Of a DNA stretch of 64,000 nucleotides, positions 1 through 64,000 are shown piece after piece. Where the stretch lies: assembly GCA_944322815.1 (NCBI GenBank), contig CALUQB010000009.1, positions 12,027-76,026 of the forward strand, given 5' to 3'. Positions within the stretch are counted from its first letter, which is position 1. Every line of letters begins with the position of its first letter. The position numbers were made by a program, and so were the translations under genes. The notes beneath the pieces are model-generated. The model ran no database searches, had not been told where the DNA came from, and was given only the letters and a program-made list of their open reading frames with translations. The stretch comes from an uncultured Bacteroidales bacterium. Its GTDB lineage: Bacteria > Bacteroidota > Bacteroidia > Bacteroidales > UBA932.

Positions 1-950
1 GCGCTTTTTGTCGTGACCAGAATCACGCCGAAAGCTGCTCTGGCACCGTACACGGCGGATGCAGAGGCATCTTTCAGTACGGAAATGCTTTCCACGTCAT
101 TCACATTGATATTGTCCAGAGAGCCGGGTATACCGTCTATCAGGATCAGAGGCTCGCCACCGTTGATGGAGCCTGTTCCTCGTATGTCGATGCTGCTGGA
201 CTTGCCGGGCTGTCCGGATGAAAAAGTGATGTTCAGGTTAGGAACCTGCCCCTGAAGGGCCTGTGTCATTTTAAGCACAGGACGGTCCGACATCTCATCA
301 GCCTTTATCTGGCTGACCGCACCTGTCACATTCACTTTTTTCTGGACTCCGTAACCGACTACCACTACCTCGTCGAGTGTGGATATGTCTTCCTGCATCG
401 GAATCGACATGTTCGCCGTAGCGCTTGAAGCAGGAATCTCCATATCCTTGAATCCTAAGAGAGAAACCGTGATCACATCGTCAGAAGGGACCTCAAGGCT
501 GAAGTTTCCGTCCAGATCGGTCACGGAAGACCGTGTCATATCGGCTTTGGAATATACCATGGCACCCACAAGGGGATCGCCATCCTGGTCCGTCACCTTT
601 CCTTTTACGAGCTTGAGCTTGTCAGACCGTGCTGCGGTTTTCGAAAGCAGGATATAGGAATCTTTGATATCATAGCGGATGCCTGTTCCGCGGACCATCT
701 GGTCGAGAGCCGTTGAAAGAGGCTCATTGTCCACATCGACAGTGACTTTCACGGAAAGATCCACATCTTTGTCTGAACCGAAAAGATAGCGGGTCTGCCG
801 CTCTATCTCGGTCATCACATTTTCCATGGCCGTATTCTCCATCTTTATCGTCACCCTGACATTCTGGGCAAAAGCTTCGGACGGAAACTGCAGGCAGGAA
901 AAATACAATAGAATAGCCAGGCAAATTTGCCGGACAATTATTTTCTTCAT
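1..950 (-). CDS. susC: SusC/RagA TonB-dependent receptor, N-terminal part (runs off left edge)
   Basis: Hand translation from ATG at 950: MKKIIVRQICLAILLYFSC...; STN-like region, CarboxypepD-like domain, LDEVVVVGYGVQKKVNVTGAVS and ISVLKDASASAVYGARAAFGVILVTTK plug motifs. Absent from the ORF track because there is no stop in the window. Confidence 0.95.
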   Translation of the reverse strand, partial: MKKIIVRQICLAILLYFSCLQFPSEAFAQNVRVTIKMENTAMENVMTEIERQTRYLFGSDKDVDLSVKVTVDVDNEPLSTALDQMVRGTGIRYDIKDSYILLSKTAARSDKLKLVKGKVTDQDGDPLVGAMVYSKADMTRSSVTDLDGNFSLEVPSDDVITVSLLGFKDMEIPASSATANMSIPMQEDISTLDEVVVVGYGVQKKVNVTGAVSQIKADEMSDRPVLKMTQALQGQVPNLNITFSSGQPGKSSSIDIRGTGSINGGEPLILIDGIPGSLDNINVNDVESISVLKDASASAVYGARAAFGVILVTTKS

Positions 951-1029
951 AAATTCGTAAAATTTTTTGAAGCAGCACGGAATCTGCTTGCTTCTGAGTT
1001 CAATCATTTTGTGTTATCAGGATTGGACG

Positions 1030-1068
1030 GCCTGCGGGTGTTGCAGCATCCGCAGGCTTTTTGTTTTT
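1030..1068 (+). terminator. GC-rich hairpin plus T-tract, antisense to the fecR-susC operon
   Basis: GCCTGCGGGTGT-TGCA-GCATCCGCAGGC (12-bp stem with 2 G:U pairs) followed by TTTTTGTTTTT on the + strand. Confidence 0.7.
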
Positions 1069-1210
1069 CCAGGCCCGACGGTTATCCGGTATCCATAAGC
1101 GTATCAGTTTAGTTTGTTATTAATCAGTTATGAGCAGTTATCAGGTATGTTGCAAGCCGGTTGTCCGGCATCCTGCCGGAGTCGTTTAAGGCCAATGCAA
1201 TATACGGTTT

Positions 1211-2182
1211 TCAGTCGATGTATATCGTATTTTCCGCCGTGTCGTATGTGTAGGTGAAGCCGGACGTCCTTTTCAAGATGTCCAAGGCAGTCGATATGCC
1301 GTCGGAAATCCTGATACGCAGTCTTCCATAGCCGATTTTCGGCAATTCACTGCGTCGTATGACTATGTTTACATTGTAGTATTTTTCAAATTTGGACATC
1401 AGCTGGTCGAACGGAAGCCCCGTCACCGAAATGATGCCTTCCGTCCACAGAAAATCATCCCTGCTGTCAAGTTCTGAAAGGGAAAGCCCCCCGTCAGCGT
1501 AAACAGCGACAGTGTTTTCAGTCATGGTATACTGCCGTCCGTCAGACTTGTCAAGCAAGGATACCTTTCCCTCCAGCAATGCGGTGGAGAAACGGGATTC
1601 TTCTTCCTCGGCCACGACATCGAATCTTGTTCCCAGAACCCTGATGTCATATAGGAATGTCTCTACAATAAACGGTTTGTCCTCATCGTGTCTGACATCG
1701 AATATGGCTTCTCCATCGAGTCTCACCCTCCTCTCGTTTCCGTAGAACACTGCCGGATATTCGATCCGGCTGTCAGCATTGAGATGCACTGTCGTCCCGT
1801 CGGAAAGGGTGACGGTCGTGATCTGTCCCGGACTGTTCGAAAGTGCCAGTGTGCTTTCTTTCACAAGATCCCTTACAGGCTTCGCAAAGAAACGGTCGGA
1901 AATGAAAAACCCTAAAGCCAGCGAAGCCGCCACACTGACTGTAAGCCATATCGTGCGGGACAGACGCCGGCGTTTCTGCACCTGGATTTCCGCCTGGCTG
2001 CGCACCTTGCCGACTTCCGCAGATGACAGGAACATCTGGCTTACAAGGAAAACGTCGTATGCCTTTCTGAATTCCCGTTCGTTGTCCCCGCTCTCTTTGA
2101 GCCAGCGTCCCAGACACTCCGCCTCTTCTTCCGTGTTCTCGTTCTGAAAGAACCTGTACATCAAGTTTCTGTCTACTTTCAT
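1211..2182 (-). CDS. FecR-family anti-sigma factor
   Basis: N-terminal 'EEEAECLGRWL' helix, one TM segment, TVTLSDGTTVHLNADSRIEYP and LDGEAIFDV FecR motifs; lies upstream of susC. Confidence 0.95.
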   Translation of the reverse strand: MKVDRNLMYRFFQNENTEEEAECLGRWLKESGDNEREFRKAYDVFLVSQMFLSSAEVGKVRSQAEIQVQKRRRLSRTIWLTVSVAASLALGFFISDRFFAKPVRDLVKESTLALSNSPGQITTVTLSDGTTVHLNADSRIEYPAVFYGNERRVRLDGEAIFDVRHDEDKPFIVETFLYDIRVLGTRFDVVAEEEESRFSTALLEGKVSLLDKSDGRQYTMTENTVAVYADGGLSLSELDSRDDFLWTEGIISVTGLPFDQLMSKFEKYYNVNIVIRRSELPKIGYGRLRIRISDGISTALDILKRTSGFTYTYDTAENTIYID

Positions 2183-2275
2183 CTGTCTTGTATTTTTCCG
2201 ACTTCATAATTAATTACACGGAACCGCGGCAGATTCCTAAAATATTTCCTTATTTTTACAGCCAAACTTCAATCA

Positions 2276-2857
2276 ATGGAAAGAAAAGACAGCCGTGATG
2301 ACATAGTATTCCGCCAGGCATTCAACGAGAACAGGGAAATGCTCGAAAGGCTTGCGTATTTTTCCGTACGCGACAAGGAGACGGCAAGAGACATAGTCAG
2401 CAGCACATTTCTGAAACTGTGGGAAACAAGAGAAAGGATAGATATGGACAGATTTCTTCCCTATATCTACATATCGGTCAAAAATGCCTGCATAAACTAC
2501 AGACGAGATTCAGCCGCCCACCGGAATGTCTACGACAACATACGGCAGCGGGAACAGTCTGCCATGGAATTCTATACAAAAGCCATCGAAAGCTGCAATC
2601 CCGCCGAACTCTATGTGGAAGACATTCTTTCCATCTGCAGGGAACGGCTCGAAAATTACCCTCCCCTGTTGCGGCTTATCTATATCAAGAGAGTAGTGGA
2701 AGGTCTCAGTTACAAGGAGATAGCCGAAGCTCTCGACATCTCCGTAAAAAAAGTGGACAACAGCCTGCAGTTCGTGCTGAAAGATCTCAGAATAGCCCTT
2801 GCAGACTATCTGCACATCTTCATGCTGATGGCATTGGCTGCGACTGTCAGAATATAA
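2276..2857 (+). CDS. ECF sigma-70 factor (Bacteroides expansion type)
   Basis: Region 2 (ARDIVSSTFLKLWE...VKNACINY) and region 4 (GLSYKEIAEALDISVKKV); divergent from fecR. Confidence 0.95.
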   Translation: MERKDSRDDIVFRQAFNENREMLERLAYFSVRDKETARDIVSSTFLKLWETRERIDMDRFLPYIYISVKNACINYRRDSAAHRNVYDNIRQREQSAMEFYTKAIESCNPAELYVEDILSICRERLENYPPLLRLIYIKRVVEGLSYKEIAEALDISVKKVDNSLQFVLKDLRIALADYLHIFMLMALAATVRI

Positions 2858-2889
2858 TGGCAGACTAATGGAATGTATATCCCTGATTT

Positions 2890-2921
2890 CTTGGCAAATT
2901 TCAAAACTGTTTATAAATTTG
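2890..2921 (+). promoter_or_regulatory. Bacteroidetes primary-sigma promoter for the nag operon
   Basis: TAAATTTG (TAnnTTTG, 2914-2921) with CTTG 20 nt upstream. Confidence 0.6.
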
Positions 2922-2967
2922 CAAGATGCCAAACGGGAATATGTCCATATAACTACACATAATAATT

Positions 2968-4884
2968 ATGAAACACTTTACTTTACCGAAAGATGGCGGT
3001 CTGATCGAAAAGGGACTGCCGACCGACATTCTCCACAGTTACGAGAAAATCCCAGCAGAAATCTATGAGGACCAGGAAGATGCCAGTGAAAAGATAGCGG
3101 ACATCATAGTCGAAGCCATCAAAAACCACAAAGGCGGCAACTTCAGGCTCGGTCTCACTACAGGCACCACTCCGGTGACCCTTTACAGGGAACTTTCAGC
3201 CAAATACAAGGAAGGGGCCGTATCTTTCGCGAACGTTGAAGTATACAGCATTGATGAATATTATCCGGTAGGGACAGCCGCAGCGCAGAGCAGGAACCAC
3301 AGGCTTCACGAAGAGTTCCTGAACAATGTGGATGTGAAAAAGGAGAACATCCACCTCCCTGACGGCACGGTGGACAAGGAAAAGGTTTCGGAATACTGCG
3401 CAGAATATGACCGCGCCGTATCCGGTCTGGATCTGCTCGTCATCGGTGTGGGCGAACAGGGCCAGATAGGATTCAACGAGGCCGGATCATCGGAGAAGAG
3501 CCGCACACGTACCGTACTCCTTTCATACAAGTCCAGAAAGGCACAGTCACGGAACTTCAACGGCAACATCGCAGACACTCCGAAAACAGCCATCACCGTG
3601 GGTATAGCCACACTGATGAGTGCGAAGAAAATCATCCTGATGGCCTGGGGCGAGGACAAGGCCGCAGCGGTAAAGGACATCGTCGAAGGTCCTGTGACCG
3701 CATCATGTCCTGCATCTTTCCTCCAGAAACACGAAAACATATCGTTCTACACCGATGACAATTCAGCCAGCCTGCTGACCAGAGTCGTGGCCCCATGGCT
3801 CGTAGGACCATGCGAATGGACTCCTAAATTCATCAGGAAAGCTGTGGTATGGCTCTGCGAGACTGTGCACAAGCCTATACTCAAACTGAAATACCAGGAC
3901 TATATCCAGAACTCGCTCGGAGAGCTTCTCGAAAAGAAAGGACCTTACGACAAGATAAACATCGACGTGTTCAACGACCTGCAGCACACCATCTCGGGAT
4001 GGCCGGGCGGAAAGCCTAATGCAGATGATTCCACACGTCCCGTACCTGCCACACCGTTCCCCAAGAGAGTGGTCATCTTCTCTCCTCATCCTGATGATGA
4101 CGTCATCTCAATGGGCGGTACATTCATCCGTCTGGTAGAGCAGGGACATGATGTCCATGTAGCCTACGAAACTTCCGGCAACGTGGCCGTGCATGATGAC
4201 GTAGTCCTCCAGCACATGGATACTGCCCACGAACTCGGCTTTGCAGACAAATTCGAGGAAGTGAAGGCGATAGTGGCCAGCAAGAAACCCGGAGAGCCGG
4301 AGCCGCGTGCCCTTCTCGACATCAAGGCCGCTATCCGCCGCGCAGAGGCCAGGTCGGCAGTGAGGTCATTCGGCCTTAACGAAAATACGAACGCCCACTT
4401 CCTGAACCTTCCGTTCTATGAGACAGGAGGCATCAAGAAAGGACAGAGGACGCAGAAAGACATAGACATCATCATCGACCTGCTGCAGAAAGTGAAACCT
4501 CACCAGATTTACATAGCAGGCGACCTGGCTGACCCTCATGGCACTCACAGGGTATGTACCGAAGCCGTGCTCGAAGCTCTCGACCAGCTGAAGAACGAAT
4601 CATGGATGAAAGAATGCCACGTCTGGATGTACCGCGGAGCATGGATGGAATGGGAACTCGGAAGAGTGGACATGGCTGTTCCTCTCAGCCCTGACGAGCT
4701 CATAAAGAAGCGTCACGCCATCTACAGGCACGTATCACAGAAAGATATCGTTCCGTTCCCTGGAGAGGATCCGCGCGAATTCTGGCAGAGGGCCGAAGAC
4801 AGGACACAGAACACTGCCCGCCTGTACGACGAACTCGGTATGGCGGAATACCAGGCGATCGAAGTATTCGTAAAACTGTTCTGA
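2968..4884 (+). CDS. Glucosamine-6-P deaminase-like domain fused to LmbE/PIG-L deacetylase domain
   Basis: N-terminal NagB fold (GLTTGTTP, IDEYY, GFNEAG); C-terminal FSPHPDDDVISMGG and DPHGTH motifs. Confidence 0.92.
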   Translation: MKHFTLPKDGGLIEKGLPTDILHSYEKIPAEIYEDQEDASEKIADIIVEAIKNHKGGNFRLGLTTGTTPVTLYRELSAKYKEGAVSFANVEVYSIDEYYPVGTAAAQSRNHRLHEEFLNNVDVKKENIHLPDGTVDKEKVSEYCAEYDRAVSGLDLLVIGVGEQGQIGFNEAGSSEKSRTRTVLLSYKSRKAQSRNFNGNIADTPKTAITVGIATLMSAKKIILMAWGEDKAAAVKDIVEGPVTASCPASFLQKHENISFYTDDNSASLLTRVVAPWLVGPCEWTPKFIRKAVVWLCETVHKPILKLKYQDYIQNSLGELLEKKGPYDKINIDVFNDLQHTISGWPGGKPNADDSTRPVPATPFPKRVVIFSPHPDDDVISMGGTFIRLVEQGHDVHVAYETSGNVAVHDDVVLQHMDTAHELGFADKFEEVKAIVASKKPGEPEPRALLDIKAAIRRAEARSAVRSFGLNENTNAHFLNLPFYETGGIKKGQRTQKDIDIIIDLLQKVKPHQIYIAGDLADPHGTHRVCTEAVLEALDQLKNESWMKECHVWMYRGAWMEWELGRVDMAVPLSPDELIKKRHAIYRHVSQKDIVPFPGEDPREFWQRAEDRTQNTARLYDELGMAEYQAIEVFVKLF

Positions 4885-4915
4885 CGGTAAAAATTCAATA
4901 TAAAACAGACAAAAA

Positions 4916-5707
4916 ATGAGACTCATCATCAACGAAAATGACGCGAAGGGTGCCATCTGGGCAGCCCATTACATAGTATCGAAAATAAAGGAAAAGGCCG
5001 CGAAGACAGACAAGCCGTTCGTGCTCGGTCTGCCTACGGGCTCGACCCCTATAGCCACCTACAAGGAACTCATCCGCATGAACCAGACCGGAGAAGTTTC
5101 CTTCAAGAACGTCATCACTTTCAACATGGACGAATACGTAGGCCTTCCCGAATCACATCCTGAGAGCTACCACTCGTTCATGGCGAAGAATTTCTTCGAT
5201 CACGTGGATGTACCTAAGGAAAACATAAACATACTGAACGGCAACGCTCCTGATCTCGAGGCCGAGTGTGCTTCATACGAAGCCCGTATAGAGGCTGCAG
5301 GCGGCATAGACCTGTTCATGGGCGGAGTGGGAGAAGACGGACATCTCGCATTCAACGAGCCGTTCTCGTCCCTGGTGTCGCGAACCAGAGTGAAGACCCT
5401 GACATACGACACTATCCTGGTGAACTCGCGTTTCTTCGACAACGACATCACGAAGGTGCCGAAACTCGCCCTGACAGTGGGAGTGGGTACAGTGATGTCC
5501 GCGAAAGAAGTGCTGGTACTCGCTTTCGGACACAAGAAAGCCCGTGCCCTCCAGCAGGCGGTGGAAGGTGCATATTCACAGTCATGCACACTCTCCGCAC
5601 TCCAGGCCCATCCGCACGGCATCATCGTCTGCGACGAGCTTGCTGCAGGAGAACTGAAGGTGAACACTTACAGGTATTTCAAGGATATTGAGAAAAACAA
5701 TCTCTAA
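4916..5707 (+). CDS. nagB: Glucosamine-6-phosphate deaminase
   Basis: [26 protein letters not shown]; canonical length. Confidence 0.97.
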
Positions 5708-6770
5708 TATCCCCCGGACAGAAGGCATCAAGTATGCCGGATCGAAACTGAGACTTCTTCCACATATTCTGGAAGAAGTCTCGGTTCTTGATGTGCATAC
5801 CGTGCTGGACGCATTCAGCGGCACTACGAGGGTAGCCCAGGCCTTTGCCCAGACAGGATACGAGACGACGGCAAACGACATCTCCGAATGGTCGGAGGTG
5901 TTCGGCAACTGCTATCTCAAATCAGCCATGGATGACTCCTATTACCAGGAAATCATAGACATGCTCAACAGCCTGGAAGGGTACGACGGATGGTTCACGG
6001 AACATTACGGAGGGAATGACGAAACAGGGAAAAAACCGTTCCAGCGGCACAATACACGGAAGCTTGATGCCATCAGGGACAAAATCGACACCCTCGGCCT
6101 GCCATGGGTGGACAAATGCGTCCTGCTCACCAGCCTCATCCTGGCCCTGGACTCCGTGGACAATACTCTCGGGCATTTCGCATCCTATCTGTCAGGATGG
6201 GCTCCGCGCTCATACAGGACCATGAAACTGAAAATGCCGCAGAGATTTCCGCTGACTACCGGGAACACCGTCCTGAAAGGCGACATATTTTCAGCCCTCG
6301 ACAGGCATTACGATCTCATCTATTTCGACCCGCCTTACGGGTCGAACAATGAAAAGATGCCTCCGAGCAGGGTCCGGTACGCCTCATACTATCATATATG
6401 GAAAACAGTGATCCTCAACGACAAGCCGGCAGTTTTCGGAAAAGCCGGCAGGCGTGAGGACAGCAAGGACACCGTTTCGGCATCCGTATTTGAAGACTAC
6501 AGGAAAGACGGGAACGGCAAGCATGTCGCCATGCAGGCCATAGACCGCCTGATAGAAAAGGCCGATGCACGGTATATCCTCCTGTCATACAGCTCGGGAG
6601 GCAGGGCGACAAGAGACGAACTGGCCGATATCATGAATTCCCACGGCCGCCTGCTCCATGTCAGTGAAATAGACTATCGGAAGAACGTCATGTCCCGGCT
6701 TTCCTGGACGGAAAAATGGCTGAACGACTACGGTCCGAACAAGGAATTCCTTTTCCTGATGGAAAAGTAG
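5688..6770 (+). CDS. N6-adenine DNA methyltransferase (D12 class, FokI/NlaIII-like), orphan
   Basis: YAGSK, motif I DAFSGT, motif [11 protein letters not shown]; TTG start overlaps the nagB 3' end by 20 nt. Confidence 0.9.
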
Positions 6771-6785
6771 ACACGGGAACAGCCC

Positions 6786-8168
6786 CTATTCCTCCGGCTT
6801 TTTTCTCTTCCAGTTCAGGACAGGAAGCAGGAAAGACACCACGGCAGCACCTACCCAGAATATGGATACATAGGTAAAGTCATATTGGAGTACTTCTCCG
6901 GTGGTCTCATCGATCAGAGCCTGTCCGTCTATCAGCCATCCGCTGATGATATTCATCAGGCCGGCGGCAGCATACGAGGCCAGCCCCACTATACCAAGCG
7001 CAGCTCCAGTCGCTTTCCTCGGCACGAGATCCACGGCCATCAACCCTCCTACAAAACAGATCAGCACTCCTATTGATATGCCGAACAGGACCATGGCGGC
7101 GATATTGACGGCCCAGCCGTCACCTCCATAGAGGAAAAGGACCAGAGACACGGATTCCAGTATTCCGGCTGTCAGGGCAGGCCATTTGCGGTCTCCCTTG
7201 AATAGCGTGTCGGATATCCATCCGCCGCATACGGTACCCAGAATGCCGGCTATAGTATTCACGGCTATGATCGAAGATGCTTCGAGAAGTTCGAATCCCT
7301 TGTTTTTCTGCAGGAAGAACATTCCCCATTCGTTGATGGCATACCGGCTCATGTACATGAAGGCACTCGAAAGAGCCAGAATCCACACTCCCGGATTCTT
7401 GAGAACCGACTTGTGGATGCTGTGGGTGTCTCCCCTGCCGGTTTTCTCTCCGGCGAGGACCTCCACCGGAGGCAGGCCCTTGCTTTCAGGTGTATCGTGC
7501 AGCCACAGGGCTATGAGCGTGACGCCGAGAGCTCCGGCCAGGGAAGCCCCGAAAAAGCCCCACTGCCATCCTGCGGCAGATACTATGAGACTGACGAAAA
7601 TGAATGCCAGTCCCTCTCCGAAATTGTGCGAAGCACTGAAAAACCCATAGAATGTCCCCCTGATCTTGAGAGGATACCACCGGGACAGGGAAATGATGGC
7701 CGGAGAAGCCCCCATGGATTGCGACCATCCGTTCAGTGTCCACATTATGGCGAACATTATGAACATCAGGGAACCGGCCAGACCGGCCATGCCGTTCCAC
7801 AGACCTATCATTCCCATCACGGCATTGGCGAAAGCCGATACGACCAGACCTGTAGCCATGAACTTGCGGATATTGCAGTAGTCCGCCAGAAAACCGTTCA
7901 CGAATTTGCCTACGGCATAGGTCCAGTAGAGACAGGCACCTATGATACCGAGCTGGGTAGCGTCCAGGGCACCGGAATCGATGATAGGCTGCTTCATCAC
8001 GTTCAGGGACGTGCGGCAGACATAATAGAGGCTGTAGCCCACGGTCGCCGCGATGAAAGCCTGGAGTCTCAGACGCTTGTATTTCCTGTCGACATCGGCG
8101 GCAGGGACCCTGGTGTCAGACGGCGGGCTGACACTGTAGAAATTCTTTATCGCTCCTGTTATTCCCAT
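6786..8168 (-). CDS. MFS organophosphate:Pi antiporter (GlpT/UhpT family)
   Basis: GYSLYYVCRTSL, GKFVNGFLAD, NGWSQSMG, RGTFYGFFSASHN motifs; about 12 TM segments. Confidence 0.92.
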   Translation of the reverse strand: MGITGAIKNFYSVSPPSDTRVPAADVDRKYKRLRLQAFIAATVGYSLYYVCRTSLNVMKQPIIDSGALDATQLGIIGACLYWTYAVGKFVNGFLADYCNIRKFMATGLVVSAFANAVMGMIGLWNGMAGLAGSLMFIMFAIMWTLNGWSQSMGASPAIISLSRWYPLKIRGTFYGFFSASHNFGEGLAFIFVSLIVSAAGWQWGFFGASLAGALGVTLIALWLHDTPESKGLPPVEVLAGEKTGRGDTHSIHKSVLKNPGVWILALSSAFMYMSRYAINEWGMFFLQKNKGFELLEASSIIAVNTIAGILGTVCGGWISDTLFKGDRKWPALTAGILESVSLVLFLYGGDGWAVNIAAMVLFGISIGVLICFVGGLMAVDLVPRKATGAALGIVGLASYAAAGLMNIISGWLIDGQALIDETTGEVLQYDFTYVSIFWVGAAVVSFLLPVLNWKRKKPEE

Positions 8169-8190
8169 AAAACAGCTGATGTAACGTTAA

Positions 8191-9126
8191 TCAATCATGC
8201 CTGCCGGCTGAACGCAGATAGTCCAGAAGCATTTCCGGACGGTCCGTCTGGATGACTGACACACCCATGTCGAGATACTTTCCGTAAACGTCTCCCGGGT
8301 CGGACGCAGCGAATGCGGCATCATCATCGTTCCCCGGACCTCCGCACAGAGACGGCCACAGAGTGTTGACCCATATTTTCGACCCGGTCTCACGAATCAC
8401 TGCCATACACTCTTCCGCTTCCTTGCAAGGAGTGTCCCAGCAAACTTCATAAGCCATGGGCACTACACCTTTCTCCTGATATTCGGCGAAGAGAGCCTGG
8501 CCCGAAGGCTTGCAGATATCGATGATCGGCATATAAAGCAGGTTACGCTCATGCCGGGCCATATCAGCTCCTACCTCGTCCACGCTGCTCTTTCCCTTCA
8601 TCAGCACCTGGTCCGTGACTCCGAGTTCTTCAGTCAGCCTGACTATCATGTCATAGTAAGGATATGCATGATCCACGTTCACCAGAATCCTGTCCTTGCA
8701 GCAGAGCAGAGCCTCGCGGAGGGTCGGCATCCTGAGAGTATCCGTCACCACTCCGTGCGCCCTTTTCAGACGGAAAGTCATGAGTGAGTCATAGGTCATG
8801 TCGCTGACCCTCCCCTTTCCGTTCGTAGTGCGGTCTATCGTATAGTCATGACAGAGGACCAGAACGCTGTCCCTGGTCATTTTCACATCCAGTTCCATCA
8901 TGTCGGCACCCATGCGGATAACCGATTCGATGGCCGGAATGGAATTTTCCGGATAGTTCCGCCAGTCTCCCCTATGCGAAACCACCAGTACGTAATCCGA
9001 TGCCGGATCATTCAGTTCCGCCAGTATCCTGTCTGTCCTGACCTCATATCCGGTGTCCTGACTGCCGCAGGACAATGCTGCCGCAGCCACGGCTGCAGCC
9101 GCCAAAAGTCTGATAATTTTCAACAT
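8191..9126 (-). CDS. Glycerophosphodiester phosphodiesterase (GDPD) lipoprotein
   Basis: Lipobox ALSC; SHRGDW..PENS, MELDV, IQTDRP motifs. Confidence 0.93.
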   Translation of the reverse strand: MLKIIRLLAAAAVAAAALSCGSQDTGYEVRTDRILAELNDPASDYVLVVSHRGDWRNYPENSIPAIESVIRMGADMMELDVKMTRDSVLVLCHDYTIDRTTNGKGRVSDMTYDSLMTFRLKRAHGVVTDTLRMPTLREALLCCKDRILVNVDHAYPYYDMIVRLTEELGVTDQVLMKGKSSVDEVGADMARHERNLLYMPIIDICKPSGQALFAEYQEKGVVPMAYEVCWDTPCKEAEECMAVIRETGSKIWVNTLWPSLCGGPGNDDDAAFAASDPGDVYGKYLDMGVSVIQTDRPEMLLDYLRSAGRHD

Positions 9127-9539
9127 CCTTGAAACAGATTAACGTCAGTTCGATGAATTATTATACTCAGTACCGGAGACTTCGTCGAACTGACGTTACG
9201 ATTTCTTCGAAATCTCTTTCCTTTTACGTGTCACCCCTCCTGAACCATCCTAACCCCCTCTGTTCGCTTTCGAATGTCCCCCGGACATTCTCATAGAACC
9301 GCTCTCGACCCCTATTAAGCTATTTCATAGCTTTTCCTCGTTTCGCCTCGGATATAGCGGAATACATTCCGCTATACCTCTTGGCTTGTCACTCGGTTAG
9401 GGGGATCTCGCTCCTTCCAGTCGCGGTCACTTCGTGACTTTTGACCCACCCACCTTGCCTACGGATTCGTTTCCCGAATCCTCTACAGAGGCAGTCCTCC
9501 GAAATTCATTTCATTCATTTCTTCGAACTCACGTAGATC
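9127..9539. repeat. Hairpin-dense non-coding tract (REP/MITE-like or structured RNA)
   Basis: At least 7 short inverted repeats in about 410 bp, several with TTC (GAA on minus strand) triloops; no credible ORF. Confidence 0.55.
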
Positions 9540-9582
9540 AAAAACGGACCCGATGAAACCTCGGACGGATTTCACCGGATCC
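9540..9582 (-). terminator. Intrinsic terminator after the 1366-aa lipoprotein gene
   Basis: Minus strand GGATCCGGTGAAATC...GGTTTCATCGGGTCC (15-bp stem with G:U pairs) followed by GTTTTT. Confidence 0.65.
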
Positions 9583-9601
9583 ACCACAAATTACACTAAA
9601 A

Positions 9602-12600
9602 TTATTTACCGGACATGTCCGTCACTTCATAAGGTTTCTCCATGGCATATCTGGCAGCCTGTATGGCTATCGGAGCATTGGCATCCGTGACCGGAGTACT
9701 TCCGGTACCACCGGTCGAATAACGGAATGTGTTTCCGTCCATGTCGACACCGTATATCGGAGTGAAAAGCGTTTCGAATACCGTGCAGGCGGCACCGTAG
9801 CGCGAAATGCCGTAATCCATGTGATATCCGTCCCGAGTCAGGTTAAGGTCATTGTCCAGAGACGAAGTCCTCAGATTCTGAAGCATGGCTCCGGTGGAAA
9901 TGATACCGTCGAACGACACGTTCTCCATCACGTTCTTTCCGAAATCAGCTATGACATTCCACATGCCTTCCTGGTCTTCCCATTTGATGTAAGGCTTGGA
10001 AGCTGAACCTATCTTGCCCATGTCGTAGTAAGCCTGGGAGAGGATATACCAGAACTCCGGCATGCTTCCTGTCTGGGCTGCCTTCACCTTGTTTATGAGG
10101 CTCTGCATGTTGTTCTGAGCCTCTGTATTCCAGAGCCATGCCGCAGAATTTCCGGTATGTTCCTGTATGGTCACTATATCCCAGTTCCTGCTTTCCGCCA
10201 CGTCCTTGATGCTGTATCCGTTCGATGACGTCCACTGTGAGGCACCTGGACCGCAGTCATACCGTGTATATCCGGCAGACGAAGCCCATTCGGCATTGTA
10301 CTGGGACACCAGGTGGCCTCCGTAATACATGTGGGTGAGCTGTACCTTGTCCAGACCGGCGGCGGCCAGGATTCCGGGCAGATGCTCCACCGCGTCCTTG
10401 GTGAAGCTGTTTCCGATGAACAGGATGCTGAGTTCAGCATCGCCTGTTCCGGCTCCTGGATTCGTAGTGCCAACAAGCCATGTCATTCCCTGAAGGTCAG
10501 TGACCACACCGTCCTTTATCACGCCGAGATATTTCTCCTGCTCGGCCTCCGTATAGGAATCGTATACCGGATTCCCTCCGTTGTACGTACCTACCTTGCC
10601 GCCTGCAGTGCAGTTCTTCCAGGTGGCGGCGGCACTGTTATAGCCCCAGAAAAGCCCCCTGTTCGAATCATCGGAGAGTATGACACCGTAGTTCGCGCAG
10701 TTCTCGAAAATGGCGGTGTTCGTGAGAGACGATATGCCGCCCACTCTGGCACCGGTAGTGGAGGTAAGGTTCCCGTAATTCATACAGCCGGTAAGGGTGA
10801 CACCGGTACCTGTGTTGCAGGTGATGTTTCCGAGTCTTCCGCCTCCCTGCTTGAAGAACGTATTGGTCTGGTCGCCGTGATTCACGCAGTTGATCAGCCG
10901 GGTACTTCTGTTGCATGCGCCCGCAATACCTGCGGAACGTCCCGTGGCAGCCTGGATATCGCCGTAGTTCGAGCAGTCGGAAATGGTATTGACTACCGTA
11001 GCATCGGCAACCGCATGTGCAAACGAAACCACTCCGGCGATATGGTAGGCCTTGGCTCCCGACTGGTCGTTGTTGTCAGGATTTTCAGCAGTGATCTTGC
11101 CGTAATTGTGGCAGCTGTCAACAGTGACACCCTGGCCGGAAGAATAGACCTGGCCTATGAGAGCCATGCCCATAAAGTTGTTTCCGGCATGTCCCCTGAA
11201 TGTCATCGATGCATAGCTGGTAACGTCACGTACCGTCGCATCCCAAACATAGCCGGCCACCACGCCGCTGGCTAATGAAGCGGAAGCCGTGACTTCCAGA
11301 GAGCATGAAGCATCGAAATTGAGGTTCTGCACGGTGGATCCCGGTGCCAGGACTCCGAAAAATCCGTAGTTCTCGCCGGCAGTTGTCCCGTCGGATACGA
11401 GCCTGAGATTGCTTATGGTCTTGCCGTTGCCGTTGAAATTGCCTGTCCAGGCATTTCCGGTGATTTCCGCATCGGATGCTCCTGCAGGGCAGACGGCATT
11501 GCCGATAGGTGTCCAGTCATTGACGGAAGCCAGGTCGATATTGGCGTACATGTTCACGCCTCCGTCCTCAGCCTGCCATTTCTCGATGGAAGCTCCCGAA
11601 TTCACTGCCTGTGCGAATTCCAGCAGATCGGCGGCGGTGTAGATGCCGTTCGGCCTGTCTTCGGCGAAGAAGATGATGTTCGAGATTTTTTCGGCATTGG
11701 CATCGGCCTTGGCTCCGATATAGTCCATATAGTTGTCCGATGTCAGGACTTCCATCTGGAAGTCGCCTCCGTTGTAGCTTCCGATGCTTCCGCCGACTTT
11801 CACGTTGTCCACCCTGCCGATATTGCCGAACTGGCCGGCAATGATACCACGGTAGCCGGCATTGTCACAGACGATATTCCCGTAGCTTCCGCCTCCGGTG
11901 ATGACAGCCGTAGTGCTGTTCGGAAGGCATACCAGACCGCCGATACCTGATGACTGGGCGGTCATCACCGCATCACCGTAGTTCTCGCAGTCCTTAAGGA
12001 GACAGTTGTTCCCCATGATGGCAGTGATCTGCCCTGCCCTGGCTGCGGAACTGTTCGTCTGGTCTCCGTAGTTCTTGCATAATTCCAAAGTAGTATTTGC
12101 CTGCATGGTCGCCAGGATGCCGCAGGTACGAGGACAGGCGGAAATCATGTCCGCATAGTTCACGCAGCCGTACATCTGGTTGATGGATGAAGACGTATTC
12201 GAGAAGCCTGCTACTCCGCCTACCATGACGGAAGTTCCTCCGTTCTTGGTATTGTTGCCCGGGTCTGCGTTTATCGCGCCGTAATTGGTCAGATTCCTGA
12301 GATTGGAAGGAGTCTCGGCGCCATAGACATAGCCTGCGAAGCCGCCCACAGCTGTCCTCTTGTTGTCCGTAAGGTTTCCCTTGACATTGATCGGAGCATA
12401 GTTCACGCAGTTTTCCATGGTGGACGATATCATGGCCCCGGCAAAGACGCCTGCACTGGTGACTCCCGTAGCCGTGAAAGTGAATTCGCTATCATCCTTG
12501 TCCGATGCTCCTATGGTGAGATTCTTCACGGTAGCACCTTCGAGAATGCCGAAAAGTCCGTAAACCACATTTTCTCCCTGCAGGTCTGCGACCAGCCTGA

Positions 12601-13702
12601 AATTCCTGATGCTGTGGTTCTGACCGTCGAACGTACCCTTGTATGACACGCCTTCGTATGTAGTGCCGTTGAATGTTCCGTTTCCGATAGGAGTCCATGA
12701 CGTGATATCCTTCATGTCGATATCGTTCATCAGCTTGACGTTCATCCTGTCGGCTCCGGAACCGGAGTTGACATTCCGGGCGAACATGAGCAGTTCTTCC
12801 GCAGTACTGATCTCGACGTTGTCATTGGCCGCCCTTTCGAAGAACACAGGCCTCAGGACCGTATGTCCGTTGAAATCGTCAGCCAGAATGATGACATAGC
12901 CTGAATTTTCCAGAGCGGTGAGAGTCACGGTCTTGTCGTCCCTGTCGATTTCCGCTTCAGCTCCATCCACTTCAGCTACTGCCACCATGGCACTGCCGGC
13001 ATTCGTACCGGTAGTTTCATACGTGATCTTCAGGGAAGTGGCCGTATAGGCTATCGTGGTATTTATTGTAGCGGAAAGCTCCAGATTCAGGGCATTCTGC
13101 ACCGGCACGGTGATGACGGAACCGTCTCCCTGGGTGATTTCGAGATTCCCCTCAGGATTCACCTCCACGCTTTTGAAGACGCAGCTTTCTCCGTCATTGG
13201 CCTCTATAGGATTTCCGGCAGGGTCATTGATCCTCTGTCCGTTTACCGTCCAGTAACCTTCGGCGTCCACGGATATTTTCGGTGTATAACCGCTCACAGG
13301 GACTTTCCCGCCTTCGTTTTCCAGAAAGGAAGTCTGTCCGTCGACAGTCACCGTCCAGTAATAAAGGTTGTTCTGAGAATCCAGTTCCACGCCCAGTACA
13401 GGAGCATTTATCATCTGGTCCATGGTGGCGATGACCACCGTCTTAGCTTCACCGTTGCTGTCGAGATATGATATCACATACTTTCCGTCCGAATCCTGCG
13501 ATACGGAAGTAATGACGTTTCCGGAGGTGATATGGCTCAAGGACGCGAGCTGTCCGTTCATGGCATCCACCCTGCCCTGCAGTCTTTCTATGCGGTCCTT
13601 GATCCCGTCTATCTGGCTCTGAAGCTCGGCTTCTACATTCGTACAGGCCAAGGCAAACATGAAGATAAGTGCCAGGAACATATATTTGATAATTTTATTC
13701 AT
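9602..13702 (-). CDS. Surface lipoprotein: PL29-N/DUF4988-like N-terminus, two beta-helix (GLUG-like) modules, C-terminal SGNH/DUF4886-like domain
   Basis: Lipobox ALAC; coiled coil; YWTVNG motif; two xTAxxLxxFAxxVNSG modules; ILFIGNSF...DGYH. Confidence 0.85.
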   Translation of the reverse strand: MNKIIKYMFLALIFMFALACTNVEAELQSQIDGIKDRIERLQGRVDAMNGQLASLSHITSGNVITSVSQDSDGKYVISYLDSNGEAKTVVIATMDQMINAPVLGVELDSQNNLYYWTVTVDGQTSFLENEGGKVPVSGYTPKISVDAEGYWTVNGQRINDPAGNPIEANDGESCVFKSVEVNPEGNLEITQGDGSVITVPVQNALNLELSATINTTIAYTATSLKITYETTGTNAGSAMVAVAEVDGAEAEIDRDDKTVTLTALENSGYVIILADDFNGHTVLRPVFFERAANDNVEISTAEELLMFARNVNSGSGADRMNVKLMNDIDMKDITSWTPIGNGTFNGTTYEGVSYKGTFDGQNHSIRNFRLVADLQGENVVYGLFGILEGATVKNLTIGASDKDDSEFTFTATGVTSAGVFAGAMISSTMENCVNYAPINVKGNLTDNKRTAVGGFAGYVYGAETPSNLRNLTNYGAINADPGNNTKNGGTSVMVGGVAGFSNTSSSINQMYGCVNYADMISACPRTCGILATMQANTTLELCKNYGDQTNSSAARAGQITAIMGNNCLLKDCENYGDAVMTAQSSGIGGLVCLPNSTTAVITGGGSYGNIVCDNAGYRGIIAGQFGNIGRVDNVKVGGSIGSYNGGDFQMEVLTSDNYMDYIGAKADANAEKISNIIFFAEDRPNGIYTAADLLEFAQAVNSGASIEKWQAEDGGVNMYANIDLASVNDWTPIGNAVCPAGASDAEITGNAWTGNFNGNGKTISNLRLVSDGTTAGENYGFFGVLAPGSTVQNLNFDASCSLEVTASASLASGVVAGYVWDATVRDVTSYASMTFRGHAGNNFMGMALIGQVYSSGQGVTVDSCHNYGKITAENPDNNDQSGAKAYHIAGVVSFAHAVADATVVNTISDCSNYGDIQAATGRSAGIAGACNRSTRLINCVNHGDQTNTFFKQGGGRLGNITCNTGTGVTLTGCMNYGNLTSTTGARVGGISSLTNTAIFENCANYGVILSDDSNRGLFWGYNSAAATWKNCTAGGKVGTYNGGNPVYDSYTEAEQEKYLGVIKDGVVTDLQGMTWLVGTTNPGAGTGDAELSILFIGNSFTKDAVEHLPGILAAAGLDKVQLTHMYYGGHLVSQYNAEWASSAGYTRYDCGPGASQWTSSNGYSIKDVAESRNWDIVTIQEHTGNSAAWLWNTEAQNNMQSLINKVKAAQTGSMPEFWYILSQAYYDMGKIGSASKPYIKWEDQEGMWNVIADFGKNVMENVSFDGIISTGAMLQNLRTSSLDNDLNLTRDGYHMDYGISRYGAACTVFETLFTPIYGVDMDGNTFRYSTGGTGSTPVTDANAPIAIQAARYAMEKPYEVTDMSGK

Positions 13703-13714
13703 AAAGCGATGGTT

Positions 13715-16192
13715 TTATAAATTAAGCGAAGGATCGAAATTGTCGGCATTCTTGTAGCATACCGCATTGTCATTCGTAGCTTCAGGAGCTGATGCAGGAT
13801 CATCCTTGTAGGTATCCCAGTCTCCTACCTTGCCGCCCCTTGCACATGAAGTGATGAGGGCTTTCGAACCGTTGTAGCCGCATGCCCATCCAGGTCCGTG
13901 CTGAGGCTCACCCTGATCGTTCACGGTAGTGTTCGCCAGGATGATACCCTTGTTCACACAGCCTGTGATGGTAGCCTGGTTGTGACCTACGAAACCTCCG
14001 GTCCGGCATCCGAGCTGCGAGAATACGTTTCCGCTGTTCGTACAGTACTCGATCCTTATGCCTTTCTGGTTTGTCACTGTACCTCCGACAAGTCCTCCCA
14101 TACGTTTCAGGTTAGCCTTGTCCTTTGCTCCTCCGTACTGGCCAACGGCATCGTCCTGGATGAGACCGTAGTTCGTACAGTTGGAAACCACAGTGACAGC
14201 CACTTCGGATGTTCCTCCGCCTATGGTGGCGACAATACCGCCTCCACGACCTGTAGGTGCACTTACTTCACCGTAGTTGTCGCAGTAGTCGATCTTGAGT
14301 TCCACGTCATTTACCGCAAGAGTGAAGCCCACGATTCCGGCCACCTGCATTCCGCGGCCTCCGTTCTCGGTATTGGTGATGGCCCCTGTCTTGACAGAAC
14401 CGTAGTTCTTCACCGGTTCGTCCTTGCTTCCCACAGTCATAGGAGCCTTCACAGTTCCGGCGATACCGCCAAGCATCATGAGTGCGGAACAGTCTCCCGG
14501 CACCGCAGCATTCTTGTCTGCGAGCACGACGTTCACGTTGTTTGTTATTCCAGTTATCACTGACGACTCGGCATAACCGGCCAGGGCGCCGACAGATACC
14601 ACATTCATGGTAGCTCCTGTCACGGTGATCCTGTCTCCCTCCTTGCCGAGAACAAGATTCTTGACCGTAGCTCCCTGCAATGCTCCGAAGAATCCGAACA
14701 GATCCGCCTTGGTGACATCGTATGTCCAGTTGATGCCGGTGATGGCATATCCCTGCCCGTTGAATACGCCCGTAAACGGATTCGTCAGGGTATATGCAGG
14801 CGAACCGGACGCTGTTCCGGAGCCTATAGGCGTCCATTCGGTCAGAGCAGATACGTCGATATCGTTCAGAAGCACGACTTCTCCGGCCTCGTTCTGCCAG
14901 CGTGTCGTACTTGATCCGGTATTCACAGCCTGTACGAAAGCCGTCAGGTCGGCTCCGGTGGAAATACCCGGAACTACAGGACCTTCAGGGACCACAGGAG
15001 ACTGGCGGACCTTGACTTCCACTGTCACGTCATAGAGATCATTGCGGAAGATAATGGTACCCACGCGGTCCGCACCCGAATCACTCTCGTAATAGTCAGC
15101 GACGAACGAGTGTACGGTAGTCACCATTTCAGCCTTTGTGGAAGGTGCTTCCCTGAGCCAGTCGGAGCAATCTTCCGAAATGCTCATCGTATAGTCTATG
15201 TTGTGCGATACTTCTATTTCGAACTCGGTCAGTTCCCCCTCAAGCTGGATTTCCGCTCCGGTTCCGTATTCGTCATCCCATACCGGTTTCTGGATCTCCG
15301 CTGTCCCGGCAGTGAAGAACAGAGGCTTGAGCACCACATTCTCTCCTGCCGAAACCATGATGACCGTATTTCCTTCTTCCGCACCGTCGGCAAGGGTCAC
15401 GTTCACGGTGCGGGCGTACTTGTCGATTTCCACAGTCACATTATAGGCCGTGAACCAGTCCACTATGGCTTCATCCGCCTGCGTACCGGTCACGGTATAC
15501 GCGATTTTCGTCTGCACTGCAGGATCCGGCACCGCTATGATGGACGGGGCATCGAATTCGATCCCGAGAGCTTCGAACATGCGGACACTGAATGATGAGC
15601 CTCCGGCCAATGAGAATATGACCATACCGGATTCCTCGTCATATTCCACACCCGTAAACAGTCTGTTCGATGCATCGTCAGCCAATACAGGTTCGCCGTC
15701 GGAGCCAAGTGCACGCTCGCCGTTCACTGTCCAGTATCCGTCAGCATCGATGCCGACTTCCGGTTCAGTACCGCCGACCGGCATTTTCTTCCCGGCATCG
15801 TCCAGAATCCAGTCCCATGTCTTCCCGTTGTCGGAAGTCAGACACCAATAAAGTCTGCCGTCCTCGTCGGTCTGCGTGCCTATGAGAGGAGATGTCACGA
15901 CGTCGCTGCCAAGTGCCAGAGTGACTGTCTTCACTTCGCCGCCGTCTTCCATATAGCTTATCACCTGATTTCCTTCTTCGTCTGTTCCGATATAGGAAAC
16001 AAAGGTGCTGTTGATCAGTTCAGTCAGGGATGACATCTGGTCTTCCAGGTCCGTCATCGTCTGTTCATAGCCGGAAAGTTCCGCATCCACTTTTCCTATC
16101 TCTTCCCTCAACAGCGAGTCATCGTACGAGCAGGAAAAAAGGAGGGACAGTCCGGAAACAAATGAGATTATATGTGATAATTTTTTCATCAT
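13715..16192 (-). CDS. Surface lipoprotein: PL29-N/DUF4988-like N-terminus, BACON-like spacer, one beta-helix module
   Basis: Start reassigned from 16306 to ATG 16192 (MMKKLSHII..., lipobox LFSC), which removes the overlap with the upstream gene; paralogous to both neighbours. Confidence 0.85.
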   Translation of the reverse strand: MMKKLSHIISFVSGLSLLFSCSYDDSLLREEIGKVDAELSGYEQTMTDLEDQMSSLTELINSTFVSYIGTDEEGNQVISYMEDGGEVKTVTLALGSDVVTSPLIGTQTDEDGRLYWCLTSDNGKTWDWILDDAGKKMPVGGTEPEVGIDADGYWTVNGERALGSDGEPVLADDASNRLFTGVEYDEESGMVIFSLAGGSSFSVRMFEALGIEFDAPSIIAVPDPAVQTKIAYTVTGTQADEAIVDWFTAYNVTVEIDKYARTVNVTLADGAEEGNTVIMVSAGENVVLKPLFFTAGTAEIQKPVWDDEYGTGAEIQLEGELTEFEIEVSHNIDYTMSISEDCSDWLREAPSTKAEMVTTVHSFVADYYESDSGADRVGTIIFRNDLYDVTVEVKVRQSPVVPEGPVVPGISTGADLTAFVQAVNTGSSTTRWQNEAGEVVLLNDIDVSALTEWTPIGSGTASGSPAYTLTNPFTGVFNGQGYAITGINWTYDVTKADLFGFFGALQGATVKNLVLGKEGDRITVTGATMNVVSVGALAGYAESSVITGITNNVNVVLADKNAAVPGDCSALMMLGGIAGTVKAPMTVGSKDEPVKNYGSVKTGAITNTENGGRGMQVAGIVGFTLAVNDVELKIDYCDNYGEVSAPTGRGGGIVATIGGGTSEVAVTVVSNCTNYGLIQDDAVGQYGGAKDKANLKRMGGLVGGTVTNQKGIRIEYCTNSGNVFSQLGCRTGGFVGHNQATITGCVNKGIILANTTVNDQGEPQHGPGWACGYNGSKALITSCARGGKVGDWDTYKDDPASAPEATNDNAVCYKNADNFDPSLNL

Positions 16193-16209
16193 CGTACAGT
16201 TTGATGTTA

Positions 16210-19200
16210 TTACTTCTTCCGGATATAGATGTAGTTCATGCAACTGCGCTCGCCATTGCTGTCTGACGGGGTGCTGACCAGTTTGCCGCCGTCCGTATTG
16301 ACCCACATGGCGGAAGAGCCGCCACCGTCAAAACGAGTCATGTTGTATGCTCCGAACATCTCGGCTATCCTGTATGTTTCGTAAGCCTTGACACCCATGG
16401 ATGTCCATACTCCGGCGGACAAGTCTATCTGACGGCCGTCCACCTCGAAGAACCAGAGTTTCGATCCTGACTGATCCACGCCCACGAATGTCATCGGATC
16501 GTATTTGGTATTGTTCGTATTCGTAGCCGAAATGCTTCCGATATTGTCCTTCCCGTTCAGCAGGAACTGGTACATGGTGGAATTCTGGGTGTAAATGCTC
16601 TTGTACTGCCCGCCTACCGAAACATCCGCCTTGATCTTTATGATATCCCCGGTCTTGACGGCCGCTGCCACCTCGTCTGCCACAGCCCCGGTAAGCTGGA
16701 TAGCCACTTCGTCTTCACCGGTCAGATAAGGAGCCTTTTCCAGTGCAGCAGTACGGCCGTCGTACACGGCAGTGACGGTCGCTTCCGCATATCCTTCATT
16801 CACTTTCACAGGGGAGCCGGTATATTCCGCCACTACATAAAGGGCGGTCCTGCTCAGAGGGTTCGTGATTTCAGGATGGTCGGCATGAGGGAATTCCCTG
16901 TATCTCGAAGTATAGATATTGGCCATATAGGTCTTGTGTCCGTTCCGGACAATGGTGTCGTTTACCGAATAGTACTCGTATTCCTTTCCTCCGGCTTCGA
17001 ATGTACCCTTGAATTCTTTCTGGCTGCAGCTTGCAGTCCCGTCGGCAAATACGGTAAAGGCCCATCTGTGATTCGTAAGGGCGCTTCTGACGCCCTGGTT
17101 GTTGATGAAGACCGGTTCGCCTTCCTCTATGTGAAGACCGCGAGGGAAGCCGTCGTTCGAGTCGAAGAATCCCGTATTGAAACCTGCCAGGACGTTTTCG
17201 CCTTCGGCAAGTTTGCGCGCACAGAGCTGGGAAAGAGTCTCGCGGATGACGAATCCGTTGTTCGAATTCCTGTTCGCATTCGGATTCGGCACGATATCGT
17301 CAGCGATCGCAGTGGTCACTTCTATCTCAGGACTAGAGAGGTCCACTTCCAGGACATGCATCTTTCTCGGGACATTCGTCCAGTCATAAGATGTGTACTT
17401 GAGTCCCTGCGCCAGCTGTATGACAGCCGTTTCAGTCATCTCGTAATAGAAATCCTTCGTCCAGTCCACCATGTTGTCCTCAGGATCGTATCTCTTCAGA
17501 TTCTGATATTTCACGGCATTGTAATGCGATGAATACGGTGCTGTTTCAGGGCTGTCCTTCATGGAAATGTCTCCTACATGACCGTTGCCCGTACAGCCGG
17601 TGATATCGCTGCTGCCGCCGGTAAAACCGCAGGCCCAGCCTGCGCCATGGTCATCATGAGCATTGAGAGAGAATATGTTTCCGTTGTTCGTGCAGCCCTT
17701 GATGATGAATCCGGCATTGTTATGTCCCGCGAATCCGCCTGTCCGGCAGCCAATGTATGATATCACCGTACCGTTGTTAGTACAGTTTTCGATGGTTCCC
17801 GTTCCGGAAGTACCTCCGACAAGTCCGCCCATACGTTTTTTGCCATACTCTGTCGCGGCTCCGCCGAACTGTCCCGCACGGTCATCTTCTATGGTACCAT
17901 TGTTCGTACAGCCTGTCATCGAACCGCCTGCCAGCGTCGCGACGATACCGCCGCCACGGCCTGTAGGAGCTGAGAGGTCTCCGTTGTTTTCACTGTCCGT
18001 TATGGTGACGGAGGATCTGCCGTAGCCGACTATGCCGCCTATCTGGAATCCGTCTCCGCCATTCTGGGTATTGGCGAGCTTGTCGACGTGGATGTCGGCA
18101 TTGTTCGTACATTTCCTGACAGTCAGGCCTGAGGCATCGGCCACGATACCGGCAACACACACTACTATCTTTTCACCTTCTTCCGCACCGAATACGAAGG
18201 ATACGTTGTTCGTACAGTTTTCGACTGTGGAATTTTCCAGAGAATTCGCCGCCACTCCTGCTATCGCGGTACCTGTCGCGGCTTTTCCGGTGACAGCCCA
18301 CTCGTCACCCTCGCTTCCTACGGTAAGGTTCTTCACAGTGGCGTTTTTCAACGCTCCGAAGATTCCGACATACGGCTGCGAAGTGACATCCGTAGTCAGA
18401 CCGATATTCTTTATGGCGAAGCCCTGTCCGTCAAAGACTCCTTCGAAAGGATGCTCCGCAGTACCAGCGGCGATATATGAATCCGTTCCTGTCATGTCCA
18501 CATCCGAAAGGAGGACTACCGATCCTTCTTCATTCATGAAACGAGTCAGGCTGGCTCCGGCATTCACCGCTGCCGCAAACATGGCCAGATCATCCGCTGT
18601 CTTGATGCCGTAGTATTCCGGCACCGCCGACTTGTCTTCGACATAAACCGGACGTATGATCACATTTCCGTCCGCATCCACGGCCATGAGGGCGAAGCTG
18701 CCGGACTCGAAGCCTGAGGCGAAGGTGATGGTCAGGGTCCCGGCAGACGCATCGAGGGAAACTTCCAGATTTTCCTGGCGCATGGCCTTGATGATGACCT
18801 GGTCAGCCGCAGGTCCGCCTATCGTATAGGATATTGTGGCCGGAACTGTCGAGGTCTCTACCTGAAGCCGGTTCATGATCTCCTTCCCGGAATATACGAG
18901 ACTGATGTTGAAGGCCTCGAAAACAGGGACCGTGACTGTGGAACCGTCTGCGAGTGTCAATACGGCGTTGCCGCTGCCGTCCTTTTCTATGGCCGAAATC
19001 ACCGAAGCCGGCTTTCCTTCAGCCTTTATCTTGTTTCCTGATGCATCCAGGAGAGGATTTCCGTTCACACACCAGTACCCGTCACTGTCTGTCGTGAAAA
19101 GAGGGCTCCTTCCGGCTACCGGGATCTTCGCCCCGTCGGTATCTTTCAGGAAATCAGTCTGACCGTCCGTTGTCATGGTCCAGTACAGGATCCCGTTTTC

Positions 19201-19524
19201 TTCCTTGGTACCGAGGAGAGGAGCATCGGAAACGTTTTCCTTACCGGCTATGACTATGGTATTTTCCACATTGTCCTGTCCCTTGTATCTGACAGTGTAG
19301 CCACCGTCTTCTGCAGGCGATATCCAGGTAATGGCACCACCATTGACCACGGCCGACAGCATGTCGGCCTGTGCGGTCATCTCTTCCAGTTTGAGTTTTA
19401 TCGTGTCCAGCTGATTGTATGCATGGTCCACATCGTTCCAGAGTGCCGAGTCGTCGAATTTTCCGCAGGCGGCCGACAGCATCAGCAGTGAAACTGCAAA
19501 ACAAATCATATTGAAGAATTTCAT
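16210..19524 (-). CDS. Surface lipoprotein: PL29-N-like, beta-helix, C-terminal phosphodiester glycosidase (NAGPA/DUF2233)
   Basis: Lipobox SAAC; NTGFF, EVDGRQ, FDGGGSS and GERSCMN motifs of the NAGPA family. Confidence 0.88.
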   Translation of the reverse strand: MKFFNMICFAVSLLMLSAACGKFDDSALWNDVDHAYNQLDTIKLKLEEMTAQADMLSAVVNGGAITWISPAEDGGYTVRYKGQDNVENTIVIAGKENVSDAPLLGTKEENGILYWTMTTDGQTDFLKDTDGAKIPVAGRSPLFTTDSDGYWCVNGNPLLDASGNKIKAEGKPASVISAIEKDGSGNAVLTLADGSTVTVPVFEAFNISLVYSGKEIMNRLQVETSTVPATISYTIGGPAADQVIIKAMRQENLEVSLDASAGTLTITFASGFESGSFALMAVDADGNVIIRPVYVEDKSAVPEYYGIKTADDLAMFAAAVNAGASLTRFMNEEGSVVLLSDVDMTGTDSYIAAGTAEHPFEGVFDGQGFAIKNIGLTTDVTSQPYVGIFGALKNATVKNLTVGSEGDEWAVTGKAATGTAIAGVAANSLENSTVENCTNNVSFVFGAEEGEKIVVCVAGIVADASGLTVRKCTNNADIHVDKLANTQNGGDGFQIGGIVGYGRSSVTITDSENNGDLSAPTGRGGGIVATLAGGSMTGCTNNGTIEDDRAGQFGGAATEYGKKRMGGLVGGTSGTGTIENCTNNGTVISYIGCRTGGFAGHNNAGFIIKGCTNNGNIFSLNAHDDHGAGWACGFTGGSSDITGCTGNGHVGDISMKDSPETAPYSSHYNAVKYQNLKRYDPEDNMVDWTKDFYYEMTETAVIQLAQGLKYTSYDWTNVPRKMHVLEVDLSSPEIEVTTAIADDIVPNPNANRNSNNGFVIRETLSQLCARKLAEGENVLAGFNTGFFDSNDGFPRGLHIEEGEPVFINNQGVRSALTNHRWAFTVFADGTASCSQKEFKGTFEAGGKEYEYYSVNDTIVRNGHKTYMANIYTSRYREFPHADHPEITNPLSRTALYVVAEYTGSPVKVNEGYAEATVTAVYDGRTAALEKAPYLTGEDEVAIQLTGAVADEVAAAVKTGDIIKIKADVSVGGQYKSIYTQNSTMYQFLLNGKDNIGSISATNTNNTKYDPMTFVGVDQSGSKLWFFEVDGRQIDLSAGVWTSMGVKAYETYRIAEMFGAYNMTRFDGGGSSAMWVNTDGGKLVSTPSDSNGERSCMNYIYIRKK

Positions 19525-19532
19525 AATATAGT

Positions 19533-21299
19533 CTAATTAAAGTTTGTACTGTCTGTCCAGCCAGGATTCTGTGTCAGTGCTCCACCGGTGAGAACCCTCT
19601 GGTCTGCAGGTATAGGCCACAGATATTCTCTGTCGTTCCATTCCCATGTAAGGGTAGACCATGCCACGACATAGCCGTAGGTTCCTTCGGAAAGTACCAG
19701 ATCCGAACCGATCTTTTTCACTGTGAGACCGTCTGCAGGCTTGCTCTGCTGCACCTGGGAATAAATCTCAAGGTCGTTCTTGCCGTCTCCGTCCATATCA
19801 TAGAGGCCTTCTGACGGGAACCAGATACCGTAATATGGCTTGTCCTTGTTCACCATCTGCTCTCCTTCCTTCCACCGGAGCATGTCCCACTGGCGGAATC
19901 CTTCGTTCACAAGTTCTACGGTACGTTCCCGGCGGATTTCCAGAATCACCCCTTTGTTCGGGCCTTCCTTGACATTGGGATAGCAGGAAGCGAGGAACGG
20001 ATCGATATTGTTGTTCGCTTCGGAGATGATCAGGTCCGGCATGCCGGCCCTGTCCCTGATTTCGTTTACGGACACATCCAGGGCAGACTGGTCCAGAGTG
20101 CCAAGTTCCGCAAGGGCTTCCGCATAGTTCAGATACACCTCTGCTGCCCTTATGAGAGGCCAGTCGCAGGTACCTTTGGATGCCCCGCTGTGCTCGGCGG
20201 AGGCTACGAACTTGATAGGCTCATACCCTGTCAGGGACGTCATGTCATTAGGAGTAGTGGCAGTCTCGTCTACCGCAATATATCCCGGACAAAGCACGGT
20301 CTGGGCCATACGCGGATCCCTGCCCTTGGTCTCCTCGGTATAGAACATGGTTTCGTTCCCCTCGATGTCGGTGAAGCGGGAACCGTCAGCCATGAGATAA
20401 TGATTCATGAACCTGCGTGTGAAACCCTGGGCATCGTTCCTGATGTTGAACTGCACGGAGTTCGATACGTTCAGGGCCTCGAACTGATAGAGCCTGGCGA
20501 GTACCACCTCTTCCGTCTTCGCATTGTCGGAACAGAAGAGATCCCTGTACGGCTGTTCTCCCTGTTTGTAGAGTGTATATCCGCTTTCTTCTATGAAAGT
20601 CTTTGCGGCAGCTGCGGCCTGTTCCAGATACTTCTCTGCGTCAGGCATCTCATGATAGACCCTCCAGGTCCCTTCAAAAAGCGCAGCCCGGGATTTCATG
20701 GCGAGTGCGACCCATTTGGTGACTCTGGCAGAATTAGGATCCTTGGTCTCCGGTATCATCTCTATCGCCCTGTCGAAATCCTCCATCACACGGTCCATGA
20801 CATAACCCCTGTCATCGCGCGGCTTGTTCAGGAATTCGGTATCGGTGGACTCCAGCACCTTGTCGTAATACGGCACATCACCGAAACGCATGACTTTCTG
20901 GAAGTAGAAATACGCACGGAAGAAATAGGTGATACCCTCGTATTTCGTCCTGACCGCTTCGTCTTCGCAGTTAGAAGAATTCTCCAGCAGATAATTTATC
21001 CTGCGGAGCATGTTCCAGTTCCATTCGTTGTTTCCGTTCATGGCATCGGATGCGAGCCTGGTCCCCTGTATTATGCTTCCCATGCTCTTGTCCACCATGT
21101 CGTCGGCATTGTATCTGGATACTGTGTTGGCATCGTCGAGGAGGGCTTTGTACAGATAGTTGGTCCACTGTTCGAAGTCCGATTCCGACTTGAAATATAC
21201 TTCCGGACTCACGGCATCCTCAGGATAGAGAGTCAGGTCACAGGATGCGGTTCCTACAGCCAGAGCTGCGACCGCTATCATTTTGAATACGTTTTTCAT
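19533..21299 (-). CDS. susD: SusD/RagB lipoprotein
   Basis: Lipobox TASC; FFRAYFYF, IRAAEVYLNYAEA, ERTVELVNEGFRQWDMLRW, LTQNPGW. Confidence 0.96.
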   Translation of the reverse strand: MKNVFKMIAVAALAVGTASCDLTLYPEDAVSPEVYFKSESDFEQWTNYLYKALLDDANTVSRYNADDMVDKSMGSIIQGTRLASDAMNGNNEWNWNMLRRINYLLENSSNCEDEAVRTKYEGITYFFRAYFYFQKVMRFGDVPYYDKVLESTDTEFLNKPRDDRGYVMDRVMEDFDRAIEMIPETKDPNSARVTKWVALAMKSRAALFEGTWRVYHEMPDAEKYLEQAAAAAKTFIEESGYTLYKQGEQPYRDLFCSDNAKTEEVVLARLYQFEALNVSNSVQFNIRNDAQGFTRRFMNHYLMADGSRFTDIEGNETMFYTEETKGRDPRMAQTVLCPGYIAVDETATTPNDMTSLTGYEPIKFVASAEHSGASKGTCDWPLIRAAEVYLNYAEALAELGTLDQSALDVSVNEIRDRAGMPDLIISEANNNIDPFLASCYPNVKEGPNKGVILEIRRERTVELVNEGFRQWDMLRWKEGEQMVNKDKPYYGIWFPSEGLYDMDGDGKNDLEIYSQVQQSKPADGLTVKKIGSDLVLSEGTYGYVVAWSTLTWEWNDREYLWPIPADQRVLTGGALTQNPGWTDSTNFN

Positions 21300-21318
21300 G
21301 TAAAAATCCTCCTACTGA

Positions 21319-24300
21319 TTAAAACTGGATGTCAAGTCCTATAGAGAATGTCCGCGGATAAGCGTAACCTACACCTGAACCGGCCACATTCGTTCCGCTT
21401 GAGCCTGCCAGTTCCGGATCCATGATCTTGGTGTATTTCTTCACAGGAGACCAGTAGCAGAGATTCTCTCCCGAGAAATAAATGCGGATCTGCTCTATCT
21501 TGGCTTTTCTCGTCCATTTCTGAGGTACGGTATAGCCTACCGTCAGATTCTTCAGACGCAGATAAGCCAGATTCTGGATATACCTGTCATTAGGTGTTCC
21601 AAGTGCGCCGCTCACATAGGCATTGTAACCCCTGGCGCGAGGGAAATAGGCATTCCTGTTGGTCTCGGTCCAGACATTGTCATAAAAGTCATTGTGGATG
21701 AACGAAGTCGGAGGGAATGCGTACGGTCCCCAGAAATCGAATGACGACTGTCCTGCCACAGGATACCAGTCTCTGTGGCCTACTCCCTGGAAGAATGCGG
21801 ATACGTCTATACCCAGCCAGTTGAAGCCCAGACGGAACGAATAGTTGTAACGCGGATTCGTGTTTCCTATTATTATCTGGTCTCCGTGGTCAGTCAGGGT
21901 ACCTGAACCCTCTGATATCACATTGTCCCCGTCCAGGTCTGCAAAGCGGACATCACCGGCACGCAGTCTTCCTCCGGCCGGGCCGGTACACTGGTACACC
22001 CTGCTGTTTACTGCAGTGTCATCTATGGTAGCCTGATATTCGGCTGCTTCACGGTCTGTCTTGAAGAGGCCTTCCACATGGTATCCCCAGATATCGCCGA
22101 GTCTCTCGCCGACATAGTGGTCGGAGATCAGTCCGTCAGGATTGTGATACTTGGTGATATGGGTGACATAGTCTCCAAGAGTAGCAGAGATATCGTAGCT
22201 GAAAGGATGTTTGAGCAGCATGAAAGAGTCTGCCCATGATATGGTAAGCTCCCATCCTTTGGTGCGGAGGTCAGCGCAGTTCGCCTTTGGAGTCTTCGCA
22301 CCGTAAACATCCGGAAGGGTGAGGGAAGTGGTAAGCATGTTCCTGGTATCCCTGATGTATCCGTCCACGCTGAAATTCAGCCTGCTGCTCAGGAAAGACA
22401 TGTCCAGTCCCAGGTCATACGTAGTGACTGTCTCCCATGTAAGTCCCGATGATATAGGGTCGGAGATGCTTGAGTATTTTCCGGTCTCGATATAGTCGAA
22501 AGTGTAGTCGGACATGTCCTGGTTAGGAGTGATGGTCTCGATCCATGCATAGTTGCTGACCTGCTGGTTTCCGAGACTTCCGGCAGAGAAACGCAGTTTC
22601 ATATTGTTAACGGCATTTCTGGCCGGTGCGAAGAATTCTTCTTCGGATATGGTCCAGGCTGCAGAAGCCGACGGGAAGAAAGCCCAGCGGCTTCCCGGAG
22701 AGAATCTGGATGAGCCGTCACCGCGGGCGCTGACTTCGAGGATATAGCGGCCTTTCCAGTCATAGTTCGCACGGGCGAAGAATCCGAGTGTCTTGTAAGC
22801 CGTCACGTCCTGGTCCACTACCGGAATGCCCGTAGCCACTACGAACGAACTGAGGTCATCGTTGGTCAGATCGGTGTTGCTGATGTCCAGGGAAGTCGAT
22901 CTGTAGGTCTCGTATTGGCCTCCGGCCGTAAACTTGAAATTATGTCCTCCCCAGCTGTGGTTATACGTACCGTATATGTTCAGGTTATGGCCTGCATAGC
23001 TGCCGTGGACTTCCTGGTAAGTATTGGCGACAGAACCGGATGTGAAGGTTTCGATCACTCCCTGTGTCCTCGAATACTCGAAGGTGTTGTTCCTGTATCT
23101 GTTCAGGATGTCACGGTAGCGGAAGTCGTATGCTACCGTCAGGACCAGATCCTTGTAAGGCGTGATGTCTATCTGGTTCGATATGGTCAGATATTTCTTG
23201 GATTTGGAATTGTTTCCCGTACCTGCGGTCATGTGGCCGCCACGACCTGCACCTATAGGGGAATTCTTGGCCAGCTGGTTCACATACTGGACTATGGTAC
23301 CGTCCGGATTGTACGGAAGGTATGCAGCACAGATATTGGACTGAAGGGCCTTGATGGTTCCTTCATAGTCGTGGAATCCTCCGTATGTATAGATGGAGTT
23401 GTCATAGGAGATATTGGTGGAATATTTCAGCCATTTGAACATCTGGGCCGAAAATTTGGCGCGGAAGGCGTAGTCGGTATAATTGTCCTTCTGGACCTTG
23501 AACATACCGTCCTGGGAGAGGTATCGTCCGCTGGCGTAGTATGAGATCTTGTCGGATCCTCCGGATACGGAAACATTGTGTTCCTGCTGAGGACGGACGC
23601 GGTTGTAGAAATATCCGTACCAGTCGAAGTTTCCGTAATAATAATACTTGCCGTCGTCACCGACTTCCACCCAAGGACGTTCAGGGTTTTCAGTGACATC
23701 GTTGCGGCGTTCCCACAGTTTCTGCAGTCCTCCGTTCTCTTCGGTGTACATGAAGATATTCTTTGTGGCATCGGAAGAGTTGTTCATGAACTCGTTCACT
23801 ATGGTCACATGCTTGTAGCCGTTCGAGATGAAGTCAGTGGAAGTGGTATTCGTCTGCCATCCGAAGCGGCCGTTGTATGAGACTCTGGCATTGTCCCCGC
23901 GTTTTCCGGCCTTCGTGGTGATGAGTACGACACCGGCGGAAGCCTTGGCTCCGTAGATGGCGCAGGTGGAGGCATCTTTCAGTACTGTCACTGATTCGAT
24001 GTCGTTCGGATTTATCTGGCTGAGACTTACTTCGACACCGTCGGCCAGGATAAGCGGCGAACCGCTGTTCAGTGAAAGGGCGCCGCGGATGTTGATGTTG
24101 TAGCTCGATTCAGGAGAACCTGTACCGAATGTTATGTTCACCGAAGGATCCGCACCCTGCAGGGCGTTGGCCGCAGACACTACCGGACGGGCATTCAGTT
24201 CCTTGCCGCTGACTATGCCCACTGCTCCGGAGAGGTTCGAACGTTTCTGAGTTCCGTAGCCGATGACCACCACATCATCCAGGATGTTCTGGTTGTCATC

Positions 24301-24891
24301 CATGACGATATTGTATGGAGAGGCTTCGCTGCCCGTCAGGCTCAGTTCGATATCGGTATAGCCGATGTATGATACGATGATTCTGGCAGGAAACCGGACT
24401 CCGGTGATTTCATAGTTACCGTCAATGTCCGTCAGAAAACCCTGTGTCGTTCCGACTACCATGAGCGAGGCTCCGATCAGCGGCTCGCCATAGGCATCGG
24501 TTACCTTGCCGGAGACTGTTCCGGATTTTCCGCCAGCCCCCGGTCCGGAATCAGGTCCTGCCGCAGGCTGTTTTTTGGTCACGGAGATCCTGTGGCCGTT
24601 GATCTGGTATGAAACATCCTGTCCGACGAAAATCTGGTCGAGGACTTCTTCCACTGACGCATCCTTGGCGGAAACAGTCACTTTTCTGTCAAGATCGATT
24701 TCGTCCGCATTGAGAATGACTGAATAGTTTTCAGTCTGGTTCAGAGCCGTGACGGCCTGCTGGACAGTCACGTTTTTCATCGAAAGATTGATTTTCTGCG
24801 CCGACATAGGCAATGGGACCATAAGTCCGCAGAAAACCGCCATCAGCAGGAACCTCAGAAGGGATCCTGATTTCATGGTGCTTCTTTTCAT
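21319..24891 (-). CDS. susC: SusC/RagA TonB-dependent receptor with N-terminal STN signalling domain
   Basis: LDDVVVIGYGTQK, VLKDASTCAIYGAKASAGVVLITTK, NLAYLRLKNLTVGY, C-terminal Phe. Confidence 0.97.
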   Translation of the reverse strand: MKRSTMKSGSLLRFLLMAVFCGLMVPLPMSAQKINLSMKNVTVQQAVTALNQTENYSVILNADEIDLDRKVTVSAKDASVEEVLDQIFVGQDVSYQINGHRISVTKKQPAAGPDSGPGAGGKSGTVSGKVTDAYGEPLIGASLMVVGTTQGFLTDIDGNYEITGVRFPARIIVSYIGYTDIELSLTGSEASPYNIVMDDNQNILDDVVVIGYGTQKRSNLSGAVGIVSGKELNARPVVSAANALQGADPSVNITFGTGSPESSYNINIRGALSLNSGSPLILADGVEVSLSQINPNDIESVTVLKDASTCAIYGAKASAGVVLITTKAGKRGDNARVSYNGRFGWQTNTTSTDFISNGYKHVTIVNEFMNNSSDATKNIFMYTEENGGLQKLWERRNDVTENPERPWVEVGDDGKYYYYGNFDWYGYFYNRVRPQQEHNVSVSGGSDKISYYASGRYLSQDGMFKVQKDNYTDYAFRAKFSAQMFKWLKYSTNISYDNSIYTYGGFHDYEGTIKALQSNICAAYLPYNPDGTIVQYVNQLAKNSPIGAGRGGHMTAGTGNNSKSKKYLTISNQIDITPYKDLVLTVAYDFRYRDILNRYRNNTFEYSRTQGVIETFTSGSVANTYQEVHGSYAGHNLNIYGTYNHSWGGHNFKFTAGGQYETYRSTSLDISNTDLTNDDLSSFVVATGIPVVDQDVTAYKTLGFFARANYDWKGRYILEVSARGDGSSRFSPGSRWAFFPSASAAWTISEEEFFAPARNAVNNMKLRFSAGSLGNQQVSNYAWIETITPNQDMSDYTFDYIETGKYSSISDPISSGLTWETVTTYDLGLDMSFLSSRLNFSVDGYIRDTRNMLTTSLTLPDVYGAKTPKANCADLRTKGWELTISWADSFMLLKHPFSYDISATLGDYVTHITKYHNPDGLISDHYVGERLGDIWGYHVEGLFKTDREAAEYQATIDDTAVNSRVYQCTGPAGGRLRAGDVRFADLDGDNVISEGSGTLTDHGDQIIIGNTNPRYNYSFRLGFNWLGIDVSAFFQGVGHRDWYPVAGQSSFDFWGPYAFPPTSFIHNDFYDNVWTETNRNAYFPRARGYNAYVSGALGTPNDRYIQNLAYLRLKNLTVGYTVPQKWTRKAKIEQIRIYFSGENLCYWSPVKKYTKIMDPELAGSSGTNVAGSGVGYAYPRTFSIGLDIQF

Positions 24892-24919
24892 AATGATCGG
24901 TTTATTAGTGTGATTATAG

Positions 24920-25903
24920 TCAGTTTTTCGTAATATATACGATATCGTCCCTCATGACGAGTTTCATCTTCCCGTCGACATTCAGACCGTTCAGGATCTG
25001 CTCCAGGTCTTCATTGTTCGTAAACCATGCAAAATATCTGTCATCCTCCAGTTCTTCATCGATGATGACTATCCTGGTCCCGAAAATCCTTTCCAGATCG
25101 GCTGCGATGTCTTCAAGGGAAATATTGAAGAAATGAATGGCTCCCTGATCCCGGAAGCTCCTGAATGTATGAGGATTGAATGTCTTGTAATTCACTTCCC
25201 TGCTGTCTCTTACATACTGGAGCATTTCTCCCGGACGGAGAGTGAACTGGCGCATGTCTGCTCCTTCCGGACCTATTTCCATGCGGACAGAACCGTCAAG
25301 CAGGAGCATTTCCACGCATTGGGAATCATCGAATGCCTTGAAATTGAATGTTGTACCCAACACCTTCACAGATACGTCCCCGGAATTGATATGAAACGGA
25401 TGCTCCGGGTCCTCGGCGACTTCAGCGAAAATCTCACCGTCCACGAATACCCGGCGTTCGTCCCCCTGGAATCTTGACGGGTAAGTGATCCGGCTGCCGG
25501 AATTCAGGTACAGGTGTGTGCCGTCCGAAAGTACCAGGTCTTTCTGCTCGCCGAAAGGAACCTTGACTTCCAGCCACTCTACTGGTTCATCGGGGATGAT
25601 GAGCCTGTAGGCTGCCGCACCGGCCACGAAAAGCAGCAGGCACGCCGCCGCTTTCAGAACTGTAAGACCGATTTTCCTGTACAGCATCCTGCGGCGGAGT
25701 TTCCTTTCAAGCCCGAGTTTCCTGCAGACTTCGGAAAACGCTGAGGAAGAAAGTACCCTGTCTTCCTCTTCCATATCATCCATGATGTCCATCAGAGTCT
25801 GCTGGACCTGCGGTTCATCCATATGTCTCACCAGCCAGTCCTGCACCCATGCCTCCTCTGCCGGAGTCAGTATTCCGTAAAAATATTTCTTCAAGAATTC
25901 CAT
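24920..25903 (-). CDS. FecR-family anti-sigma factor
   Basis: LSDGTHLYLNSGSRITYP, VDGEIFAEV, VKVLGTTFN motifs; one TM segment. Confidence 0.95.
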   Translation of the reverse strand: MEFLKKYFYGILTPAEEAWVQDWLVRHMDEPQVQQTLMDIMDDMEEEDRVLSSSAFSEVCRKLGLERKLRRRMLYRKIGLTVLKAAACLLLFVAGAAAYRLIIPDEPVEWLEVKVPFGEQKDLVLSDGTHLYLNSGSRITYPSRFQGDERRVFVDGEIFAEVAEDPEHPFHINSGDVSVKVLGTTFNFKAFDDSQCVEMLLLDGSVRMEIGPEGADMRQFTLRPGEMLQYVRDSREVNYKTFNPHTFRSFRDQGAIHFFNISLEDIAADLERIFGTRIVIIDEELEDDRYFAWFTNNEDLEQILNGLNVDGKMKLVMRDDIVYITKN

Positions 25904-25939
25904 TCTTTTCCAAGGATTATGTGATTCCGTACCCTGCCG

Positions 25940-26896
25940 TCACTCTGAAAACGTGACTGCTATAGGATAATGATCGGACGGATTGCAGAAATTGCTCAAT
26001 CCGCGAGGATCACGCGATGCCGTCGCGAATCCGTCGGTGATAGTTCTGGCAGAACCGATCTCGTCCAGCAACGGTTCCGTAACATAAACGAAATCTATCC
26101 TCCTTCCGGAGAAAGTACTTGGCTGATACTCTCCCTTATAGAAATGTTCTATCACATCCACATACGGAGTCGCGGACCTGACGTAGTCGTGAAGCAGAAA
26201 TGCGGTATCGTCATCCGGACGGCCAAGGAACGGATTGTCTATCCTGGAGATCGCATTGAAGTCTCCGACCATCATCCAGCGGTCCTTTCCTTCCGGATCA
26301 TATTTCAGGATGGTCTGTTCGCAGATATATTTCATTTCGGAAGTCCTGAATTTGTCTCCGCCGCCTTCTTCCGCGCTTTTCTTCTGGTCTTCGGCCTTGT
26401 AGGCCCATCTGAACGGATAAGTATGGAGGGTCACGAGGTTGAGGATCTTTCCGTCAATATCTACCTGGACATATCCTGCACCGTGCACGACGGAAATATC
26501 GTCACCGTTGCCGTTGATGCGTTCCACGACACGTACCGGATATCTGGATGTGACGACCTGCGGGAATGTGTCATGCTTTCCGGCCAGACACACGTACTGG
26601 TGTCCGTATCTGCGTGCCAGAAGATCCCAGTTGTACGGGAGATACTGTTCTTCACAGCCTTTCATTTTTTCGGCCGTATCCGTGCGGTATCTGGATTCGG
26701 CTTCCGCCCAGACGCAGATATCCGGATTTTCCGACTTGACGAATTCGACGAAATTGTCGTAATTGTTCCCCTGATCTGACCACATGCCGTTCTGGATATT
26801 CCAGTACAGAAGCTTGACCTGATCAGGTTCCTCTGAGCATCCGGCAAAAAGGCCGGTCAGAGCCACGAGACAAACAAGAAACAGATTCCTTTTCAT
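25940..26896 (-). CDS. Endonuclease/exonuclease/phosphatase (EEP) family lipoprotein
   Basis: Lipobox FAGC; YWNIQ, GDFN, RIDFVY and PSDHYPI catalytic motifs. Confidence 0.92.
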   Translation of the reverse strand: MKRNLFLVCLVALTGLFAGCSEEPDQVKLLYWNIQNGMWSDQGNNYDNFVEFVKSENPDICVWAEAESRYRTDTAEKMKGCEEQYLPYNWDLLARRYGHQYVCLAGKHDTFPQVVTSRYPVRVVERINGNGDDISVVHGAGYVQVDIDGKILNLVTLHTYPFRWAYKAEDQKKSAEEGGGDKFRTSEMKYICEQTILKYDPEGKDRWMMVGDFNAISRIDNPFLGRPDDDTAFLLHDYVRSATPYVDVIEHFYKGEYQPSTFSGRRIDFVYVTEPLLDEIGSARTITDGFATASRDPRGLSNFCNPSDHYPIAVTFSE

Positions 26897-26897
26897 A

Positions 26898-27467
26898 TCA
26901 GTTGATTTTATGATGGTCCATACCTTTACGCAAATCCCTCAGGGCCAGTTCTATGTGCTTCTCTACTGTCCGGACGGAAAGATTGAGCCGCATGGCTATC
27001 TCCACATTGCTGATGTGCTCGTACCGGCTCATCTTGAATATGGTCCGTCTCTGCGGTGGAAGAGCGTCTATTTTTTCCTTCAGGAATGTATTCGTTTCAG
27101 AATAGTTGAGCCAGTCATCGACCATTCTCAGACTCAGTTCCGATTCATGCTGTGATGAAAGAGATTCGGCTTTTGAACTGCTGGAACGCAGTACGTTGAT
27201 GGCTTCGTTACGCGCCAGGACGAAAAGATAGTTTTTCACGGAGAGTCCCGGTCTCAGGGAAAACCGGTTGAACCAGAGTTTCATGAAACAGTTCTGCGCT
27301 ATATCGTCGGCGGCAGCATGTGACTTGAGCAGGCCCGAAATGAAATTCCGGAGCATCGGGTAATATTTATGGAAAAGCTGCTCATAGGCTTTGATATCCG
27401 TATCGCCGTCATCAGCAAGCAGATCCGTGACCAGATTTTCATCCGTATGTTTTTTCTCCGACTTCAT
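26898..27467 (-). CDS. ECF sigma-70 factor
   Basis: ADDIAQNCFMKLW, LPPQRRTIFKMSR, LSVRTVEKHI. Confidence 0.95.
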   Translation of the reverse strand: MKSEKKHTDENLVTDLLADDGDTDIKAYEQLFHKYYPMLRNFISGLLKSHAAADDIAQNCFMKLWFNRFSLRPGLSVKNYLFVLARNEAINVLRSSSSKAESLSSQHESELSLRMVDDWLNYSETNTFLKEKIDALPPQRRTIFKMSRYEHISNVEIAMRLNLSVRTVEKHIELALRDLRKGMDHHKIN

Positions 27468-27555
27468 GTGTCAGTAACAGGGCAACAATTATACAACATA
27501 AGAACAAATATCCGGTGCCGGACACGTAAGAAAACCGTGTTAAAAAAAAGTGAAC

Positions 27556-27591
27556 AAAAAAAACGGCCGGCTGGAAAACCAGTCGGCCGTT
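27556..27591 (-). terminator. Terminator of the ribosomal protein operon
   Basis: AACGGCCGGCTGG-AAAA-CCAGTCGGCCGTT hairpin with a long T-tract on the minus strand, 20 nt after the rplQ stop. Confidence 0.85.
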
Positions 27592-27611
27592 CAATTATGG
27601 TATGAATGAAA

Positions 27612-28139
27612 TTACTCTGCCTTCTTCTCTTCAGCAGATGCCTCGGCAGCCGGAGCTTCTGCTGCTGGTGCAGTTTCCACCTGAGCCTCCGCCTTAGGAG
27701 CCTCTGCAGCCTTCTTTGAACGGCTGCGGCGGGTAGAAGTTTTCTTGGTCTCCTTCTTAGGTGAGGATGCAAGAGCTGCCTCGTTGAAGTCCACGAACTC
27801 GATCAGAGCCATCTCTGCAGCATCACCATGACGGAATCCCACTTTCAGGATTCTGGTATATCCGCCCGGACGCGATGCGATCTTAGGAGAGATAGTACCG
27901 AAAAGTTCTTTCACAGCCTCCTTGTTCTTCAGATAGCTGAATACAATACGGCGGGAGTGTGTAGTATCCTCTTTTGACTTGGTCACGAGAGGTTCAACAT
28001 ACATCTTGAGAGCCTTGGCCTTGGCAAGAGTAGTCGTTATCCTCTTATGCTCGATAAGGGAAACCGCCATATTGGCAAGAAGGGCCTTGCGGTGCCCGCT
28101 CTTGCGGCTAAGGTGATTGATTGATTTATTATGCCTCAT
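27612..28139 (-). CDS. rplQ: 50S ribosomal protein L17 (Ala/Glu/Lys-rich tail)
   Basis: MRHNK...[10 protein letters not shown]. Confidence 0.98.
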
Positions 28140-28141
28140 GT

Positions 28142-29149
28142 TTATACAGTCTTTTTCTTGGGTTCAATGTTATATTTGGATACATCCATTCCAAATGAAA
28201 GCTTCATCTTTTCTACCAGGAGATCGATCTCGTTGAGAGACTTGCGTCCGAAATTCCTGAATTTCATCAGCTCGGATCTCGAATATGAAACCAGATCGGC
28301 GAATGTATCGATATCTGCCGCCTTCAGGCAATTGTAAGCTCTCACCGACAGTCCCATATCGGAAAGCTTGGTGAGGAGCAGGTGTCTCATTCTGAGAGAC
28401 TCTTCATCCAACTCCTTCGAATCGGACTCCACAGCACTTTCGAGAGAAAGTTTCTTCTCGTCGGTAAACAGCTTGAAGTGATAGATAAGGATGTTGGCAG
28501 CCTCCTGAAGAGCAAGCTTAGGAGTTATTGAGCCGTCAGTTATGATTTCAAGAGTCAACTTTTCGTAATCGGTTTTCTGTTCCACACGCCAGTTGTCCAC
28601 GATCCAGTTCACGTTCTTGATCGGAGTGTAGATGGCATCGACAGGGATGGTTCCGATAGGAGTATCCGAATCGATATTGTCATCAGCCGGAACGAAACCG
28701 CGTCCTTTGCCGATATTGAGAGAAATCTCCAGCTTTACGGACGGTTCGAGCGAACAGATGTGCAGTTCAGGATTCAACACCTTGAAAGAAGACAATCCTT
28801 TGGAAATATCCTCCGCGGTAAACTCCTGTTTGCCGCTGATAACGATGTTTGCCACCTCGGAGTCTACAGTCTCTACCATTCTCTTGAATCTCACCTGCTT
28901 GAGATTCAGAATAATATCCTGCATCCCCTCGATCACTCCCGGTATGGTAGCGAACTCCTGGTCCACTCCCGAAATCTTGACCGAATTGATAGCAAACCCT
29001 TCCAGAGAAGACAACAATATCCGGCGGAGAGCATTACCGATGGTCTGGCCGTACCCAGGCTCGAGAGGCCTGAATTCGAAGCGACCCACGGTATCGGTTC
29101 CTTCGAGCATTATTACCTTATCCGGTTTCTGAAATGCTAAGATTGCCAT
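28142..29149 (-). CDS. rpoA: RNA polymerase alpha subunit
   Basis: [29 protein letters not shown]. Confidence 0.98.
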
Positions 29150-29176
29150 ATTGATTTTCTTTATTGGTGTTAATTA

Positions 29177-29779
29177 TTATTTAGAGTACAACTCGACGAT
29201 CAGCTGCTCGTTGATGTTCTCAGGAATCTCTTCCCTTACAGGGACATTGAGATATTTGCCGGTCAGAGTCTTGGCATCGAACTCTATCCATGAATACTTA
29301 GGGGCTGAAGCCACGCTGTTCTGGATAACTTCGAGGCTCTTTGACCTTTCCCTTACAGCCACGACGTCACCAGGCTTAACCTGTGCGGAAGGGATGTTGC
29401 AGACGATTCCGTTCAGGGTGATGTGGCAGTGTGAAACGAGCTGTCTGGCAGCTGCCCTTGTAGGAGCTACACCCATACGGTAAACCAGATTGTCAAGACG
29501 TGACTCCAGAAGGATAAGGAGGTTCTCACCTTTCTGACCCTTCATACGGGATGCCTTCTCGTATGTGTTGCGGAACTGTCTCTCGAGCAGGCCGTATGTA
29601 TATTTCACTTTCTGTTTCTCCCTGAGCTGCGTACCGTACTCTGAAGTCTTCTTACGCTTTCTTGCCAGGCCGTGCTGTCCCGGAGGGTAATTCCTTTTCT
29701 CGAAATCCTTGTCTGTTCCGAAGATAGGTTCTCCGAATCTACGAGCAATCTTAGTAGTTGGTCCAATATATCTTGCCAT
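29177..29779 (-). CDS. rpsD: 30S ribosomal protein S4
   Basis: [28 protein letters not shown]. Confidence 0.98.
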
Positions 29780-29804
29780 AGTAATTTTCCTTTATCAATA
29801 AAAA

Positions 29805-30197
29805 TTAAACTTTACGACGGCCTTTTGGTCTACATCCGTTATGAGGCATAGGAGTCACATCGATGATTTCGGTAACTTCTATTCCGGCACCATGAATAGT
29901 TCTGATGGCTGACTCACGTCCGGCACCAGGACCCTTTACATAAGCTTTCACCTTGCGGAGACCGAGATCGTACGCAGTTTTCGCTGCATCGGCTGCAGCT
30001 ACCTGGGCAGCATACGGAGTGTTCTTCTTGGAACCGCGGAAACCGCTCTTTCCGGCTGATGACCAGCTGATGACCTGACCTACGCTGTTGGTAAGAGTAA
30101 CGATGACGTTGTTGAAGGTCGATGAAATATGAGCCTCGCCATAAGCGTCAACCTTGACAACTCTTTTCTTGTTTGTTGATGTTGTTTTCTTTGCCAT
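29805..30197 (-). CDS. rpsK: 30S ribosomal protein S11
   Basis: [12 protein letters not shown]. Confidence 0.98.
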
Positions 30198-30210
30198 AAT
30201 TCATCTCCCG

Positions 30211-30588
30211 TTATTTGGTTGCCTTCTTCTTGTTTGCAACTGTTTTCTTCTTACCCTTTCTTGTACGGGCATTGTTCTTGGTGCTCTGGCCACGCACAGG
30301 AAGTCCGTTACGGTGGCGGATACCCCTGTAACAGCCGATATCCATCAGACGTTTGATATTCATCTGGATAGTAGAACGAAGCTCACCTTCGATCTTGTAC
30401 TCGGTCGCAATGACGTTACGGATTCCTGCGATCTGCTCGTCATTCCACTCGCCTACCTTGGTATCGAAATCGATTCCGAGTCCTGACAGGATCTTCCTTG
30501 CTGAGCTGCGGCCAATCCCGAAGATATAGGTCAGACCTATTTCTCCTCTCTTGTTGTTTGGTAAATCAACTCCGGCTATTCTTGCCAT
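30211..30588 (-). CDS. rpsM: 30S ribosomal protein S13
   Basis: [27 protein letters not shown]. Confidence 0.98.
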
Positions 30589-30628
30589 AATTATCTTGAA
30601 TTTTACTTATTATACAACTTAATAAATA

Positions 30629-30745
30629 TTATCCCTGACGCATTTTGAATTTAGGATTTTTTTTGCAGATCACGTAAAGACGGCCTTTGCGCTTTACGAT
30701 CTTGCAGTCCTCGCTGCGTTTCTTTATGGATGTCTTGACTTTCAT
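30629..30745 (-). CDS. rpmJ: 50S ribosomal protein L36
   Basis: Hand translation: [38 protein letters not shown] (38 aa, below the ORF-track cutoff). Confidence 0.97.
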
Positions 30746-30757
30746 TTTCGTAATTTT

Positions 30758-30976
30758 TTATTTGTACCTGAATGAAATCCTTCCCTTAGTCAAATCGTAT
30801 GGTGACATTTCGACTCTGACCCTGTCTCCCGGCAGAATCTTGATGTAGTGCATTCTCATCTTTCCTGAGATATGAGCCAGAATCACATGGCCGTTTTCCA
30901 GCTCGACCTTAAACATTGCGTTCGGCAGTGTCTCAACGATGACACCTTCCTGTTCTATTGCTGACTGTTTCGGCAT
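30758..30976 (-). CDS. infA: Translation initiation factor IF-1
   Basis: [13 protein letters not shown]...HISGKMR. Confidence 0.98.
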
Positions 30977-30987
30977 TAAATATCACT

Positions 30988-31764
30988 TTAAAATTCAACA
31001 TCAGACTTTTCAATATAATCAAAGGTTGACAGAACTTCAGGAACGCCTTTTCTGACAACAACCGTAAGCTCGAAGTGCGCTGAATTCCTGTGGTCCGCCG
31101 TGTGTACTTCCCAACCATTTCTTGCAAGATACACATTTCGCGTCCCGGCATTTATCATCGGTTCGATACAAATCGTCATCCCGTCCACAAGCTTGGGACC
31201 GCTGCCCTTCCTGCCGTAATTCGGGACTCCCGGATTCTCGTGCATGTGCCTGCCGATACCATGACCTTCAAGTTCACGCACCACTGAGAAGCCGGCCGAT
31301 TCTGCATACGACTGCACCGCGTGTCCGATATCTCCGATCCTGTTTCCGTCCACTGCCATCTCTATTCCCTTGTACAACGATGCCTTGGTGACATCCAGGA
31401 GTCTGCGGGTCTCCTCATCCACTTCCCCTACGGGGAAAGTATAGGCTGAATCGCCGTTATAACCCTTGTACAGAGTCCCGCAGTCCACTGAGACTATATC
31501 CCCTTCTTTCAGCACATAGTCTGAAGGAAAACCGTGGACTACGGTATCATTTACCGAAATACAAAGGGCAGCTGGAAAGCCCTCGTAACCCAAGAAGCTG
31601 GGTATAGCTCCGTGATCACGGATGTAGGTCTCTGCCAGCCTATTCAACTCAAGAGTTGTCACACCAGGGGCGACAGCCTTACCGACCACAGCCAATGTCT
31701 TGGATACGAGAATCGCATTCTCGCGCATCAGCGCTATTTCTTCTTCTGTCTTGGGCCTTACCAT
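30988..31764 (-). CDS. map: Methionine aminopeptidase type I
   Basis: DIVSVDCG, GHGIG, ICIEPM, HFE. Confidence 0.97.
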   Translation of the reverse strand: MVRPKTEEEIALMRENAILVSKTLAVVGKAVAPGVTTLELNRLAETYIRDHGAIPSFLGYEGFPAALCISVNDTVVHGFPSDYVLKEGDIVSVDCGTLYKGYNGDSAYTFPVGEVDEETRRLLDVTKASLYKGIEMAVDGNRIGDIGHAVQSYAESAGFSVVRELEGHGIGRHMHENPGVPNYGRKGSGPKLVDGMTICIEPMINAGTRNVYLARNGWEVHTADHRNSAHFELTVVVRKGVPEVLSTFDYIEKSDVEF

Positions 31765-31784
31765 ATACCAATGAACTACTGAAA

Positions 31785-33122
31785 TTACATTCCTGAGCGT
31801 CCTTTCAGACGACCTGTCTTCATCAGACCGTCATAGTGACGCATAAGCAAATGACTCTCGATCTGCTGGAGAGTATCCAGAACCACACCCACAAGGATCA
31901 GCAGCGAAGTACCGCCGTAGAAGCTTGCAAACTGGTTGTTCACTCCCAGGAGCATTGCGAATGCAGGGAGTATGGCGATAAGCGCGAGGAAGATGGAACC
32001 AGGAAGAGTCACTCTGGACATGATGGAGTCAAGATACTCGACGGTCTTCTTTCCCGGCTTCACGCCAGGGATGAACCCTCCGTTCTGCTTCAACTGTTCG
32101 GCCATCATGGTAGGATTCACAGTGACAGCAGTATAGAAATATGTGAAAATCACAACGAGAAGTCCGAATATAAGGTTATACCAGAAACCGGTATAATTGC
32201 TCAAAGTGGCAGCGAGGCCTCTTGTGGCATCGAACTGTGAGAAAATCAGCGGGAAAAGCATAAGCGCCTGCGCGAAGATGATCGGCATGACACCGGCTGC
32301 GTTGATTTTCATAGGGATATACTGGCGTACCCCGCCGTACTGCTTGTTTCCGACGATCCTCTTTGCATACTGTACAGGCACTTTCCTGACACCCTGGACG
32401 AGGGCGATGGCAGCCACGAATACAAAGAACAGGATCACGAGTTCGACAATCAGCAGGAGGACACCGCCGGCAGTATTGTTTACTTTCTCTCCGATCTCGG
32501 CTGTAAGGGCATAAGGCAGACGGGCGATGATACCCACCATGATGATGAGGGAAATTCCGTTTCCGATACCTCTGTCCGTAATCCTTTCACCGAGCCACAT
32601 GACGAACATCGTACCGCCGATCAGGATGATCGTGGAGACGAAGTTGAACATGAAGTTGCTCCATCCGAGATTATGTACGGCCAGGAATGCGCTCTCAGGA
32701 ATCTGGTTGTGAAGGGCAGCCATATAGGCAGGACCCTGGATGCAGAGGATGAGGATGGTCAGATATCTGGTCATCTGGTTCATCTTCCTCCTTCCGCTCT
32801 CCCCTTCCATCTGGAGCTTCCTGAAATAAGGGACGAACACGCCAAGAAGCTGGATGACGATAGATGCCGAGATATAAGGCATCACACCCAGTGCAAAGAT
32901 TGAAGCATTACCGAAAGCACCGCCCGAGAACATGTTCAGCAGGCCTACGAGACCTTCCTGAGTATTGTCCTGAAGATTGGCCAGCTGGGCCGAGTCGATG
33001 CCGGGAAGCACGATGAACGAGCCCAGACGATAAACCAGCAGCAAAAGAATCGTATACACGATTCTCTTGCGCAGTTCTTCAATCTTGAAGATGTTTCTGA
33101 TAGTCTGGATAAACTTCTTCAT
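31785..33122 (-). CDS. secY: Preprotein translocase SecY
   Basis: SIFALGVMPYISASI, WLGERIT, GGTSLLI. Confidence 0.98.
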   Translation of the reverse strand: MKKFIQTIRNIFKIEELRKRIVYTILLLLVYRLGSFIVLPGIDSAQLANLQDNTQEGLVGLLNMFSGGAFGNASIFALGVMPYISASIVIQLLGVFVPYFRKLQMEGESGRRKMNQMTRYLTILILCIQGPAYMAALHNQIPESAFLAVHNLGWSNFMFNFVSTIILIGGTMFVMWLGERITDRGIGNGISLIIMVGIIARLPYALTAEIGEKVNNTAGGVLLLIVELVILFFVFVAAIALVQGVRKVPVQYAKRIVGNKQYGGVRQYIPMKINAAGVMPIIFAQALMLFPLIFSQFDATRGLAATLSNYTGFWYNLIFGLLVVIFTYFYTAVTVNPTMMAEQLKQNGGFIPGVKPGKKTVEYLDSIMSRVTLPGSIFLALIAILPAFAMLLGVNNQFASFYGGTSLLILVGVVLDTLQQIESHLLMRHYDGLMKTGRLKGRSGM

Positions 33123-33574
33123 TATTTTTCATTTGTTGTTGCAGTTCCACCCTGAGCTTCGATCTTGGCGATGGCGCTCTTTGAGAATGCGTCAGCGGAC
33201 ACTTCGAGTTTGGCAGTCAGTTCACCGTTTCCAAGAATCTTCACAAGTGCAGTCTTGGCTACGATGCCGTTTGCTTTCAGAAGCTCGACATCGATGGAGT
33301 TGACTCCGAGCTTGTCAGCTATCTTCTGCAGATCCGCTACATTTATTGCTACATATTCCACTCTGTTAGGATTTGTGAAACCGAACTTAGGAAGACGCCT
33401 CTGGATAGGCATCTGACCTCCTTCGAATCCTATCTTGCGGGAATATCCTGAACGGGCCTGAGCACCCTTGTGACCACGTGTGGATGTGCCACCGTGTCCT
33501 GAGCCCTCGCCACGGCCTATTCTCTTCTTTCTTCCTCTGGAACCTTCTGCAGGTTTTAATTCATGCAATTTCAT
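33122..33574 (-). CDS. rplO: 50S ribosomal protein L15
   Basis: MKLHELKPAEG, GFEGGQMP; start moved to 33574. Confidence 0.97.
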   Translation of the reverse strand: MKLHELKPAEGSRGRKKRIGRGEGSGHGGTSTRGHKGAQARSGYSRKIGFEGGQMPIQRRLPKFGFTNPNRVEYVAINVADLQKIADKLGVNSIDVELLKANGIVAKTALVKILGNGELTAKLEVSADAFSKSAIAKIEAQGGTATTNEK

Positions 33575-33591
33575 TTCTCGATCCTCCAAAT

Positions 33592-33771
33592 TTAAATTTC
33601 CTCAACTTTTACAAGGTGGAGAACCTTCTGAACCATTCCTTTGGTCACCGGGGTAAGCTCTACCTCGACAGTCTGATGCAACCTGTGGATTCCGAGGCAC
33701 TGAAGATTCGCGATCTGCCTCTTGGTCGCTCCGTTCTTGCTCTTAATCTGAGTTATCTTGATTTTTGCCAT
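33592..33771 (-). CDS. rpmD: 50S ribosomal protein L30
   Basis: Hand translation: MAKIKITQIKSKNGATKRQIANLQCLGIHRLHQTVEVELTPVTKGMVQKVLHLVKVEEI; canonical position between rpsE and rplO. Confidence 0.96.
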   Translation of the reverse strand: MAKIKITQIKSKNGATKRQIANLQCLGIHRLHQTVEVELTPVTKGMVQKVLHLVKVEEI

Positions 33772-33785
33772 GTCGTTCTTCCTCC

Positions 33786-34304
33786 TTAACCTTTAAATAC
33801 TCTGCTCATAGGTATACCGCGAAGTCCGGCAATGGTATAAGCATCCCTCATTTCAGCAAGGGCGGCAACAGTGGCCTTTACCAGATTGTGAGGATTTGAA
33901 GATCCCTTTGATTTGGCCAGCACGTTCTGGATACCTACAGACTCGAATACTGCACGCATCGCACCACCGGCCTTCACTCCTGTACCCGGAGCTGCAGGCT
34001 TCATGAATACTTTTGCTCCGCCGAACTTGGCTTCCTGCTCATGAGGAATAGTCTTGTTGAGGACAGGAACCTTCACGAGGTTCTTCTTGGCATCCTCGAT
34101 GCCTTTTGAAATCGCTGTAGTGACCTCATTCGCCTTTCCAAGACCATAACCTACAACGCCGTTCTCGTCACCTACTACAACGATGGCAGCAAAACTGAAG
34201 TGACGGCCACCCTTGGTAACTTTTGTCACCCTCTTGACTGCTACCAGCCTGTCTTTAAGCTCAAGATCAGTTGTCTTTACTCTTTTAACATTTGAATTTG
34301 CCAT
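33786..34304 (-). CDS. rpsE: 30S ribosomal protein S5
   Basis: [20 protein letters not shown]. Confidence 0.98.
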
Positions 34305-34308
34305 AGTC

Positions 34309-34671
34309 TTAGAATATTAGGCCACCTTCACGGGCAGCGTCAGCCAAACTTTTTACTCTACCATGATAAAGGTAACCTCCACGGTCGAAAGAGATGGTGG
34401 TGATACCCTTCGCAATGCTGCGCTCTGCGATAGCCTTGCCTACAAGAGCTGCAGCCTCTTTACCGGATTTGCCTTTGCATTCTGCTGCAAGTGCCTTGTC
34501 GTTGGATGAGGCAGACACGAGAGTCACGCCTTTTGTGTCATCGACTACCTGCACATAAATCTGCTTGTTGCTTCTGAACACAACCATTCTTGGTCTCTCA
34601 GCAGTACCATTGACAACTTTACGTATACGGTAATGAATTCTTCTTCTTCTTTCTATCTTAGTCAATGCCAT
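34309..34671 (-). CDS. rplR: 50S ribosomal protein L18
   Basis: [20 protein letters not shown]. Confidence 0.98.
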
Positions 34672-34685
34672 AACTCAATCTCCTA

Positions 34686-35246
34686 TTATTTAGCACCTGC
34701 TGACTTACCAGCCTTACGACGGATCTGCTCGCCGACAAATCTGATACCCTTGCCCTTGTATGGTTCAGGCTTACGCAGAGAACGTATCTTGGCGGCAACC
34801 TGTCCGACAAGCTGTTTGTCGATGCTCTTGAGCACCAGTATAGGGTTCGCACCCTTCTTGACCGGCTCAGCCTCTGCCTTTACTTCCGCAGGGAGCATGA
34901 AATGTACATCGTGTGAGAAACCGAGTGAAAATTCAAGGATCTGGCCTTTGACATCCACACGATAACCGACACCGATAAGTTCCTGTTTGATAGTGTATCC
35001 TTCTGAAACTCCGACTACCATGTTGTGAACCAGTGCACGGTAAAGACCGTGAAGGGAGCGGTGTCTTGGAAGATCGGTAGGACGAGTCAACTTAACTTCA
35101 TTTCCCTCTACGGTTACAGTGATGTCAGCGTCAACTTTCTGGCTGAGTTCCCCGAGAGGTCCTTTAACCTTGACAACGTTGCCAGGGAGCACCTCGACGG
35201 TGACTTTGGCAGGAAGGTGTACAGGCAATTTACCAATTCTTGACAT
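34686..35246 (-). CDS. rplF: 50S ribosomal protein L6
   Basis: MSRIGKLP, PEPYKGKGI. Confidence 0.98.
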   Translation of the reverse strand: MSRIGKLPVHLPAKVTVEVLPGNVVKVKGPLGELSQKVDADITVTVEGNEVKLTRPTDLPRHRSLHGLYRALVHNMVVGVSEGYTIKQELIGVGYRVDVKGQILEFSLGFSHDVHFMLPAEVKAEAEPVKKGANPILVLKSIDKQLVGQVAAKIRSLRKPEPYKGKGIRFVGEQIRRKAGKSAGAK

Positions 35247-35263
35247 TATTCGATTCTTTTAGA

Positions 35264-35659
35264 TTAATATACGTAACATAATACCTCACCACCGACATTC
35301 AGGTCTTTGGCTTCCTTGTCAGTGATGATACCCTTGGAAGTAGACAGTATGGCGATACCGAGACCGTTGAGTACTCTCGGCATTTCATCTACGCCTGTAT
35401 ATTTCCTGAGACCCGGCTTGGATATGCGCTCGATCTTCTTGATGGCTGCAACCTTGGTCTGAGGATGATACTTGAGGGCAATCTTGATAGTGCTTGCAGG
35501 CTGTCCTTCCACTACCTTGTAGCTGAGGATATAGCCTTTTTCACAAAGGATCTTGGTGATAGCCACTTTCATCTTTGAAGAAGGTATTTCCACGATCTTC
35601 TTTCCGGCCATGTACGCATTGCGGACCCTTGTAAGATAATCTGCTATTGGATCAGTCAT
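35264..35659 (-). CDS. rpsH: 30S ribosomal protein S8
   Basis: MTDPIADYLTRVRNA, SKPGLRKY; start moved to 35659. Confidence 0.97.
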   Translation of the reverse strand: MTDPIADYLTRVRNAYMAGKKIVEIPSSKMKVAITKILCEKGYILSYKVVEGQPASTIKIALKYHPQTKVAAIKKIERISKPGLRKYTGVDEMPRVLNGLGIAILSTSKGIITDKEAKDLNVGGEVLCYVY

Positions 35660-35739
35660 TTCTTTTTTTGATTTAAGAACCGGCACAAAGTACTGTGCCC
35701 GATATCCATTGTTAATATTTAATTGTATGATTTCCGATA

Positions 35740-36009
35740 TTACCAGCTTGCCTTCTTTACGCCCGGGATGAGCCCGTTGCTAGCCATCTCACGGAACTGG
35801 ATACGGCTGATGCCGAACAGACGCATATAGCCTTTTGGTCTTCCTGTGAGAGAGCAGCGGTTGTGCATTCTGCAAGGGCTGGAGTTCTTTGGGAGCTTGT
35901 CAAGTGCTGCCCAGTCACCGGCCTCTTTGAGAGCTTTCCTCTTTTCAGCGTATTTGGCAACTAATTTCGCGCGCTTCACTTCGCGGGCTTTCATTGATTC
36001 TTTTGCCAT
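35740..36009 (-). CDS. rpsN: 30S ribosomal protein S14 (long, non-Zn form)
   Basis: [20 protein letters not shown]. Confidence 0.98.
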
Positions 36010-36020
36010 ACCGTTCTCCT

Positions 36021-36626
36021 TTAGTTGTTATGTTTTTTGAAAGGCAGACCGAATTCACGCAGAAGAGCGTGTGCTTCTTCATCCGTCTTTGCCGTAGTCA
36101 CGAATGTGATCTCCATACCGAGAATCTTTGAAATCTTGTCGATGTCGATCTCAGGGAAGATGATCTGCTCCTTGATACCGAGAGTGTAGTTTCCTCTGCC
36201 GTCCATCTTTTCAGAGATGCCGTTGAAATCCCTGATACGCGGAAGCGATATGCGGATCAGTCTCTCGAGGAATTCATACATCTTGGTGGCACGGAGTGTC
36301 ACTTTCACTCCGATAGGGTTTCCCTTACGGAGCTTGAAGTTGGAGATATCCTTCTTGGAAAGAGTAGCGACAGCCTTCTGACCGGCGATGGCAGTCAGCT
36401 CCTGCTGAGCATTCTCCACGAGCTTCTTGTCGCCGGTAGCGTCACCGACACCCTGGTTGATAGTGATCTTCACGAGCTTCGGAACCTGCATCACGGTAGT
36501 GTACGAGAATTCCTTCATAAGCTTCGGCACTATCTCATCCTTGTATAATTTCTTCAGTGTCGGAACATATCCTGCAGGTACCGCAGCGACGTTCGCCACT
36601 TCTGTAGTCTTTTTAGTCTTTGCCAT
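36021..36626 (-). CDS. rplE: 50S ribosomal protein L5
   Basis: [23 protein letters not shown]. Confidence 0.98.
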
Positions 36627-36943
36627 TATTTGATCTCCTCTCCAGATTTTTTAGCATAGCGGATTTTCTTTCCATCGACGAACTTGTATCCTATTCTGGT
36701 AGGACCGCCCTTTGAAGGGTCCACGAGCTGAAGATTGGAAATATGGATTCCTGCCTCTTGTTTAACAATACCGCCTTGAGGATTCTTAGGATTCGGTTTG
36801 GTATGCTTGCTGACCATGTTGATACCTTCCACGATAACACGGTCCTTGGCACGAATCACCTCAAGCACCTTGCCGGTCTTACCCTTGTCATTACCGGCAT
36901 TGACATAGACTGTATCGCCTTTCTTGATATATACTTTCTTCAT
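36626..36943 (-). CDS. rplX: 50S ribosomal protein L24
   Basis: [25 protein letters not shown]. Confidence 0.98.
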
Positions 36944-36954
36944 AACGATCTCAA

Positions 36955-37320
36955 TTAAAGTACCTCAGGTGCCAGTGAAACGATTTTCATGAAATTCTCA
37001 CGGAGTTCCCTTGCGACAGGGCCGAAAATACGTGTACCGCGGACTTCTCCCTGGTTGTTGAGGAGAACGCATGCATTGTCGTCGAAACGGATATACGAAC
37101 CGTCAGGTCTGCGTATCTCTTTCTTTGTGCGGACTACTACAGCCTTGGATACTGAACCTTTCTTGGCATCCCCGCCAGGGATTGCACTCTTCACGGCAAC
37201 GACGATCTTGTCGCCTACCTTAGCATAACGGCGGCGCGTACCACCCAGTACACGGATGCAGAGAACTTCCTTTGCACCACTGTTGTCTGCCACCTGTAAA
37301 CGTGTTTCCTGCTGTATCAT
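36955..37320 (-). CDS. rplN: 50S ribosomal protein L14
   Basis: [22 protein letters not shown]. Confidence 0.98.
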
Positions 37321-37322
37321 TG

Positions 37323-37580
37323 TTATTTAACTTTTTCTACTATTTCTACTAATCTCCAGTTCTTTGTCTTGCTCAACGGACGAGTCTCCATGATACGCAC
37401 GGTATCTCCCTCGCTGCACTCGTTCTTCTCGTCATGAGCTACGAACTTGGTGGTCTTCTTTACGAACTTACCGTAAATAGGATGCTTTTCTTTTGTTGCA
37501 ACGGCAACTACGATAGACTTGTCCATCTTGTTGCTGACCACGATTCCTATCCTTTCCTTACGAAGATTTCTTTCCATCAC
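37323..37580 (-). CDS. rpsQ: 30S ribosomal protein S17
   Basis: [22 protein letters not shown]. Confidence 0.98.
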
Positions 37581-37589
37581 ACTGAAATT

Positions 37590-37784
37590 TTAGTTCTGTT
37601 TTTCCTTTTCTGCCAGGATAGTCATCATTCTTGCGATATCCTTCCTGGACTTGGCTATCTTAGACGTATCCTCTAAAGGAGAAATAGTGTGATTTATCTT
37701 CATGGTGTCAAGAGCCGCCTTCTCTGCCTCGATACGTTCACGCAGATCGCTGATTGACATTTCGCGTACTTCAGATGCTTTCAT
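37590..37784 (-). CDS. rpmC: 50S ribosomal protein L29
   Basis: MKASEVREMS...RKDIARMMT; start moved to 37784. Confidence 0.95.
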   Translation of the reverse strand: MKASEVREMSISDLRERIEAEKAALDTMKINHTISPLEDTSKIAKSRKDIARMMTILAEKEKQN

Positions 37785-37800
37785 TTTTTCTCCTTGATAA

Positions 37801-38220
37801 TTATTCAACATAGTCTCTACGTACCACAAACTTGGTGGTGACCGGAAGCTTCTGGGCACCAAGACGGAGAGCCTCCTTGGCGATCTCCATAGGAACTCCC
37901 TCAGCCTCTATAAGGATACGGCCCGGAGTTACAGGACAAACGAATCCCTCTGGATTACCCTTACCTTTACCCATACGCACTTCGGCAGGCTTCCTGGTAT
38001 ATGGCTTGTCAGGGAATATCCTGATCCAGATCTTACCCTCACGCTTCATATAACGCACGACGGCCTGACGCGCAGCCTCGATCTGGCGGCCTGTAAGCCA
38101 GCAATTTTCCAGTGTCTTGATGCCGAAAGAACCGAACACAAGCTGATTGCCTCTCTGGGCAAGGCCTTTCATACGACCTTTTTGCTGCCTTCTAAATTTT
38201 GTTTTCTTCGGTTGTAACAT
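37801..38220 (-). CDS. rplP: 50S ribosomal protein L16
   Basis: [17 protein letters not shown]. Confidence 0.98.
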
Positions 38221-38307
38221 TGTCTATTACTTTTAAAATTCACTTCAAATTCCTTAAATAATTGAGTATCAGCTGGTTGGGCGGACTTATCCTCAATTAA
38301 GGGACTG

Positions 38308-38337
38308 CAAAGATAGTAATTTTTTCTGAATTGCAAA
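38308..38337 (-). promoter_or_regulatory. Primary-sigma promoter driving rplP and downstream genes
   Basis: Minus strand TTTG (38337-38334), 18 nt, TATCTTTG (38315-38308). Confidence 0.8.
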
Positions 38338-38348
38338 TATTTTTTCAT

Positions 38349-38450
38349 AAAAATTCAGATATTTTCGACCGGAATTTCTGCACCTTAAATCAGGAAAAAT
38401 CATCAAGTTATGAATACTGTTCAAAAAAATTCAGGATCATTTTCGACCGG
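38349..38450. repeat. Imperfect direct repeat pair
   Basis: AAAAATTCAGATATTTTCGACCGG (38349-38372) and AAAAATTCAGGATCATTTTCGACCGG (38425-38450). Confidence 0.7.
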
Positions 38451-38506
38451 TGCGGAACTTCACCGGCAGAACGGCGGACAGCCGGGGCGTATAGTCAAAA
38501 TATTGC

Positions 38507-38514
38507 TATATTTG
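38507..38514 (+). promoter_or_regulatory. -7 promoter element for the DUF4294 gene
   Basis: TATATTTG 53 nt before the ATG; no clear -33 box. Confidence 0.5.
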
Positions 38515-38567
38515 CACCTTGCTACAAGCCGGAACGACAGGAAATTTCCGGATAAGATCATCCGAAC

Positions 38568-39251
38568 ATGCGCAAGAAGACCGGTTACATACTGGCATTG
38601 TCCGTCATGGTGACAGCCGTCGCCATGACAGGACTGTCATCACATGCACAGACCCCGGAAACGCCAGACGGAATGTACATGCATTTCATGGTAGTGGACC
38701 GGGATACGGTGTTCACGGACGAGCTGCCTCCTGCCCGCGTGTATTCGAGAATGCCGCGCCAGAAAGGCCGCGAATGGAGAAAATACTACCGGCTGGTGCA
38801 CAATTTCAGCAAGACCTATCCATACGCCCTCGCAGCCAGACATCTCGTTCACGAAGTGGACAGCACGATAGAAGCCGACCACCTGAAACGGGCCAGACGC
38901 GACAGATACATAAACAGCATGCAGAAACAGCTGTTCGAAGACTTCGAGTCATCAATGCGCGGTCTTACGGTATCTCAGGGGGCACTGTTGATGAAACTCA
39001 TTGACCGGGAGGTCGGAAAATCCTCTTACTTTATAATAAAGGACTACAAGAACGGAATGGCGGCAGGTTTCTGGCAGGGAATAGCGAAAATTTTCGGCAC
39101 GGACCTGAAAAAGCCTTACGATCCGGAAGGAGAGGACAGACCGATAGAAGAACTGGTGGAACTGTGGGAAGCAGGTCAGTTCGAAGGCCTGTACTACTCG
39201 CTTTTCTGGAAATATCCGCCGGAAATAGAAATACCGTCGAAATACAGATAG
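38568..39251 (+). CDS. DUF4294-family protein
   Basis: Signal peptide; RLVHNFSKTYPYA, LTVSQGALLMKLIDRE, GFWQGIAKIFG.DLK..YDP. Confidence 0.85.
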   Translation: MRKKTGYILALSVMVTAVAMTGLSSHAQTPETPDGMYMHFMVVDRDTVFTDELPPARVYSRMPRQKGREWRKYYRLVHNFSKTYPYALAARHLVHEVDSTIEADHLKRARRDRYINSMQKQLFEDFESSMRGLTVSQGALLMKLIDREVGKSSYFIIKDYKNGMAAGFWQGIAKIFGTDLKKPYDPEGEDRPIEELVELWEAGQFEGLYYSLFWKYPPEIEIPSKYR

Positions 39252-39955
39252 GGCGAACCGTCGATCCAGTCTTTCAGCACATAAAGGTCGGCTCCTTCCG
39301 GAGTACGGATCTTCACGTCCACATGATAATGCCCGAATATGAAATAGTCAACCGGATGGGTTTTCTCATACTCGGAAGCGAATTTGTACAAAGGCTCATC
39401 CTTTCCCTTGAAAAAATATTCCGAATGGCGGGCAAGACGGTTCCGCCTCGACCATCCGTTCCCGAAGCGGAAAGCTATCCACGGATGGAGCATGCTGAAC
39501 AATATCTGGAGGAACCTGCAGTGAAAGATACCCCTCAGCATGCGGTAGCCGAACGGAACGGGGCCCAGACCGTCACCGTGGCCCAGACAGAAACGAGTTC
39601 CCAATATGTCCACATAAGCCGGCTGTTCAAGTCTGACCATCCCGAGCTCTTCGAAATAACGGTAAGCCCACACATCGTGATTGCCGGTAAAGAAATACAC
39701 CTTCACCCCGGCATCCATCAGATCCAGCAAAGCGGAAAAGACGCGGACATAGCCTTTCGGAACCACATCCCTGTATTCATACCAGAAATCCCATATATCA
39801 CCGAGCAAGTAAAGGGCCTCGGTCTTTTCCGCCGGTATGGAATGCAGAAAAGCCGTGAAACGGGACTCTCTTTCATCAGGATCTTTCACAGCCAGACCCA
39901 GATGAACGTCAGCGACGAAATATGTCAGATGCCGTATACTCATCTCATTCAGCAA
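39194..39955 (-). CDS. lpxH: UDP-2,3-diacylglucosamine diphosphatase
   Basis: ADVHLG, LLGDIWDFW, GNHD, GHGD, FGHYH metallophosphoesterase motifs. Confidence 0.9.
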   Translation of the reverse strand: MLNEMSIRHLTYFVADVHLGLAVKDPDERESRFTAFLHSIPAEKTEALYLLGDIWDFWYEYRDVVPKGYVRVFSALLDLMDAGVKVYFFTGNHDVWAYRYFEELGMVRLEQPAYVDILGTRFCLGHGDGLGPVPFGYRMLRGIFHCRFLQILFSMLHPWIAFRFGNGWSRRNRLARHSEYFFKGKDEPLYKFASEYEKTHPVDYFIFGHYHVDVKIRTPEGADLYVLKDWIDGSPYLYFDGISISGGYFQKSE

Positions 39956-39997
39956 CGAAGTTTCATGCCGGTGCGGCCAAAGACGGATTTCCCCGGG

Positions 39998-40807
39998 CTA
40001 ACCGAAGAGGAATATGCACAGAGCGACGATGGCACAATAGAGGGCGAACCATGACAGTTTTGCTTTCTTCACCAGGGCTATCATCACCTTGCATGCGAAA
40101 AGGCCCGAAACGAAGGCGGACACGAAACCGAGAGCAATAGGGAGAAGTCCTATGCCTGAACCTGTAATCTCACCTCCGACTACCTGCAGGAAGGCTTCGC
40201 CGAGAATCGGGACAAGCACCATGAGGAAAGAAAACTGTGCCATTACATCACGCCTGACTCCGCATATAAGCCCGACGGAAATCGTGGTACCAGAGCGGGA
40301 CAGCCCGGGAATCACGGCAAAAGCCTGGCCTATACCCACAGCAAGAGCCTGCCAGTAGGAAATGCCGTTGCGGCTGGTATTCTGTCTGTCAGCGGATTTT
40401 CTGAGCGGATTCGATGTCATGTCCGAGAAGAAAAGCAGGAAAGCTGTCATCACCAGAGCGACACCCACTACGAAAAGCGACTGGAACAGACCTTCGACGA
40501 ATGACTTGAAGAAGACGCCTATGATAAAGACAGGAATCATGGACACGCATATCTTCAGGATGTAATCAGTCTCGTCATTATAGCTGAACTTGAAAAGCCC
40601 TTTCAGAAGTTTCCAGATCTGATGACGGAAGACGACGATGGTACTCAGTACGGTAGCAGCATGCACTGCCACCTCGAAAACCAGATCGCCCGATTCCTCC
40701 ACGCCGAGAATTTCGCGTCCTATCACCAGATGACCGCTGCTGCTCACCGGCAGGAACTCCGTCAGGCCCTGGACAATCCCGAGAATAATAGCTTCAAACC
40801 ATTCCAT
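39998..40807 (-). CDS. uppP: Undecaprenyl-diphosphate phosphatase
   Basis: GIVQGLTEFLPVSSSGH, PGLSRSGTT; start moved to 40807. Confidence 0.96.
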   Translation of the reverse strand: MEWFEAIILGIVQGLTEFLPVSSSGHLVIGREILGVEESGDLVFEVAVHAATVLSTIVVFRHQIWKLLKGLFKFSYNDETDYILKICVSMIPVFIIGVFFKSFVEGLFQSLFVVGVALVMTAFLLFFSDMTSNPLRKSADRQNTSRNGISYWQALAVGIGQAFAVIPGLSRSGTTISVGLICGVRRDVMAQFSFLMVLVPILGEAFLQVVGGEITGSGIGLLPIALGFVSAFVSGLFACKVMIALVKKAKLSWFALYCAIVALCIFLFG

Positions 40808-40818
40808 AATAAAGAGAC

Positions 40819-41058
40819 TTATTCCGATTTCACATCCTCGTCGCCATTCCTGTTCATGATACCGGCTATGATGACTATGATTCCGCACAATATCACCACC
40901 GGAGCCGCCACCAGGCGTCTGAAATCAAACATGGCGTAATTGAACACCTCGGGATCCTTCACTCCGCCGCCGGCAAGCAGGATATACCCCGCCACCACTA
41001 CTATGAATCCGGCCAGTACGAACCTGAGCCCTTTACGTGTAATAGGCATATTTTCCAT
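40819..41058 (-). CDS. DUF3098 small membrane protein
   Basis: Two TM segments, GYILLAGGG, RRLVAAP; usual ftsX-DUF3098-uppP context. Confidence 0.85.
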   Translation of the reverse strand: MENMPITRKGLRFVLAGFIVVVAGYILLAGGGVKDPEVFNYAMFDFRRLVAAPVVILCGIIVIIAGIMNRNGDEDVKSE

Positions 41059-41065
41059 ATCAAAA

Positions 41066-41944
41066 TCAATAATACAGGTCATCCTTGTTCAGGGAAACCA
41101 GCTTGTTCACGACAAAATAAGTGCTGGACATACATATCAGAACCCCCGCAGCCAGGACTATGCCCATGACTGCCAGCAGAAGATCCAGGCTGAAAATCCT
41201 GAACAGCTGCGCTACCTCGCTCCTGATGAAATACAGCAGGCCGATGAGGCCGAGAATGGCGATCATGGCAGAAAATATGCCCTGGAAGACCGCCTGGACC
41301 ATGAACGGCGCTCTGATGAAAGCACGGGTGGCTCCCACGAGCTTCATGGTATGAATAGTAAACCTCCTGGCATAGACATTCAGACGTATAGTATTGTTTA
41401 TCAGCACGAACGAGACGAAAAGCAAAAGAATGATGAAAACGCCGAGAACCAGGGAAATCTTGCTCAGGTTCGCATTCAGGGCTTCCACCAGTGATGGCTG
41501 GTACACGACCTCATCGACCAGAGGTGACCGGGAAATTTCCGTTTTCACCATATCCAGACTGTCGGCGGAAACATAATCGGCTTTCAGTGTCACATCTATG
41601 GAAACAGGTATGGGACTGGATTCGAATACGTCCAGGAAGTCGTCTCCAAGCATGGCGGCCATCTCTTTCTCCCCCTGTTCCACGGATATGTATTCCGTAG
41701 ACTTGATATATCTTTCAGAACCGAGATCAAGCAGGAAATCCTTTGCCCTCTTTTCGCTGACGTCCTGCTTCAGCATCACGGTAATCTGCATGTTTTCCTT
41801 GAAATAGTCAGAGACCGTCCTGGCGTTCACCAGCAGGAGACTCGCAATCCCTACCAGAAGAAGTACCAGGCTGATACTTATCACAGTCGACATGTAAGCG
41901 TTCCTCAGACGCCTGCTGATTATGCCGTTTTCTTCTCTTCCCAT
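41066..41944 (-). CDS. ftsX: Cell division permease FtsX
   Basis: TVISISLVLLLVG, LINNTIRL, TMKLVGAT; start 41944 or 41953. Confidence 0.93.
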   Translation of the reverse strand: MGREENGIISRRLRNAYMSTVISISLVLLLVGIASLLLVNARTVSDYFKENMQITVMLKQDVSEKRAKDFLLDLGSERYIKSTEYISVEQGEKEMAAMLGDDFLDVFESSPIPVSIDVTLKADYVSADSLDMVKTEISRSPLVDEVVYQPSLVEALNANLSKISLVLGVFIILLLFVSFVLINNTIRLNVYARRFTIHTMKLVGATRAFIRAPFMVQAVFQGIFSAMIAILGLIGLLYFIRSEVAQLFRIFSLDLLLAVMGIVLAAGVLICMSSTYFVVNKLVSLNKDDLYY

Positions 41945-41970
41945 AAATCTCATCAGACCATATTAGGGGT

Positions 41971-42008
41971 CAAAGATAATGAAATATCAAAAAAAAATAT
42001 TACATTTG
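41971..42008. promoter_or_regulatory. Back-to-back divergent -7 elements
   Basis: TATCTTTG on minus (41978-41971) for ftsX; TACATTTG on plus (42001-42008) for the GT5 gene. Confidence 0.65.
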
Positions 42009-42030
42009 TTGAGTTTTTGTCTTTAAAACC

Positions 42031-42858
42031 TTGAATATGGGAGATTCTGCTAAAAAAATTCTGTTTGTCAACTCGGAGATATTTCCATATCTTCCAGAGA
42101 GTGACATCTCCAAGATAGGGCGTTTTCTTCCACAGGGAATCCAGGAAAGGAAAAAAGAAATCCGATCATTCATGCCCCGGTACGGCTGCATCAACGAAAG
42201 GAAAAACCAGCTCCATGAAGTGATCCGCCTGTCAGGAATGAACATCATCATAAACGATGTCGACCGGCCGCTGGTCATCAAGGTAGCCTCCATATCAGCC
42301 GCCAGGATGCAGGTCTATTTCATAGACAATGAAGACTATTTCCACCGCAAGCAGATATATCACGATGCGGAAGGGAATTTTTTCGAAGACAACGGTGAGC
42401 GTGCAGTCTTTTTCGCCAGAGGCGTACTTGAAACAGTAAAGAAGCTCAGATGGGCTCCGGACATAGTGCACTGCCACGGATGGATTTCGCAGATACTCCC
42501 TCTATACCTGAAAAAAGTCTACTGCGACGATCCTATATTCTCCGACAGCAAAGTCGTACTGTCTCTGTACGATGACATATCTCCGGACGAGAAATTCCCG
42601 GATGACTTCAAGGAAAAAATCAGGTTCGGAGACATCTCCGGAAAAGACATGGAGGCCATGGAGAAACCCGATGGCATAAATCTTGCAAAACTCGCCGTCC
42701 GCTACGCCGACGGCATCATAATGGGTTCGGAAACGATAGCTCCGGAACTGGCAGACTATTGCCGGGAGTCCGGCCTTCCGTTGCTTCCATACAGTGCCGG
42801 AGACCTGGAATCAGGGGCGTATATCGACATTTACAACGATTTTTACGACAAGTTTTAG
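42031..42858 (+). CDS. Glycogen/starch synthase catalytic-domain protein (GT5 N-domain only)
   Basis: IRSFMPRYGCINERKNQLHEVIRLSGMN, WAPDIVHCHGW. Confidence 0.9.
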   Translation: MNMGDSAKKILFVNSEIFPYLPESDISKIGRFLPQGIQERKKEIRSFMPRYGCINERKNQLHEVIRLSGMNIIINDVDRPLVIKVASISAARMQVYFIDNEDYFHRKQIYHDAEGNFFEDNGERAVFFARGVLETVKKLRWAPDIVHCHGWISQILPLYLKKVYCDDPIFSDSKVVLSLYDDISPDEKFPDDFKEKIRFGDISGKDMEAMEKPDGINLAKLAVRYADGIIMGSETIAPELADYCRESGLPLLPYSAGDLESGAYIDIYNDFYDKF

Positions 42859-42861
42859 AAA

Positions 42862-44577
42862 ATGCATTTGAAATTCTTATACCTCGCGGCAAGTATTCTG
42901 GCAGTGACAGGCAGCGCCCTGTCCTGTGTGGAGATCAATGAAGAACTCGGAAAGGAATACATCCCCGTGAGGCATCAGTACGATGTCTATACGGACACGA
43001 TATACCTTCACGACATCCGTCAGGAAAAGCCTGACAAGCTCTCAGGATACAGTTCATCCAGAATCACCATAGGAGCAGTCAGGGACGAATCCGGATTCAC
43101 TACCAGAAGCTCGGCATTTCCTCTGATTCCCACAGGAGCGGATATGGATTTCGGCGAAAATCCGGTTTGTACCCAGTTCCACTTCACGGCAGTGAGGGAC
43201 ACTCTGTCCTGGCCGGAAGAGAATCAGGCCCACATCATACAGAATATAAATGTCTACAAACTGACGGAACCGATCGGAGAAGATGACGGATACATGGTCA
43301 GTCAGGACAAACTTAAAATAGGAGAAAGGGTCGCACCCGTGGTGACGTATTTCGGGCAGGATTCGCTGTCGTTCAATTTCAACACAGGTTTCGGGCAGGA
43401 ATACATTGACGTTCTCTCAGCCATGATGAAAGACCCGAAGAAAGAGGGGCTTGACTCAGTAAGCAACTATGTGAAGAAACTCCCGGGAATATATATCACG
43501 GCTGACACACCGTCCACAGAAGGCGGCAGGATAAACATGTTCGAACTTGCCCTCGGCATCGAGAAAGACAGCTACTATGTTTACGGAAACTATGCGGAAC
43601 TGAAATTCAGGTCGAAATACGGAAACAGGGAAAATGTGGATACATCGTTCCTGTTCTTCTTCGGAGCCCAGGACATGCAGGTCTATGAAGATGCGGAAAG
43701 CGAATACGTGACACCGGCGCGGACAGCACAATATGCTCTGAACCTGTCACATTCCGAGAACAACATGATAGCAGCCGGGCAGACAGCTTCGGATCGCATA
43801 TATGTGGAAGGCGGAGATGGGGTGAAGCCTGTCATTTCTTCAAAGGAAATCAAGGAAAGCCTGACGGAACTGTTCTCTGAGGAAGGCATAAATCCGGCCG
43901 ACGTCATCATCCACAAGGCATCGGTAGTCCTGCCTTACGATTTCAATACAGAAGATTACGACAAGATGTATCTGTACCCTGCCCGCCTTAGCCCGACATG
44001 CAGGATAACCCTGGAAAATGACGAATCCGAAGAAGAACAGGTCACATATGCAGGTCTGACGGACGCAAGCGTTGAAACGGAAAACCAGGGTGACATAAAC
44101 CGCTCACTGAATTGCTACGCCCCGGATATCAGCCACCATGTCCAGGAAATTCTCAGACGGACGGAAGATTCGAATTACAGCGACTATGATATCTGGCTGT
44201 TGAACATGGCGGAAGAAGTAGTGGAAACCCAGGGCAGCGGAAACAGCGAACTGAGTGATTACTACAGGAATCTCATGTACTATGACTACTACAACAGCAT
44301 ATACAACCCTTACGGATACGGAGGATATTACGGAGGGTACTACGGATACGGCTATGACAGCTACTACGGCATGAGCAACTACTACAACTACATGCTCGCC
44401 GCACAGTATGCCAGCCAGTCATCGTCCTCTACCTCGGTGAGCATGCAACTGGACAACGACAGATATTACAAATGTATCCTCAGGGGTCCCGATGCTGACG
44501 GAGGGCTTTCTGAAAAAAACAAGAATTTACCGCGGCTAATCGTCACTTACTCTGTCTCAAAGACATCTGGACGCTGA
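42862..44577 (+). CDS. DUF4270-like lipoprotein with Tyr/Gly-rich insert
   Basis: Lipobox ALSC; position directly after the GT5 gene, where Bacteroidales carry DUF4270. Confidence 0.7.
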   Translation: MHLKFLYLAASILAVTGSALSCVEINEELGKEYIPVRHQYDVYTDTIYLHDIRQEKPDKLSGYSSSRITIGAVRDESGFTTRSSAFPLIPTGADMDFGENPVCTQFHFTAVRDTLSWPEENQAHIIQNINVYKLTEPIGEDDGYMVSQDKLKIGERVAPVVTYFGQDSLSFNFNTGFGQEYIDVLSAMMKDPKKEGLDSVSNYVKKLPGIYITADTPSTEGGRINMFELALGIEKDSYYVYGNYAELKFRSKYGNRENVDTSFLFFFGAQDMQVYEDAESEYVTPARTAQYALNLSHSENNMIAAGQTASDRIYVEGGDGVKPVISSKEIKESLTELFSEEGINPADVIIHKASVVLPYDFNTEDYDKMYLYPARLSPTCRITLENDESEEEQVTYAGLTDASVETENQGDINRSLNCYAPDISHHVQEILRRTEDSNYSDYDIWLLNMAEEVVETQGSGNSELSDYYRNLMYYDYYNSIYNPYGYGGYYGGYYGYGYDSYYGMSNYYNYMLAAQYASQSSSSTSVSMQLDNDRYYKCILRGPDADGGLSEKNKNLPRLIVTYSVSKTSGR

Positions 44578-44611
44578 CCTGAAACTGCTGCGGGCAACAA
44601 GGTTACACATT

Positions 44612-44647
44612 AAAAAAACGGCTTGAAAAATCTTCAAGCCGTTTTTT
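44612..44647. terminator. Bidirectional terminator
   Basis: A7-CGGCTTGAA-AAATC-TTCAAGCCG-T6 between convergent genes. Confidence 0.88.
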
Positions 44648-44671
44648 ATCTGCAATTCTGACAATTTTGAA

Positions 44672-44914
44672 TTAAGCGTTGAGCTTTTTCTCGATGTAGT
44701 CGATAGCATCTTTTACAGTGGAAATCTTCTCACCTGCATCCTCATCAGGAATAGTGATATTGAAAGCTTTTTCAAACTCCATGATAAGTTCTACTGTATC
44801 AAGAGAATCTGCACCAAGATCATTTGTAAAGCTTGCAGTCTCTGTAACTTCGGATTCGTCAACGCCGAGTTTGTCAACGATAATTGCCTTTACTTTGTTT
44901 GCAACTTCTGACAT
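44672..44914 (-). CDS. acpP: Acyl carrier protein
   Basis: [12 protein letters not shown] phosphopantetheine motif. Confidence 0.98.
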
Positions 44915-44978
44915 AATGTTAAGAATTTAATTAATTAATAAGTTTATGTTTAATACACTTAAAATCACAATCTGGGCG

Positions 44979-44986
44979 CAAAGATA
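44979..44986 (-). promoter_or_regulatory. -7 promoter element for acpP
   Basis: TATCTTTG 64 nt upstream of the ATG. Confidence 0.7.
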
Positions 44987-45013
44987 GAAAATTTTTGCGA
45001 AAAAACGAACAAA

Positions 45014-46804
45014 TCAGGAATTTAACTCATCATGTATTCTCCTGGCAAGCTCCGCACCTACCATTCCGGACAAGTCATCAACGGATGCCGCCGCTATTCT
45101 GGAGACACTGCCATAGTGCAGGATGAGACGCTGCTCGGTCTTTTCGCCTACGCCCTTAATCTCCCTGAGGGCCGAACGGATCTGGGCCTTGCTCCTGAGA
45201 TTCCTGTGATGAGTGATTCCGAATCTGTGCGCCTCGTCACGGATATGTTGCATGACTTTCAGTGCCTGCGAGTTCCTGTCGAGAAACAAAGGATGCGGGT
45301 CCCCCACCCTGATGATCTCCTCAAAACGCTTCGCCAGTCCCACTACTGTAAGCCGGTCCGCTATGCCGAGCTCATACAAGGCCTCGTACGCACATCCAAG
45401 CTGTCCTTTTCCACCGTCGATCACGATGAGCTGGGGCAGATCGTCAGGAGCTTCACGCAGCATCCTGGAGTAACGTCTGTTGACTATTTCCTTCATGGAC
45501 GCGAAATCGTTCGGTCCCACGACAGTCTTGACATTGAAATGCCTGTAGTCCTTTTTGGAAGGGACGCCGTCTCTGAAAACCACGCATGAAGCCACCGGAT
45601 TGGTTCCGGAAATGTTGGAGTTGTCGAAGCACTCGATGTGCACAGGGAGTTCCTTCATGCCGAGCGCCGTCTGCAGCTCCTCCAGGACCTTGCGTCTGAA
45701 CTCGTCAGGATCAGTATGTTCCTTCTGCTTGAGAGAGTTGAACCTCATCTCCTTCGCATTTTTCAGGCTGAGTTCGAGAAGTGCCAGCTTGTCACCTTTC
45801 ATAGGAATGCGGAATTCTACGCCGGCTATTTCGACATCAGGCTTGAACGGTACGATGACTTCTCCCGACAAGGCTCCGAACTTCGACTGGATTTCGGCAA
45901 GGAATATCCCCAGAACCTCTGCCCGGTCCTCTTCGATATTCATCCTGAATCCAAGATTCAAAGACTGTATCACCGCCCCGTCCTTCAACCGCATGAAATT
46001 TCCGTATGCCTCATTCGAATCGAACACAAGGGAGAACACATCCACGCTCCCTATCACGGTATTCACGATAAGTGACTTGCTGTAATGCTTCTCCAGCGAA
46101 ACCATCTTTTTCCTGTACTCCTCCGCCGCCTCGAAATCCAGCCGTTCCGCCGCTTCCGTCATCTGTTCTTTCAGATGCCTTATCATTTCCCGTCCGCCTC
46201 CTTTCAGGAGCCGGACAATGTCTTCGATATTGCCGTTGTATTCTTTCGCTGAAATACCACCGACACAGCAACCCTTGCACCTGCCTATATGAAAGTCCAG
46301 ACAAGGCCTGAATTTTTTCTTCATGATGGCATCGGACGTGATCTTCAGGGTACAGCTGCGCAGCGGATAAAGTTCCGTAAAAAGCTCAAGCAGATTCCTC
46401 GCATGCATTACCGAACTGTACGGTCCGAAATATCTGGAACCGTCCCTGACCATCCTTCTGGTCAGATACACCCGCGGAAATTCATCGGCACTGACGCAGA
46501 TCCACGGATAGGTTTTGGAATCTTTCAGCAGGATATTGTACTTCGGCTTGTACTGTTTGATCAGATTGTTTTCGAGAAGAAGGGCGTCAGCTTCGGAATC
46601 CACGACGGAGTATTGCGCATCGGCTATCTTGGAGACCATGATGGCAGTCTTGCGGGTCAGCCTGTCGGGCGAGACGAAATACTGGGCCACCCGCTTGTGC
46701 AGATCCTTCGCCTTGCCGACATAAATGACGTTTCCCTCGGCGTCATAGTATCTGTAGACGCCGGGGGAATGCGGGAAAAGGGATATTTTTTCCTTTACGG
46801 TCAT
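45014..46804 (-). CDS. uvrC: Excinuclease ABC subunit C
   Basis: GIY-YIG (PGVYRY...YVGKAKDL), IECFDNS, IDGGKGQ, HhH. Confidence 0.97.
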   Translation of the reverse strand: MTVKEKISLFPHSPGVYRYYDAEGNVIYVGKAKDLHKRVAQYFVSPDRLTRKTAIMVSKIADAQYSVVDSEADALLLENNLIKQYKPKYNILLKDSKTYPWICVSADEFPRVYLTRRMVRDGSRYFGPYSSVMHARNLLELFTELYPLRSCTLKITSDAIMKKKFRPCLDFHIGRCKGCCVGGISAKEYNGNIEDIVRLLKGGGREMIRHLKEQMTEAAERLDFEAAEEYRKKMVSLEKHYSKSLIVNTVIGSVDVFSLVFDSNEAYGNFMRLKDGAVIQSLNLGFRMNIEEDRAEVLGIFLAEIQSKFGALSGEVIVPFKPDVEIAGVEFRIPMKGDKLALLELSLKNAKEMRFNSLKQKEHTDPDEFRRKVLEELQTALGMKELPVHIECFDNSNISGTNPVASCVVFRDGVPSKKDYRHFNVKTVVGPNDFASMKEIVNRRYSRMLREAPDDLPQLIVIDGGKGQLGCAYEALYELGIADRLTVVGLAKRFEEIIRVGDPHPLFLDRNSQALKVMQHIRDEAHRFGITHHRNLRSKAQIRSALREIKGVGEKTEQRLILHYGSVSRIAAASVDDLSGMVGAELARRIHDELNS

Positions 46805-46830
46805 GATCTCATCTCCACACCGGGCAAAGA

Positions 46831-49071
46831 CTATATTCCGATCTCATCGAGAATATACCCCATACCGGCATACCTGTCCAGAACCCAGAGAACATATCTG
46901 ATGTCCACGCAGACGCATTTCGTATAGCCGTCCACATAATAGACATCCGAAGCCAGAGACTCTTTGTTTCCGTCGAAAGCCAGACCTATCAGTTCGCCTT
47001 TCGAATTCATCACCGGAGAGCCTGAATTTCCTCCTGTAATATCGTTGTCCGTAAGGAAATTAACATGCATGCTGCCGTCCTTGTCAGCCCACCGGCCCCA
47101 GTCGCCTTCTTCAAGAAGTTCCAGCTGACGGTCTTCCATACCGAACTCATAGGAAGACGGATCATATTTTTCAAGGACTCCATCGGTAGTGGATCTCCAT
47201 GACCATGTCACGGCATCATAGGGTCTGATATCGCCTACGGTACCATAGGTGATCCTCATGGTGGAATTGGCATCAGGATACTGAGGTCTTCCTTCCTCCA
47301 GAGACTTGCGGTACATGGCATGGGTATATTCCTTGTCCAGAGACAGGATATCAGGCGTGCCTTCGACTGCAGCTATCCGCCTGTTCAGGGTGATGATCTT
47401 CAGATCCTGGAAGAACCGGTACATAGGGTCGGCAAGATATTCGTCAACAGTATGCTCTTCCGAAATGAAGGCTTCCAGCCTGGACTTGTCGGTCAGGATA
47501 CTGCCGTTCCAGAGATACTCCGTCATGGCGTCATAGTCGCATTGCCCGTCAGGGCCCGAAAAACGGGAATAAAGCTCTTTCTGCCAAGGACCGATGACGG
47601 AGTGGCTGATATTCTCATAAAATTCGCGGACAGAATAACGGAAAAGGTCTTTCTCCACGTCCGGTACGATGTGGTCATACTCTCCGAGAAGATTCTTCCT
47701 GACGGCATCATAGTCCATGCCGGAGAATCTGTAACACCGGCAGAAATTCAGTTCAGTAGAATCGGGACCACCTTTCTCGATGACCGTATGCATCCTGATG
47801 CGGTTTTTCTTGAGGACCTCACGCTTGAGCAGGTTGAGCCTGGTGGACATCCGGGACAGTGCCGTTCCTCTCACAAGCGTTTCTCGATAGTAGTTTATGT
47901 CTCTTTCGGCTTCTTCGACATCAGCATACTTCCTGTCCAGCATAGGGATGACTTCTCCCCATCTGGACTTACGTTCCGGATCGGCATCTATCCATGCCTG
48001 CAGGTCCCGTTCCTGAGCCGCCTTGCTCTCCACGACACCGAAGCGGCGTATGTTCTTCTCCTTTCCGCAGTTCATCTCCTGGACATTGCTCAGCCCGAAA
48101 TAGTAGTCGGAATATTTAAGTCTGATGGAAGGATCCGTATTCATCCAGCGGTTAACTATCGCCATCTGCTCTCCGCGAAGTCTGTTGGATATGGGCAGAG
48201 TGACTCTTTCCTCGAAATTCACCTCGGCGGACGAGCTGTACCTGTTCGTACGGCCGGGATAGCCTATGACCATGGTGAAATCGCCGGGTTTGTACCCTGC
48301 TGTGGAAACAGTCAGCTTCATCTCAGGTTTCAGAGGTATGTTGTCCTCCGAATATCCGGCAGGAGAGCCGTCCGGAGCCGTATAGATGCGGTACATGGCG
48401 AAGTCGCACTTGTGCTGGGGCCATTCCCAGTTGTCGATATCTCCGCCGAAAGCAGCGAAGGACACAGGCGGAGCAGCTACCAGACGTATGTCCGAATACA
48501 CCTTGTAGAACATCATGTAATATTTCTCGCCGCCCCACATTGAAGCCAGGGAAACATCCACACCGTCGGCCCCTGACCTGTACTTTTTCTCTATCTCGAA
48601 ACTTATCTTCCGCATACCGAAACGCTTTCCCTGCTGCCTGAACTCTTCCTGCATGGCATTCACCTCGTCAGTGACGTCCAGGACCTTCTTCAGGAAATAC
48701 ATGTTCTTCCCCGGTATAGGAATCTCCTCGTCACGGGACATGGCCCAGAAGCCGTCTTCAAGATAGTTCTTCTCATCAGTACTCAATGCATGCACATCGC
48801 TGTATGCACAATGATGGTTTGTGATGACGAGGCCGGCATCCGATATCACGCTGCCGGTACAGCCGAAATCAAGGGATACTACGGCATCCGATATCGTAGC
48901 CCCTTCCGCATCGGCATTGTATATTTCATTCGCGGACAGTTTCAGCCCGCGCTTTTTCATCTGCTTCTCCAGGGCCTTGTCGATACCGTTTATCATCCAC
49001 ATCCCTTCGTCAGCCCATGAGAGAGTCATTCCCAGGCAGAAGACTGCCAATACTGATATCAATTTTTTCAT
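46831..49071 (-). CDS. S46-family dipeptidyl peptidase (DPP7-like)
   Basis: ADEGMW, TNHHCA, DITGGNSGSP; Gly at Ser+18 (FDG, DPP7-type rather than DPP11 FDR); start moved to 49071. Confidence 0.93.
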   Translation of the reverse strand: MKKLISVLAVFCLGMTLSWADEGMWMINGIDKALEKQMKKRGLKLSANEIYNADAEGATISDAVVSLDFGCTGSVISDAGLVITNHHCAYSDVHALSTDEKNYLEDGFWAMSRDEEIPIPGKNMYFLKKVLDVTDEVNAMQEEFRQQGKRFGMRKISFEIEKKYRSGADGVDVSLASMWGGEKYYMMFYKVYSDIRLVAAPPVSFAAFGGDIDNWEWPQHKCDFAMYRIYTAPDGSPAGYSEDNIPLKPEMKLTVSTAGYKPGDFTMVIGYPGRTNRYSSSAEVNFEERVTLPISNRLRGEQMAIVNRWMNTDPSIRLKYSDYYFGLSNVQEMNCGKEKNIRRFGVVESKAAQERDLQAWIDADPERKSRWGEVIPMLDRKYADVEEAERDINYYRETLVRGTALSRMSTRLNLLKREVLKKNRIRMHTVIEKGGPDSTELNFCRCYRFSGMDYDAVRKNLLGEYDHIVPDVEKDLFRYSVREFYENISHSVIGPWQKELYSRFSGPDGQCDYDAMTEYLWNGSILTDKSRLEAFISEEHTVDEYLADPMYRFFQDLKIITLNRRIAAVEGTPDILSLDKEYTHAMYRKSLEEGRPQYPDANSTMRITYGTVGDIRPYDAVTWSWRSTTDGVLEKYDPSSYEFGMEDRQLELLEEGDWGRWADKDGSMHVNFLTDNDITGGNSGSPVMNSKGELIGLAFDGNKESLASDVYYVDGYTKCVCVDIRYVLWVLDRYAGMGYILDEIGI

Positions 49072-49087
49072 AATAAAAATATCATGG

Positions 49088-49220
49088 GATGAGAGAGGGT
49101 GGGTCAAAAGGTGGAATTTTAAGGCCTGCGAAGATGAGAAAACCGCAGTGTACTGGCGTACATGAGGATTTTCGAATCAAGTATAACGCAGAAAGTACCC
49201 TTTTGACTCACCCTCTCATC
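49088..49220. mobile_element. MITE/REP-like element with terminal inverted repeats
   Basis: GATGAGAGAGGGTGGGTCAAAAG (49088-49110) versus CTTTTGACTCACCCTCTCATC (49200-49220); internal palindrome TGTAC-TGGC-GTACA. Confidence 0.65.
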
Positions 49221-49226
49221 AATAAA

Positions 49227-51239
49227 TTATTCTGCCGGTTTTACAATGCCTTTTTTGTCAAAGCTGAGCTTGGCTGGAGTCTCGCGCACGTCATCTTTCG
49301 CATATGTGATGGTCCACGTCTCCTGATTCATCAGATTCCAGAGTTCGTCCTCTGTCATAGGCGCGGCATAGCGGATCCTGATGGCCGGCACCAGATCGTC
49401 ATTCAGGACGAGATAGATTCCGATGATGTTCTCATTGTGGGACAGATGATTGCTCAGATACGGCATATTCCTGAGGATGATCGGTTTCTCATAGTCAGGA
49501 TCGGCGATTTCGTAAATATATTGCGGCTGGTCCGCAAACTTTTCCACACGTGCCCTGAATTCGGCCTTGAACGGATTGAAGAGCATCCGTATCAGGTCTT
49601 CGGTCGGGATATAGCTGACGCTATCTTCCAGGTCCACGAATTCGAAATCCACTTCGGTATCCTTCGTTCCGCCGCCATGGACAGGCATGGACAGGACCTT
49701 CATCTCCACGATGTTCCTGAACCAGTCGCGGTCCGGGTTCTCTGAAGGGTCCATATACACATGCACGATGAGAGGACAGGCGAATTCCGATGTAAGTCCG
49801 TATATCTTCTTGCCGGACAGTCTCATCTGGAGGCCGAGGTAATTCAGATCAAGCTTGTCGTACATCTTCTCTGTCCTGATGGTCATGACCTTCACGCTGT
49901 CCACGGCTGCAGGATCAGGAGTGTTCACACGGAATTTCGAAGGTACGTAGATACTCTCCTGTATCTGTTCCGCAGTGATTTTCGCAGGATCGTAAGTGAT
50001 GATCACATAATGATGGTTCACGAATGTCTTCACTCCGTGCACGCCTGGAATCTTTTCGAGTTTGGCCTTGAACGCCATGGAGCTTCCATAGCATTTCACA
50101 GAACGGAGGCCGTCTATCCTTAATTCGGTCAGGGACTCCGGGTCTATGAGCTGCGTCACGGTACCGTCCTCGGCTATGGATTCGATGCCCCAGGTCTCGT
50201 CGATGGTAGGAAGTTCGAACTTGTTCCCTATCCACATGCCCAGAATGACCAGAAGCACGGCGATGAGAGCCGGAAGATATTTTCCGAAACCGGATCTGTT
50301 CTTCTGGCATACTCCGATATGAAGGGCCCCGGTAGGACATGCCGCCACACATTCGCCGCAGAGAGTACAATCCACTGAATTCAGTCTGCCGCCGCTGAGA
50401 TCATCCACATCGATACCGTAAGGACAGTTCTTGTTGCAGATGCCGCAATGCGTACATGAGCCGGCAGTCTTGATGACATTAAGTATCTGATATTTCGGTT
50501 TCCTGTTCAGGATTTCAAGCAGATATCCGACTATGCAGAAAAGCGCCAGAAGCACCCACCAAGGGATATTCGCACCCAGCAGGTCCAGCACCCACCAGAG
50601 ACCGAAGAGGACGATGATCCATATCCAGAACTTGAGGGAGTTGGAAACGGCCCCGAGCGGACAGAGATATTTGCACCAGAACATGTTTATGAACAGGCCG
50701 CCGAGAATCAGCATGCAGACGGTCACTATGGACATCCATAGAGTGATTTCTCCCTGGAATCCGGTAGCTACGGCATAATACGGGTCCAGATTCTTGCAGA
50801 AAAGTTCGCTGGCCGTAGCTGTCATGTAGAAAATCCAGAATACCAGTCCGTATTTTATGATTCTCAGGACAGAGTCGGCTACAGAACCGTTTCTGACGGT
50901 GACACCTCTTATGTTCAAGGACTTGCGTATTTTCATCAACAGATCCTGTACTGTTCCCAGCGGACAGAGATAGCCGCAGAAAAGTTTGCTGAACAGGACG
51001 ACGGCAGCAGCCAGCATTATCCCCATCATGATCTGCAGGGAACTCATGCTGCACGGCAGGGAGCCGTTCACGAAATAAGTGGTCAGGGCCTGCAGGCCGC
51101 CTACAGGACAGTAGGCCTCAGGGTCAGCCGGTTCCTTGCCCGGAATGATTCCTGTCAGGAACAATACCAGAGCCGCAAGCACTCCCCACTGGAGGAGGTA
51201 TTTCGGCCAATTCTTGATAATGGTGGATTTTTTTGCCAT
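49227..51239 (-). CDS. Membrane polyferredoxin (NapH/MauN-like) with extracytoplasmic HMA-like domains
   Basis: FCGYLCP, WCKYLCP, CTHCGICNKNCP, CTLCGECVAACP; a further TM segment, then a domain with KCYGSS. Confidence 0.85.
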   Translation of the reverse strand: MAKKSTIIKNWPKYLLQWGVLAALVLFLTGIIPGKEPADPEAYCPVGGLQALTTYFVNGSLPCSMSSLQIMMGIMLAAAVVLFSKLFCGYLCPLGTVQDLLMKIRKSLNIRGVTVRNGSVADSVLRIIKYGLVFWIFYMTATASELFCKNLDPYYAVATGFQGEITLWMSIVTVCMLILGGLFINMFWCKYLCPLGAVSNSLKFWIWIIVLFGLWWVLDLLGANIPWWVLLALFCIVGYLLEILNRKPKYQILNVIKTAGSCTHCGICNKNCPYGIDVDDLSGGRLNSVDCTLCGECVAACPTGALHIGVCQKNRSGFGKYLPALIAVLLVILGMWIGNKFELPTIDETWGIESIAEDGTVTQLIDPESLTELRIDGLRSVKCYGSSMAFKAKLEKIPGVHGVKTFVNHHYVIITYDPAKITAEQIQESIYVPSKFRVNTPDPAAVDSVKVMTIRTEKMYDKLDLNYLGLQMRLSGKKIYGLTSEFACPLIVHVYMDPSENPDRDWFRNIVEMKVLSMPVHGGGTKDTEVDFEFVDLEDSVSYIPTEDLIRMLFNPFKAEFRARVEKFADQPQYIYEIADPDYEKPIILRNMPYLSNHLSHNENIIGIYLVLNDDLVPAIRIRYAAPMTEDELWNLMNQETWTITYAKDDVRETPAKLSFDKKGIVKPAE

Positions 51240-51309
51240 AATCTGATATCTTTAAATTGTTGTTTGTCTTGTCACTCGGAATAAGGATTCCTGCAAAAAG
51301 GAGGAACTG

Positions 51310-54150
51310 TCATTCTTCCCGGTATATCGCCACGAACCTGTCACCTTCCGCCAGCCTGGCAGCGAATTTCCGGACATCGGCAGCCGAAACCTTGTTCACT
51401 GTCCCGGCGTAATCATAGCCGGAACTGACTTCGTATCTCACGAAATCGCACGCTTCCGTATTTCTCGCACGCAGGGAGTTGGCATCGCGGGCCGCCTTTT
51501 CTCCATGATGCTTCACCAGATACTTCTTCGCCTCATCGAGTTCCCGGTCCGTAGGGCCTTCCGAAGCCATGGCAGCCATCACATCCTCCACGTCAGCGAC
51601 CAGAATATCCGTCATTTCCGGACGGGTCTGGAAATACACTGTGGATTCGAATACTCCGCCGTCAGCATAATCCAGTTCCGTACTGAAACTCACATGATAT
51701 GTACCGCCCCGGACTTCCCTGATCTGCTTCATATATCTGGCGGACATGATATAATCCATGATTTCCACACAGGCCATATCTTCCGGCTTCAGGCGGATTT
51801 TTCCCTTGAAACTGTATGTCACCTCGCTCTTAGGCACGGTCTCCACATCATAGCTGCGGTCGAGGACAGTACGTCCCTTGTAAACCGGCTGCGGGATTTC
51901 AGTGTCGGACATTGCAGCCTCTGCGCCTGACGGCAATGACGCGATGTATTTCTCCACGAAAGATATGATTCCAGACCTGTCCATGTCGCTGGAAACATAT
52001 ACGGTCATGCGGCTGCAGTCACCGAAACTGCGTGCGAATATCTTTTTCACGAAATCCATATCCACAGCCTCGACTGCCGTGCTGTCAAAACCCGCCATCC
52101 ACGGATGCGAACCATATCTGACATCTTTCTCCAGCTCTTCGAACCTGTCAGCGGAAGTGCTCTTTCCAAGCGACCTGAGAGTACTCTGTTTCGTTTTCCC
52201 TAGAGCCGCATCAGTGGAAAAATACGGATCAGTAAGGATACCGTAAAGCATTCCGAACCCTTTCTCCATGCTTTTTCTGTCGGTATTCACAGACAGTGTC
52301 GAAAATCTCCTGTCTATGGACGAGGTGACATTCAGACCGGAACACTCCGGGCTGTTCTTCAAGGCCGTATAGTCATGGCCGGAAAAACCGAGAGAACGGC
52401 CTATGTAGCCTGCCGCGAATTTGGCAGAGGATATACTGTCCTGAGGCAGGGCATTGTATCCGGTATCGGAAAAGAGCCTTATATCCAAATGGACATTGGA
52501 GCTGACAGGCTCCGACGGGGTCCAGACGACCCTGACGCCATTGGACAGAGTCCACAATTCACTGGAAGTGCCTTTTACCGGCGATATTTCCGATATTGCC
52601 CCGGGTACGGGGTCAAAACCGAAATCTATCTTCTCGAATTCGAGATATTCGGGACGGATATCCGAAGCCGCGGTCCGGGCGATGATTTCACGCATCCTGT
52701 CCGGTGTAGGAATCAAGTCTTCCTCGCTCTCGTTCATACACCATGAATAGATTTTCTCGCTGTCCCCGAACATTTTCCGTTCATAGCCTTTCACGTCTTC
52801 CATGGTCATGTCGGCAAGTATCATCTTCTGCGCCTGCTTCATGTCATACGGATTCGCGGCGGAGAAACCTCTGAGGAAATTCTCCTTGCACACCTCCACG
52901 ATCTCACGGTCAGTGACTTCCGAAGGGAAATATTCCATATTCAGGCGGTATTTCTTCATTACCTGAGACCTGGCTGCCTCGAATTCATCTTCGGTGAAGC
53001 CGTACCTGAGCATCCGTTCCGTTTCTTCGGTGTAGAACTCAAGGGCTTCCTCCAGATTTTCAGGACCTTTCACCGAAAGAGTGAAAAGCGAGATGTAGAA
53101 ATCGTCGCTGTACGGGCTGGTAACCAGCACTGCGGAAGAAAGCGGACTTCCTGATTTCCGGCTGTGTTCCCTCATCCTGTCGCCCAGAATATACGTCACT
53201 ATCTGTCTGGCATACAGATCCTTGTAGTACGCATCCGTATTCCGCAGCCCTTCCGGCGGGAAAGGCTGTCTGTGGATGACCTTCAACACATGGTAGCTGA
53301 CCTGCGGGTCGAGCATGTTCTCGAAAAGGGGCTCCTGCAGAGACGGAATACCATACACTCCTTTCGGCTCCGGATTTTCCCGTGCAGGTATGTCGGAGAA
53401 CATGTCGCGGACCTTCGTCTCCATCTGCCCCGCATCGAAGTCCCCGACCACGACTATGGCCTGAAGGTCAGGCCGATACCACCTGTGGTAAAAATCCAGT
53501 ATCTCGTGAGGCTTGAATCCGTTTATGACCTCCAGCGTACCTATGACACTCCTCTGCGCATGCTTCGAACCTTTGTACACCAGCTCGTTCTGCTTCGCGC
53601 TCATCCTCAGGCGAGGTTCGTCTTTTCTGCGCCATTCTTCACTGATCACTCCCCTTTCCGCATCAAGAGCCTCAGGCTCGCAGGATATGTCGCACGACCA
53701 GTCGTGCAATACCATCAGCACCGAGTCCACGAAAGATTCGCGTACAAGCGGCACTGAGGAAATGTTATAGACTGTCTCTGTCCTGTTCGTATATGCGTTC
53801 ACATTGTAGCCGAAACGGACTCCGTCCTTCGCCAGGAAATTCAGGATTTCCTGGTCCGGATAATGGCGCGTACCGTTGAACGCCATGTGTTCCAGAAAAT
53901 GGGCGAGACCGTTCTGGTTGTCCTCCTCCTGGAGGGAGCCGACATTGTGGACGATATAGAAGTCTGCACAGCCTGCAGGATTTTCATTGTGCCGAATATA
54001 ATATGTCAGGCCGTTCTCCAGACGGCCCTTGATCAGTTCCGGGTCATCGGGGATGACTGTCTGTGCCCGTCCCGTGACGGGCAATACTGCCATAAGGAAA
54101 ACTATCGCCGATATTATTTCTGTCACTCTTTTCATACCTGTGAAATTCAA
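51310..54150 (-). CDS. M16-family zinc protease (PqqL-like), signal peptide
   Basis: HFLEHMAFNG inverzincin motif, NAYT, ERGVISEE; four-domain length; start 54150 or 54135. Confidence 0.95.
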   Translation of the reverse strand: MNFTGMKRVTEIISAIVFLMAVLPVTGRAQTVIPDDPELIKGRLENGLTYYIRHNENPAGCADFYIVHNVGSLQEEDNQNGLAHFLEHMAFNGTRHYPDQEILNFLAKDGVRFGYNVNAYTNRTETVYNISSVPLVRESFVDSVLMVLHDWSCDISCEPEALDAERGVISEEWRRKDEPRLRMSAKQNELVYKGSKHAQRSVIGTLEVINGFKPHEILDFYHRWYRPDLQAIVVVGDFDAGQMETKVRDMFSDIPARENPEPKGVYGIPSLQEPLFENMLDPQVSYHVLKVIHRQPFPPEGLRNTDAYYKDLYARQIVTYILGDRMREHSRKSGSPLSSAVLVTSPYSDDFYISLFTLSVKGPENLEEALEFYTEETERMLRYGFTEDEFEAARSQVMKKYRLNMEYFPSEVTDREIVEVCKENFLRGFSAANPYDMKQAQKMILADMTMEDVKGYERKMFGDSEKIYSWCMNESEEDLIPTPDRMREIIARTAASDIRPEYLEFEKIDFGFDPVPGAISEISPVKGTSSELWTLSNGVRVVWTPSEPVSSNVHLDIRLFSDTGYNALPQDSISSAKFAAGYIGRSLGFSGHDYTALKNSPECSGLNVTSSIDRRFSTLSVNTDRKSMEKGFGMLYGILTDPYFSTDAALGKTKQSTLRSLGKSTSADRFEELEKDVRYGSHPWMAGFDSTAVEAVDMDFVKKIFARSFGDCSRMTVYVSSDMDRSGIISFVEKYIASLPSGAEAAMSDTEIPQPVYKGRTVLDRSYDVETVPKSEVTYSFKGKIRLKPEDMACVEIMDYIMSARYMKQIREVRGGTYHVSFSTELDYADGGVFESTVYFQTRPEMTDILVADVEDVMAAMASEGPTDRELDEAKKYLVKHHGEKAARDANSLRARNTEACDFVRYEVSSGYDYAGTVNKVSAADVRKFAARLAEGDRFVAIYREE

Positions 54151-54160
54151 TGTTATCTGA

Positions 54161-55771
54161 TCAGAACGCGCAGCCGATGGTGACTGTGAAAATATTCCTC
54201 CATCCGTCTGCGAGGAATTCAGGTTTTTTCAGGGTATGGTTATAGGTATCTTTCACATCAATGTAGGCCGAGAATTTGTCTCCGAACAGTCTCGTGTATC
54301 TGAAAGACAGAGTCCCGGCGACCCTGGCAGCCGTATCGTACTCGAAGTCCCTGTAGAGATAGCTGTCGACAGTCCTGTGGCTGTCGGATGCACTTGCGGT
54401 GTATGTGCCGTCCTCATTCCTGATGCCGGAGCCGGCATATCCGTCAGCCGCCAGGCCGGCTGTGAAAATATTCTTCCCTGCAATGAAATTTCTCTGCCCG
54501 TACAGGCGGATATTTATCGCAGTAAGGCTCCTGTCACGATAGAAAGGATAATATGTGGCTCTGGAAATGCTGTATTCGCCTGCAGCGGACACACCGTATT
54601 CCCATTCAGGGCGGAACCGGCTGATACCAAGATATCCGGTATACGCCAGCCGGCCAGCGAAAGTATGTTTCTTCAATATCTCGTTCTGGCCGAAATATTC
54701 GACAATGGTGCTTCCTCCGGGGACGGTGGTCCTTCTGTAGATATTTTCATAGTTTTTCAGCCCTGAATATTCCGCCGACAAAGATACCCGGTGCAGGATT
54801 CCTGCCTTATGAATGTCCAGACTGCCGTCATATTTGGCCGAATGGCCGCCGAATTCACAATATATGGCCGAACCGGGAGCCTTTTCTCCATAGTGGCCCG
54901 TCCTGTACCTGTAAGAAAGTTCGTTAAAGAAAAGGATATCATCCCTGTCTCCGAAAGCAAGCTGCAATGCACCGCCGTAAAAGCTGTTCACCATAGGTCT
55001 GCCTGGAGATGTGGTCTTGATATATCCCAATGTACCCTCGAGACCTTCGACAGTCCCGAAATACCCTCCGTAATCCACAAATGTATAATACTGTCGGTCG
55101 GTAGTTCCGAATATATTGCAGTCCAGATCTTCGGTCGTACGCCTGTACAGGAAATTCAAGCCTGCCGAAAAGTCATCCGATGCGGCCAGAGCAACCCCTG
55201 CAGAAATACCGAGATCCATCCATCTGCTTCTCGGACGCGGGTCCTTTCGCTTAGCATAGTCGCCTGCCTCATAAGAAATCTCTGCACCGATGGTCCATCT
55301 CCCGTCCAGTCTGTAAGACATCCCTCCCAGCAGGGAATAAAGTTCCTTGACTTTCGTGCCTGGATTGTCTTCCGAATTTTCCAGGAAATTTATAGGATTG
55401 TAGGACGGATCCATCAGATAATGCCCTCCCATGTTCCGGCCGGAAAAATATGAGTAGGAAAGAGCGCCATGAAAAGCGATCCTGTCCGATATTCTGACAA
55501 AGGATTCCGTCCCGGCTCCGGCCTGCCAGCTGTTATCCGAGCCCTCTACGGGAATCAGGCCTCCGTCTTCCTTGTCGAAAAATGCCTCTACGAAAGATGT
55601 CCTGCCTACCTGCAGAGTGTTGAGACCTGCGGCGTTGGTACTTGTCAGCCATGGATTCGACGTCTTTATGAAGTCGAAATCATAAACGTTTTTCTGCATA
55701 TTCCGGCCTTCCGCCCTGAAAGCAAGGGCGAGCAGAAACAGAAGCGGTATGTATATTTTCAATCTGTACAT
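54161..55771 (-). CDS. DUF6850-like outer-membrane beta-barrel
   Basis: Signal peptide, NPWLTSTNAAGL, KRKDPRP, C-terminal Phe; follows DUF4876. Confidence 0.75.
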   Translation of the reverse strand: MYRLKIYIPLLFLLALAFRAEGRNMQKNVYDFDFIKTSNPWLTSTNAAGLNTLQVGRTSFVEAFFDKEDGGLIPVEGSDNSWQAGAGTESFVRISDRIAFHGALSYSYFSGRNMGGHYLMDPSYNPINFLENSEDNPGTKVKELYSLLGGMSYRLDGRWTIGAEISYEAGDYAKRKDPRPRSRWMDLGISAGVALAASDDFSAGLNFLYRRTTEDLDCNIFGTTDRQYYTFVDYGGYFGTVEGLEGTLGYIKTTSPGRPMVNSFYGGALQLAFGDRDDILFFNELSYRYRTGHYGEKAPGSAIYCEFGGHSAKYDGSLDIHKAGILHRVSLSAEYSGLKNYENIYRRTTVPGGSTIVEYFGQNEILKKHTFAGRLAYTGYLGISRFRPEWEYGVSAAGEYSISRATYYPFYRDRSLTAINIRLYGQRNFIAGKNIFTAGLAADGYAGSGIRNEDGTYTASASDSHRTVDSYLYRDFEYDTAARVAGTLSFRYTRLFGDKFSAYIDVKDTYNHTLKKPEFLADGWRNIFTVTIGCAF

Positions 55772-55796
55772 GGTAATCTTTTTAATCTGTCAGGTA

Positions 55797-57110
55797 TCAG
55801 TCCTTCAACGATGAGATTCTCCGCTGATGGAAATCCGCGGAAGAATTGTTGGTCTCCATATAGACGATATGTGCACCGTTTGCGATGGATGCCTCCGCAT
55901 CTATGCCGGACGGGTCCGTAGAACCGTATGCATGGTCTGTCCCGTCAGTTCCTCCCGCATAACCGTACACGAGTCTGCCTTCGTTTTCAGGGAGAGCCTC
56001 CGTAGCCTCCTTATCCACATTGCGGTAAAGGGTGTAGCCTCTGTCTGAAGTATGATATATGTAGCCGGCATCTATGTCTGAAGTAAAGCGTTTGCTGTTG
56101 CTGCTTTCATAGCCTCCACGGAACACCTCTATACCGTCCAGGACCCATGACCTGTCCACTTTCACGACAGGAAGTTCCGCACTTTCGGTACGGTCATAAT
56201 TGACATCGTTCTTTGTATACTCTTCGATGTCGGAATACTCCAGGATATAAAAGGCCGGGCTGGTGTTGGAAACAGGCCATGCATTGCCCTTGCCGTACAG
56301 GAATGTCTGAAGATAGTGAGACGGCTCTATGTTGTCGGAAGGATTCGGATACATATTCTGGCTGTATTTGTCCCCGAAGGCTTCCGGGTCATACATGGCA
56401 TAGTATTCCGGCCGGCTCAGGTCTACCGACTGGCTGTATGTAGCAGTATGATCTATGGCACCGTTGATAGCCACCACGATCTGCGAATACGGAGGAATGA
56501 CCACTTCCGTCTCAAACCACCATATATTCCATCCTGCCGGAATCCATCCTTCGGAATCATATAGCAACTGCCCGTCCTTGAGCCATCTGTTGCTGGCATT
56601 GCTGTTTGCAGGGGTGACGAAAGCGAAGCCGACATCGCCGGCATCCACGTCCGTATCGCTGTTGTTATACAGAATGACATATTTGTCATAGTTATACGCA
56701 CCGCTGCCGTCATCTTTCTGGCATCCGCCTATGTACAGTTCCTTTATGATCAGAGCCTTCGGCTTTACTTTCATAAGCTCCAGTTCCATCCGCCCGTCAT
56801 CACCGGATGCGATGGTGACCGATGCATTGAGATTGTATATGTAATCATCCGTCTTGAATGAAGCGCTTACGGTATACAGTCCGGGAAGCAGGGAAAATGA
56901 CGCCACGCCTGCCTCGGTTTCCGCTTCATACGAAACGGAGTTGTTCGATGTGGAGACAGATACGGTGATACCGTCTTCGGAATAGATTTCCCCGTCGCTC
57001 ATCAATACGAAATCCACGTTCACAGGCGGTATGCTGGAAGACAAGTCACACGAGAAAACCGCTCCTGAAAGTATAAGGCTTATAAACAATATATATTTTC
57101 TCATCATCAT
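55797..57110 (-). CDS. DUF4876 lipoprotein
   Basis: Lipobox VFSC; LIIKELYIGG, DKYVILYNN, AINGAIDH, ETNNSSADF. Confidence 0.85.
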   Translation of the reverse strand: MMMRKYILFISLILSGAVFSCDLSSSIPPVNVDFVLMSDGEIYSEDGITVSVSTSNNSVSYEAETEAGVASFSLLPGLYTVSASFKTDDYIYNLNASVTIASGDDGRMELELMKVKPKALIIKELYIGGCQKDDGSGAYNYDKYVILYNNSDTDVDAGDVGFAFVTPANSNASNRWLKDGQLLYDSEGWIPAGWNIWWFETEVVIPPYSQIVVAINGAIDHTATYSQSVDLSRPEYYAMYDPEAFGDKYSQNMYPNPSDNIEPSHYLQTFLYGKGNAWPVSNTSPAFYILEYSDIEEYTKNDVNYDRTESAELPVVKVDRSWVLDGIEVFRGGYESSNSKRFTSDIDAGYIYHTSDRGYTLYRNVDKEATEALPENEGRLVYGYAGGTDGTDHAYGSTDPSGIDAEASIANGAHIVYMETNNSSADFHQRRISSLKD

Positions 57111-57138
57111 ATGCCGTTTGAAATTTCTGCAGTCATCG

Positions 57139-60120
57139 CTAAAACTTAAGCCTCAATGTAAGACCATAGTAAAAATTCGTGATATACCTGTACATCTGTA
57201 CATAGTCACCGGTCTTGGACGAACGTATGCGACTGTAATTGTTGAAGAAATTATTCGCATAGAACGATATGGATGCCAGATCCCCTATCTCCTTGGTCAC
57301 GCTGAAATTCATCGAGAAATACGGAGTGAGATATTCCTTGTTGTAATAATAGTCAAGGTTGCTGACATACGCCATCCTGGAGAGATCCGAATACATCTGC
57401 TGATCATTGTTTCTCGCCCATAGAAGATCTTCGTAATAGTTACGGTGCGTCGAAGGATCATCGTAAGTCGTATAATATTCCGGATACACCACGGCATAGC
57501 AACTTCCGTCATAGACAGAAGCATCCGTTATGGAGAGTATGTCACCATTGTCCGAGAGGACATGGGAACGGTTTCCGCTGCTCTGCTCGCTGAGCATACG
57601 CATATATCTGAGCAGGGTCGCTTCCAGTCGCAGGGAAAGTATCATCCTGACCTTCGGGATATGGGTGGTTATGGTCAGATTGGTGTTCAGCTGCCGGTTT
57701 TCCCTGCCGTTCGACAGGGTGCGGCCTCCTGTGAAATAACCGATATAGCTGTATGGCTGGCCGTCGGCACCGTTTCCATTATAGGAATACGCTTCCACGT
57801 TTTCATCTGTCGAACGGTATCCATAGTATGAACCGTCCAGACGGATAGTGGTGTTTATCGGATTTATTCTCTTGAAGTCCACGACCCATTCTACTCCGTA
57901 TCTGGTGATGGGATTAAAGGTATTGCTTGCATATACGGTTTCATTGAACCGTTTGCGTACAGAGTAGTCAAGCTGCTCGTCCGGCAGTGCCCCGGTCACG
58001 TCCGATACCGTAACCATGCCGGTCTCCCTGTCCACTTCGAACTGTCTGTTTTCAGCGGGAATGCTGCAGGAAGAAAGGGCATCGATGGAGGTATAGGCGA
58101 ATGTAAATCTGTCATAGTCGCTACTGAGACGGAATGCATCGATGGTTCTGTTGTAATATCCGGCCAGGGATATCTTGTTTCCGGCGATGTCTATGTCAAA
58201 CCCGATTTCAGACTGCCGGTTCTTCTGCCAATGCAGGTCCGGATTATACTCGATTGCATGAGGTATGATATAATAGGCGGAATATGCATGGCCGGCAGAA
58301 GTGGAAGTGGATGCGAACGTATTTATGTATGTGTATTCGGGTATCGGATAAAGTATGGAATACGAAGGCATCTTGGTAGCCACGCCCCAGCTTGCCCTGA
58401 AAGACAGTTCACGGACAGTCTTGTTCCACCGGTCCTTGGGAGAAAGGATCGTGTATTTCAAATTGAACCGCGGAGAAAGGCTGGATGTCGTGCCGTATAC
58501 GGAATTTCTGATAATGGTGTTGTCGTTTCTGATTCCTGCTATGACATTCAGTCTTGTTTTCCCTATGGGAATGGTAATATTCTCCTCGATATATGCCGCG
58601 ACATTGTTCATGGACGGAATATCGCAATAACGGTATTCCCAGAAATCATCAGCAGTCGCCATGTTCTCCGTATACTGGCCTATTCCGAAATTTCCGTCGG
58701 CAGACCAGTCGGCTCCGACCTTGAGTTTGTTGTTTATTTCACCGAACTGTCTGGCCCAGGTAGCCTTGAATTTCAGACCGTAGTTTATAGGCCTGTCATC
58801 CACACACATGGTCTTGTACCAGTATCCTGCCGGACGGAGGATGACTGCGGCATCGGGATCTTCTTCATAATACCTGGCCATATAATACCCTTCATCCGTA
58901 CCATGGACAGCCGGAGATGCCTGTGCCCAGTTGTCATTCTCATGTTCGCGGCTGTGCTTGTCACTATATACCACGGAACCGCTCAGTTCCACGTTCGTTA
59001 TCCACTTTTTGCTTAGAAGCCAGTCAAATGAAAAGTTACCACGGAAAGAGTTGTCGCGGACTGTAGTCCTGTTTTCCGAAAATGCGTCAGGATCGGCCTT
59101 GGTATCCATGCCGCCTATATTTCCTGAAGCGCTGACGGAGAAGCGGAGCGGAGTTTCGCTGAACAAGCCCCTGTCGAACAGGTTGCTGTAAGTCAGCTGC
59201 ACCTGCTTCCTGTCATAGGATTCATATGGGGATCTCTGGTCACTGGTAGCCAATGTATATTCCAGGCTGGCATTCAGGATTCCTTTTGATGCCCCGGATT
59301 TGGTTTCCCCAAGTCCGAAACCTTTGCTGGCGGAAACTTGCTTCATATTAGGGTTCGTAGAAAAAGTGACAGTATACGGTGTCCGCCCTTTCCTTGTATT
59401 GATTTTCACCACTCCGGATGTCATGTCACCGTATTCCACAGAAGGGACTCCGGTGATGACTTCTATGGACTCAACATTCGTGGATGCCACATTATTCACC
59501 GCAATGCCTGATACTCCGGATGATGAAAATGCGGCAAAGCTTCCGTTATTCGAAAGCCGGACTCCGTCCACCTCGACTGCAGTTCCGAAAGATGCGTTGC
59601 CGCTTTCGGCATCCGCGCCAGACCTGATATTGAAGACCTGCGTCTCCGTCAGATCCGGATTCCGTGTCGCACCGCCAGGAAGAAGACCGGAAACGTCAGC
59701 CACATTCAGCATCTGGATATGATCGAGAGCTGTCTTGTCTATGGTCCGGCTGGTAGTGGCGCTGTTGCTGTTGTCCTGAGCCGTCACCACTACGCTTTCG
59801 AGGGTCAGGTTATCTTCCGCAAGCGATATCACGTATTTGGGAATATCCTTGGTTATCACTATCTCTTTCGTATCAGTAACAAAACCGAGGCACGATATGC
59901 TGATCGTGTTCTTGCCTGGCTGGACATTCTGGATAGTGAAATTTCCGTTTGCATCGGCCACGGCCCATTGTTCCGTATTTTCAAGGACTACCGTAGCATA
60001 TTCGACCGGTTCGCCGGTATTTTTATTCAACACGACACCGCTGATGTAGTATGTGTCCTGCGCAGAAACATCTGCGAGGAAAAATACCAGAACGCTTATT
60101 ATTGTTATGATCCGTTTCAT
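57139..60120 (-). CDS. TonB-dependent receptor (non-SusC type)
   Basis: CarboxypepD-like N-domain, LESVVVTA, VEVITGVPSVEYGDMTSGVV, C-terminal LKF. Confidence 0.93.
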   Translation of the reverse strand: MKRIITIISVLVFFLADVSAQDTYYISGVVLNKNTGEPVEYATVVLENTEQWAVADANGNFTIQNVQPGKNTISISCLGFVTDTKEIVITKDIPKYVISLAEDNLTLESVVVTAQDNSNSATTSRTIDKTALDHIQMLNVADVSGLLPGGATRNPDLTETQVFNIRSGADAESGNASFGTAVEVDGVRLSNNGSFAAFSSSGVSGIAVNNVASTNVESIEVITGVPSVEYGDMTSGVVKINTRKGRTPYTVTFSTNPNMKQVSASKGFGLGETKSGASKGILNASLEYTLATSDQRSPYESYDRKQVQLTYSNLFDRGLFSETPLRFSVSASGNIGGMDTKADPDAFSENRTTVRDNSFRGNFSFDWLLSKKWITNVELSGSVVYSDKHSREHENDNWAQASPAVHGTDEGYYMARYYEEDPDAAVILRPAGYWYKTMCVDDRPINYGLKFKATWARQFGEINNKLKVGADWSADGNFGIGQYTENMATADDFWEYRYCDIPSMNNVAAYIEENITIPIGKTRLNVIAGIRNDNTIIRNSVYGTTSSLSPRFNLKYTILSPKDRWNKTVRELSFRASWGVATKMPSYSILYPIPEYTYINTFASTSTSAGHAYSAYYIIPHAIEYNPDLHWQKNRQSEIGFDIDIAGNKISLAGYYNRTIDAFRLSSDYDRFTFAYTSIDALSSCSIPAENRQFEVDRETGMVTVSDVTGALPDEQLDYSVRKRFNETVYASNTFNPITRYGVEWVVDFKRINPINTTIRLDGSYYGYRSTDENVEAYSYNGNGADGQPYSYIGYFTGGRTLSNGRENRQLNTNLTITTHIPKVRMILSLRLEATLLRYMRMLSEQSSGNRSHVLSDNGDILSITDASVYDGSCYAVVYPEYYTTYDDPSTHRNYYEDLLWARNNDQQMYSDLSRMAYVSNLDYYYNKEYLTPYFSMNFSVTKEIGDLASISFYANNFFNNYSRIRSSKTGDYVQMYRYITNFYYGLTLRLKF

Positions 60121-60155
60121 ATATGCTGATTTTTCTGTTGGACAAATCCTGACGG

Positions 60156-61967
60156 CTACTGTTCAGGCTGACGGAGGATATCGCCGTGATCACGTACTAC
60201 GGCTTCCTTCCACTTGTCCGTATAGCCCGGATTCGTTATGCCGTCAGGAATCCTGTCGGAATATCCGTTCGTGACGAAGGAACCGTCAGGATTCTGTGCT
60301 TTGACGTTTCCGTCCATGAACTTCACGAGCAGGAAGATCTCCAGATCCGCCCACTCCCGGAATATGCCCTGTGCAGTGCCGACAGAATAGTCTGTCAGAA
60401 AATCTTTCACCTCGACAAACGGATCAGGGACATTCTGCACTTCGTCATTCCTTCTTATCTGCTTCCGGGGTGTATCAAGGGCTTTCTGATACAGAGCCAT
60501 GGCCTGAATGTCTATTTCAGGGATGAGAGACATCTGGGCATTCTCGAAATCATCGGCTTTAGCCCTGACTACAGGGGCCATTACGTTGTACATTCTGTAG
60601 CAGGCATTGGCCACGCGGTTGCATATCCAGAATGCCGAAGTCGGGGAATATTCGAGGATACTGCCATTGCCCTCTGCGAAGCAGTCGGGCACCTTATTGA
60701 TATTGGTATATATCGGAGTCAGATACGAAGTGGCGGCATCGTCCGTACCGAACCAGAGCAGGCCGCCTATCACATCGGGTAGCCAGCCGCGTGACTGTCC
60801 CACGAACCAGAATCCGGTCTGCTGGGTGGCTATCGCACGTTCGTTTACGTAAACATGGCCTTCATATTCGAAGTCCATCGGTCTCCAGCGGTACGGAAGT
60901 GCATTGCCTCCGGCACCTATATCTGCGGTCATATCCATCGGAGTGCCTTCGAAATGGTCACGCATCACGTCAGCAACGTCTTTCATGGTGATTTTCCGTG
61001 ACGGTTTCACAAAGAGGGGGAAACGTTTCGATGCATCATACCCCATGGCATAATCGATAAAGTCGTAGGCATCCATGGTCACTTCCTTTCCGTTTTCATC
61101 CTCGAACGTAAACTGCCCGTCGCAGAGGATATTGAAAGCTGACCAGGCACGGGCTTCGCAGCCACGCATGGCACCGAAATTCAGCGGATTATATGCATCG
61201 CAGAAACTGAAGTCCTCGTCTTTTCCGTCAAAGTACCCCATCTCCCTGGCAAAAGAGATGACATCCGGCGCATAGAGACAGTTCTCCGGGTCGTCAAGGG
61301 GGAAGGTACTGATTCTGGACTGGTTCGCATGGGCGCATATATAGCCGTCCGGCAATCTTCTGGCCACCCAGACTATGCCTCTGTTAGCATTTTGTCCGTT
61401 TTCCTCCCTGTAGCCTTTCCCGATGAGGTCCATGACCCAGACTTCATCCTTGTCCGCGATGGAGAATGATTCCCCGCTGGAATAGTAGCCGTAAGTGTTC
61501 GCCAGGTCGACTATGATGCTTATGGCTTCACGCGCTGTTCTGGCACGTTGGAGAGTGGTGAAGATGAGTGAGCCGTAGTCCATGACCCCGGTGGAGTCAA
61601 AGAGTTCCGTACGCCCTCCGAACGTGGATTCGCCGATGATGAGCTGGTGCTCGTTCATGTTTCCGACTGTCTGGTAAGTATACGGCACCTGTGGGATCTC
61701 GCCGAGGAATTTTCCGGTGTCCCACTCGTATATTTTCAGCATCTCGCCTTTTTCATGGCTGGCCGCCGGGCGGAAATACAGTTCTCCGAAAAGGGTATGC
61801 GAGTCTGCCGCGTAGGAAACCATGCAGGAGCCGTCTGCGCTGGCACCTTTGGAAATGAGGACATTCGTGCAGGCATCCGCGTCATGGGCTGCGGACATGC
61901 TCAGCATCGCGGCTGCAAGGCTGGCAAGCAAGGGGGAGATAAGTGATGTTTTCCTGTCCATTTGCAA
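60156..61967 (-). CDS. C69-family dipeptidase
   Basis: Signal peptide then CTN (Ntn Cys nucleophile), MNEHQLIIGESTFGG, HANQSRI. Confidence 0.93.
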   Translation of the reverse strand: MQMDRKTSLISPLLASLAAAMLSMSAAHDADACTNVLISKGASADGSCMVSYAADSHTLFGELYFRPAASHEKGEMLKIYEWDTGKFLGEIPQVPYTYQTVGNMNEHQLIIGESTFGGRTELFDSTGVMDYGSLIFTTLQRARTAREAISIIVDLANTYGYYSSGESFSIADKDEVWVMDLIGKGYREENGQNANRGIVWVARRLPDGYICAHANQSRISTFPLDDPENCLYAPDVISFAREMGYFDGKDEDFSFCDAYNPLNFGAMRGCEARAWSAFNILCDGQFTFEDENGKEVTMDAYDFIDYAMGYDASKRFPLFVKPSRKITMKDVADVMRDHFEGTPMDMTADIGAGGNALPYRWRPMDFEYEGHVYVNERAIATQQTGFWFVGQSRGWLPDVIGGLLWFGTDDAATSYLTPIYTNINKVPDCFAEGNGSILEYSPTSAFWICNRVANACYRMYNVMAPVVRAKADDFENAQMSLIPEIDIQAMALYQKALDTPRKQIRRNDEVQNVPDPFVEVKDFLTDYSVGTAQGIFREWADLEIFLLVKFMDGNVKAQNPDGSFVTNGYSDRIPDGITNPGYTDKWKEAVVRDHGDILRQPEQ

Positions 61968-62050
61968 TAGTCTTTAACTTTCACACTTAAAGCGTCACCG
62001 CTTTTTTATACAAAGTACATATTCTCCAAATATAAAAAAAATTATTCTCG

Positions 62051-62083
62051 TTTGAACTATCTGACAAATATTTTATAACTTTA
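62051..62083 (+). promoter_or_regulatory. Probable promoter for the FISUMP gene
   Basis: TTTG, 21 nt, TAACTTTA (one mismatch to TAnnTTTG). Confidence 0.45.
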
Positions 62084-62177
62084 CAAATTCGGGGATGGAA
62101 TCAATGCGGCACTTGCAGGCTGCACCGTTTGTCCCCTGCGGTTCGGACAGGAACTTTTAACAACAAAACAAATAGTT

Positions 62178-63086
62178 ATGAAAAAGATTTTCTCGATCAT
62201 GATGGCAGCTGCCATCACATTTGCATTCACTGCCTGTGAAGGGACAGACCCTGACAACGGCAATGATAATGGAACAGAGCAAGGAGGGGGGGGCTCCGGT
62301 GAAACGGAAGAGCCTAATACTCTTACTTACGGTGGCGTTACTTACAAGACTGTTACCCTTTCGAACGGACAGACTTGGATGGCGGAGCCTCTGAGATATG
62401 TTCCTGAAGGGATGACTGTTTCAAGTGATCCTGCCGATGATAATGCACATATCTGGTATCCGTATGAAGTGGTGGACGGAACTGCCACAGCGCTTACAGA
62501 TGAGGCATCCATCGCTGCGAAAGGTTATCTGTACGACATGTGCGCAGCATTGGGAGTAGATGAGATCACTGCGGACAACTGCAAGTCATTCGAGGGGGCA
62601 CAGGGTATTTGCCCTGACGGATGGCACATACCTACCTGGAAAGAATACTATGACCTGGTAGGAAAATCAAATGCGGTAGACGGGATAGACGGCTCGAATG
62701 TATCCAATACGGATGCCCTGTTCTACGACAGTGAGTATGACGGTGCGAAAATAGCCGATCTCAATGAGGCAGGATGGAATTACATTTTCCCGGGATACAG
62801 GCAGAAGACAAACTTCAGTGCCGCCGGTTCCTACAGCAAGCTCGTCATAGACGATTCCGTATGCAGCGTTGACGAATACATGGGTGAAAACAGGATGTCA
62901 TACACCATGACATCAACATGTCACAAGGCCAATTATTCGTCGTCAGACCCGACAGTCCTTAACAACATACAGTTCATGGGGCTTATGTCTACTTTCACAA
63001 AGACTTACATGGAAGGGAGACTGTCGCTTTCGTTCGTTCACTATGAAAGCGGCATGGAACTCCGCTGCGTCAAGGATGCCGAATAA
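62178..63086 (+). CDS. FISUMP (Fib_succ_major) domain lipoprotein
   Basis: Lipobox FTAC; YKTVTLSNGQTWMAEPLRY, GICPDGWHIPT..E, LRCVKD. Confidence 0.9.
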   Translation: MKKIFSIMMAAAITFAFTACEGTDPDNGNDNGTEQGGGGSGETEEPNTLTYGGVTYKTVTLSNGQTWMAEPLRYVPEGMTVSSDPADDNAHIWYPYEVVDGTATALTDEASIAAKGYLYDMCAALGVDEITADNCKSFEGAQGICPDGWHIPTWKEYYDLVGKSNAVDGIDGSNVSNTDALFYDSEYDGAKIADLNEAGWNYIFPGYRQKTNFSAAGSYSKLVIDDSVCSVDEYMGENRMSYTMTSTCHKANYSSSDPTVLNNIQFMGLMSTFTKTYMEGRLSLSFVHYESGMELRCVKDAE

Positions 63087-63128
63087 GCATCACTGACTGG
63101 CCGGCAGGCCATCCATAACAAGATAATG

Positions 63129-63165
63129 GAGACTGTGTCAAAATGGTAAATTTTGGCGCAGTCTC
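63129..63165. repeat. 16-bp inverted repeat related to the 49.1-kb element ends; likely also terminates the convergent genes
   Basis: GAGACTGTGTCAAAAT-GGTAA-ATTTTGGCGCAGTCTC (2 G:U-type mismatches). Confidence 0.7.
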
Positions 63166-63218
63166 TTTAGGTTTATCAGAATTGATAATTGAGTTGTCTT
63201 AATCAGTCCTCAAGAACA

Positions 63219-63512
63219 TTACATCGGGCGAAGTTCCACAGTCATTCCCATTGCCGCCGCTATCTTATAAAGTGTGGAAACAGTAGGGATTGTCAAACCT
63301 CGCTCGATTCTGGAAATATAGCCTTTGTCCGCTCCGATGCGCTGTGCAAGTTCCGCCTGTGTAAGTCCTGCATTCTTTCTTGCATCAAGGAGAATCTGTG
63401 CATTGTATTCCTCCCACGCATGATTTATCGCTGCTTCCCTCTGCGGTGTGCCTTGCGCCCCGAATTCCTTTGCAAGTTCTGCGCTTACATCGTAAATGTC
63501 ATTTGCTTTCAT
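63219..63512 (-). CDS. XRE-family HTH antitoxin (HigA-like)
   Basis: ARKNAGLTQAELAQRIGADKGYISRIERG; start probably 63512 (MKAND), overlapping the toxin-remnant stop. Confidence 0.9.
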   Translation of the reverse strand: MKANDIYDVSAELAKEFGAQGTPQREAAINHAWEEYNAQILLDARKNAGLTQAELAQRIGADKGYISRIERGLTIPTVSTLYKIAAAMGMTVELRPM

Positions 63513-63588
63513 AATATTCATTCTTTAGTTTCACGGCCTTGCCTATCTCGCTTTTCGGGGTTTTCTGTGTCTTTTTCTTGAAACGGAA
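63499..63588 (-). pseudogene. 3' remnant of a RelE/HigB (Gp49-like) toxin
   Basis: Hand translation FRFKKKTQKTPKSEIGKAVKLKNEYYESK*, preceded by an in-frame TAA (63591-63589) and no start codon. Confidence 0.8.
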
Positions 63589-63660
63589 TTAGTGCTCCAG
63601 TAACAGAATGATAAATAATAAGATAAAAAATTCCCTTGTTTGGAGGGGATGTTGTAGTTA

Positions 63661-63972
63661 TTATCTCTTTTTCTTCTTTGGTTTAGGCTTCTTCTCCACC
63701 TCCCACGATAATATCACGAAATCATCATCGATAATCCTATGTTTTACTGTTACTGTAATCTCATCAAAGGTATCTTTTACTTTATATTGCTTGTTTATCC
63801 CAACCTTACCCAATCCGTTTTCTTTAATAAACTTGAATTCATCAGTATCTGGGCAATCATCTATTAGGCTTTTTTTACACACAAGTATAAAATATGCCTT
63901 TGAATCTGATTCGTTTTTCTGAATTACTCCTTTATCAGATTTCCGATTTCGGCGATAAACTCCCGTACTGGC
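63661..63972 (-). other. AT-rich open frame, probable gene fragment of unknown function
   Basis: Frame open from 63972 to the stop at 63661; only start found is GTG at 63882; about 32% GC over 63601-63900 by hand count. Confidence 0.35.
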
Positions 63973-64000
63973 TCAAACAGTGGCTGCATTTCATCAGCAG
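63924..64000 (-). CDS. C-terminus of a probable HEPN-like protein (runs off right edge)
   Basis: Hand translation ...ADEMQPLFEPVREFIAEIGNLIKE*, resembling the last helix of Bacteroidales HEPN proteins; only 24 residues visible. Confidence 0.4.
   Translation of the reverse strand, partial: ADEMQPLFEPVREFIAEIGNLIKE

What the first reader, a model, noticed from the sequence alone, without database searches (positions are those of the whole stretch)
27612..38340. S10 ribosomal operon is split: the cluster starts at rplP with its own promoter
Seen: upstream of rplP there is no rpsC; instead an 87-nt gap, a consensus promoter (TTTG-18 nt-TATCTTTG) and then the divergent DUF4294 gene. rpsJ, rplC, rplD, rplW, rplB, rpsS, rplV and rpsC are absent from the window. 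Known: rpsC-rplP adjacency holds in E. coli, B. subtilis and Bacteroides. Inference: a lineage-specific break in one of the most conserved bacterial gene orders, needing new stoichiometric control; possibly a clade marker. The well-formed promoter argues against a mis-assembly.
Basis: partly seen in the sequence, partly recalled or inferred. Interest (0 to 1): 0.65.

Follow-up and report, generated by a model that had tools for sequence, protein, structure and literature searches.

The report
Ribosomal gene row split, clade-wide
In this uncultured gut bacterium (Candidatus Cryptobacteroides) the usually unbroken row of ribosomal-protein genes is cut into three separately promoted pieces; the cut is real, but it is an old trait inherited by about three quarters of the genera of its family, and is one more case of a known kind of rearrangement.

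Summary
rplP (37801-38220, minus strand) is the first gene of a 22-gene rplP-to-rplQ unit. Upstream lie an 87-nt leader, the window's only exact TTTG-N18-TATCTTTG promoter, and a divergent DUF4294 gene.

rpsC is single-copy and sits inside another contig. There it ends the block rplC-rplD-rplW-rplB-rpsS-rplV-rpsC, which has its own promoter and a strong terminator. The cluster is therefore in three pieces.

It is not a mis-assembly. About 60 of 70 independent Cryptobacteroides-like loci, including a complete HiFi chromosome, show the same rplP|DUF4294 junction. Four other metagenome assemblies reproduce the rpsC contig.

It is not specific to this species. Both cuts occur in 29 of 37 sampled genera of the family (28 checked directly). 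These genera form one clade with 100% support. The 8 genera that keep the cluster intact branch at the base. Across 136 other Bacteroidales families, 144 of 145 genomes keep rpsC next to rplP.

Two genera with only pfkA between rpsC and rplP look like the small-insert stage of the published "invasion-separation" route.

The conserved leader hairpin has no proven function.

The parts
38334..38337 (-). -33 element TTTG of the rplP promoter
   Evidence: Only exact TTTG-N17-21-TAnnTTTG match in the window. The position is conserved in 61 Cryptobacteroides-like loci.
38308..38315 (-). -7 element TATCTTTG (TAnnTTTG) of the rplP promoter
   Evidence: Equivalent boxes lie 76-197 nt upstream of rplP in all 28 split genera examined, 27 of them matching the strict pattern.
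38221..38307 (-). 87-nt 5' leader of the rplP unit, holding a hairpin at about 38250-38303 next to the inferred transcript start
   Evidence: Alignment A1 of 60 loci has 78% mean column identity. 92% of cells are paired but only 6 cells show compensatory change. No Rfam family matches.
37801..38220 (-). rplP (L16), first gene of the unit
   Evidence: TIGR01164, 186 bits. Single copy in the genome.
37590..37790 (-). rpmC (L29); start inferred
   Evidence: TIGR00012.
37323..37580 (-). rpsQ (S17)
   Evidence: NF004123.
36955..37320 (-). rplN (L14)
   Evidence: TIGR01067.
36626..36943 (-). rplX (L24)
   Evidence: TIGR01079.
33122..36626 (-). rplE, rpsN, rpsH, rplF, rplR, rpsE, rpmD, rplO in canonical spc order
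   Evidence: NCBIfam equivalogs for each gene.
30629..33122 (-). secY, map, infA, rpmJ
27612..30588 (-). rpsM, rpsK, rpsD, rpoA, rplQ (alpha part)
27508..27582 (-). Two terminator-like hairpins just after rplQ; probable 3' end of the unit
38568..39251 (+). Divergent DUF4294 gene that forms the new upstream junction
   Evidence: PF14127. About 60 of 70 relatives' loci show rplP on the opposite strand upstream of DUF4294, directly adjacent in most and 1.5-5 kb away in eight; the rest are mostly cut by a contig end.
39194..40888 (-). lpxH-like phosphoesterase and uppP, which travel with DUF4294
   Evidence: Conserved next to DUF4294 in the 70 loci and in G079.

Best explanation
The str-S10-spc-alpha ribosomal supercluster of this Candidatus Cryptobacteroides genome is cut at two points, rpsJ|rplC and rpsC|rplP. 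That gives three transcription units: (1) ...fusA-rpsJ; (2) rplC-rplD-rplW-rplB-rpsS-rplV-rpsC; (3) rplP through rplQ. Each downstream unit has gained its own Bacteroidetes-type promoter (TTTG / TAnnTTTG) followed by a hairpin that begins a few nucleotides after the -7 box, close to where the transcript should start. Unit 2 ends in a strong intrinsic terminator. After rpsJ, a promoter, a tRNA-Met gene and a terminator follow. The cuts are old. They arose once, on the branch leading to a large subclade of the family (GTDB UBA932 from my own knowledge; the record titles give only the genus name), and were inherited by all its genera. The most likely route is 'invasion-separation'. In that route a few foreign genes insert between neighbouring genes, which removes the pressure to stay together, and later rearrangements move the pieces apart. 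The genera with only pfkA between rpsC and rplP appear to preserve the early, small-insert stage. The gene order, copy number, phyletic pattern and promoter sequences are shown. Separate transcription, the direction and order of the events, and any regulatory role of the leader are inferred.
For: Own genome: rplP, rpsC and rpsJ each give one hit. rpsC lies inside the 53-kb contig C19 and rplP inside the 80-kb contig C9. On C19 the divergent cdaA gene precedes rplC, which has its own TATATTTG promoter. A 15-bp terminator hairpin with a T run, then tRNA-Pro, then a convergent tkt gene follow rpsC. rpsJ and fusA lie on C9, 27.5 kb upstream of rplP on the same strand.

Assembly independence: about 60 of 70 loci from other metagenome-assembled genomes (MAGs), including the complete chromosome OZ007033.1, have rplP upstream of and divergent from DUF4294-lpxH-uppP. 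Six other metagenome assemblies carry the identical rpsC protein in the context cdaA|rplC..rpsC. Four of them also have the same tkt-mdh neighbours, and none has rplP downstream.

Distribution: in the family, 23 genomes of 8 genera keep rpsC-rplP adjacent and 89 genomes of 29 genera do not. Fourteen of those 89 have the two genes on one contig, 2 kb to 506 kb apart. Every genus with the rpsC|rplP cut also has rpsJ away from rpsC. In the rest of the order, rpsC-rplP is adjacent in 144 of 145 genomes of 136 families, and rpsJ lies about 3.5 kb upstream of rpsC in 141 of 147.

Phylogeny: in a tree of 11 concatenated ribosomal proteins, all split genera form one clade (UFBoot 100) and the unsplit genera form a basal grade next to the outgroups.

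Intermediates: G037 and G060 have only pfkA, or pfkA plus a peptidase, between rpsC and rplP (2.0-2.4 kb). Same-genus G079 and G111 have a 10.8-kb insert.

Promoters: a TTTG-N17-21-TAnnTTTG motif lies 76-197 nt upstream of rplP in 27 of the 28 split genera examined. The 28th (g28) has the -7 box with a variant -33. None of the unsplit genera or outgroups has one.

Literature: the invasion-separation model is described in PMC8046335.
Against: Promoters, terminators and separate transcription therefore rest on sequence motifs and their conservation. Much of the family tally (75 genomes) rests on 'different contigs' in fragmented MAGs, which alone could be contig breaks. Only 14 genomes show both genes far apart on one contig, and 28 genera were checked directly at the rplP upstream region. 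The tree uses proteins from the cluster itself and one genome per genus. The upstream neighbours of rplP differ between subclades: pfkA in g35/g37, DUF4294 in the crown clade, and unidentified ones elsewhere. So the order of events, and even a single origin for the rpsC|rplP cut, is a parsimony inference.
Confidence: 0.9

Rival explanations
1. Assembly or binning artefact: a chimeric join at 38220-38570, or rpsC and rplP wrongly placed on different contigs of the MAG.
For: The genome is a 64-contig MAG.
Against: Both break ends lie deep inside long contigs. The same rplP|DUF4294 junction appears in about 60 of 70 independent assemblies, including a closed HiFi chromosome. The same cdaA|rplC..rpsC|tkt context appears in four other metagenome assemblies. 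Promoter and leader are conserved in 60 loci.
Confidence: 0.01
2. A recent break specific to this species or genus.
For: Within the genus the distal sides differ. G079, G111 and G059 have a thioredoxin-like gene after rpsC, with rplP 10.8 kb away in G079 and G111. G000 has tRNA-Pro and tkt after rpsC, and rpsC is on another contig. So some rearrangement is recent.
Against: The cut itself is shared by 29 of 37 genera, which form one clade. Only the later dispersal of the pieces is recent.
Confidence: 0.02
3. The rpsC|rplP cut arose more than once inside the family: a pfkA insertion in g35/g37 and an independent DUF4294-block insertion in the crown clade. Shared fragility of the site, not shared ancestry, would then explain the pattern.
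For: The upstream neighbours of rplP differ. pfkA is found in g35/g37, and DUF4294 only in the crown-clade genera g1, g5, g6, g9, g16, g17, g23 and g28. The leader hairpin of Cryptobacteroides is not recovered in other genera.
Against: All split genera are monophyletic with 100% support, and all also share the second cut, rpsJ|rplC. One origin followed by neighbour turnover needs fewer events.
Confidence: 0.12
4. The window's rplP-rplQ unit is an extra, partial copy, and an intact cluster exists elsewhere in the genome.
For: The genome is 94% complete, so something could be missing.
Against: rplP, rpsC and rpsJ each occur exactly once in this genome. Closed genomes of the family (G006, G046, G087, G101) also have one copy of each, far apart.
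Confidence: 0.01

Closest known systems
Canonical str-S10-spc-alpha ribosomal supercluster (E. coli, B. subtilis, Bacteroides thetaiotaomicron)
   Same: Gene content and internal order of every piece are canonical: rplC-rplD-rplW-rplB-rpsS-rplV-rpsC, and rplP-rpmC-rpsQ-rplN-...-rpoA-rplQ. All genes are single-copy.
   Different: rpsJ is not next to rplC and rpsC is not next to rplP. 27.5 kb of unrelated genes lies between rpsJ and rplP, and the rplC-rpsC block is elsewhere. Other Bacteroidales keep rpsC-rplP adjacent in 144 of 145 genomes and rpsJ close to rpsC in 141 of 147.
[quoted passage not shown]
   Same: A small number of genes first invades a junction, and the pieces then drift apart. 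Here the stages seen are a 2-kb pfkA insert (g35/g37), a 10.8-kb insert (G079, G111), and separations of tens to hundreds of kb.
   Different: In the passages of that paper that I read, the breaks fall between operons (str|S10, rpoBC|str). Here both cuts fall inside what is the single S10 operon in E. coli. The lineage is an uncultured Bacteroidales family not covered by that study.
E. coli autoregulatory ribosomal-protein leaders (L4 on the S10 leader, S8 on spc mRNA; survey in PMC3616713)
   Same: The new rplP unit carries a conserved 5' leader with a hairpin. That is where such a control element would sit. The unit encodes S8.
   Different: No Rfam family matches. There is little covariation. 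Similarity to 16S rRNA is weak: 22 of 500 shuffles score as high, and the best match is not the S8 site. The hairpin is not conserved across the split clade. Similar hairpins just after the -7 box also follow the rplC and tRNA-Met promoters, so it may be a generic 5' stabiliser.
Bacteroidetes primary-sigma promoter consensus, -33 TTTG / -7 TAnnTTTG (my own knowledge of the Bacteroides fragilis promoter literature)
   Same: There is an exact match with an 18-nt spacer, and it is conserved in position in relatives.
   Different: The transcription start was not mapped here.

Membership tests
Contiguous S10-spc-alpha cluster | rpsC immediately upstream of rplP on the same strand | tested here: not met
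   rpsC is on contig C19 and rplP on C9. DUF4294 lies upstream of rplP.
Contiguous S10-spc-alpha cluster | rpsJ immediately upstream of rplC | tested here: not met
   rpsJ is at C9:77736-78020. The divergent cdaA gene lies upstream of rplC on C19.
Contiguous S10-spc-alpha cluster | Canonical internal order from rplP to rplQ, single copy | tested here: met
   NCBIfam equivalogs in order. One hit per gene in the genome.
Invasion-separation type cluster break (PMC8046335) | Relatives that preserve a small insert at the broken junction | tested here: met
   G037 has pfkA only, with rpsC-rplP 2.0 kb apart. G060 has pfkA plus a C39-like peptidase, 2.4 kb apart.
Invasion-separation type cluster break (PMC8046335) | Later wide separation of the pieces in descendants | tested here: met
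   Separations of 10.8 kb to 506 kb on single contigs.
Invasion-separation type cluster break (PMC8046335) | The junction broken is an inter-operon junction | tested here: not met
   Both cuts lie inside the S10 operon as defined in E. coli. Whether that stretch was one operon in the Bacteroidales ancestor is unknown.
Bacteroidetes sigma-A type promoter | -33 TTTG and -7 TAnnTTTG with a 17-21 nt spacer | tested here: met
   Positions 38308-38337 on the minus strand, the only match in the window. Conserved in relatives.
Bacteroidetes sigma-A type promoter | Transcription starts a few nucleotides downstream | not testable with these tools
Autoregulatory ribosomal-protein leader RNA | Conserved secondary structure supported by covariation | tested here: inconclusive
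   92% of cells are paired, but only 4 pairs (6 cells) change on both sides, and the sequence is mostly invariant. RNAalifold gives almost no consensus energy.
Autoregulatory ribosomal-protein leader RNA | Mimicry of the regulator's rRNA binding site | tested here: inconclusive
   AUAAGUC / CAACC / UGAUACU recall the S8 site in helix 21 of 16S rRNA. The alignment score is reached by 22 of 500 shuffles, and the best match is elsewhere in the 16S. The base at the position equivalent to G597 varies between subclades.
Autoregulatory ribosomal-protein leader RNA | Membership of a described RNA family | tested here: not met
   No Rfam match at gathering score or below E = 2.
Autoregulatory ribosomal-protein leader RNA | Binding of a ribosomal protein and repression of the operon | not testable with these tools
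   This needs biochemistry or genetics.

The most novel reading that the evidence does not exclude
After the cluster broke, the rplP-led unit of the Cryptobacteroides group evolved a new autoregulatory leader. The nearly invariant GCCCAACCAGCUGAUACUCAAU hairpin near the inferred 5' end would be bound by a protein encoded in the unit. S8 is the obvious candidate, because the AUAAGUC...UGAUACU strands resemble its site in helix 21 of 16S rRNA. Such a leader would replace whatever control acted through the intact cluster.
Probability: 0.1. Interest if true: 0.6.

Novelty: new member of a known kind. Interest (0 to 1): 0.3.

Why it matters
The rpsJ-to-rplQ order is among the most stable gene orders in bacteria, so a whole clade living with it cut in three is a useful natural experiment. 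It shows that co-transcription of rpsC with rplP, and of rpsJ with rplC, is dispensable if each piece gains a strong promoter. It gives a simple presence/absence marker that separates a large subclade of an uncultured gut and rumen family from its basal genera and from all other Bacteroidales sampled. It also preserves apparent intermediate stages of the invasion-separation route. In addition it supplies three young 5' leaders in which to look for new ribosomal-protein feedback elements. It does not reveal a new kind of system. I found no paper describing it. Other agents of this scan have reached the same conclusion from other genomes.

Tried and rejected
I used independent assemblies instead.

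2. Known RNA family for the leader: Rfam gave nothing at gathering score or at E up to 10.

3. RNAalifold on 60 leaders gave a near-zero consensus. My hand-drawn hairpin is 92% paired but has too little covariation to prove structure.

4. S8/helix-21 mimicry: there is an attractive three-segment resemblance to the 16S of a family member. It failed a shuffle test: p is about 0.04, and the best alignment is to another 16S region. The key G is also not conserved in sister subclades. I kept it only as a low-odds lead.

5. One leader family across the whole split clade: the covariance model R1 hits other genera only through the -7 box and the start-codon region, not through the hairpin. Rejected.

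6. 16S rRNA in the own genome: none present. I used G046 instead.

7. Partial duplicate copy of the cluster: rejected by the single hits.

8. The single order-level exception for rpsC-rplP (G127, 700 contigs) and the six for rpsJ-rpsC lie on different contigs of mostly fragmented assemblies. I could not resolve them, and they are most likely contig breaks.


Full report
WHAT IS IN THE WINDOW

On the minus strand, 27612-38220 holds 22 genes in canonical order. They are rplP, rpmC, rpsQ, rplN, rplX, rplE, rpsN, rpsH, rplF, rplR, rpsE, rpmD, rplO, secY, map, infA, rpmJ, rpsM, rpsK, rpsD, rpoA and rplQ. Each matches its NCBIfam equivalog. Two terminator-like hairpins follow rplQ.

Upstream of rplP there is no rpsC. 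A 347-nt intergenic region is followed by a divergent DUF4294 gene (38568-39251, plus strand; PF14127). Beyond that lie an lpxH-like gene and uppP on the minus strand.

TTTG, 18 nt and TATCTTTG occupy 38337-38308 on the minus strand, 87 nt before the ATG. It is the only exact TTTG-N17-21-TAnnTTTG match in the 64 kb.

WHERE THE MISSING GENES ARE

The window is C9:12027-76026 of a 64-contig, 2.68-Mb genome. rpsC occurs once, inside the 53-kb contig C19. There it closes the block rplC-rplD-rplW-rplB-rpsS-rplV-rpsC.

That block is not preceded by rpsJ. It is preceded by a divergent cdaA gene and has its own TATATTTG promoter plus a hairpin just downstream of it. Twenty-three nucleotides after the rpsC stop comes a 15-bp hairpin with a T run. 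A promoter, tRNA-Pro(TGG), a second terminator and a convergent transketolase gene follow.

rpsJ also occurs once. It lies with fusA upstream of it at C9:77736-78020 on the minus strand. That is the window's own contig and strand, 27.5 kb upstream of rplP and 1.7 kb beyond the window's end. It is followed by a promoter, tRNA-Met(CAT) and a terminator.

The supercluster is therefore in three pieces, not two.

NOT AN ARTEFACT

- Seventy loci encoding relatives of the DUF4294 protein were found in other MAGs. Their record titles name Candidatus Cryptobacteroides and uncultured Bacteroidales from chicken, ruminant, horse and other guts.
- One of these is the closed HiFi chromosome OZ007033.1.
- About 60 of the 70 show rplP on the opposite strand upstream of DUF4294-lpxH-uppP. 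It is directly adjacent in most and 1.5-5 kb away in eight. The rest are mostly cut by a contig end. None has rpsC there.
- The identical rpsC protein is found in six other metagenome assemblies, always as cdaA|rplC..rpsC. Four have the same tkt-mdh neighbours and two have a GH38 gene instead. None has rplP downstream.

HOW WIDE THE SPLIT IS

Family survey. I searched 121 genomes from 37 genera of the same family for rplP, rpsC and rpsJ and compared coordinates.

- rpsC-rplP is adjacent in 23 genomes of 8 genera.
- It is not adjacent in 89 genomes of 29 genera.
- Fourteen of those 89 have both genes on one contig, 2 kb to 506 kb apart.
- Every genus that lacks rpsC-rplP adjacency also has rpsJ away from rpsC.
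- Seven of the eight adjacency genera have rpsJ about 3.5-5.3 kb upstream of rpsC. In the eighth (g2, a fragmented assembly) rpsJ is on another contig.
- In several split genomes rpsJ and rplP remain on one contig and strand, 27-105 kb apart.

Order survey. I then searched 151 genomes covering 137 families.

- Outside this family, rpsC-rplP is adjacent in 144 of 145 genomes. The exception is a 700-contig assembly.
- rpsJ lies 3.5-3.8 kb from rpsC in 141 of 147 genomes. The six exceptions are on different contigs, mostly in fragmented assemblies.

Both cuts are thus confined to part of one family.

ONE ORIGIN

I fetched the rplP region of one genome per genus plus five outgroup families. I concatenated 11 ribosomal proteins (1443 columns) and built an IQ-TREE tree.

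Rooted on the outgroups, the seven unsplit genera in the tree form a basal grade. All 28 split genera form one clade with 100% ultrafast bootstrap support.

In all 28 split genera the sequence upstream of rplP lacks rpsC. In 27 of them it contains a TTTG-N17-21-TAnnTTTG promoter 76-197 nt before the ATG. The 28th (g28) has the TATATTTG -7 box with a variant -33. In all unsplit genera and outgroups the rpsC 3' end is there and no promoter is found.

HOW IT PROBABLY HAPPENED

- Genera g35 and g37 sit in the earliest-branching split lineage. They have rpsC and rplP only 2.0-2.4 kb apart, with pfkA on the opposite strand between them (plus a C39-like peptidase gene in G060).
- Two species of the window's own genus (G079, G111) have a 10.8-kb insert between the two genes. 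It reads thioredoxin-like, uvrC, pnuC, a hypothetical gene, a glycogen-synthase-like gene, ftsX, uppP, lpxH, DUF4294.
- The DUF4294 neighbour is restricted to the crown of the split clade.
- The side distal to rpsC varies even within the genus.

This graded series matches the invasion-separation model proposed for breaks of the same supercluster in Gammaproteobacteria and Bacilli (PMC8046335). The difference is that the cuts here fall inside the E. coli-defined S10 operon rather than between operons. tRNA genes sit at both distal break ends in this genome. The order of events is an inference.

THE LEADER

An earlier first-reader note (e1-5199345) flagged a hairpin at 38252-38302.

In 60 non-identical Cryptobacteroides-like loci the 87-nt leader is strongly conserved. 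Mean column identity is 78%, and GCCCAACCAGCUGAUACUCAAU is almost invariant. It can form a hairpin that begins close to the inferred transcript start.

My structure is 92% paired, but only 6 cells show compensatory change. RNAalifold gives essentially no consensus, and Rfam has no match.

The strands AUAAGUC / CAACC / UGAUACU recall the S8 site in helix 21 of the family's 16S rRNA. Three results argue against reading much into this.

- The resemblance is not significant: 22 of 500 shuffles score as high, and the best alignment is elsewhere in the 16S.
- The base equivalent to G597 varies among subclades.
- A covariance model of the leader finds other genera only through the promoter box and the start region.

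Hairpins just after the -7 box also follow the rplC and tRNA-Met promoters. A generic 5' stabiliser is therefore at least as likely as a feedback element.

LITERATURE AND EARLIER NOTES

Three full-text searches found no description of this split in Cryptobacteroides, UBA932 or Bacteroidetes. Earlier agents of this scan, working from other genomes, reported the same family-wide split. I treat those reports as agreeing leads, and I re-derived every claim here from the sequence.

VERDICT

The feature is real, promoter-equipped and a good clade marker. It is a new lineage-level instance of a known kind of rearrangement, of moderate to low interest.

Noticed in passing
L084 (G000 C9:75000-80068) 2415-2621, just beyond the window end: Between the promoter that follows rpsJ and tRNA-Met(CAT) lie two tandem direct repeats of about 119 nt spacing (88-nt cores, 81% identical). 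No Rfam family matches them.
   Followed up: partly
L114 (G094, genus g30) about 3270-4280: In an unsplit genus, rpsN and rpsH are about 1.3 kb apart (start to start) instead of about 0.35 kb. Roughly 0.9 kb of extra sequence therefore sits inside the spc part.
   Followed up: no
window 39194-39251: The 3' ends of the convergent DUF4294 gene (plus strand) and the lpxH-like gene (minus strand) overlap by 58 nt. The same overlap geometry recurs in most of the 70 related loci.
   Followed up: no
L002 (C19) 13659-13740 and L085 (G079) 11020-11096: rplC has its own TATATTTG promoter, a hairpin just downstream (CCGCAA...UUGCGG) and a conserved AAUAAACAAUUAAUUAA stretch before the ATG. This is a second young leader created by the split.
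   Followed up: partly
G060 (genus g35), contigs C13 and C38: There are two full-length rplP hits on different contigs of one MAG. This is either a duplicate or contamination.
   Followed up: no
L087 (G111, same genus) 598-694: This same-genus species has a much more A/U-rich rplP leader (23% G+C) that has lost the GCCCAACCAGCUGAUAC core. The hairpin is therefore not fixed even within the genus.
   Followed up: partly

What the first reader, a model, noticed from the sequence alone, without database searches (positions are those of the whole stretch)
46831..61967. Peptidase-flanked TonB system: candidate protein-import or metal-piracy locus
Seen: co-oriented C69 dipeptidase, TBDR, DUF4876 lipoprotein, second beta-barrel (DUF6850-like), exported M16 protease, 4Fe-4S/HMA protein and S46 DPP, with gaps of 35, 28, 25, 10, 70 and 155 nt; no SusD or CAZyme. 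Known: TBDR plus periplasmic M16 pairs (Pectobacterium FusA/FusC, E. coli YddB/PqqL) import and degrade small proteins such as ferredoxin to obtain iron; S46 and C69 enzymes process oligopeptides to amino acids. Inference: a Bacteroidales analogue with two extra outer-membrane components, covering capture, import, proteolysis, metal reduction and peptide catabolism.
Basis: partly seen in the sequence, partly recalled or inferred. Interest (0 to 1): 0.65.

Follow-up and report, generated by a model that had tools for sequence, protein, structure and literature searches.

The report
TonB importer, peptidases, membrane polyferredoxin cluster
A gut Bacteroidales bacterium has a gene cluster, found in varied forms across its phylum, that joins an outer-membrane importer to periplasmic protein-cutting enzymes and an unstudied iron-sulfur membrane protein, probably to take up and dismantle a peptide- or protein-bound nutrient such as iron; the flanking dipeptidase is only a neighbour.

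Summary
All seven genes, their order, their strand and the stated gaps are confirmed. The organism is a Cryptobacteroides-like gut Bacteroidales MAG.

Synteny surveys split the locus in two. The TonB-dependent transporter, DUF4876 lipoprotein and DUF6850 barrel (AF2: about 18-20 strands) form a fixed outer-membrane trio.
- **4Fe-4S protein:** it is the trio's most faithful partner. It lies within 7 kb of DUF6850 in 8 of the 13 other-genus Bacteroidales genomes that have it (12 kb in a ninth), and within 5-12 kb in 8 of 11 genomes of other classes.
- **M16 and S46:** both recur next to the trio in several families, in different gene orders. M16 directly precedes the Fe-S gene in six loci of other classes.
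- **Replacements:** elsewhere a Met-zincin stands where M16 would be, and an M28 aminopeptidase where S46 would be.
- **C69:** it is linked only within the genus and is separated by an opposite-strand gene in two close relatives. UvrC follows S46 after 26 nt, so tight spacing proves nothing here.

The "HMA" segment has the fold but carries CxxS instead of CxxC. The transporter shows no sequence relation to FusA/YddB. The best reading is a Fus-like, non-homologous uptake-and-digestion system with a CcoG-like reductase. Cargo and metal are unknown, and no RNA data could be obtained.

The parts
57139..60120 (-). TonB-dependent transporter, 993 aa, not of the SusC type. It has a signal peptide, a CarboxypepD_reg N-terminal domain, a TonB-box-like LESVVVTA, a plug and a barrel.
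   Evidence: Pfam and NCBIfam scans. TIGR04056 scores 81.6, below its 368 cut-off. No PDB sequence relative at E <= 0.01. It always lies next to DUF4876 and DUF6850 in related loci.
55797..57110 (-). DUF4876 surface lipoprotein, 437 aa, the putative lid of the transporter.
   Evidence: PF16215 scores 66.9 bits. It has a lipobox Cys21, and relatives have canonical A-V-S-C or A-T-A-C lipoboxes. PDB 4q1z 'putative lipoprotein' matches at E 7e-7. The DUF4876 lid hypothesis is from bioRxiv 10.1101/2023.03.17.533168.
54161..55771 (-). DUF6850 outer-membrane beta-barrel, 536 aa. It has a signal peptide and ends in ...GCAF.
   Evidence: PF21012 scores 177 bits. AF2 gives pLDDT 88.3 and pTM 0.84 with about 18-20 long antiparallel strands. 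Foldseek finds only generic OM barrels such as FadL, TBDT barrels and AlgE, with TM 0.3-0.4. No PDB sequence hit.
51310..54150 (-). Exported two-lobed M16 metallopeptidase of the PqqL/FusC type, 946 aa from the TTG start. The likely true start is the ATG at 54135.
   Evidence: Pfam finds M16 and M16_C. HFLEH lies at residue 84, with a downstream ERGVISEE. PDB matches are 9ldy at 6.5e-105, PqqL 6ofs at 4e-59 and FusC 6b03/6b05 at about 4e-45, all full length. It is linked to DUF6850 in 5 other-genus genomes of 5 families and directly precedes the Fe-S gene in 6 loci of other classes.
49227..51239 (-). Membrane polyferredoxin, 670 aa. It has about 7 TM helices, two CX3CP motifs and two CxxCxxCxxxCP motifs, then a last TM helix and a roughly 325-aa periplasmic tail of three ferredoxin-like units. 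The first unit has the HMA fold with CxxS.
   Evidence: Pfam and NCBIfam match Fer4_5, NapH, NosR and CcoG. AF2 gives the tail pLDDT about 90. HMA-fold matches have TMt about 0.7 and rmsd 1.5-2 A. The tail occurs alone as a signal-peptide protein in L085. It is strongly linked to DUF6850.
49072..49226 (-). Dispersed palindromic repeat (MITE/REP-like) that fills the spacer between the Fe-S gene and S46.
   Evidence: The RNA fold is -55.9 kcal/mol with z = -6.8. Five further copies of at least 60 nt (80-93% identity) lie on other contigs of the genome, and in relative L059 a copy sits between C69 and the TBDR.
46831..49071 (-). Exported S46 dipeptidyl-peptidase of the DPP7 type. It has a signal peptide, a mature N-terminus DEGMW and the catalytic motif GNSGSP.
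   Evidence: PF10459 scores 644 bits, and NCBIfam Dpp7 scores 541 bits, below its equivalog cut-off. Gly lies 18 residues after the catalytic Ser (the DPP7/DPP11 rule is recalled from memory). It is linked to DUF6850 in 6 other-genus genomes and to the Fe-S gene in L049, L064 and L078.
60156..61967 (-). Exported C69 dipeptidase. It is a neighbour and probably not a component. It is the only C69 gene in this genome.
   Evidence: PF03577 scores 262 bits. It is single-copy. None of the 57 other-genus genomes with a match at E <= 1e-20 has it near DUF6850. It is separated from the TBDR by an opposite-strand gene in L052 and L060, and it lies directly next to S46 in L039, L041 and L047.

Best explanation
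Six genes, from the TonB-dependent transporter to S46 (46831-60120), encode one envelope-spanning uptake-and-digestion system.

**Outer membrane.** A non-SusC TonB-dependent transporter with its DUF4876 surface lipoprotein captures and imports the cargo. The DUF6850 barrel is an obligate third partner. Its role is unknown. I infer either surface display of the lipoprotein, as Slam does in Neisseria, or an auxiliary channel.

**Periplasm.** A PqqL/FusC-type M16 endopeptidase and a DPP7-type S46 exopeptidase cut the cargo down to dipeptides.

**Inner membrane.** A CcoG/NapH-like polyferredoxin passes electrons from cytoplasmic [4Fe-4S] clusters to the periplasmic face. That face carries conserved Cys44, Cys63 and Cys148 and a three-unit ferredoxin-fold tail with a CxxS HMA-like first unit. 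There it reduces something the cargo carries or releases. Iron is the most likely target; copper or cargo disulfides are alternatives.

The cargo is therefore most likely a peptide or small protein that bears a metal or redox cofactor. The system works like the Fus and YddB/PqqL systems but is built from different outer-membrane parts.

C69 and UvrC are bystanders.

**Shown:** gene content, folds and the conserved linkage. **Inferred:** direction of transport, cargo, metal and reductase activity.
For: 1. **The trio is invariant.** The TBDR, DUF4876 and DUF6850 occur together in all related loci.
2. **Fe-S gene.** It occurs in only 14 of 66 Bacteroidales genomes that have DUF6850. It lies within 7 kb of DUF6850 in 9 of them and at 12 kb in a tenth, against about 0.1 expected by chance. 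In other classes of the phylum, 8 of 11 genomes have it 5-12 kb downstream of a DUF6850-like barrel on the same strand.
3. **M16.** A PqqL-like M16 lies within 7 kb of DUF6850 in G363, G278, G380, G299 and G130, which belong to 5 families, against about 0.6 expected. L066 has a two-gene M16 pair plus a ChaN haem-binding protein. M16 directly precedes the Fe-S gene with gaps of 10-60 nt in six loci of other classes, the same order as here.
4. **S46.** It lies within 7 kb of DUF6850 in G278, G299 (twice), G392, G176, G384 and G137, against about 1 expected.
5. **Non-homologous replacements.** A Met-zincin (DUF4953/DUF5117) sits between DUF6850 and S46 in L080, L081 and L083. An M28 aminopeptidase precedes M16 in L088, L089 and L091. 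An FMN_bind protein is present where the Fe-S gene is missing, in L062 and L080.
6. **Gene orders differ.** The window has M16-FeS-S46, L064 has FeS-S46-x-M16, L037 has FeS-TBDR...M16, and L085 has M16-S46-tail only. The linkage is therefore not simply inherited.
7. **M16 type.** It is full-length similar to PqqL and FusC and has an intact HxxEH.
8. **Negative control.** C69 shows no linkage outside the genus.
9. **Expression of relatives.** TBDR-DUF4876 operons of P. gingivalis (PG1019-22) and B. thetaiotaomicron (BT1933-39, BT3625-33) are induced up to about 200-fold by iron depletion (PMC10434189). PG1019 and PG1020 rise with haem-uptake genes (PMC13096392).
Against: - I found no recognisable promoter or regulator for the TBDR. 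The only strict Bacteroidetes -7 box in an intergenic position lies upstream of C69.
- Most DUF6850 loci in Bacteroidales (about three quarters) showed no M16, S46 or Fe-S gene nearby in my searches, so the peptidase link defines a subtype and not the whole family.
- The TBDR has no detectable sequence relation to FusA/YddB.
- The HMA-like unit lacks CxxC, so metal binding is unproven.
- CcoG, the nearest characterised architecture, reduces Cu(II) but not Fe(III) (PMC7558416).
- This locus has no inner-membrane metal transporter and no dedicated TonB.
- M16 and S46 peptidases are abundant housekeeping enzymes of proteolytic Bacteroidales. This genome has a second copy of each.
Confidence: 0.55

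Rival explanations
1. This is a metal or metal-chelate uptake system only. The functional unit is the outer-membrane trio plus the polyferredoxin, which acts as a reductase for an imported Fe(III) or Cu(II) chelate. It would play the role that PepSY_TM proteins play in BT3625-33. The M16 and S46 genes sit nearby only because envelope genes tend to cluster.
For: - The Fe-S gene is by far the tightest partner of the trio.
- Many loci have FeS-TBDR-DUF4876-DUF6850 with an ABC ATPase, DUF4857 and an ECF sigma factor but no peptidase (L073-L077, L079).
- BT3625-33, which has the same make-up but with PepSY_TM proteins, is induced 38-128-fold by iron depletion.
- The protein has CcoG-like architecture, and CcoG is a cupric reductase.
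Against: - Peptidases of four unrelated families (M16 long and paired forms, Met-zincin, S46, M28) recur at these loci. C69 does not.
- M16 is directly adjacent to the Fe-S gene in six loci of other classes.
- The tail of the Fe-S protein occurs alone in an M16-S46 cluster (L085).
Confidence: 0.2
2. This is purely nutritional peptide uptake. The transporter imports oligopeptides as an amino-acid source, as RagAB does in P. gingivalis. M16, S46 and, downstream, C69 digest them. The polyferredoxin reduces disulfide-bonded or oxidised peptides, or it is unrelated. No metal is involved.
For: - An endopeptidase plus exopeptidase pair is the constant theme.
- Conserved periplasm-side cysteines and a CxxS motif fit thiol chemistry as well as they fit metal binding.
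- C69 and S46 are adjacent genes in congeners.
- The organism belongs to a peptide-fermenting gut lineage. This point is inference.
Against: - Relatives of the TBDR-DUF4876 pair are iron and haem stimulon genes.
- ChaN haem-binding and FecR/STN iron-type signalling parts occur in sister loci.
- C69 is not linked outside the genus.
Confidence: 0.17
3. There is no functional unit beyond the trio. The seven-gene row is inherited local synteny of a small genome with short intergenic regions.
For: - UvrC follows S46 after 26 nt and is syntenic in six close relatives, although it is functionally unrelated.
- C69 linkage is confined to the genus.
- The neighbourhood genes hyp571, FISUMP, C69 and S46 also flank a paralogous trio in congeners.
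Against: Linkage across families and classes, with rearranged orders and analogous replacements, cannot be explained by descent.
Confidence: 0.05

Closest known systems
Protease-associated import systems: Fus (FusA/FusB/FusC/FusD) of Pectobacterium and YddB/PqqL of E. coli (PMC6793856)
   Same: A TonB-dependent transporter is encoded with an exported two-lobed M16 protease. The M16 here aligns over its full length to PqqL (4e-59) and FusC (about 4e-45) and has HxxEH. In sister loci of other classes an ABC module and FecR/sigma control are also present.
   Different: - The transporter shows no sequence relation to FusA/YddB.
- There are two extra outer-membrane parts, the DUF4876 lid and the DUF6850 barrel.
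- An exopeptidase (S46) and a membrane polyferredoxin are added.
- This locus has no FusB-type TonB and no FusD-type ABC importer.
- The published survey covered Proteobacteria only.
DUF4876-lidded non-SusC transporters of Bacteroidia: BT1939/BT1938, BT3633/BT3632, PG1020/PG1019
   Same: A non-SusC TBDT is followed on the same strand by a DUF4876 lipoprotein. Sister loci with an ABC ATPase and DUF4857 match the make-up of BT3625-33.
   Different: Those operons carry PepSY_TM or HEAT-repeat proteins where this locus has M16, the Fe-S protein and S46. Only their expression has been described (iron and haem limitation), and they were still called uncharacterised in 2026. I did not check whether they contain DUF6850.
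CcoG (FixG) cupric reductase and NapH-type membrane polyferredoxins (PMC7558416)
   Same: The TM core has two CX3CP motifs. Two cytoplasmic [4Fe-4S] motifs are followed by a last TM helix and a periplasmic C-terminal domain.
   Different: - It scores far below the equivalog cut-offs: CcoG 32.9 against 316.7, NapH 56.4 against 213.
- The periplasmic domain is three ferredoxin-like units (an HMA fold with CxxS), not an Ig-like domain.
- The gene context is an importer and peptidases, not a cbb3 oxidase or the Nap system.
RagAB peptide importer and the periplasmic DPP network of Porphyromonas gingivalis (recalled from memory, not searched here)
   Same: TonB-dependent uptake of peptides is followed by periplasmic S46 dipeptidyl-peptidases in an asaccharolytic Bacteroidales.
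   Different: RagAB is a SusC/SusD-type pair and is not encoded with its peptidases. It has no second barrel, no M16 and no Fe-S protein.

Membership tests
Fus / YddB-PqqL protease-associated import systems | The outer-membrane transporter belongs to the FusA/YddB clade of TBDTs | tested here: not met
   phmmer of the 993-aa TBDR against all PDB chains found no hit at E <= 0.01. That FusA and YddB structures are among those chains is from PMC6793856.
Fus / YddB-PqqL protease-associated import systems | An exported PqqL/FusC-type M16 protease with an intact HxxEH is encoded with the transporter | tested here: met
   PqqL 6ofs matches at 4e-59 over residues 32-877. FusC 6b03/6b05/6brs match at about 4e-45. 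HFLEH lies at residue 84 and there is a signal peptide. The gene lies 2 genes downstream of the TBDR, and the linkage recurs in other families and classes.
Fus / YddB-PqqL protease-associated import systems | A dedicated TonB homologue (FusB) and an inner-membrane ABC transporter (FusD/YddA) in the cluster | tested here: not met
   Neither is among the ORFs of 44-64 kb. The ABC-ATPase/TM222/DUF4857 module of sister loci has no close homologue in this genome.
Fus / YddB-PqqL protease-associated import systems | Iron-dependent expression | not testable with these tools
The only evidence is indirect, from relatives in P. gingivalis and B. thetaiotaomicron.
DUF4876-lidded non-SusC TBDT systems (BT1939/38 type) | The TBDT lies below the SusC (TIGR04056) cut-off | tested here: met
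   81.6 bits against a cut-off of 368.25.
DUF4876-lidded non-SusC TBDT systems (BT1939/38 type) | An adjacent same-strand DUF4876 lipoprotein with a lipobox | tested here: met
   PF16215 scores 66.9 against 27.9. The gap is 28 nt. Cys21 follows a signal peptide. Orthologues have canonical lipoboxes.
CcoG/FixG cupric reductase family | Match to the equivalog model TIGR02745 above its cut-off | tested here: not met
   32.9 bits against a cut-off of 316.7, and only residues 65-197 match.
CcoG/FixG cupric reductase family | Architecture: TM core, two [4Fe-4S] motifs, a last TM helix and a periplasmic C-terminal domain | tested here: met
   Motifs and TM helices are and the AF2 model. The tail occurs alone with a signal peptide in L085. 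The periplasmic domain is of a different fold type from CcoG's Ig-like domain.
HMA (heavy-metal-associated) domain, PF00403 | Score above the Pfam gathering threshold and a CxxC metal-binding loop | tested here: not met
   20.7 bits against 24.8. The loop is VKC383YGS386 and is invariant in 18 homologues. Only the fold matches: CopZ, MNK1 and MerP with TMt about 0.7.
S46 dipeptidyl-peptidase (DPP7 type) | S46 domain with the catalytic GNSGSP motif, and Gly at the P1-specificity position | tested here: met
   PF10459 scores 644 bits. GNSGSP lies at residue 693 and Gly lies 18 residues after the Ser. The Gly/Arg rule is recalled from memory. NCBIfam Dpp7 scores 541 bits, below its equivalog cut-off of 1200.

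The most novel reading that the evidence does not exclude
Bacteroidota have their own phylum-wide, evolutionarily independent machine for stealing a protein- or peptide-bound redox metal.
- A lidded TonB transporter with an obligate second barrel imports the carrier.
- An endopeptidase plus exopeptidase pair destroys it in the periplasm.
- A new class of transmembrane polyferredoxin finishes the job. Its cytoplasmic [4Fe-4S] clusters feed conserved periplasmic cysteines and CxxS-HMA-like domains, which reduce the released metal and hand it over.

The DUF6850 barrel would be a Slam-like device that puts the lid lipoprotein on the cell surface.
Probability: 0.25. Interest if true: 0.8.

Novelty: new variant of a known kind. 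Interest (0 to 1): 0.62.

Why it matters
TonB-dependent import of whole proteins or peptides coupled to periplasmic proteolysis has been established only for Proteobacteria (Fus, YddB/PqqL). Gut and oral Bacteroidota depend on scavenged iron and haem. Their most strongly iron-induced TonB operons (PG1019-22, BT3625-33) still have no known substrate or mechanism.

This locus and its relatives tie those orphan transporters to three things: defined peptidases, a third outer-membrane component that the literature search did not find mentioned (DUF6850, no papers), and an uncharacterised periplasm-facing Fe-S protein. That yields a concrete, testable model, and the M16-FeS gene pair gives a handle for finding the cargo. 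If the polyferredoxin proves to be a periplasmic metal or disulfide reductase, it would be a new enzyme class in anaerobes.

Tried and rejected
- **Sigma-70 and terminator scan.** The scan was uninformative: 21 promoter-like sites against 20.7 expected. A Bacteroidetes -33/-7 search gave one strict intergenic -7 box, upstream of C69 (62034), and none in the 35-nt C69-TBDR gap. The operon structure is unresolved.
- **The search for homologous proteins with the Fe-S protein.** It listed only close relatives (68-97% identity) named '4Fe-4S binding protein' and added little.
- **PDB sequence searches.** The TBDR and DUF6850 gave nothing. Foldseek of the DUF6850 model gave only generic barrels. Foldseek of the whole Fe-S model identified only the first tail unit; units 2 and 3 remain unassigned.
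- **Literature.** There were no papers for 'DUF6850' or for PDB entry 9LDY, the best M16 match.
- **FeS-S46 spacer as a regulatory RNA.** Rejected. It is a dispersed repeat that sits elsewhere in a relative.
- **C69 as a component.** Rejected.
- **Copper uptake.** I considered it because of the CcoG and HMA resemblance. It is not excluded, but it is less likely for a gut anaerobe with no evident cuproenzymes, and that judgement is inference only.
- **M16 phylogeny.** I did not build a tree to ask whether the TBDR-linked M16s form one clade.

Full report
**What is in the window.** Pfam and NCBIfam scans give:
- C69 dipeptidase, 60156-61967.
- A TonB-dependent transporter, 57139-60120, with CarboxypepD_reg and Plug domains. 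It scores far below the SusC cut-off (81.6 against 368 bits).
- DUF4876, 55797-57110.
- DUF6850, 54161-55771.
- A two-lobed M16 peptidase, 51310-54150.
- A Fer4_5/dicluster protein, 49227-51239.
- An S46 dipeptidyl-peptidase, 46831-49071.

The gaps of 35, 28, 25, 10, 70 and 155 nt are reproduced, and there is no SusD or CAZyme.

The N-termini show signal peptides on C69, the TBDR, DUF6850, M16 and S46, and a lipobox Cys21 on DUF4876. In C69 the nucleophile Cys33 follows the signal peptide. The M16 has HFLEH at residue 84. S46 has GNSGSP with Gly 18 residues after the Ser, which is the DPP7 type; that rule is recalled from memory.

Four corrections apply:
- The likely M16 start is the ATG at 54135.
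- UvrC (45014-46804) continues the same-strand run only 26 nt after S46.
- The HMA hit is below threshold.
- The 155-nt spacer is a repeat element (see below).

Related contigs are titled Candidatus Cryptobacteroides or 'uncultured Bacteroidales'. The assembly is a 2.68-Mb MAG, 94% complete.

**Close relatives.** tblastn of the window's proteins on 31 related loci shows the full order C69-TBDR-DUF4876-DUF6850-M16-FeS-S46 in eight loci. Two shorter loci (L056, L057) hold the same order as far as they reach. DUF6850 is 48-77% identical across these loci, and UvrC follows S46 in six.

This closeness shows little on its own, because the neighbourhood is inherited. The exceptions are informative:
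- In L052 and L060 an opposite-strand FISUMP gene lies between C69 and the TBDR, so C69 cannot be in that operon there.
- In L039, L041 and L047, C69 and S46 are direct neighbours beside a paralogous trio (25% identity) that has no M16 or Fe-S gene.
- In L037 the Fe-S gene has moved to the position between C69 and the TBDR.
- In L043 the Fe-S gene lies next to the trio on the opposite strand, and no M16 was found in that locus.

**Order-wide survey.** DUF6850 (PF21012) occurs in 67 of 401 Bacteroidales species genomes. I searched the other 66 carriers with each window protein and compared coordinates.
- **Fe-S protein:** it is present in only 14 of the 66, one of them (G041) a congener. In 8 of the 13 other-genus genomes it lies within 7 kb of DUF6850, and in a ninth within 12 kb in the same cluster. 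My rough chance expectation is about 0.1.
- **PqqL-like M16:** it lies within 7 kb of DUF6850 in five other-genus genomes from five families (expectation about 0.6).
- **S46:** it lies within 7 kb in six other-genus genomes (expectation about 1).
- **C69:** it gave a match in 57 of the other-genus genomes at E <= 1e-20 and is near DUF6850 in none of them. It serves as the negative control.

These adjacency figures are lower bounds, because many assemblies are fragmented. About three quarters of DUF6850 loci showed none of these partners in my searches, so the peptidase-linked form is a subtype.

**What the distant loci look like**.
- **Type A:** ECF sigma/anti-sigma, FeS, a T9SS BNR propeller, TBDR, DUF4876, DUF6850, an ABC ATPase, a 222-aa membrane protein and DUF4857. 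This is the make-up of B. thetaiotaomicron BT3625-33, with PepSY_TM proteins swapped for the Fe-S protein.
- **Type B:** S46 and a divergently oriented S9 peptidase upstream of FeS-TBDR-DUF4876-DUF6850, with M16 following in L061.
- **Type C:** the trio followed by S46, a 181-aa protein, M16 and an exported FMN_bind protein (L062). Variants have the trio, a Met-zincin (DUF4953/DUF5117) and S46, with or without FMN_bind (L080-L083).
- **Type D:** sigma/anti-sigma, then TBDR, DUF4876, DUF6850, FeS, S46, a 168-aa protein and M16 (L064).
- **Type E:** the trio, a ChaN haem-binding lipoprotein and a two-gene M16 pair (L066). L065 has HEAT, M16, the trio and HEAT.
- **L085**, from the window's own family, has M16, S46 and a 267-aa signal-peptide protein that equals the last two units of the Fe-S protein's tail.

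The gene orders differ between lineages, and non-homologous enzymes occupy the same slots. That is the pattern expected of functional coupling, not of descent.

**Beyond the order.** Full-length homologues of the Fe-S protein (31-34% identity) occur in 11 of 400 other genomes of the phylum. In 8 of these, a DUF6850-like barrel lies 5-12 kb upstream on the same strand. Eight fetched loci show two layouts:
- sigma, FecR, TBDR (with an STN domain), a DUF4876/lamin-tail lipoprotein, DUF6850, a BNR propeller, an M28 aminopeptidase, M16 and FeS;
- the same set with the ABC/DUF4857 module.

M16 directly precedes the Fe-S gene, with gaps of 10-60 nt, in six of the eight. The window's M16-then-FeS order is therefore an old, conserved pair. 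The window's locus is a reduced version: its genome lacks the ABC/DUF4857 and BNR parts.

**The proteins.**
- **M16.** It aligns over its full length to PqqL (6ofs, 4e-59) and FusC (6b03/6b05, about 4e-45). Its best match is an undescribed M16 structure, 9ldy, at 6.5e-105.
- **TBDR and DUF6850.** Neither has a PDB sequence relative.
- **DUF6850 model.** AF2 gives pLDDT 88.3 and pTM 0.84. The model is a barrel of about 18-20 long strands with short N-terminal helices, and it resembles only generic OM barrels.
- **Fe-S protein.** It has about 7 TM helices, CX3CP motifs at residues 88 and 189, and CxxCxxCxxxCP motifs at 262 and 291. A last TM helix (316-343) is followed by a 325-aa tail.
- **Topology of the Fe-S protein.** By NapH/CcoG topology, and because the tail exists as a secreted protein in L085, the tail is periplasmic.
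- **The tail.** AF2 models it with pLDDT about 90 as three ferredoxin-like units. The first unit superposes on CopZ, MNK1 and MerP with TMt about 0.7 and rmsd 1.5-2 A. Its loop is an invariant VKC383YGS386.
- **Conserved cysteines.** Cys44, Cys63 and Cys148 sit in predicted periplasmic loops. Cys383 is invariant and Cys488 is nearly so.
- **Nearest characterised protein.** By architecture this is CcoG. CcoG has two [4Fe-4S] clusters, reduces Cu(II) but not Fe(III), and carries a periplasmic domain of unknown role (PMC7558416).

**Literature context.**
- DUF4876 proteins were proposed as lids of non-SusC transporters from AlphaFold-Multimer models and conserved proximity. No phenotype was found (bioRxiv 10.1101/2023.03.17.533168).
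- TBDR-DUF4876 operons are among the genes most strongly induced by iron depletion in P. gingivalis and B. thetaiotaomicron (PMC10434189). They rise together with haem-uptake genes (PMC13096392), where they are still called uncharacterised.
- Protease-associated import (Fus, YddB/PqqL) has been described for Proteobacteria (PMC6793856).
- No paper mentions DUF6850.

**Interpretation.** The best-supported reading (confidence 0.55) is one uptake-and-digestion system that runs from the TBDR to S46.
- Capture and import are done by the lidded transporter together with its obligate barrel.
- The cargo is cleaved in the periplasm by M16 and trimmed by S46.
- A redox step at the periplasmic face is carried out by the polyferredoxin.

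The recurrence of redox parts (the Fe-S protein or FMN_bind), of ChaN, and of FecR/STN control, together with the iron regulation of relatives, points to a metal- or cofactor-bearing peptide or protein as the cargo. Iron is the first candidate. Copper or cargo disulfides cannot be excluded.

The system works like Fus but is not a member of that family. The transporter is unrelated in sequence, and FusB and FusD are absent.

The rival readings are metal-chelate uptake only (0.2), purely nutritional peptide uptake (0.17), and mere inherited synteny (0.05).

**Limits.**
- I have no expression data.
- The promoter structure is unresolved.
- The chance expectations are my own rough Poisson estimates, made without phylogenetic correction.
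- The cargo, the metal and the reductase activity are inferred.

Earlier notes of this scan describe the same kind of locus in other genomes. I read them after forming my view. They are not independent evidence.

Noticed in passing
window 49072-49226: The 155-nt spacer between the Fe-S gene and S46 is a strongly folding palindromic element (-55.9 kcal/mol, z = -6.8). Five further copies of at least 60 nt (80-93% identity) lie on other contigs of the same genome. In relative L059 a copy sits between C69 and the TBDR instead. It looks like a MITE/REP-like mobile repeat. A near-consensus -7 box (TATACTTG, 49185) lies inside it.
   Followed up: partly
L094 (G000 contig C52) 333-9743, minus strand: The same genome has a second transporter-plus-protease locus: a SusC-like TBDR (1016 aa), a SusD-like protein, a DUF4929 lipoprotein, an M16 (953 aa) and a ChaN haem-binding lipoprotein (PF04187). 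M16 and ChaN also follow a DUF6850 trio in L066 of another family.
   Followed up: partly
window 44578-46830: UvrC starts 26 nt after the S46 stop on the same strand and is syntenic in six close relatives. Downstream of it lies an acyl-carrier-protein gene with a textbook Bacteroidetes promoter (TTTG...TATCTTTG, -7 box at 44986). Short gaps in this genome are therefore not evidence of shared function.
   Followed up: partly
L085 (G176:C1) 5290-13666: A genome of the window's own family has M16, S46 and a 267-aa secreted protein that equals units 2-3 of the polyferredoxin's tail, with a second S46 divergently transcribed. I saw no TBDR trio in that locus; the nearest DUF6850 hit is about 15 kb away. 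The tail seems to work with the peptidases in its own right.
   Followed up: partly
L039, L041, L042, L047 (congeners); window 42862-44577 and 62178-63086: Congeners carry a paralogous trio (TBDR about 39% identical, DUF6850 about 25%). It is flanked by homologues of the window's 571-aa lipoprotein and of the FISUMP-domain protein, and lies next to C69-S46. The same chromosomal neighbourhood hosts alternative trio cassettes, and the FISUMP gene changes position and strand between species.
   Followed up: no
L062 17141-17650 and L080 15125-15646: Small exported FMN_bind-domain proteins (169-173 aa, 60% identical between families) end the peptidase-type loci that lack the polyferredoxin. This suggests an alternative flavin-based periplasmic redox partner.
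   Followed up: no
window 54135-54150: The M16 ORF opens with TTG at 54150, but relatives start at the position of the ATG at 54135 (MKRV...). With that start the gap to DUF6850 is 25 nt, not 10.
   Followed up: partly
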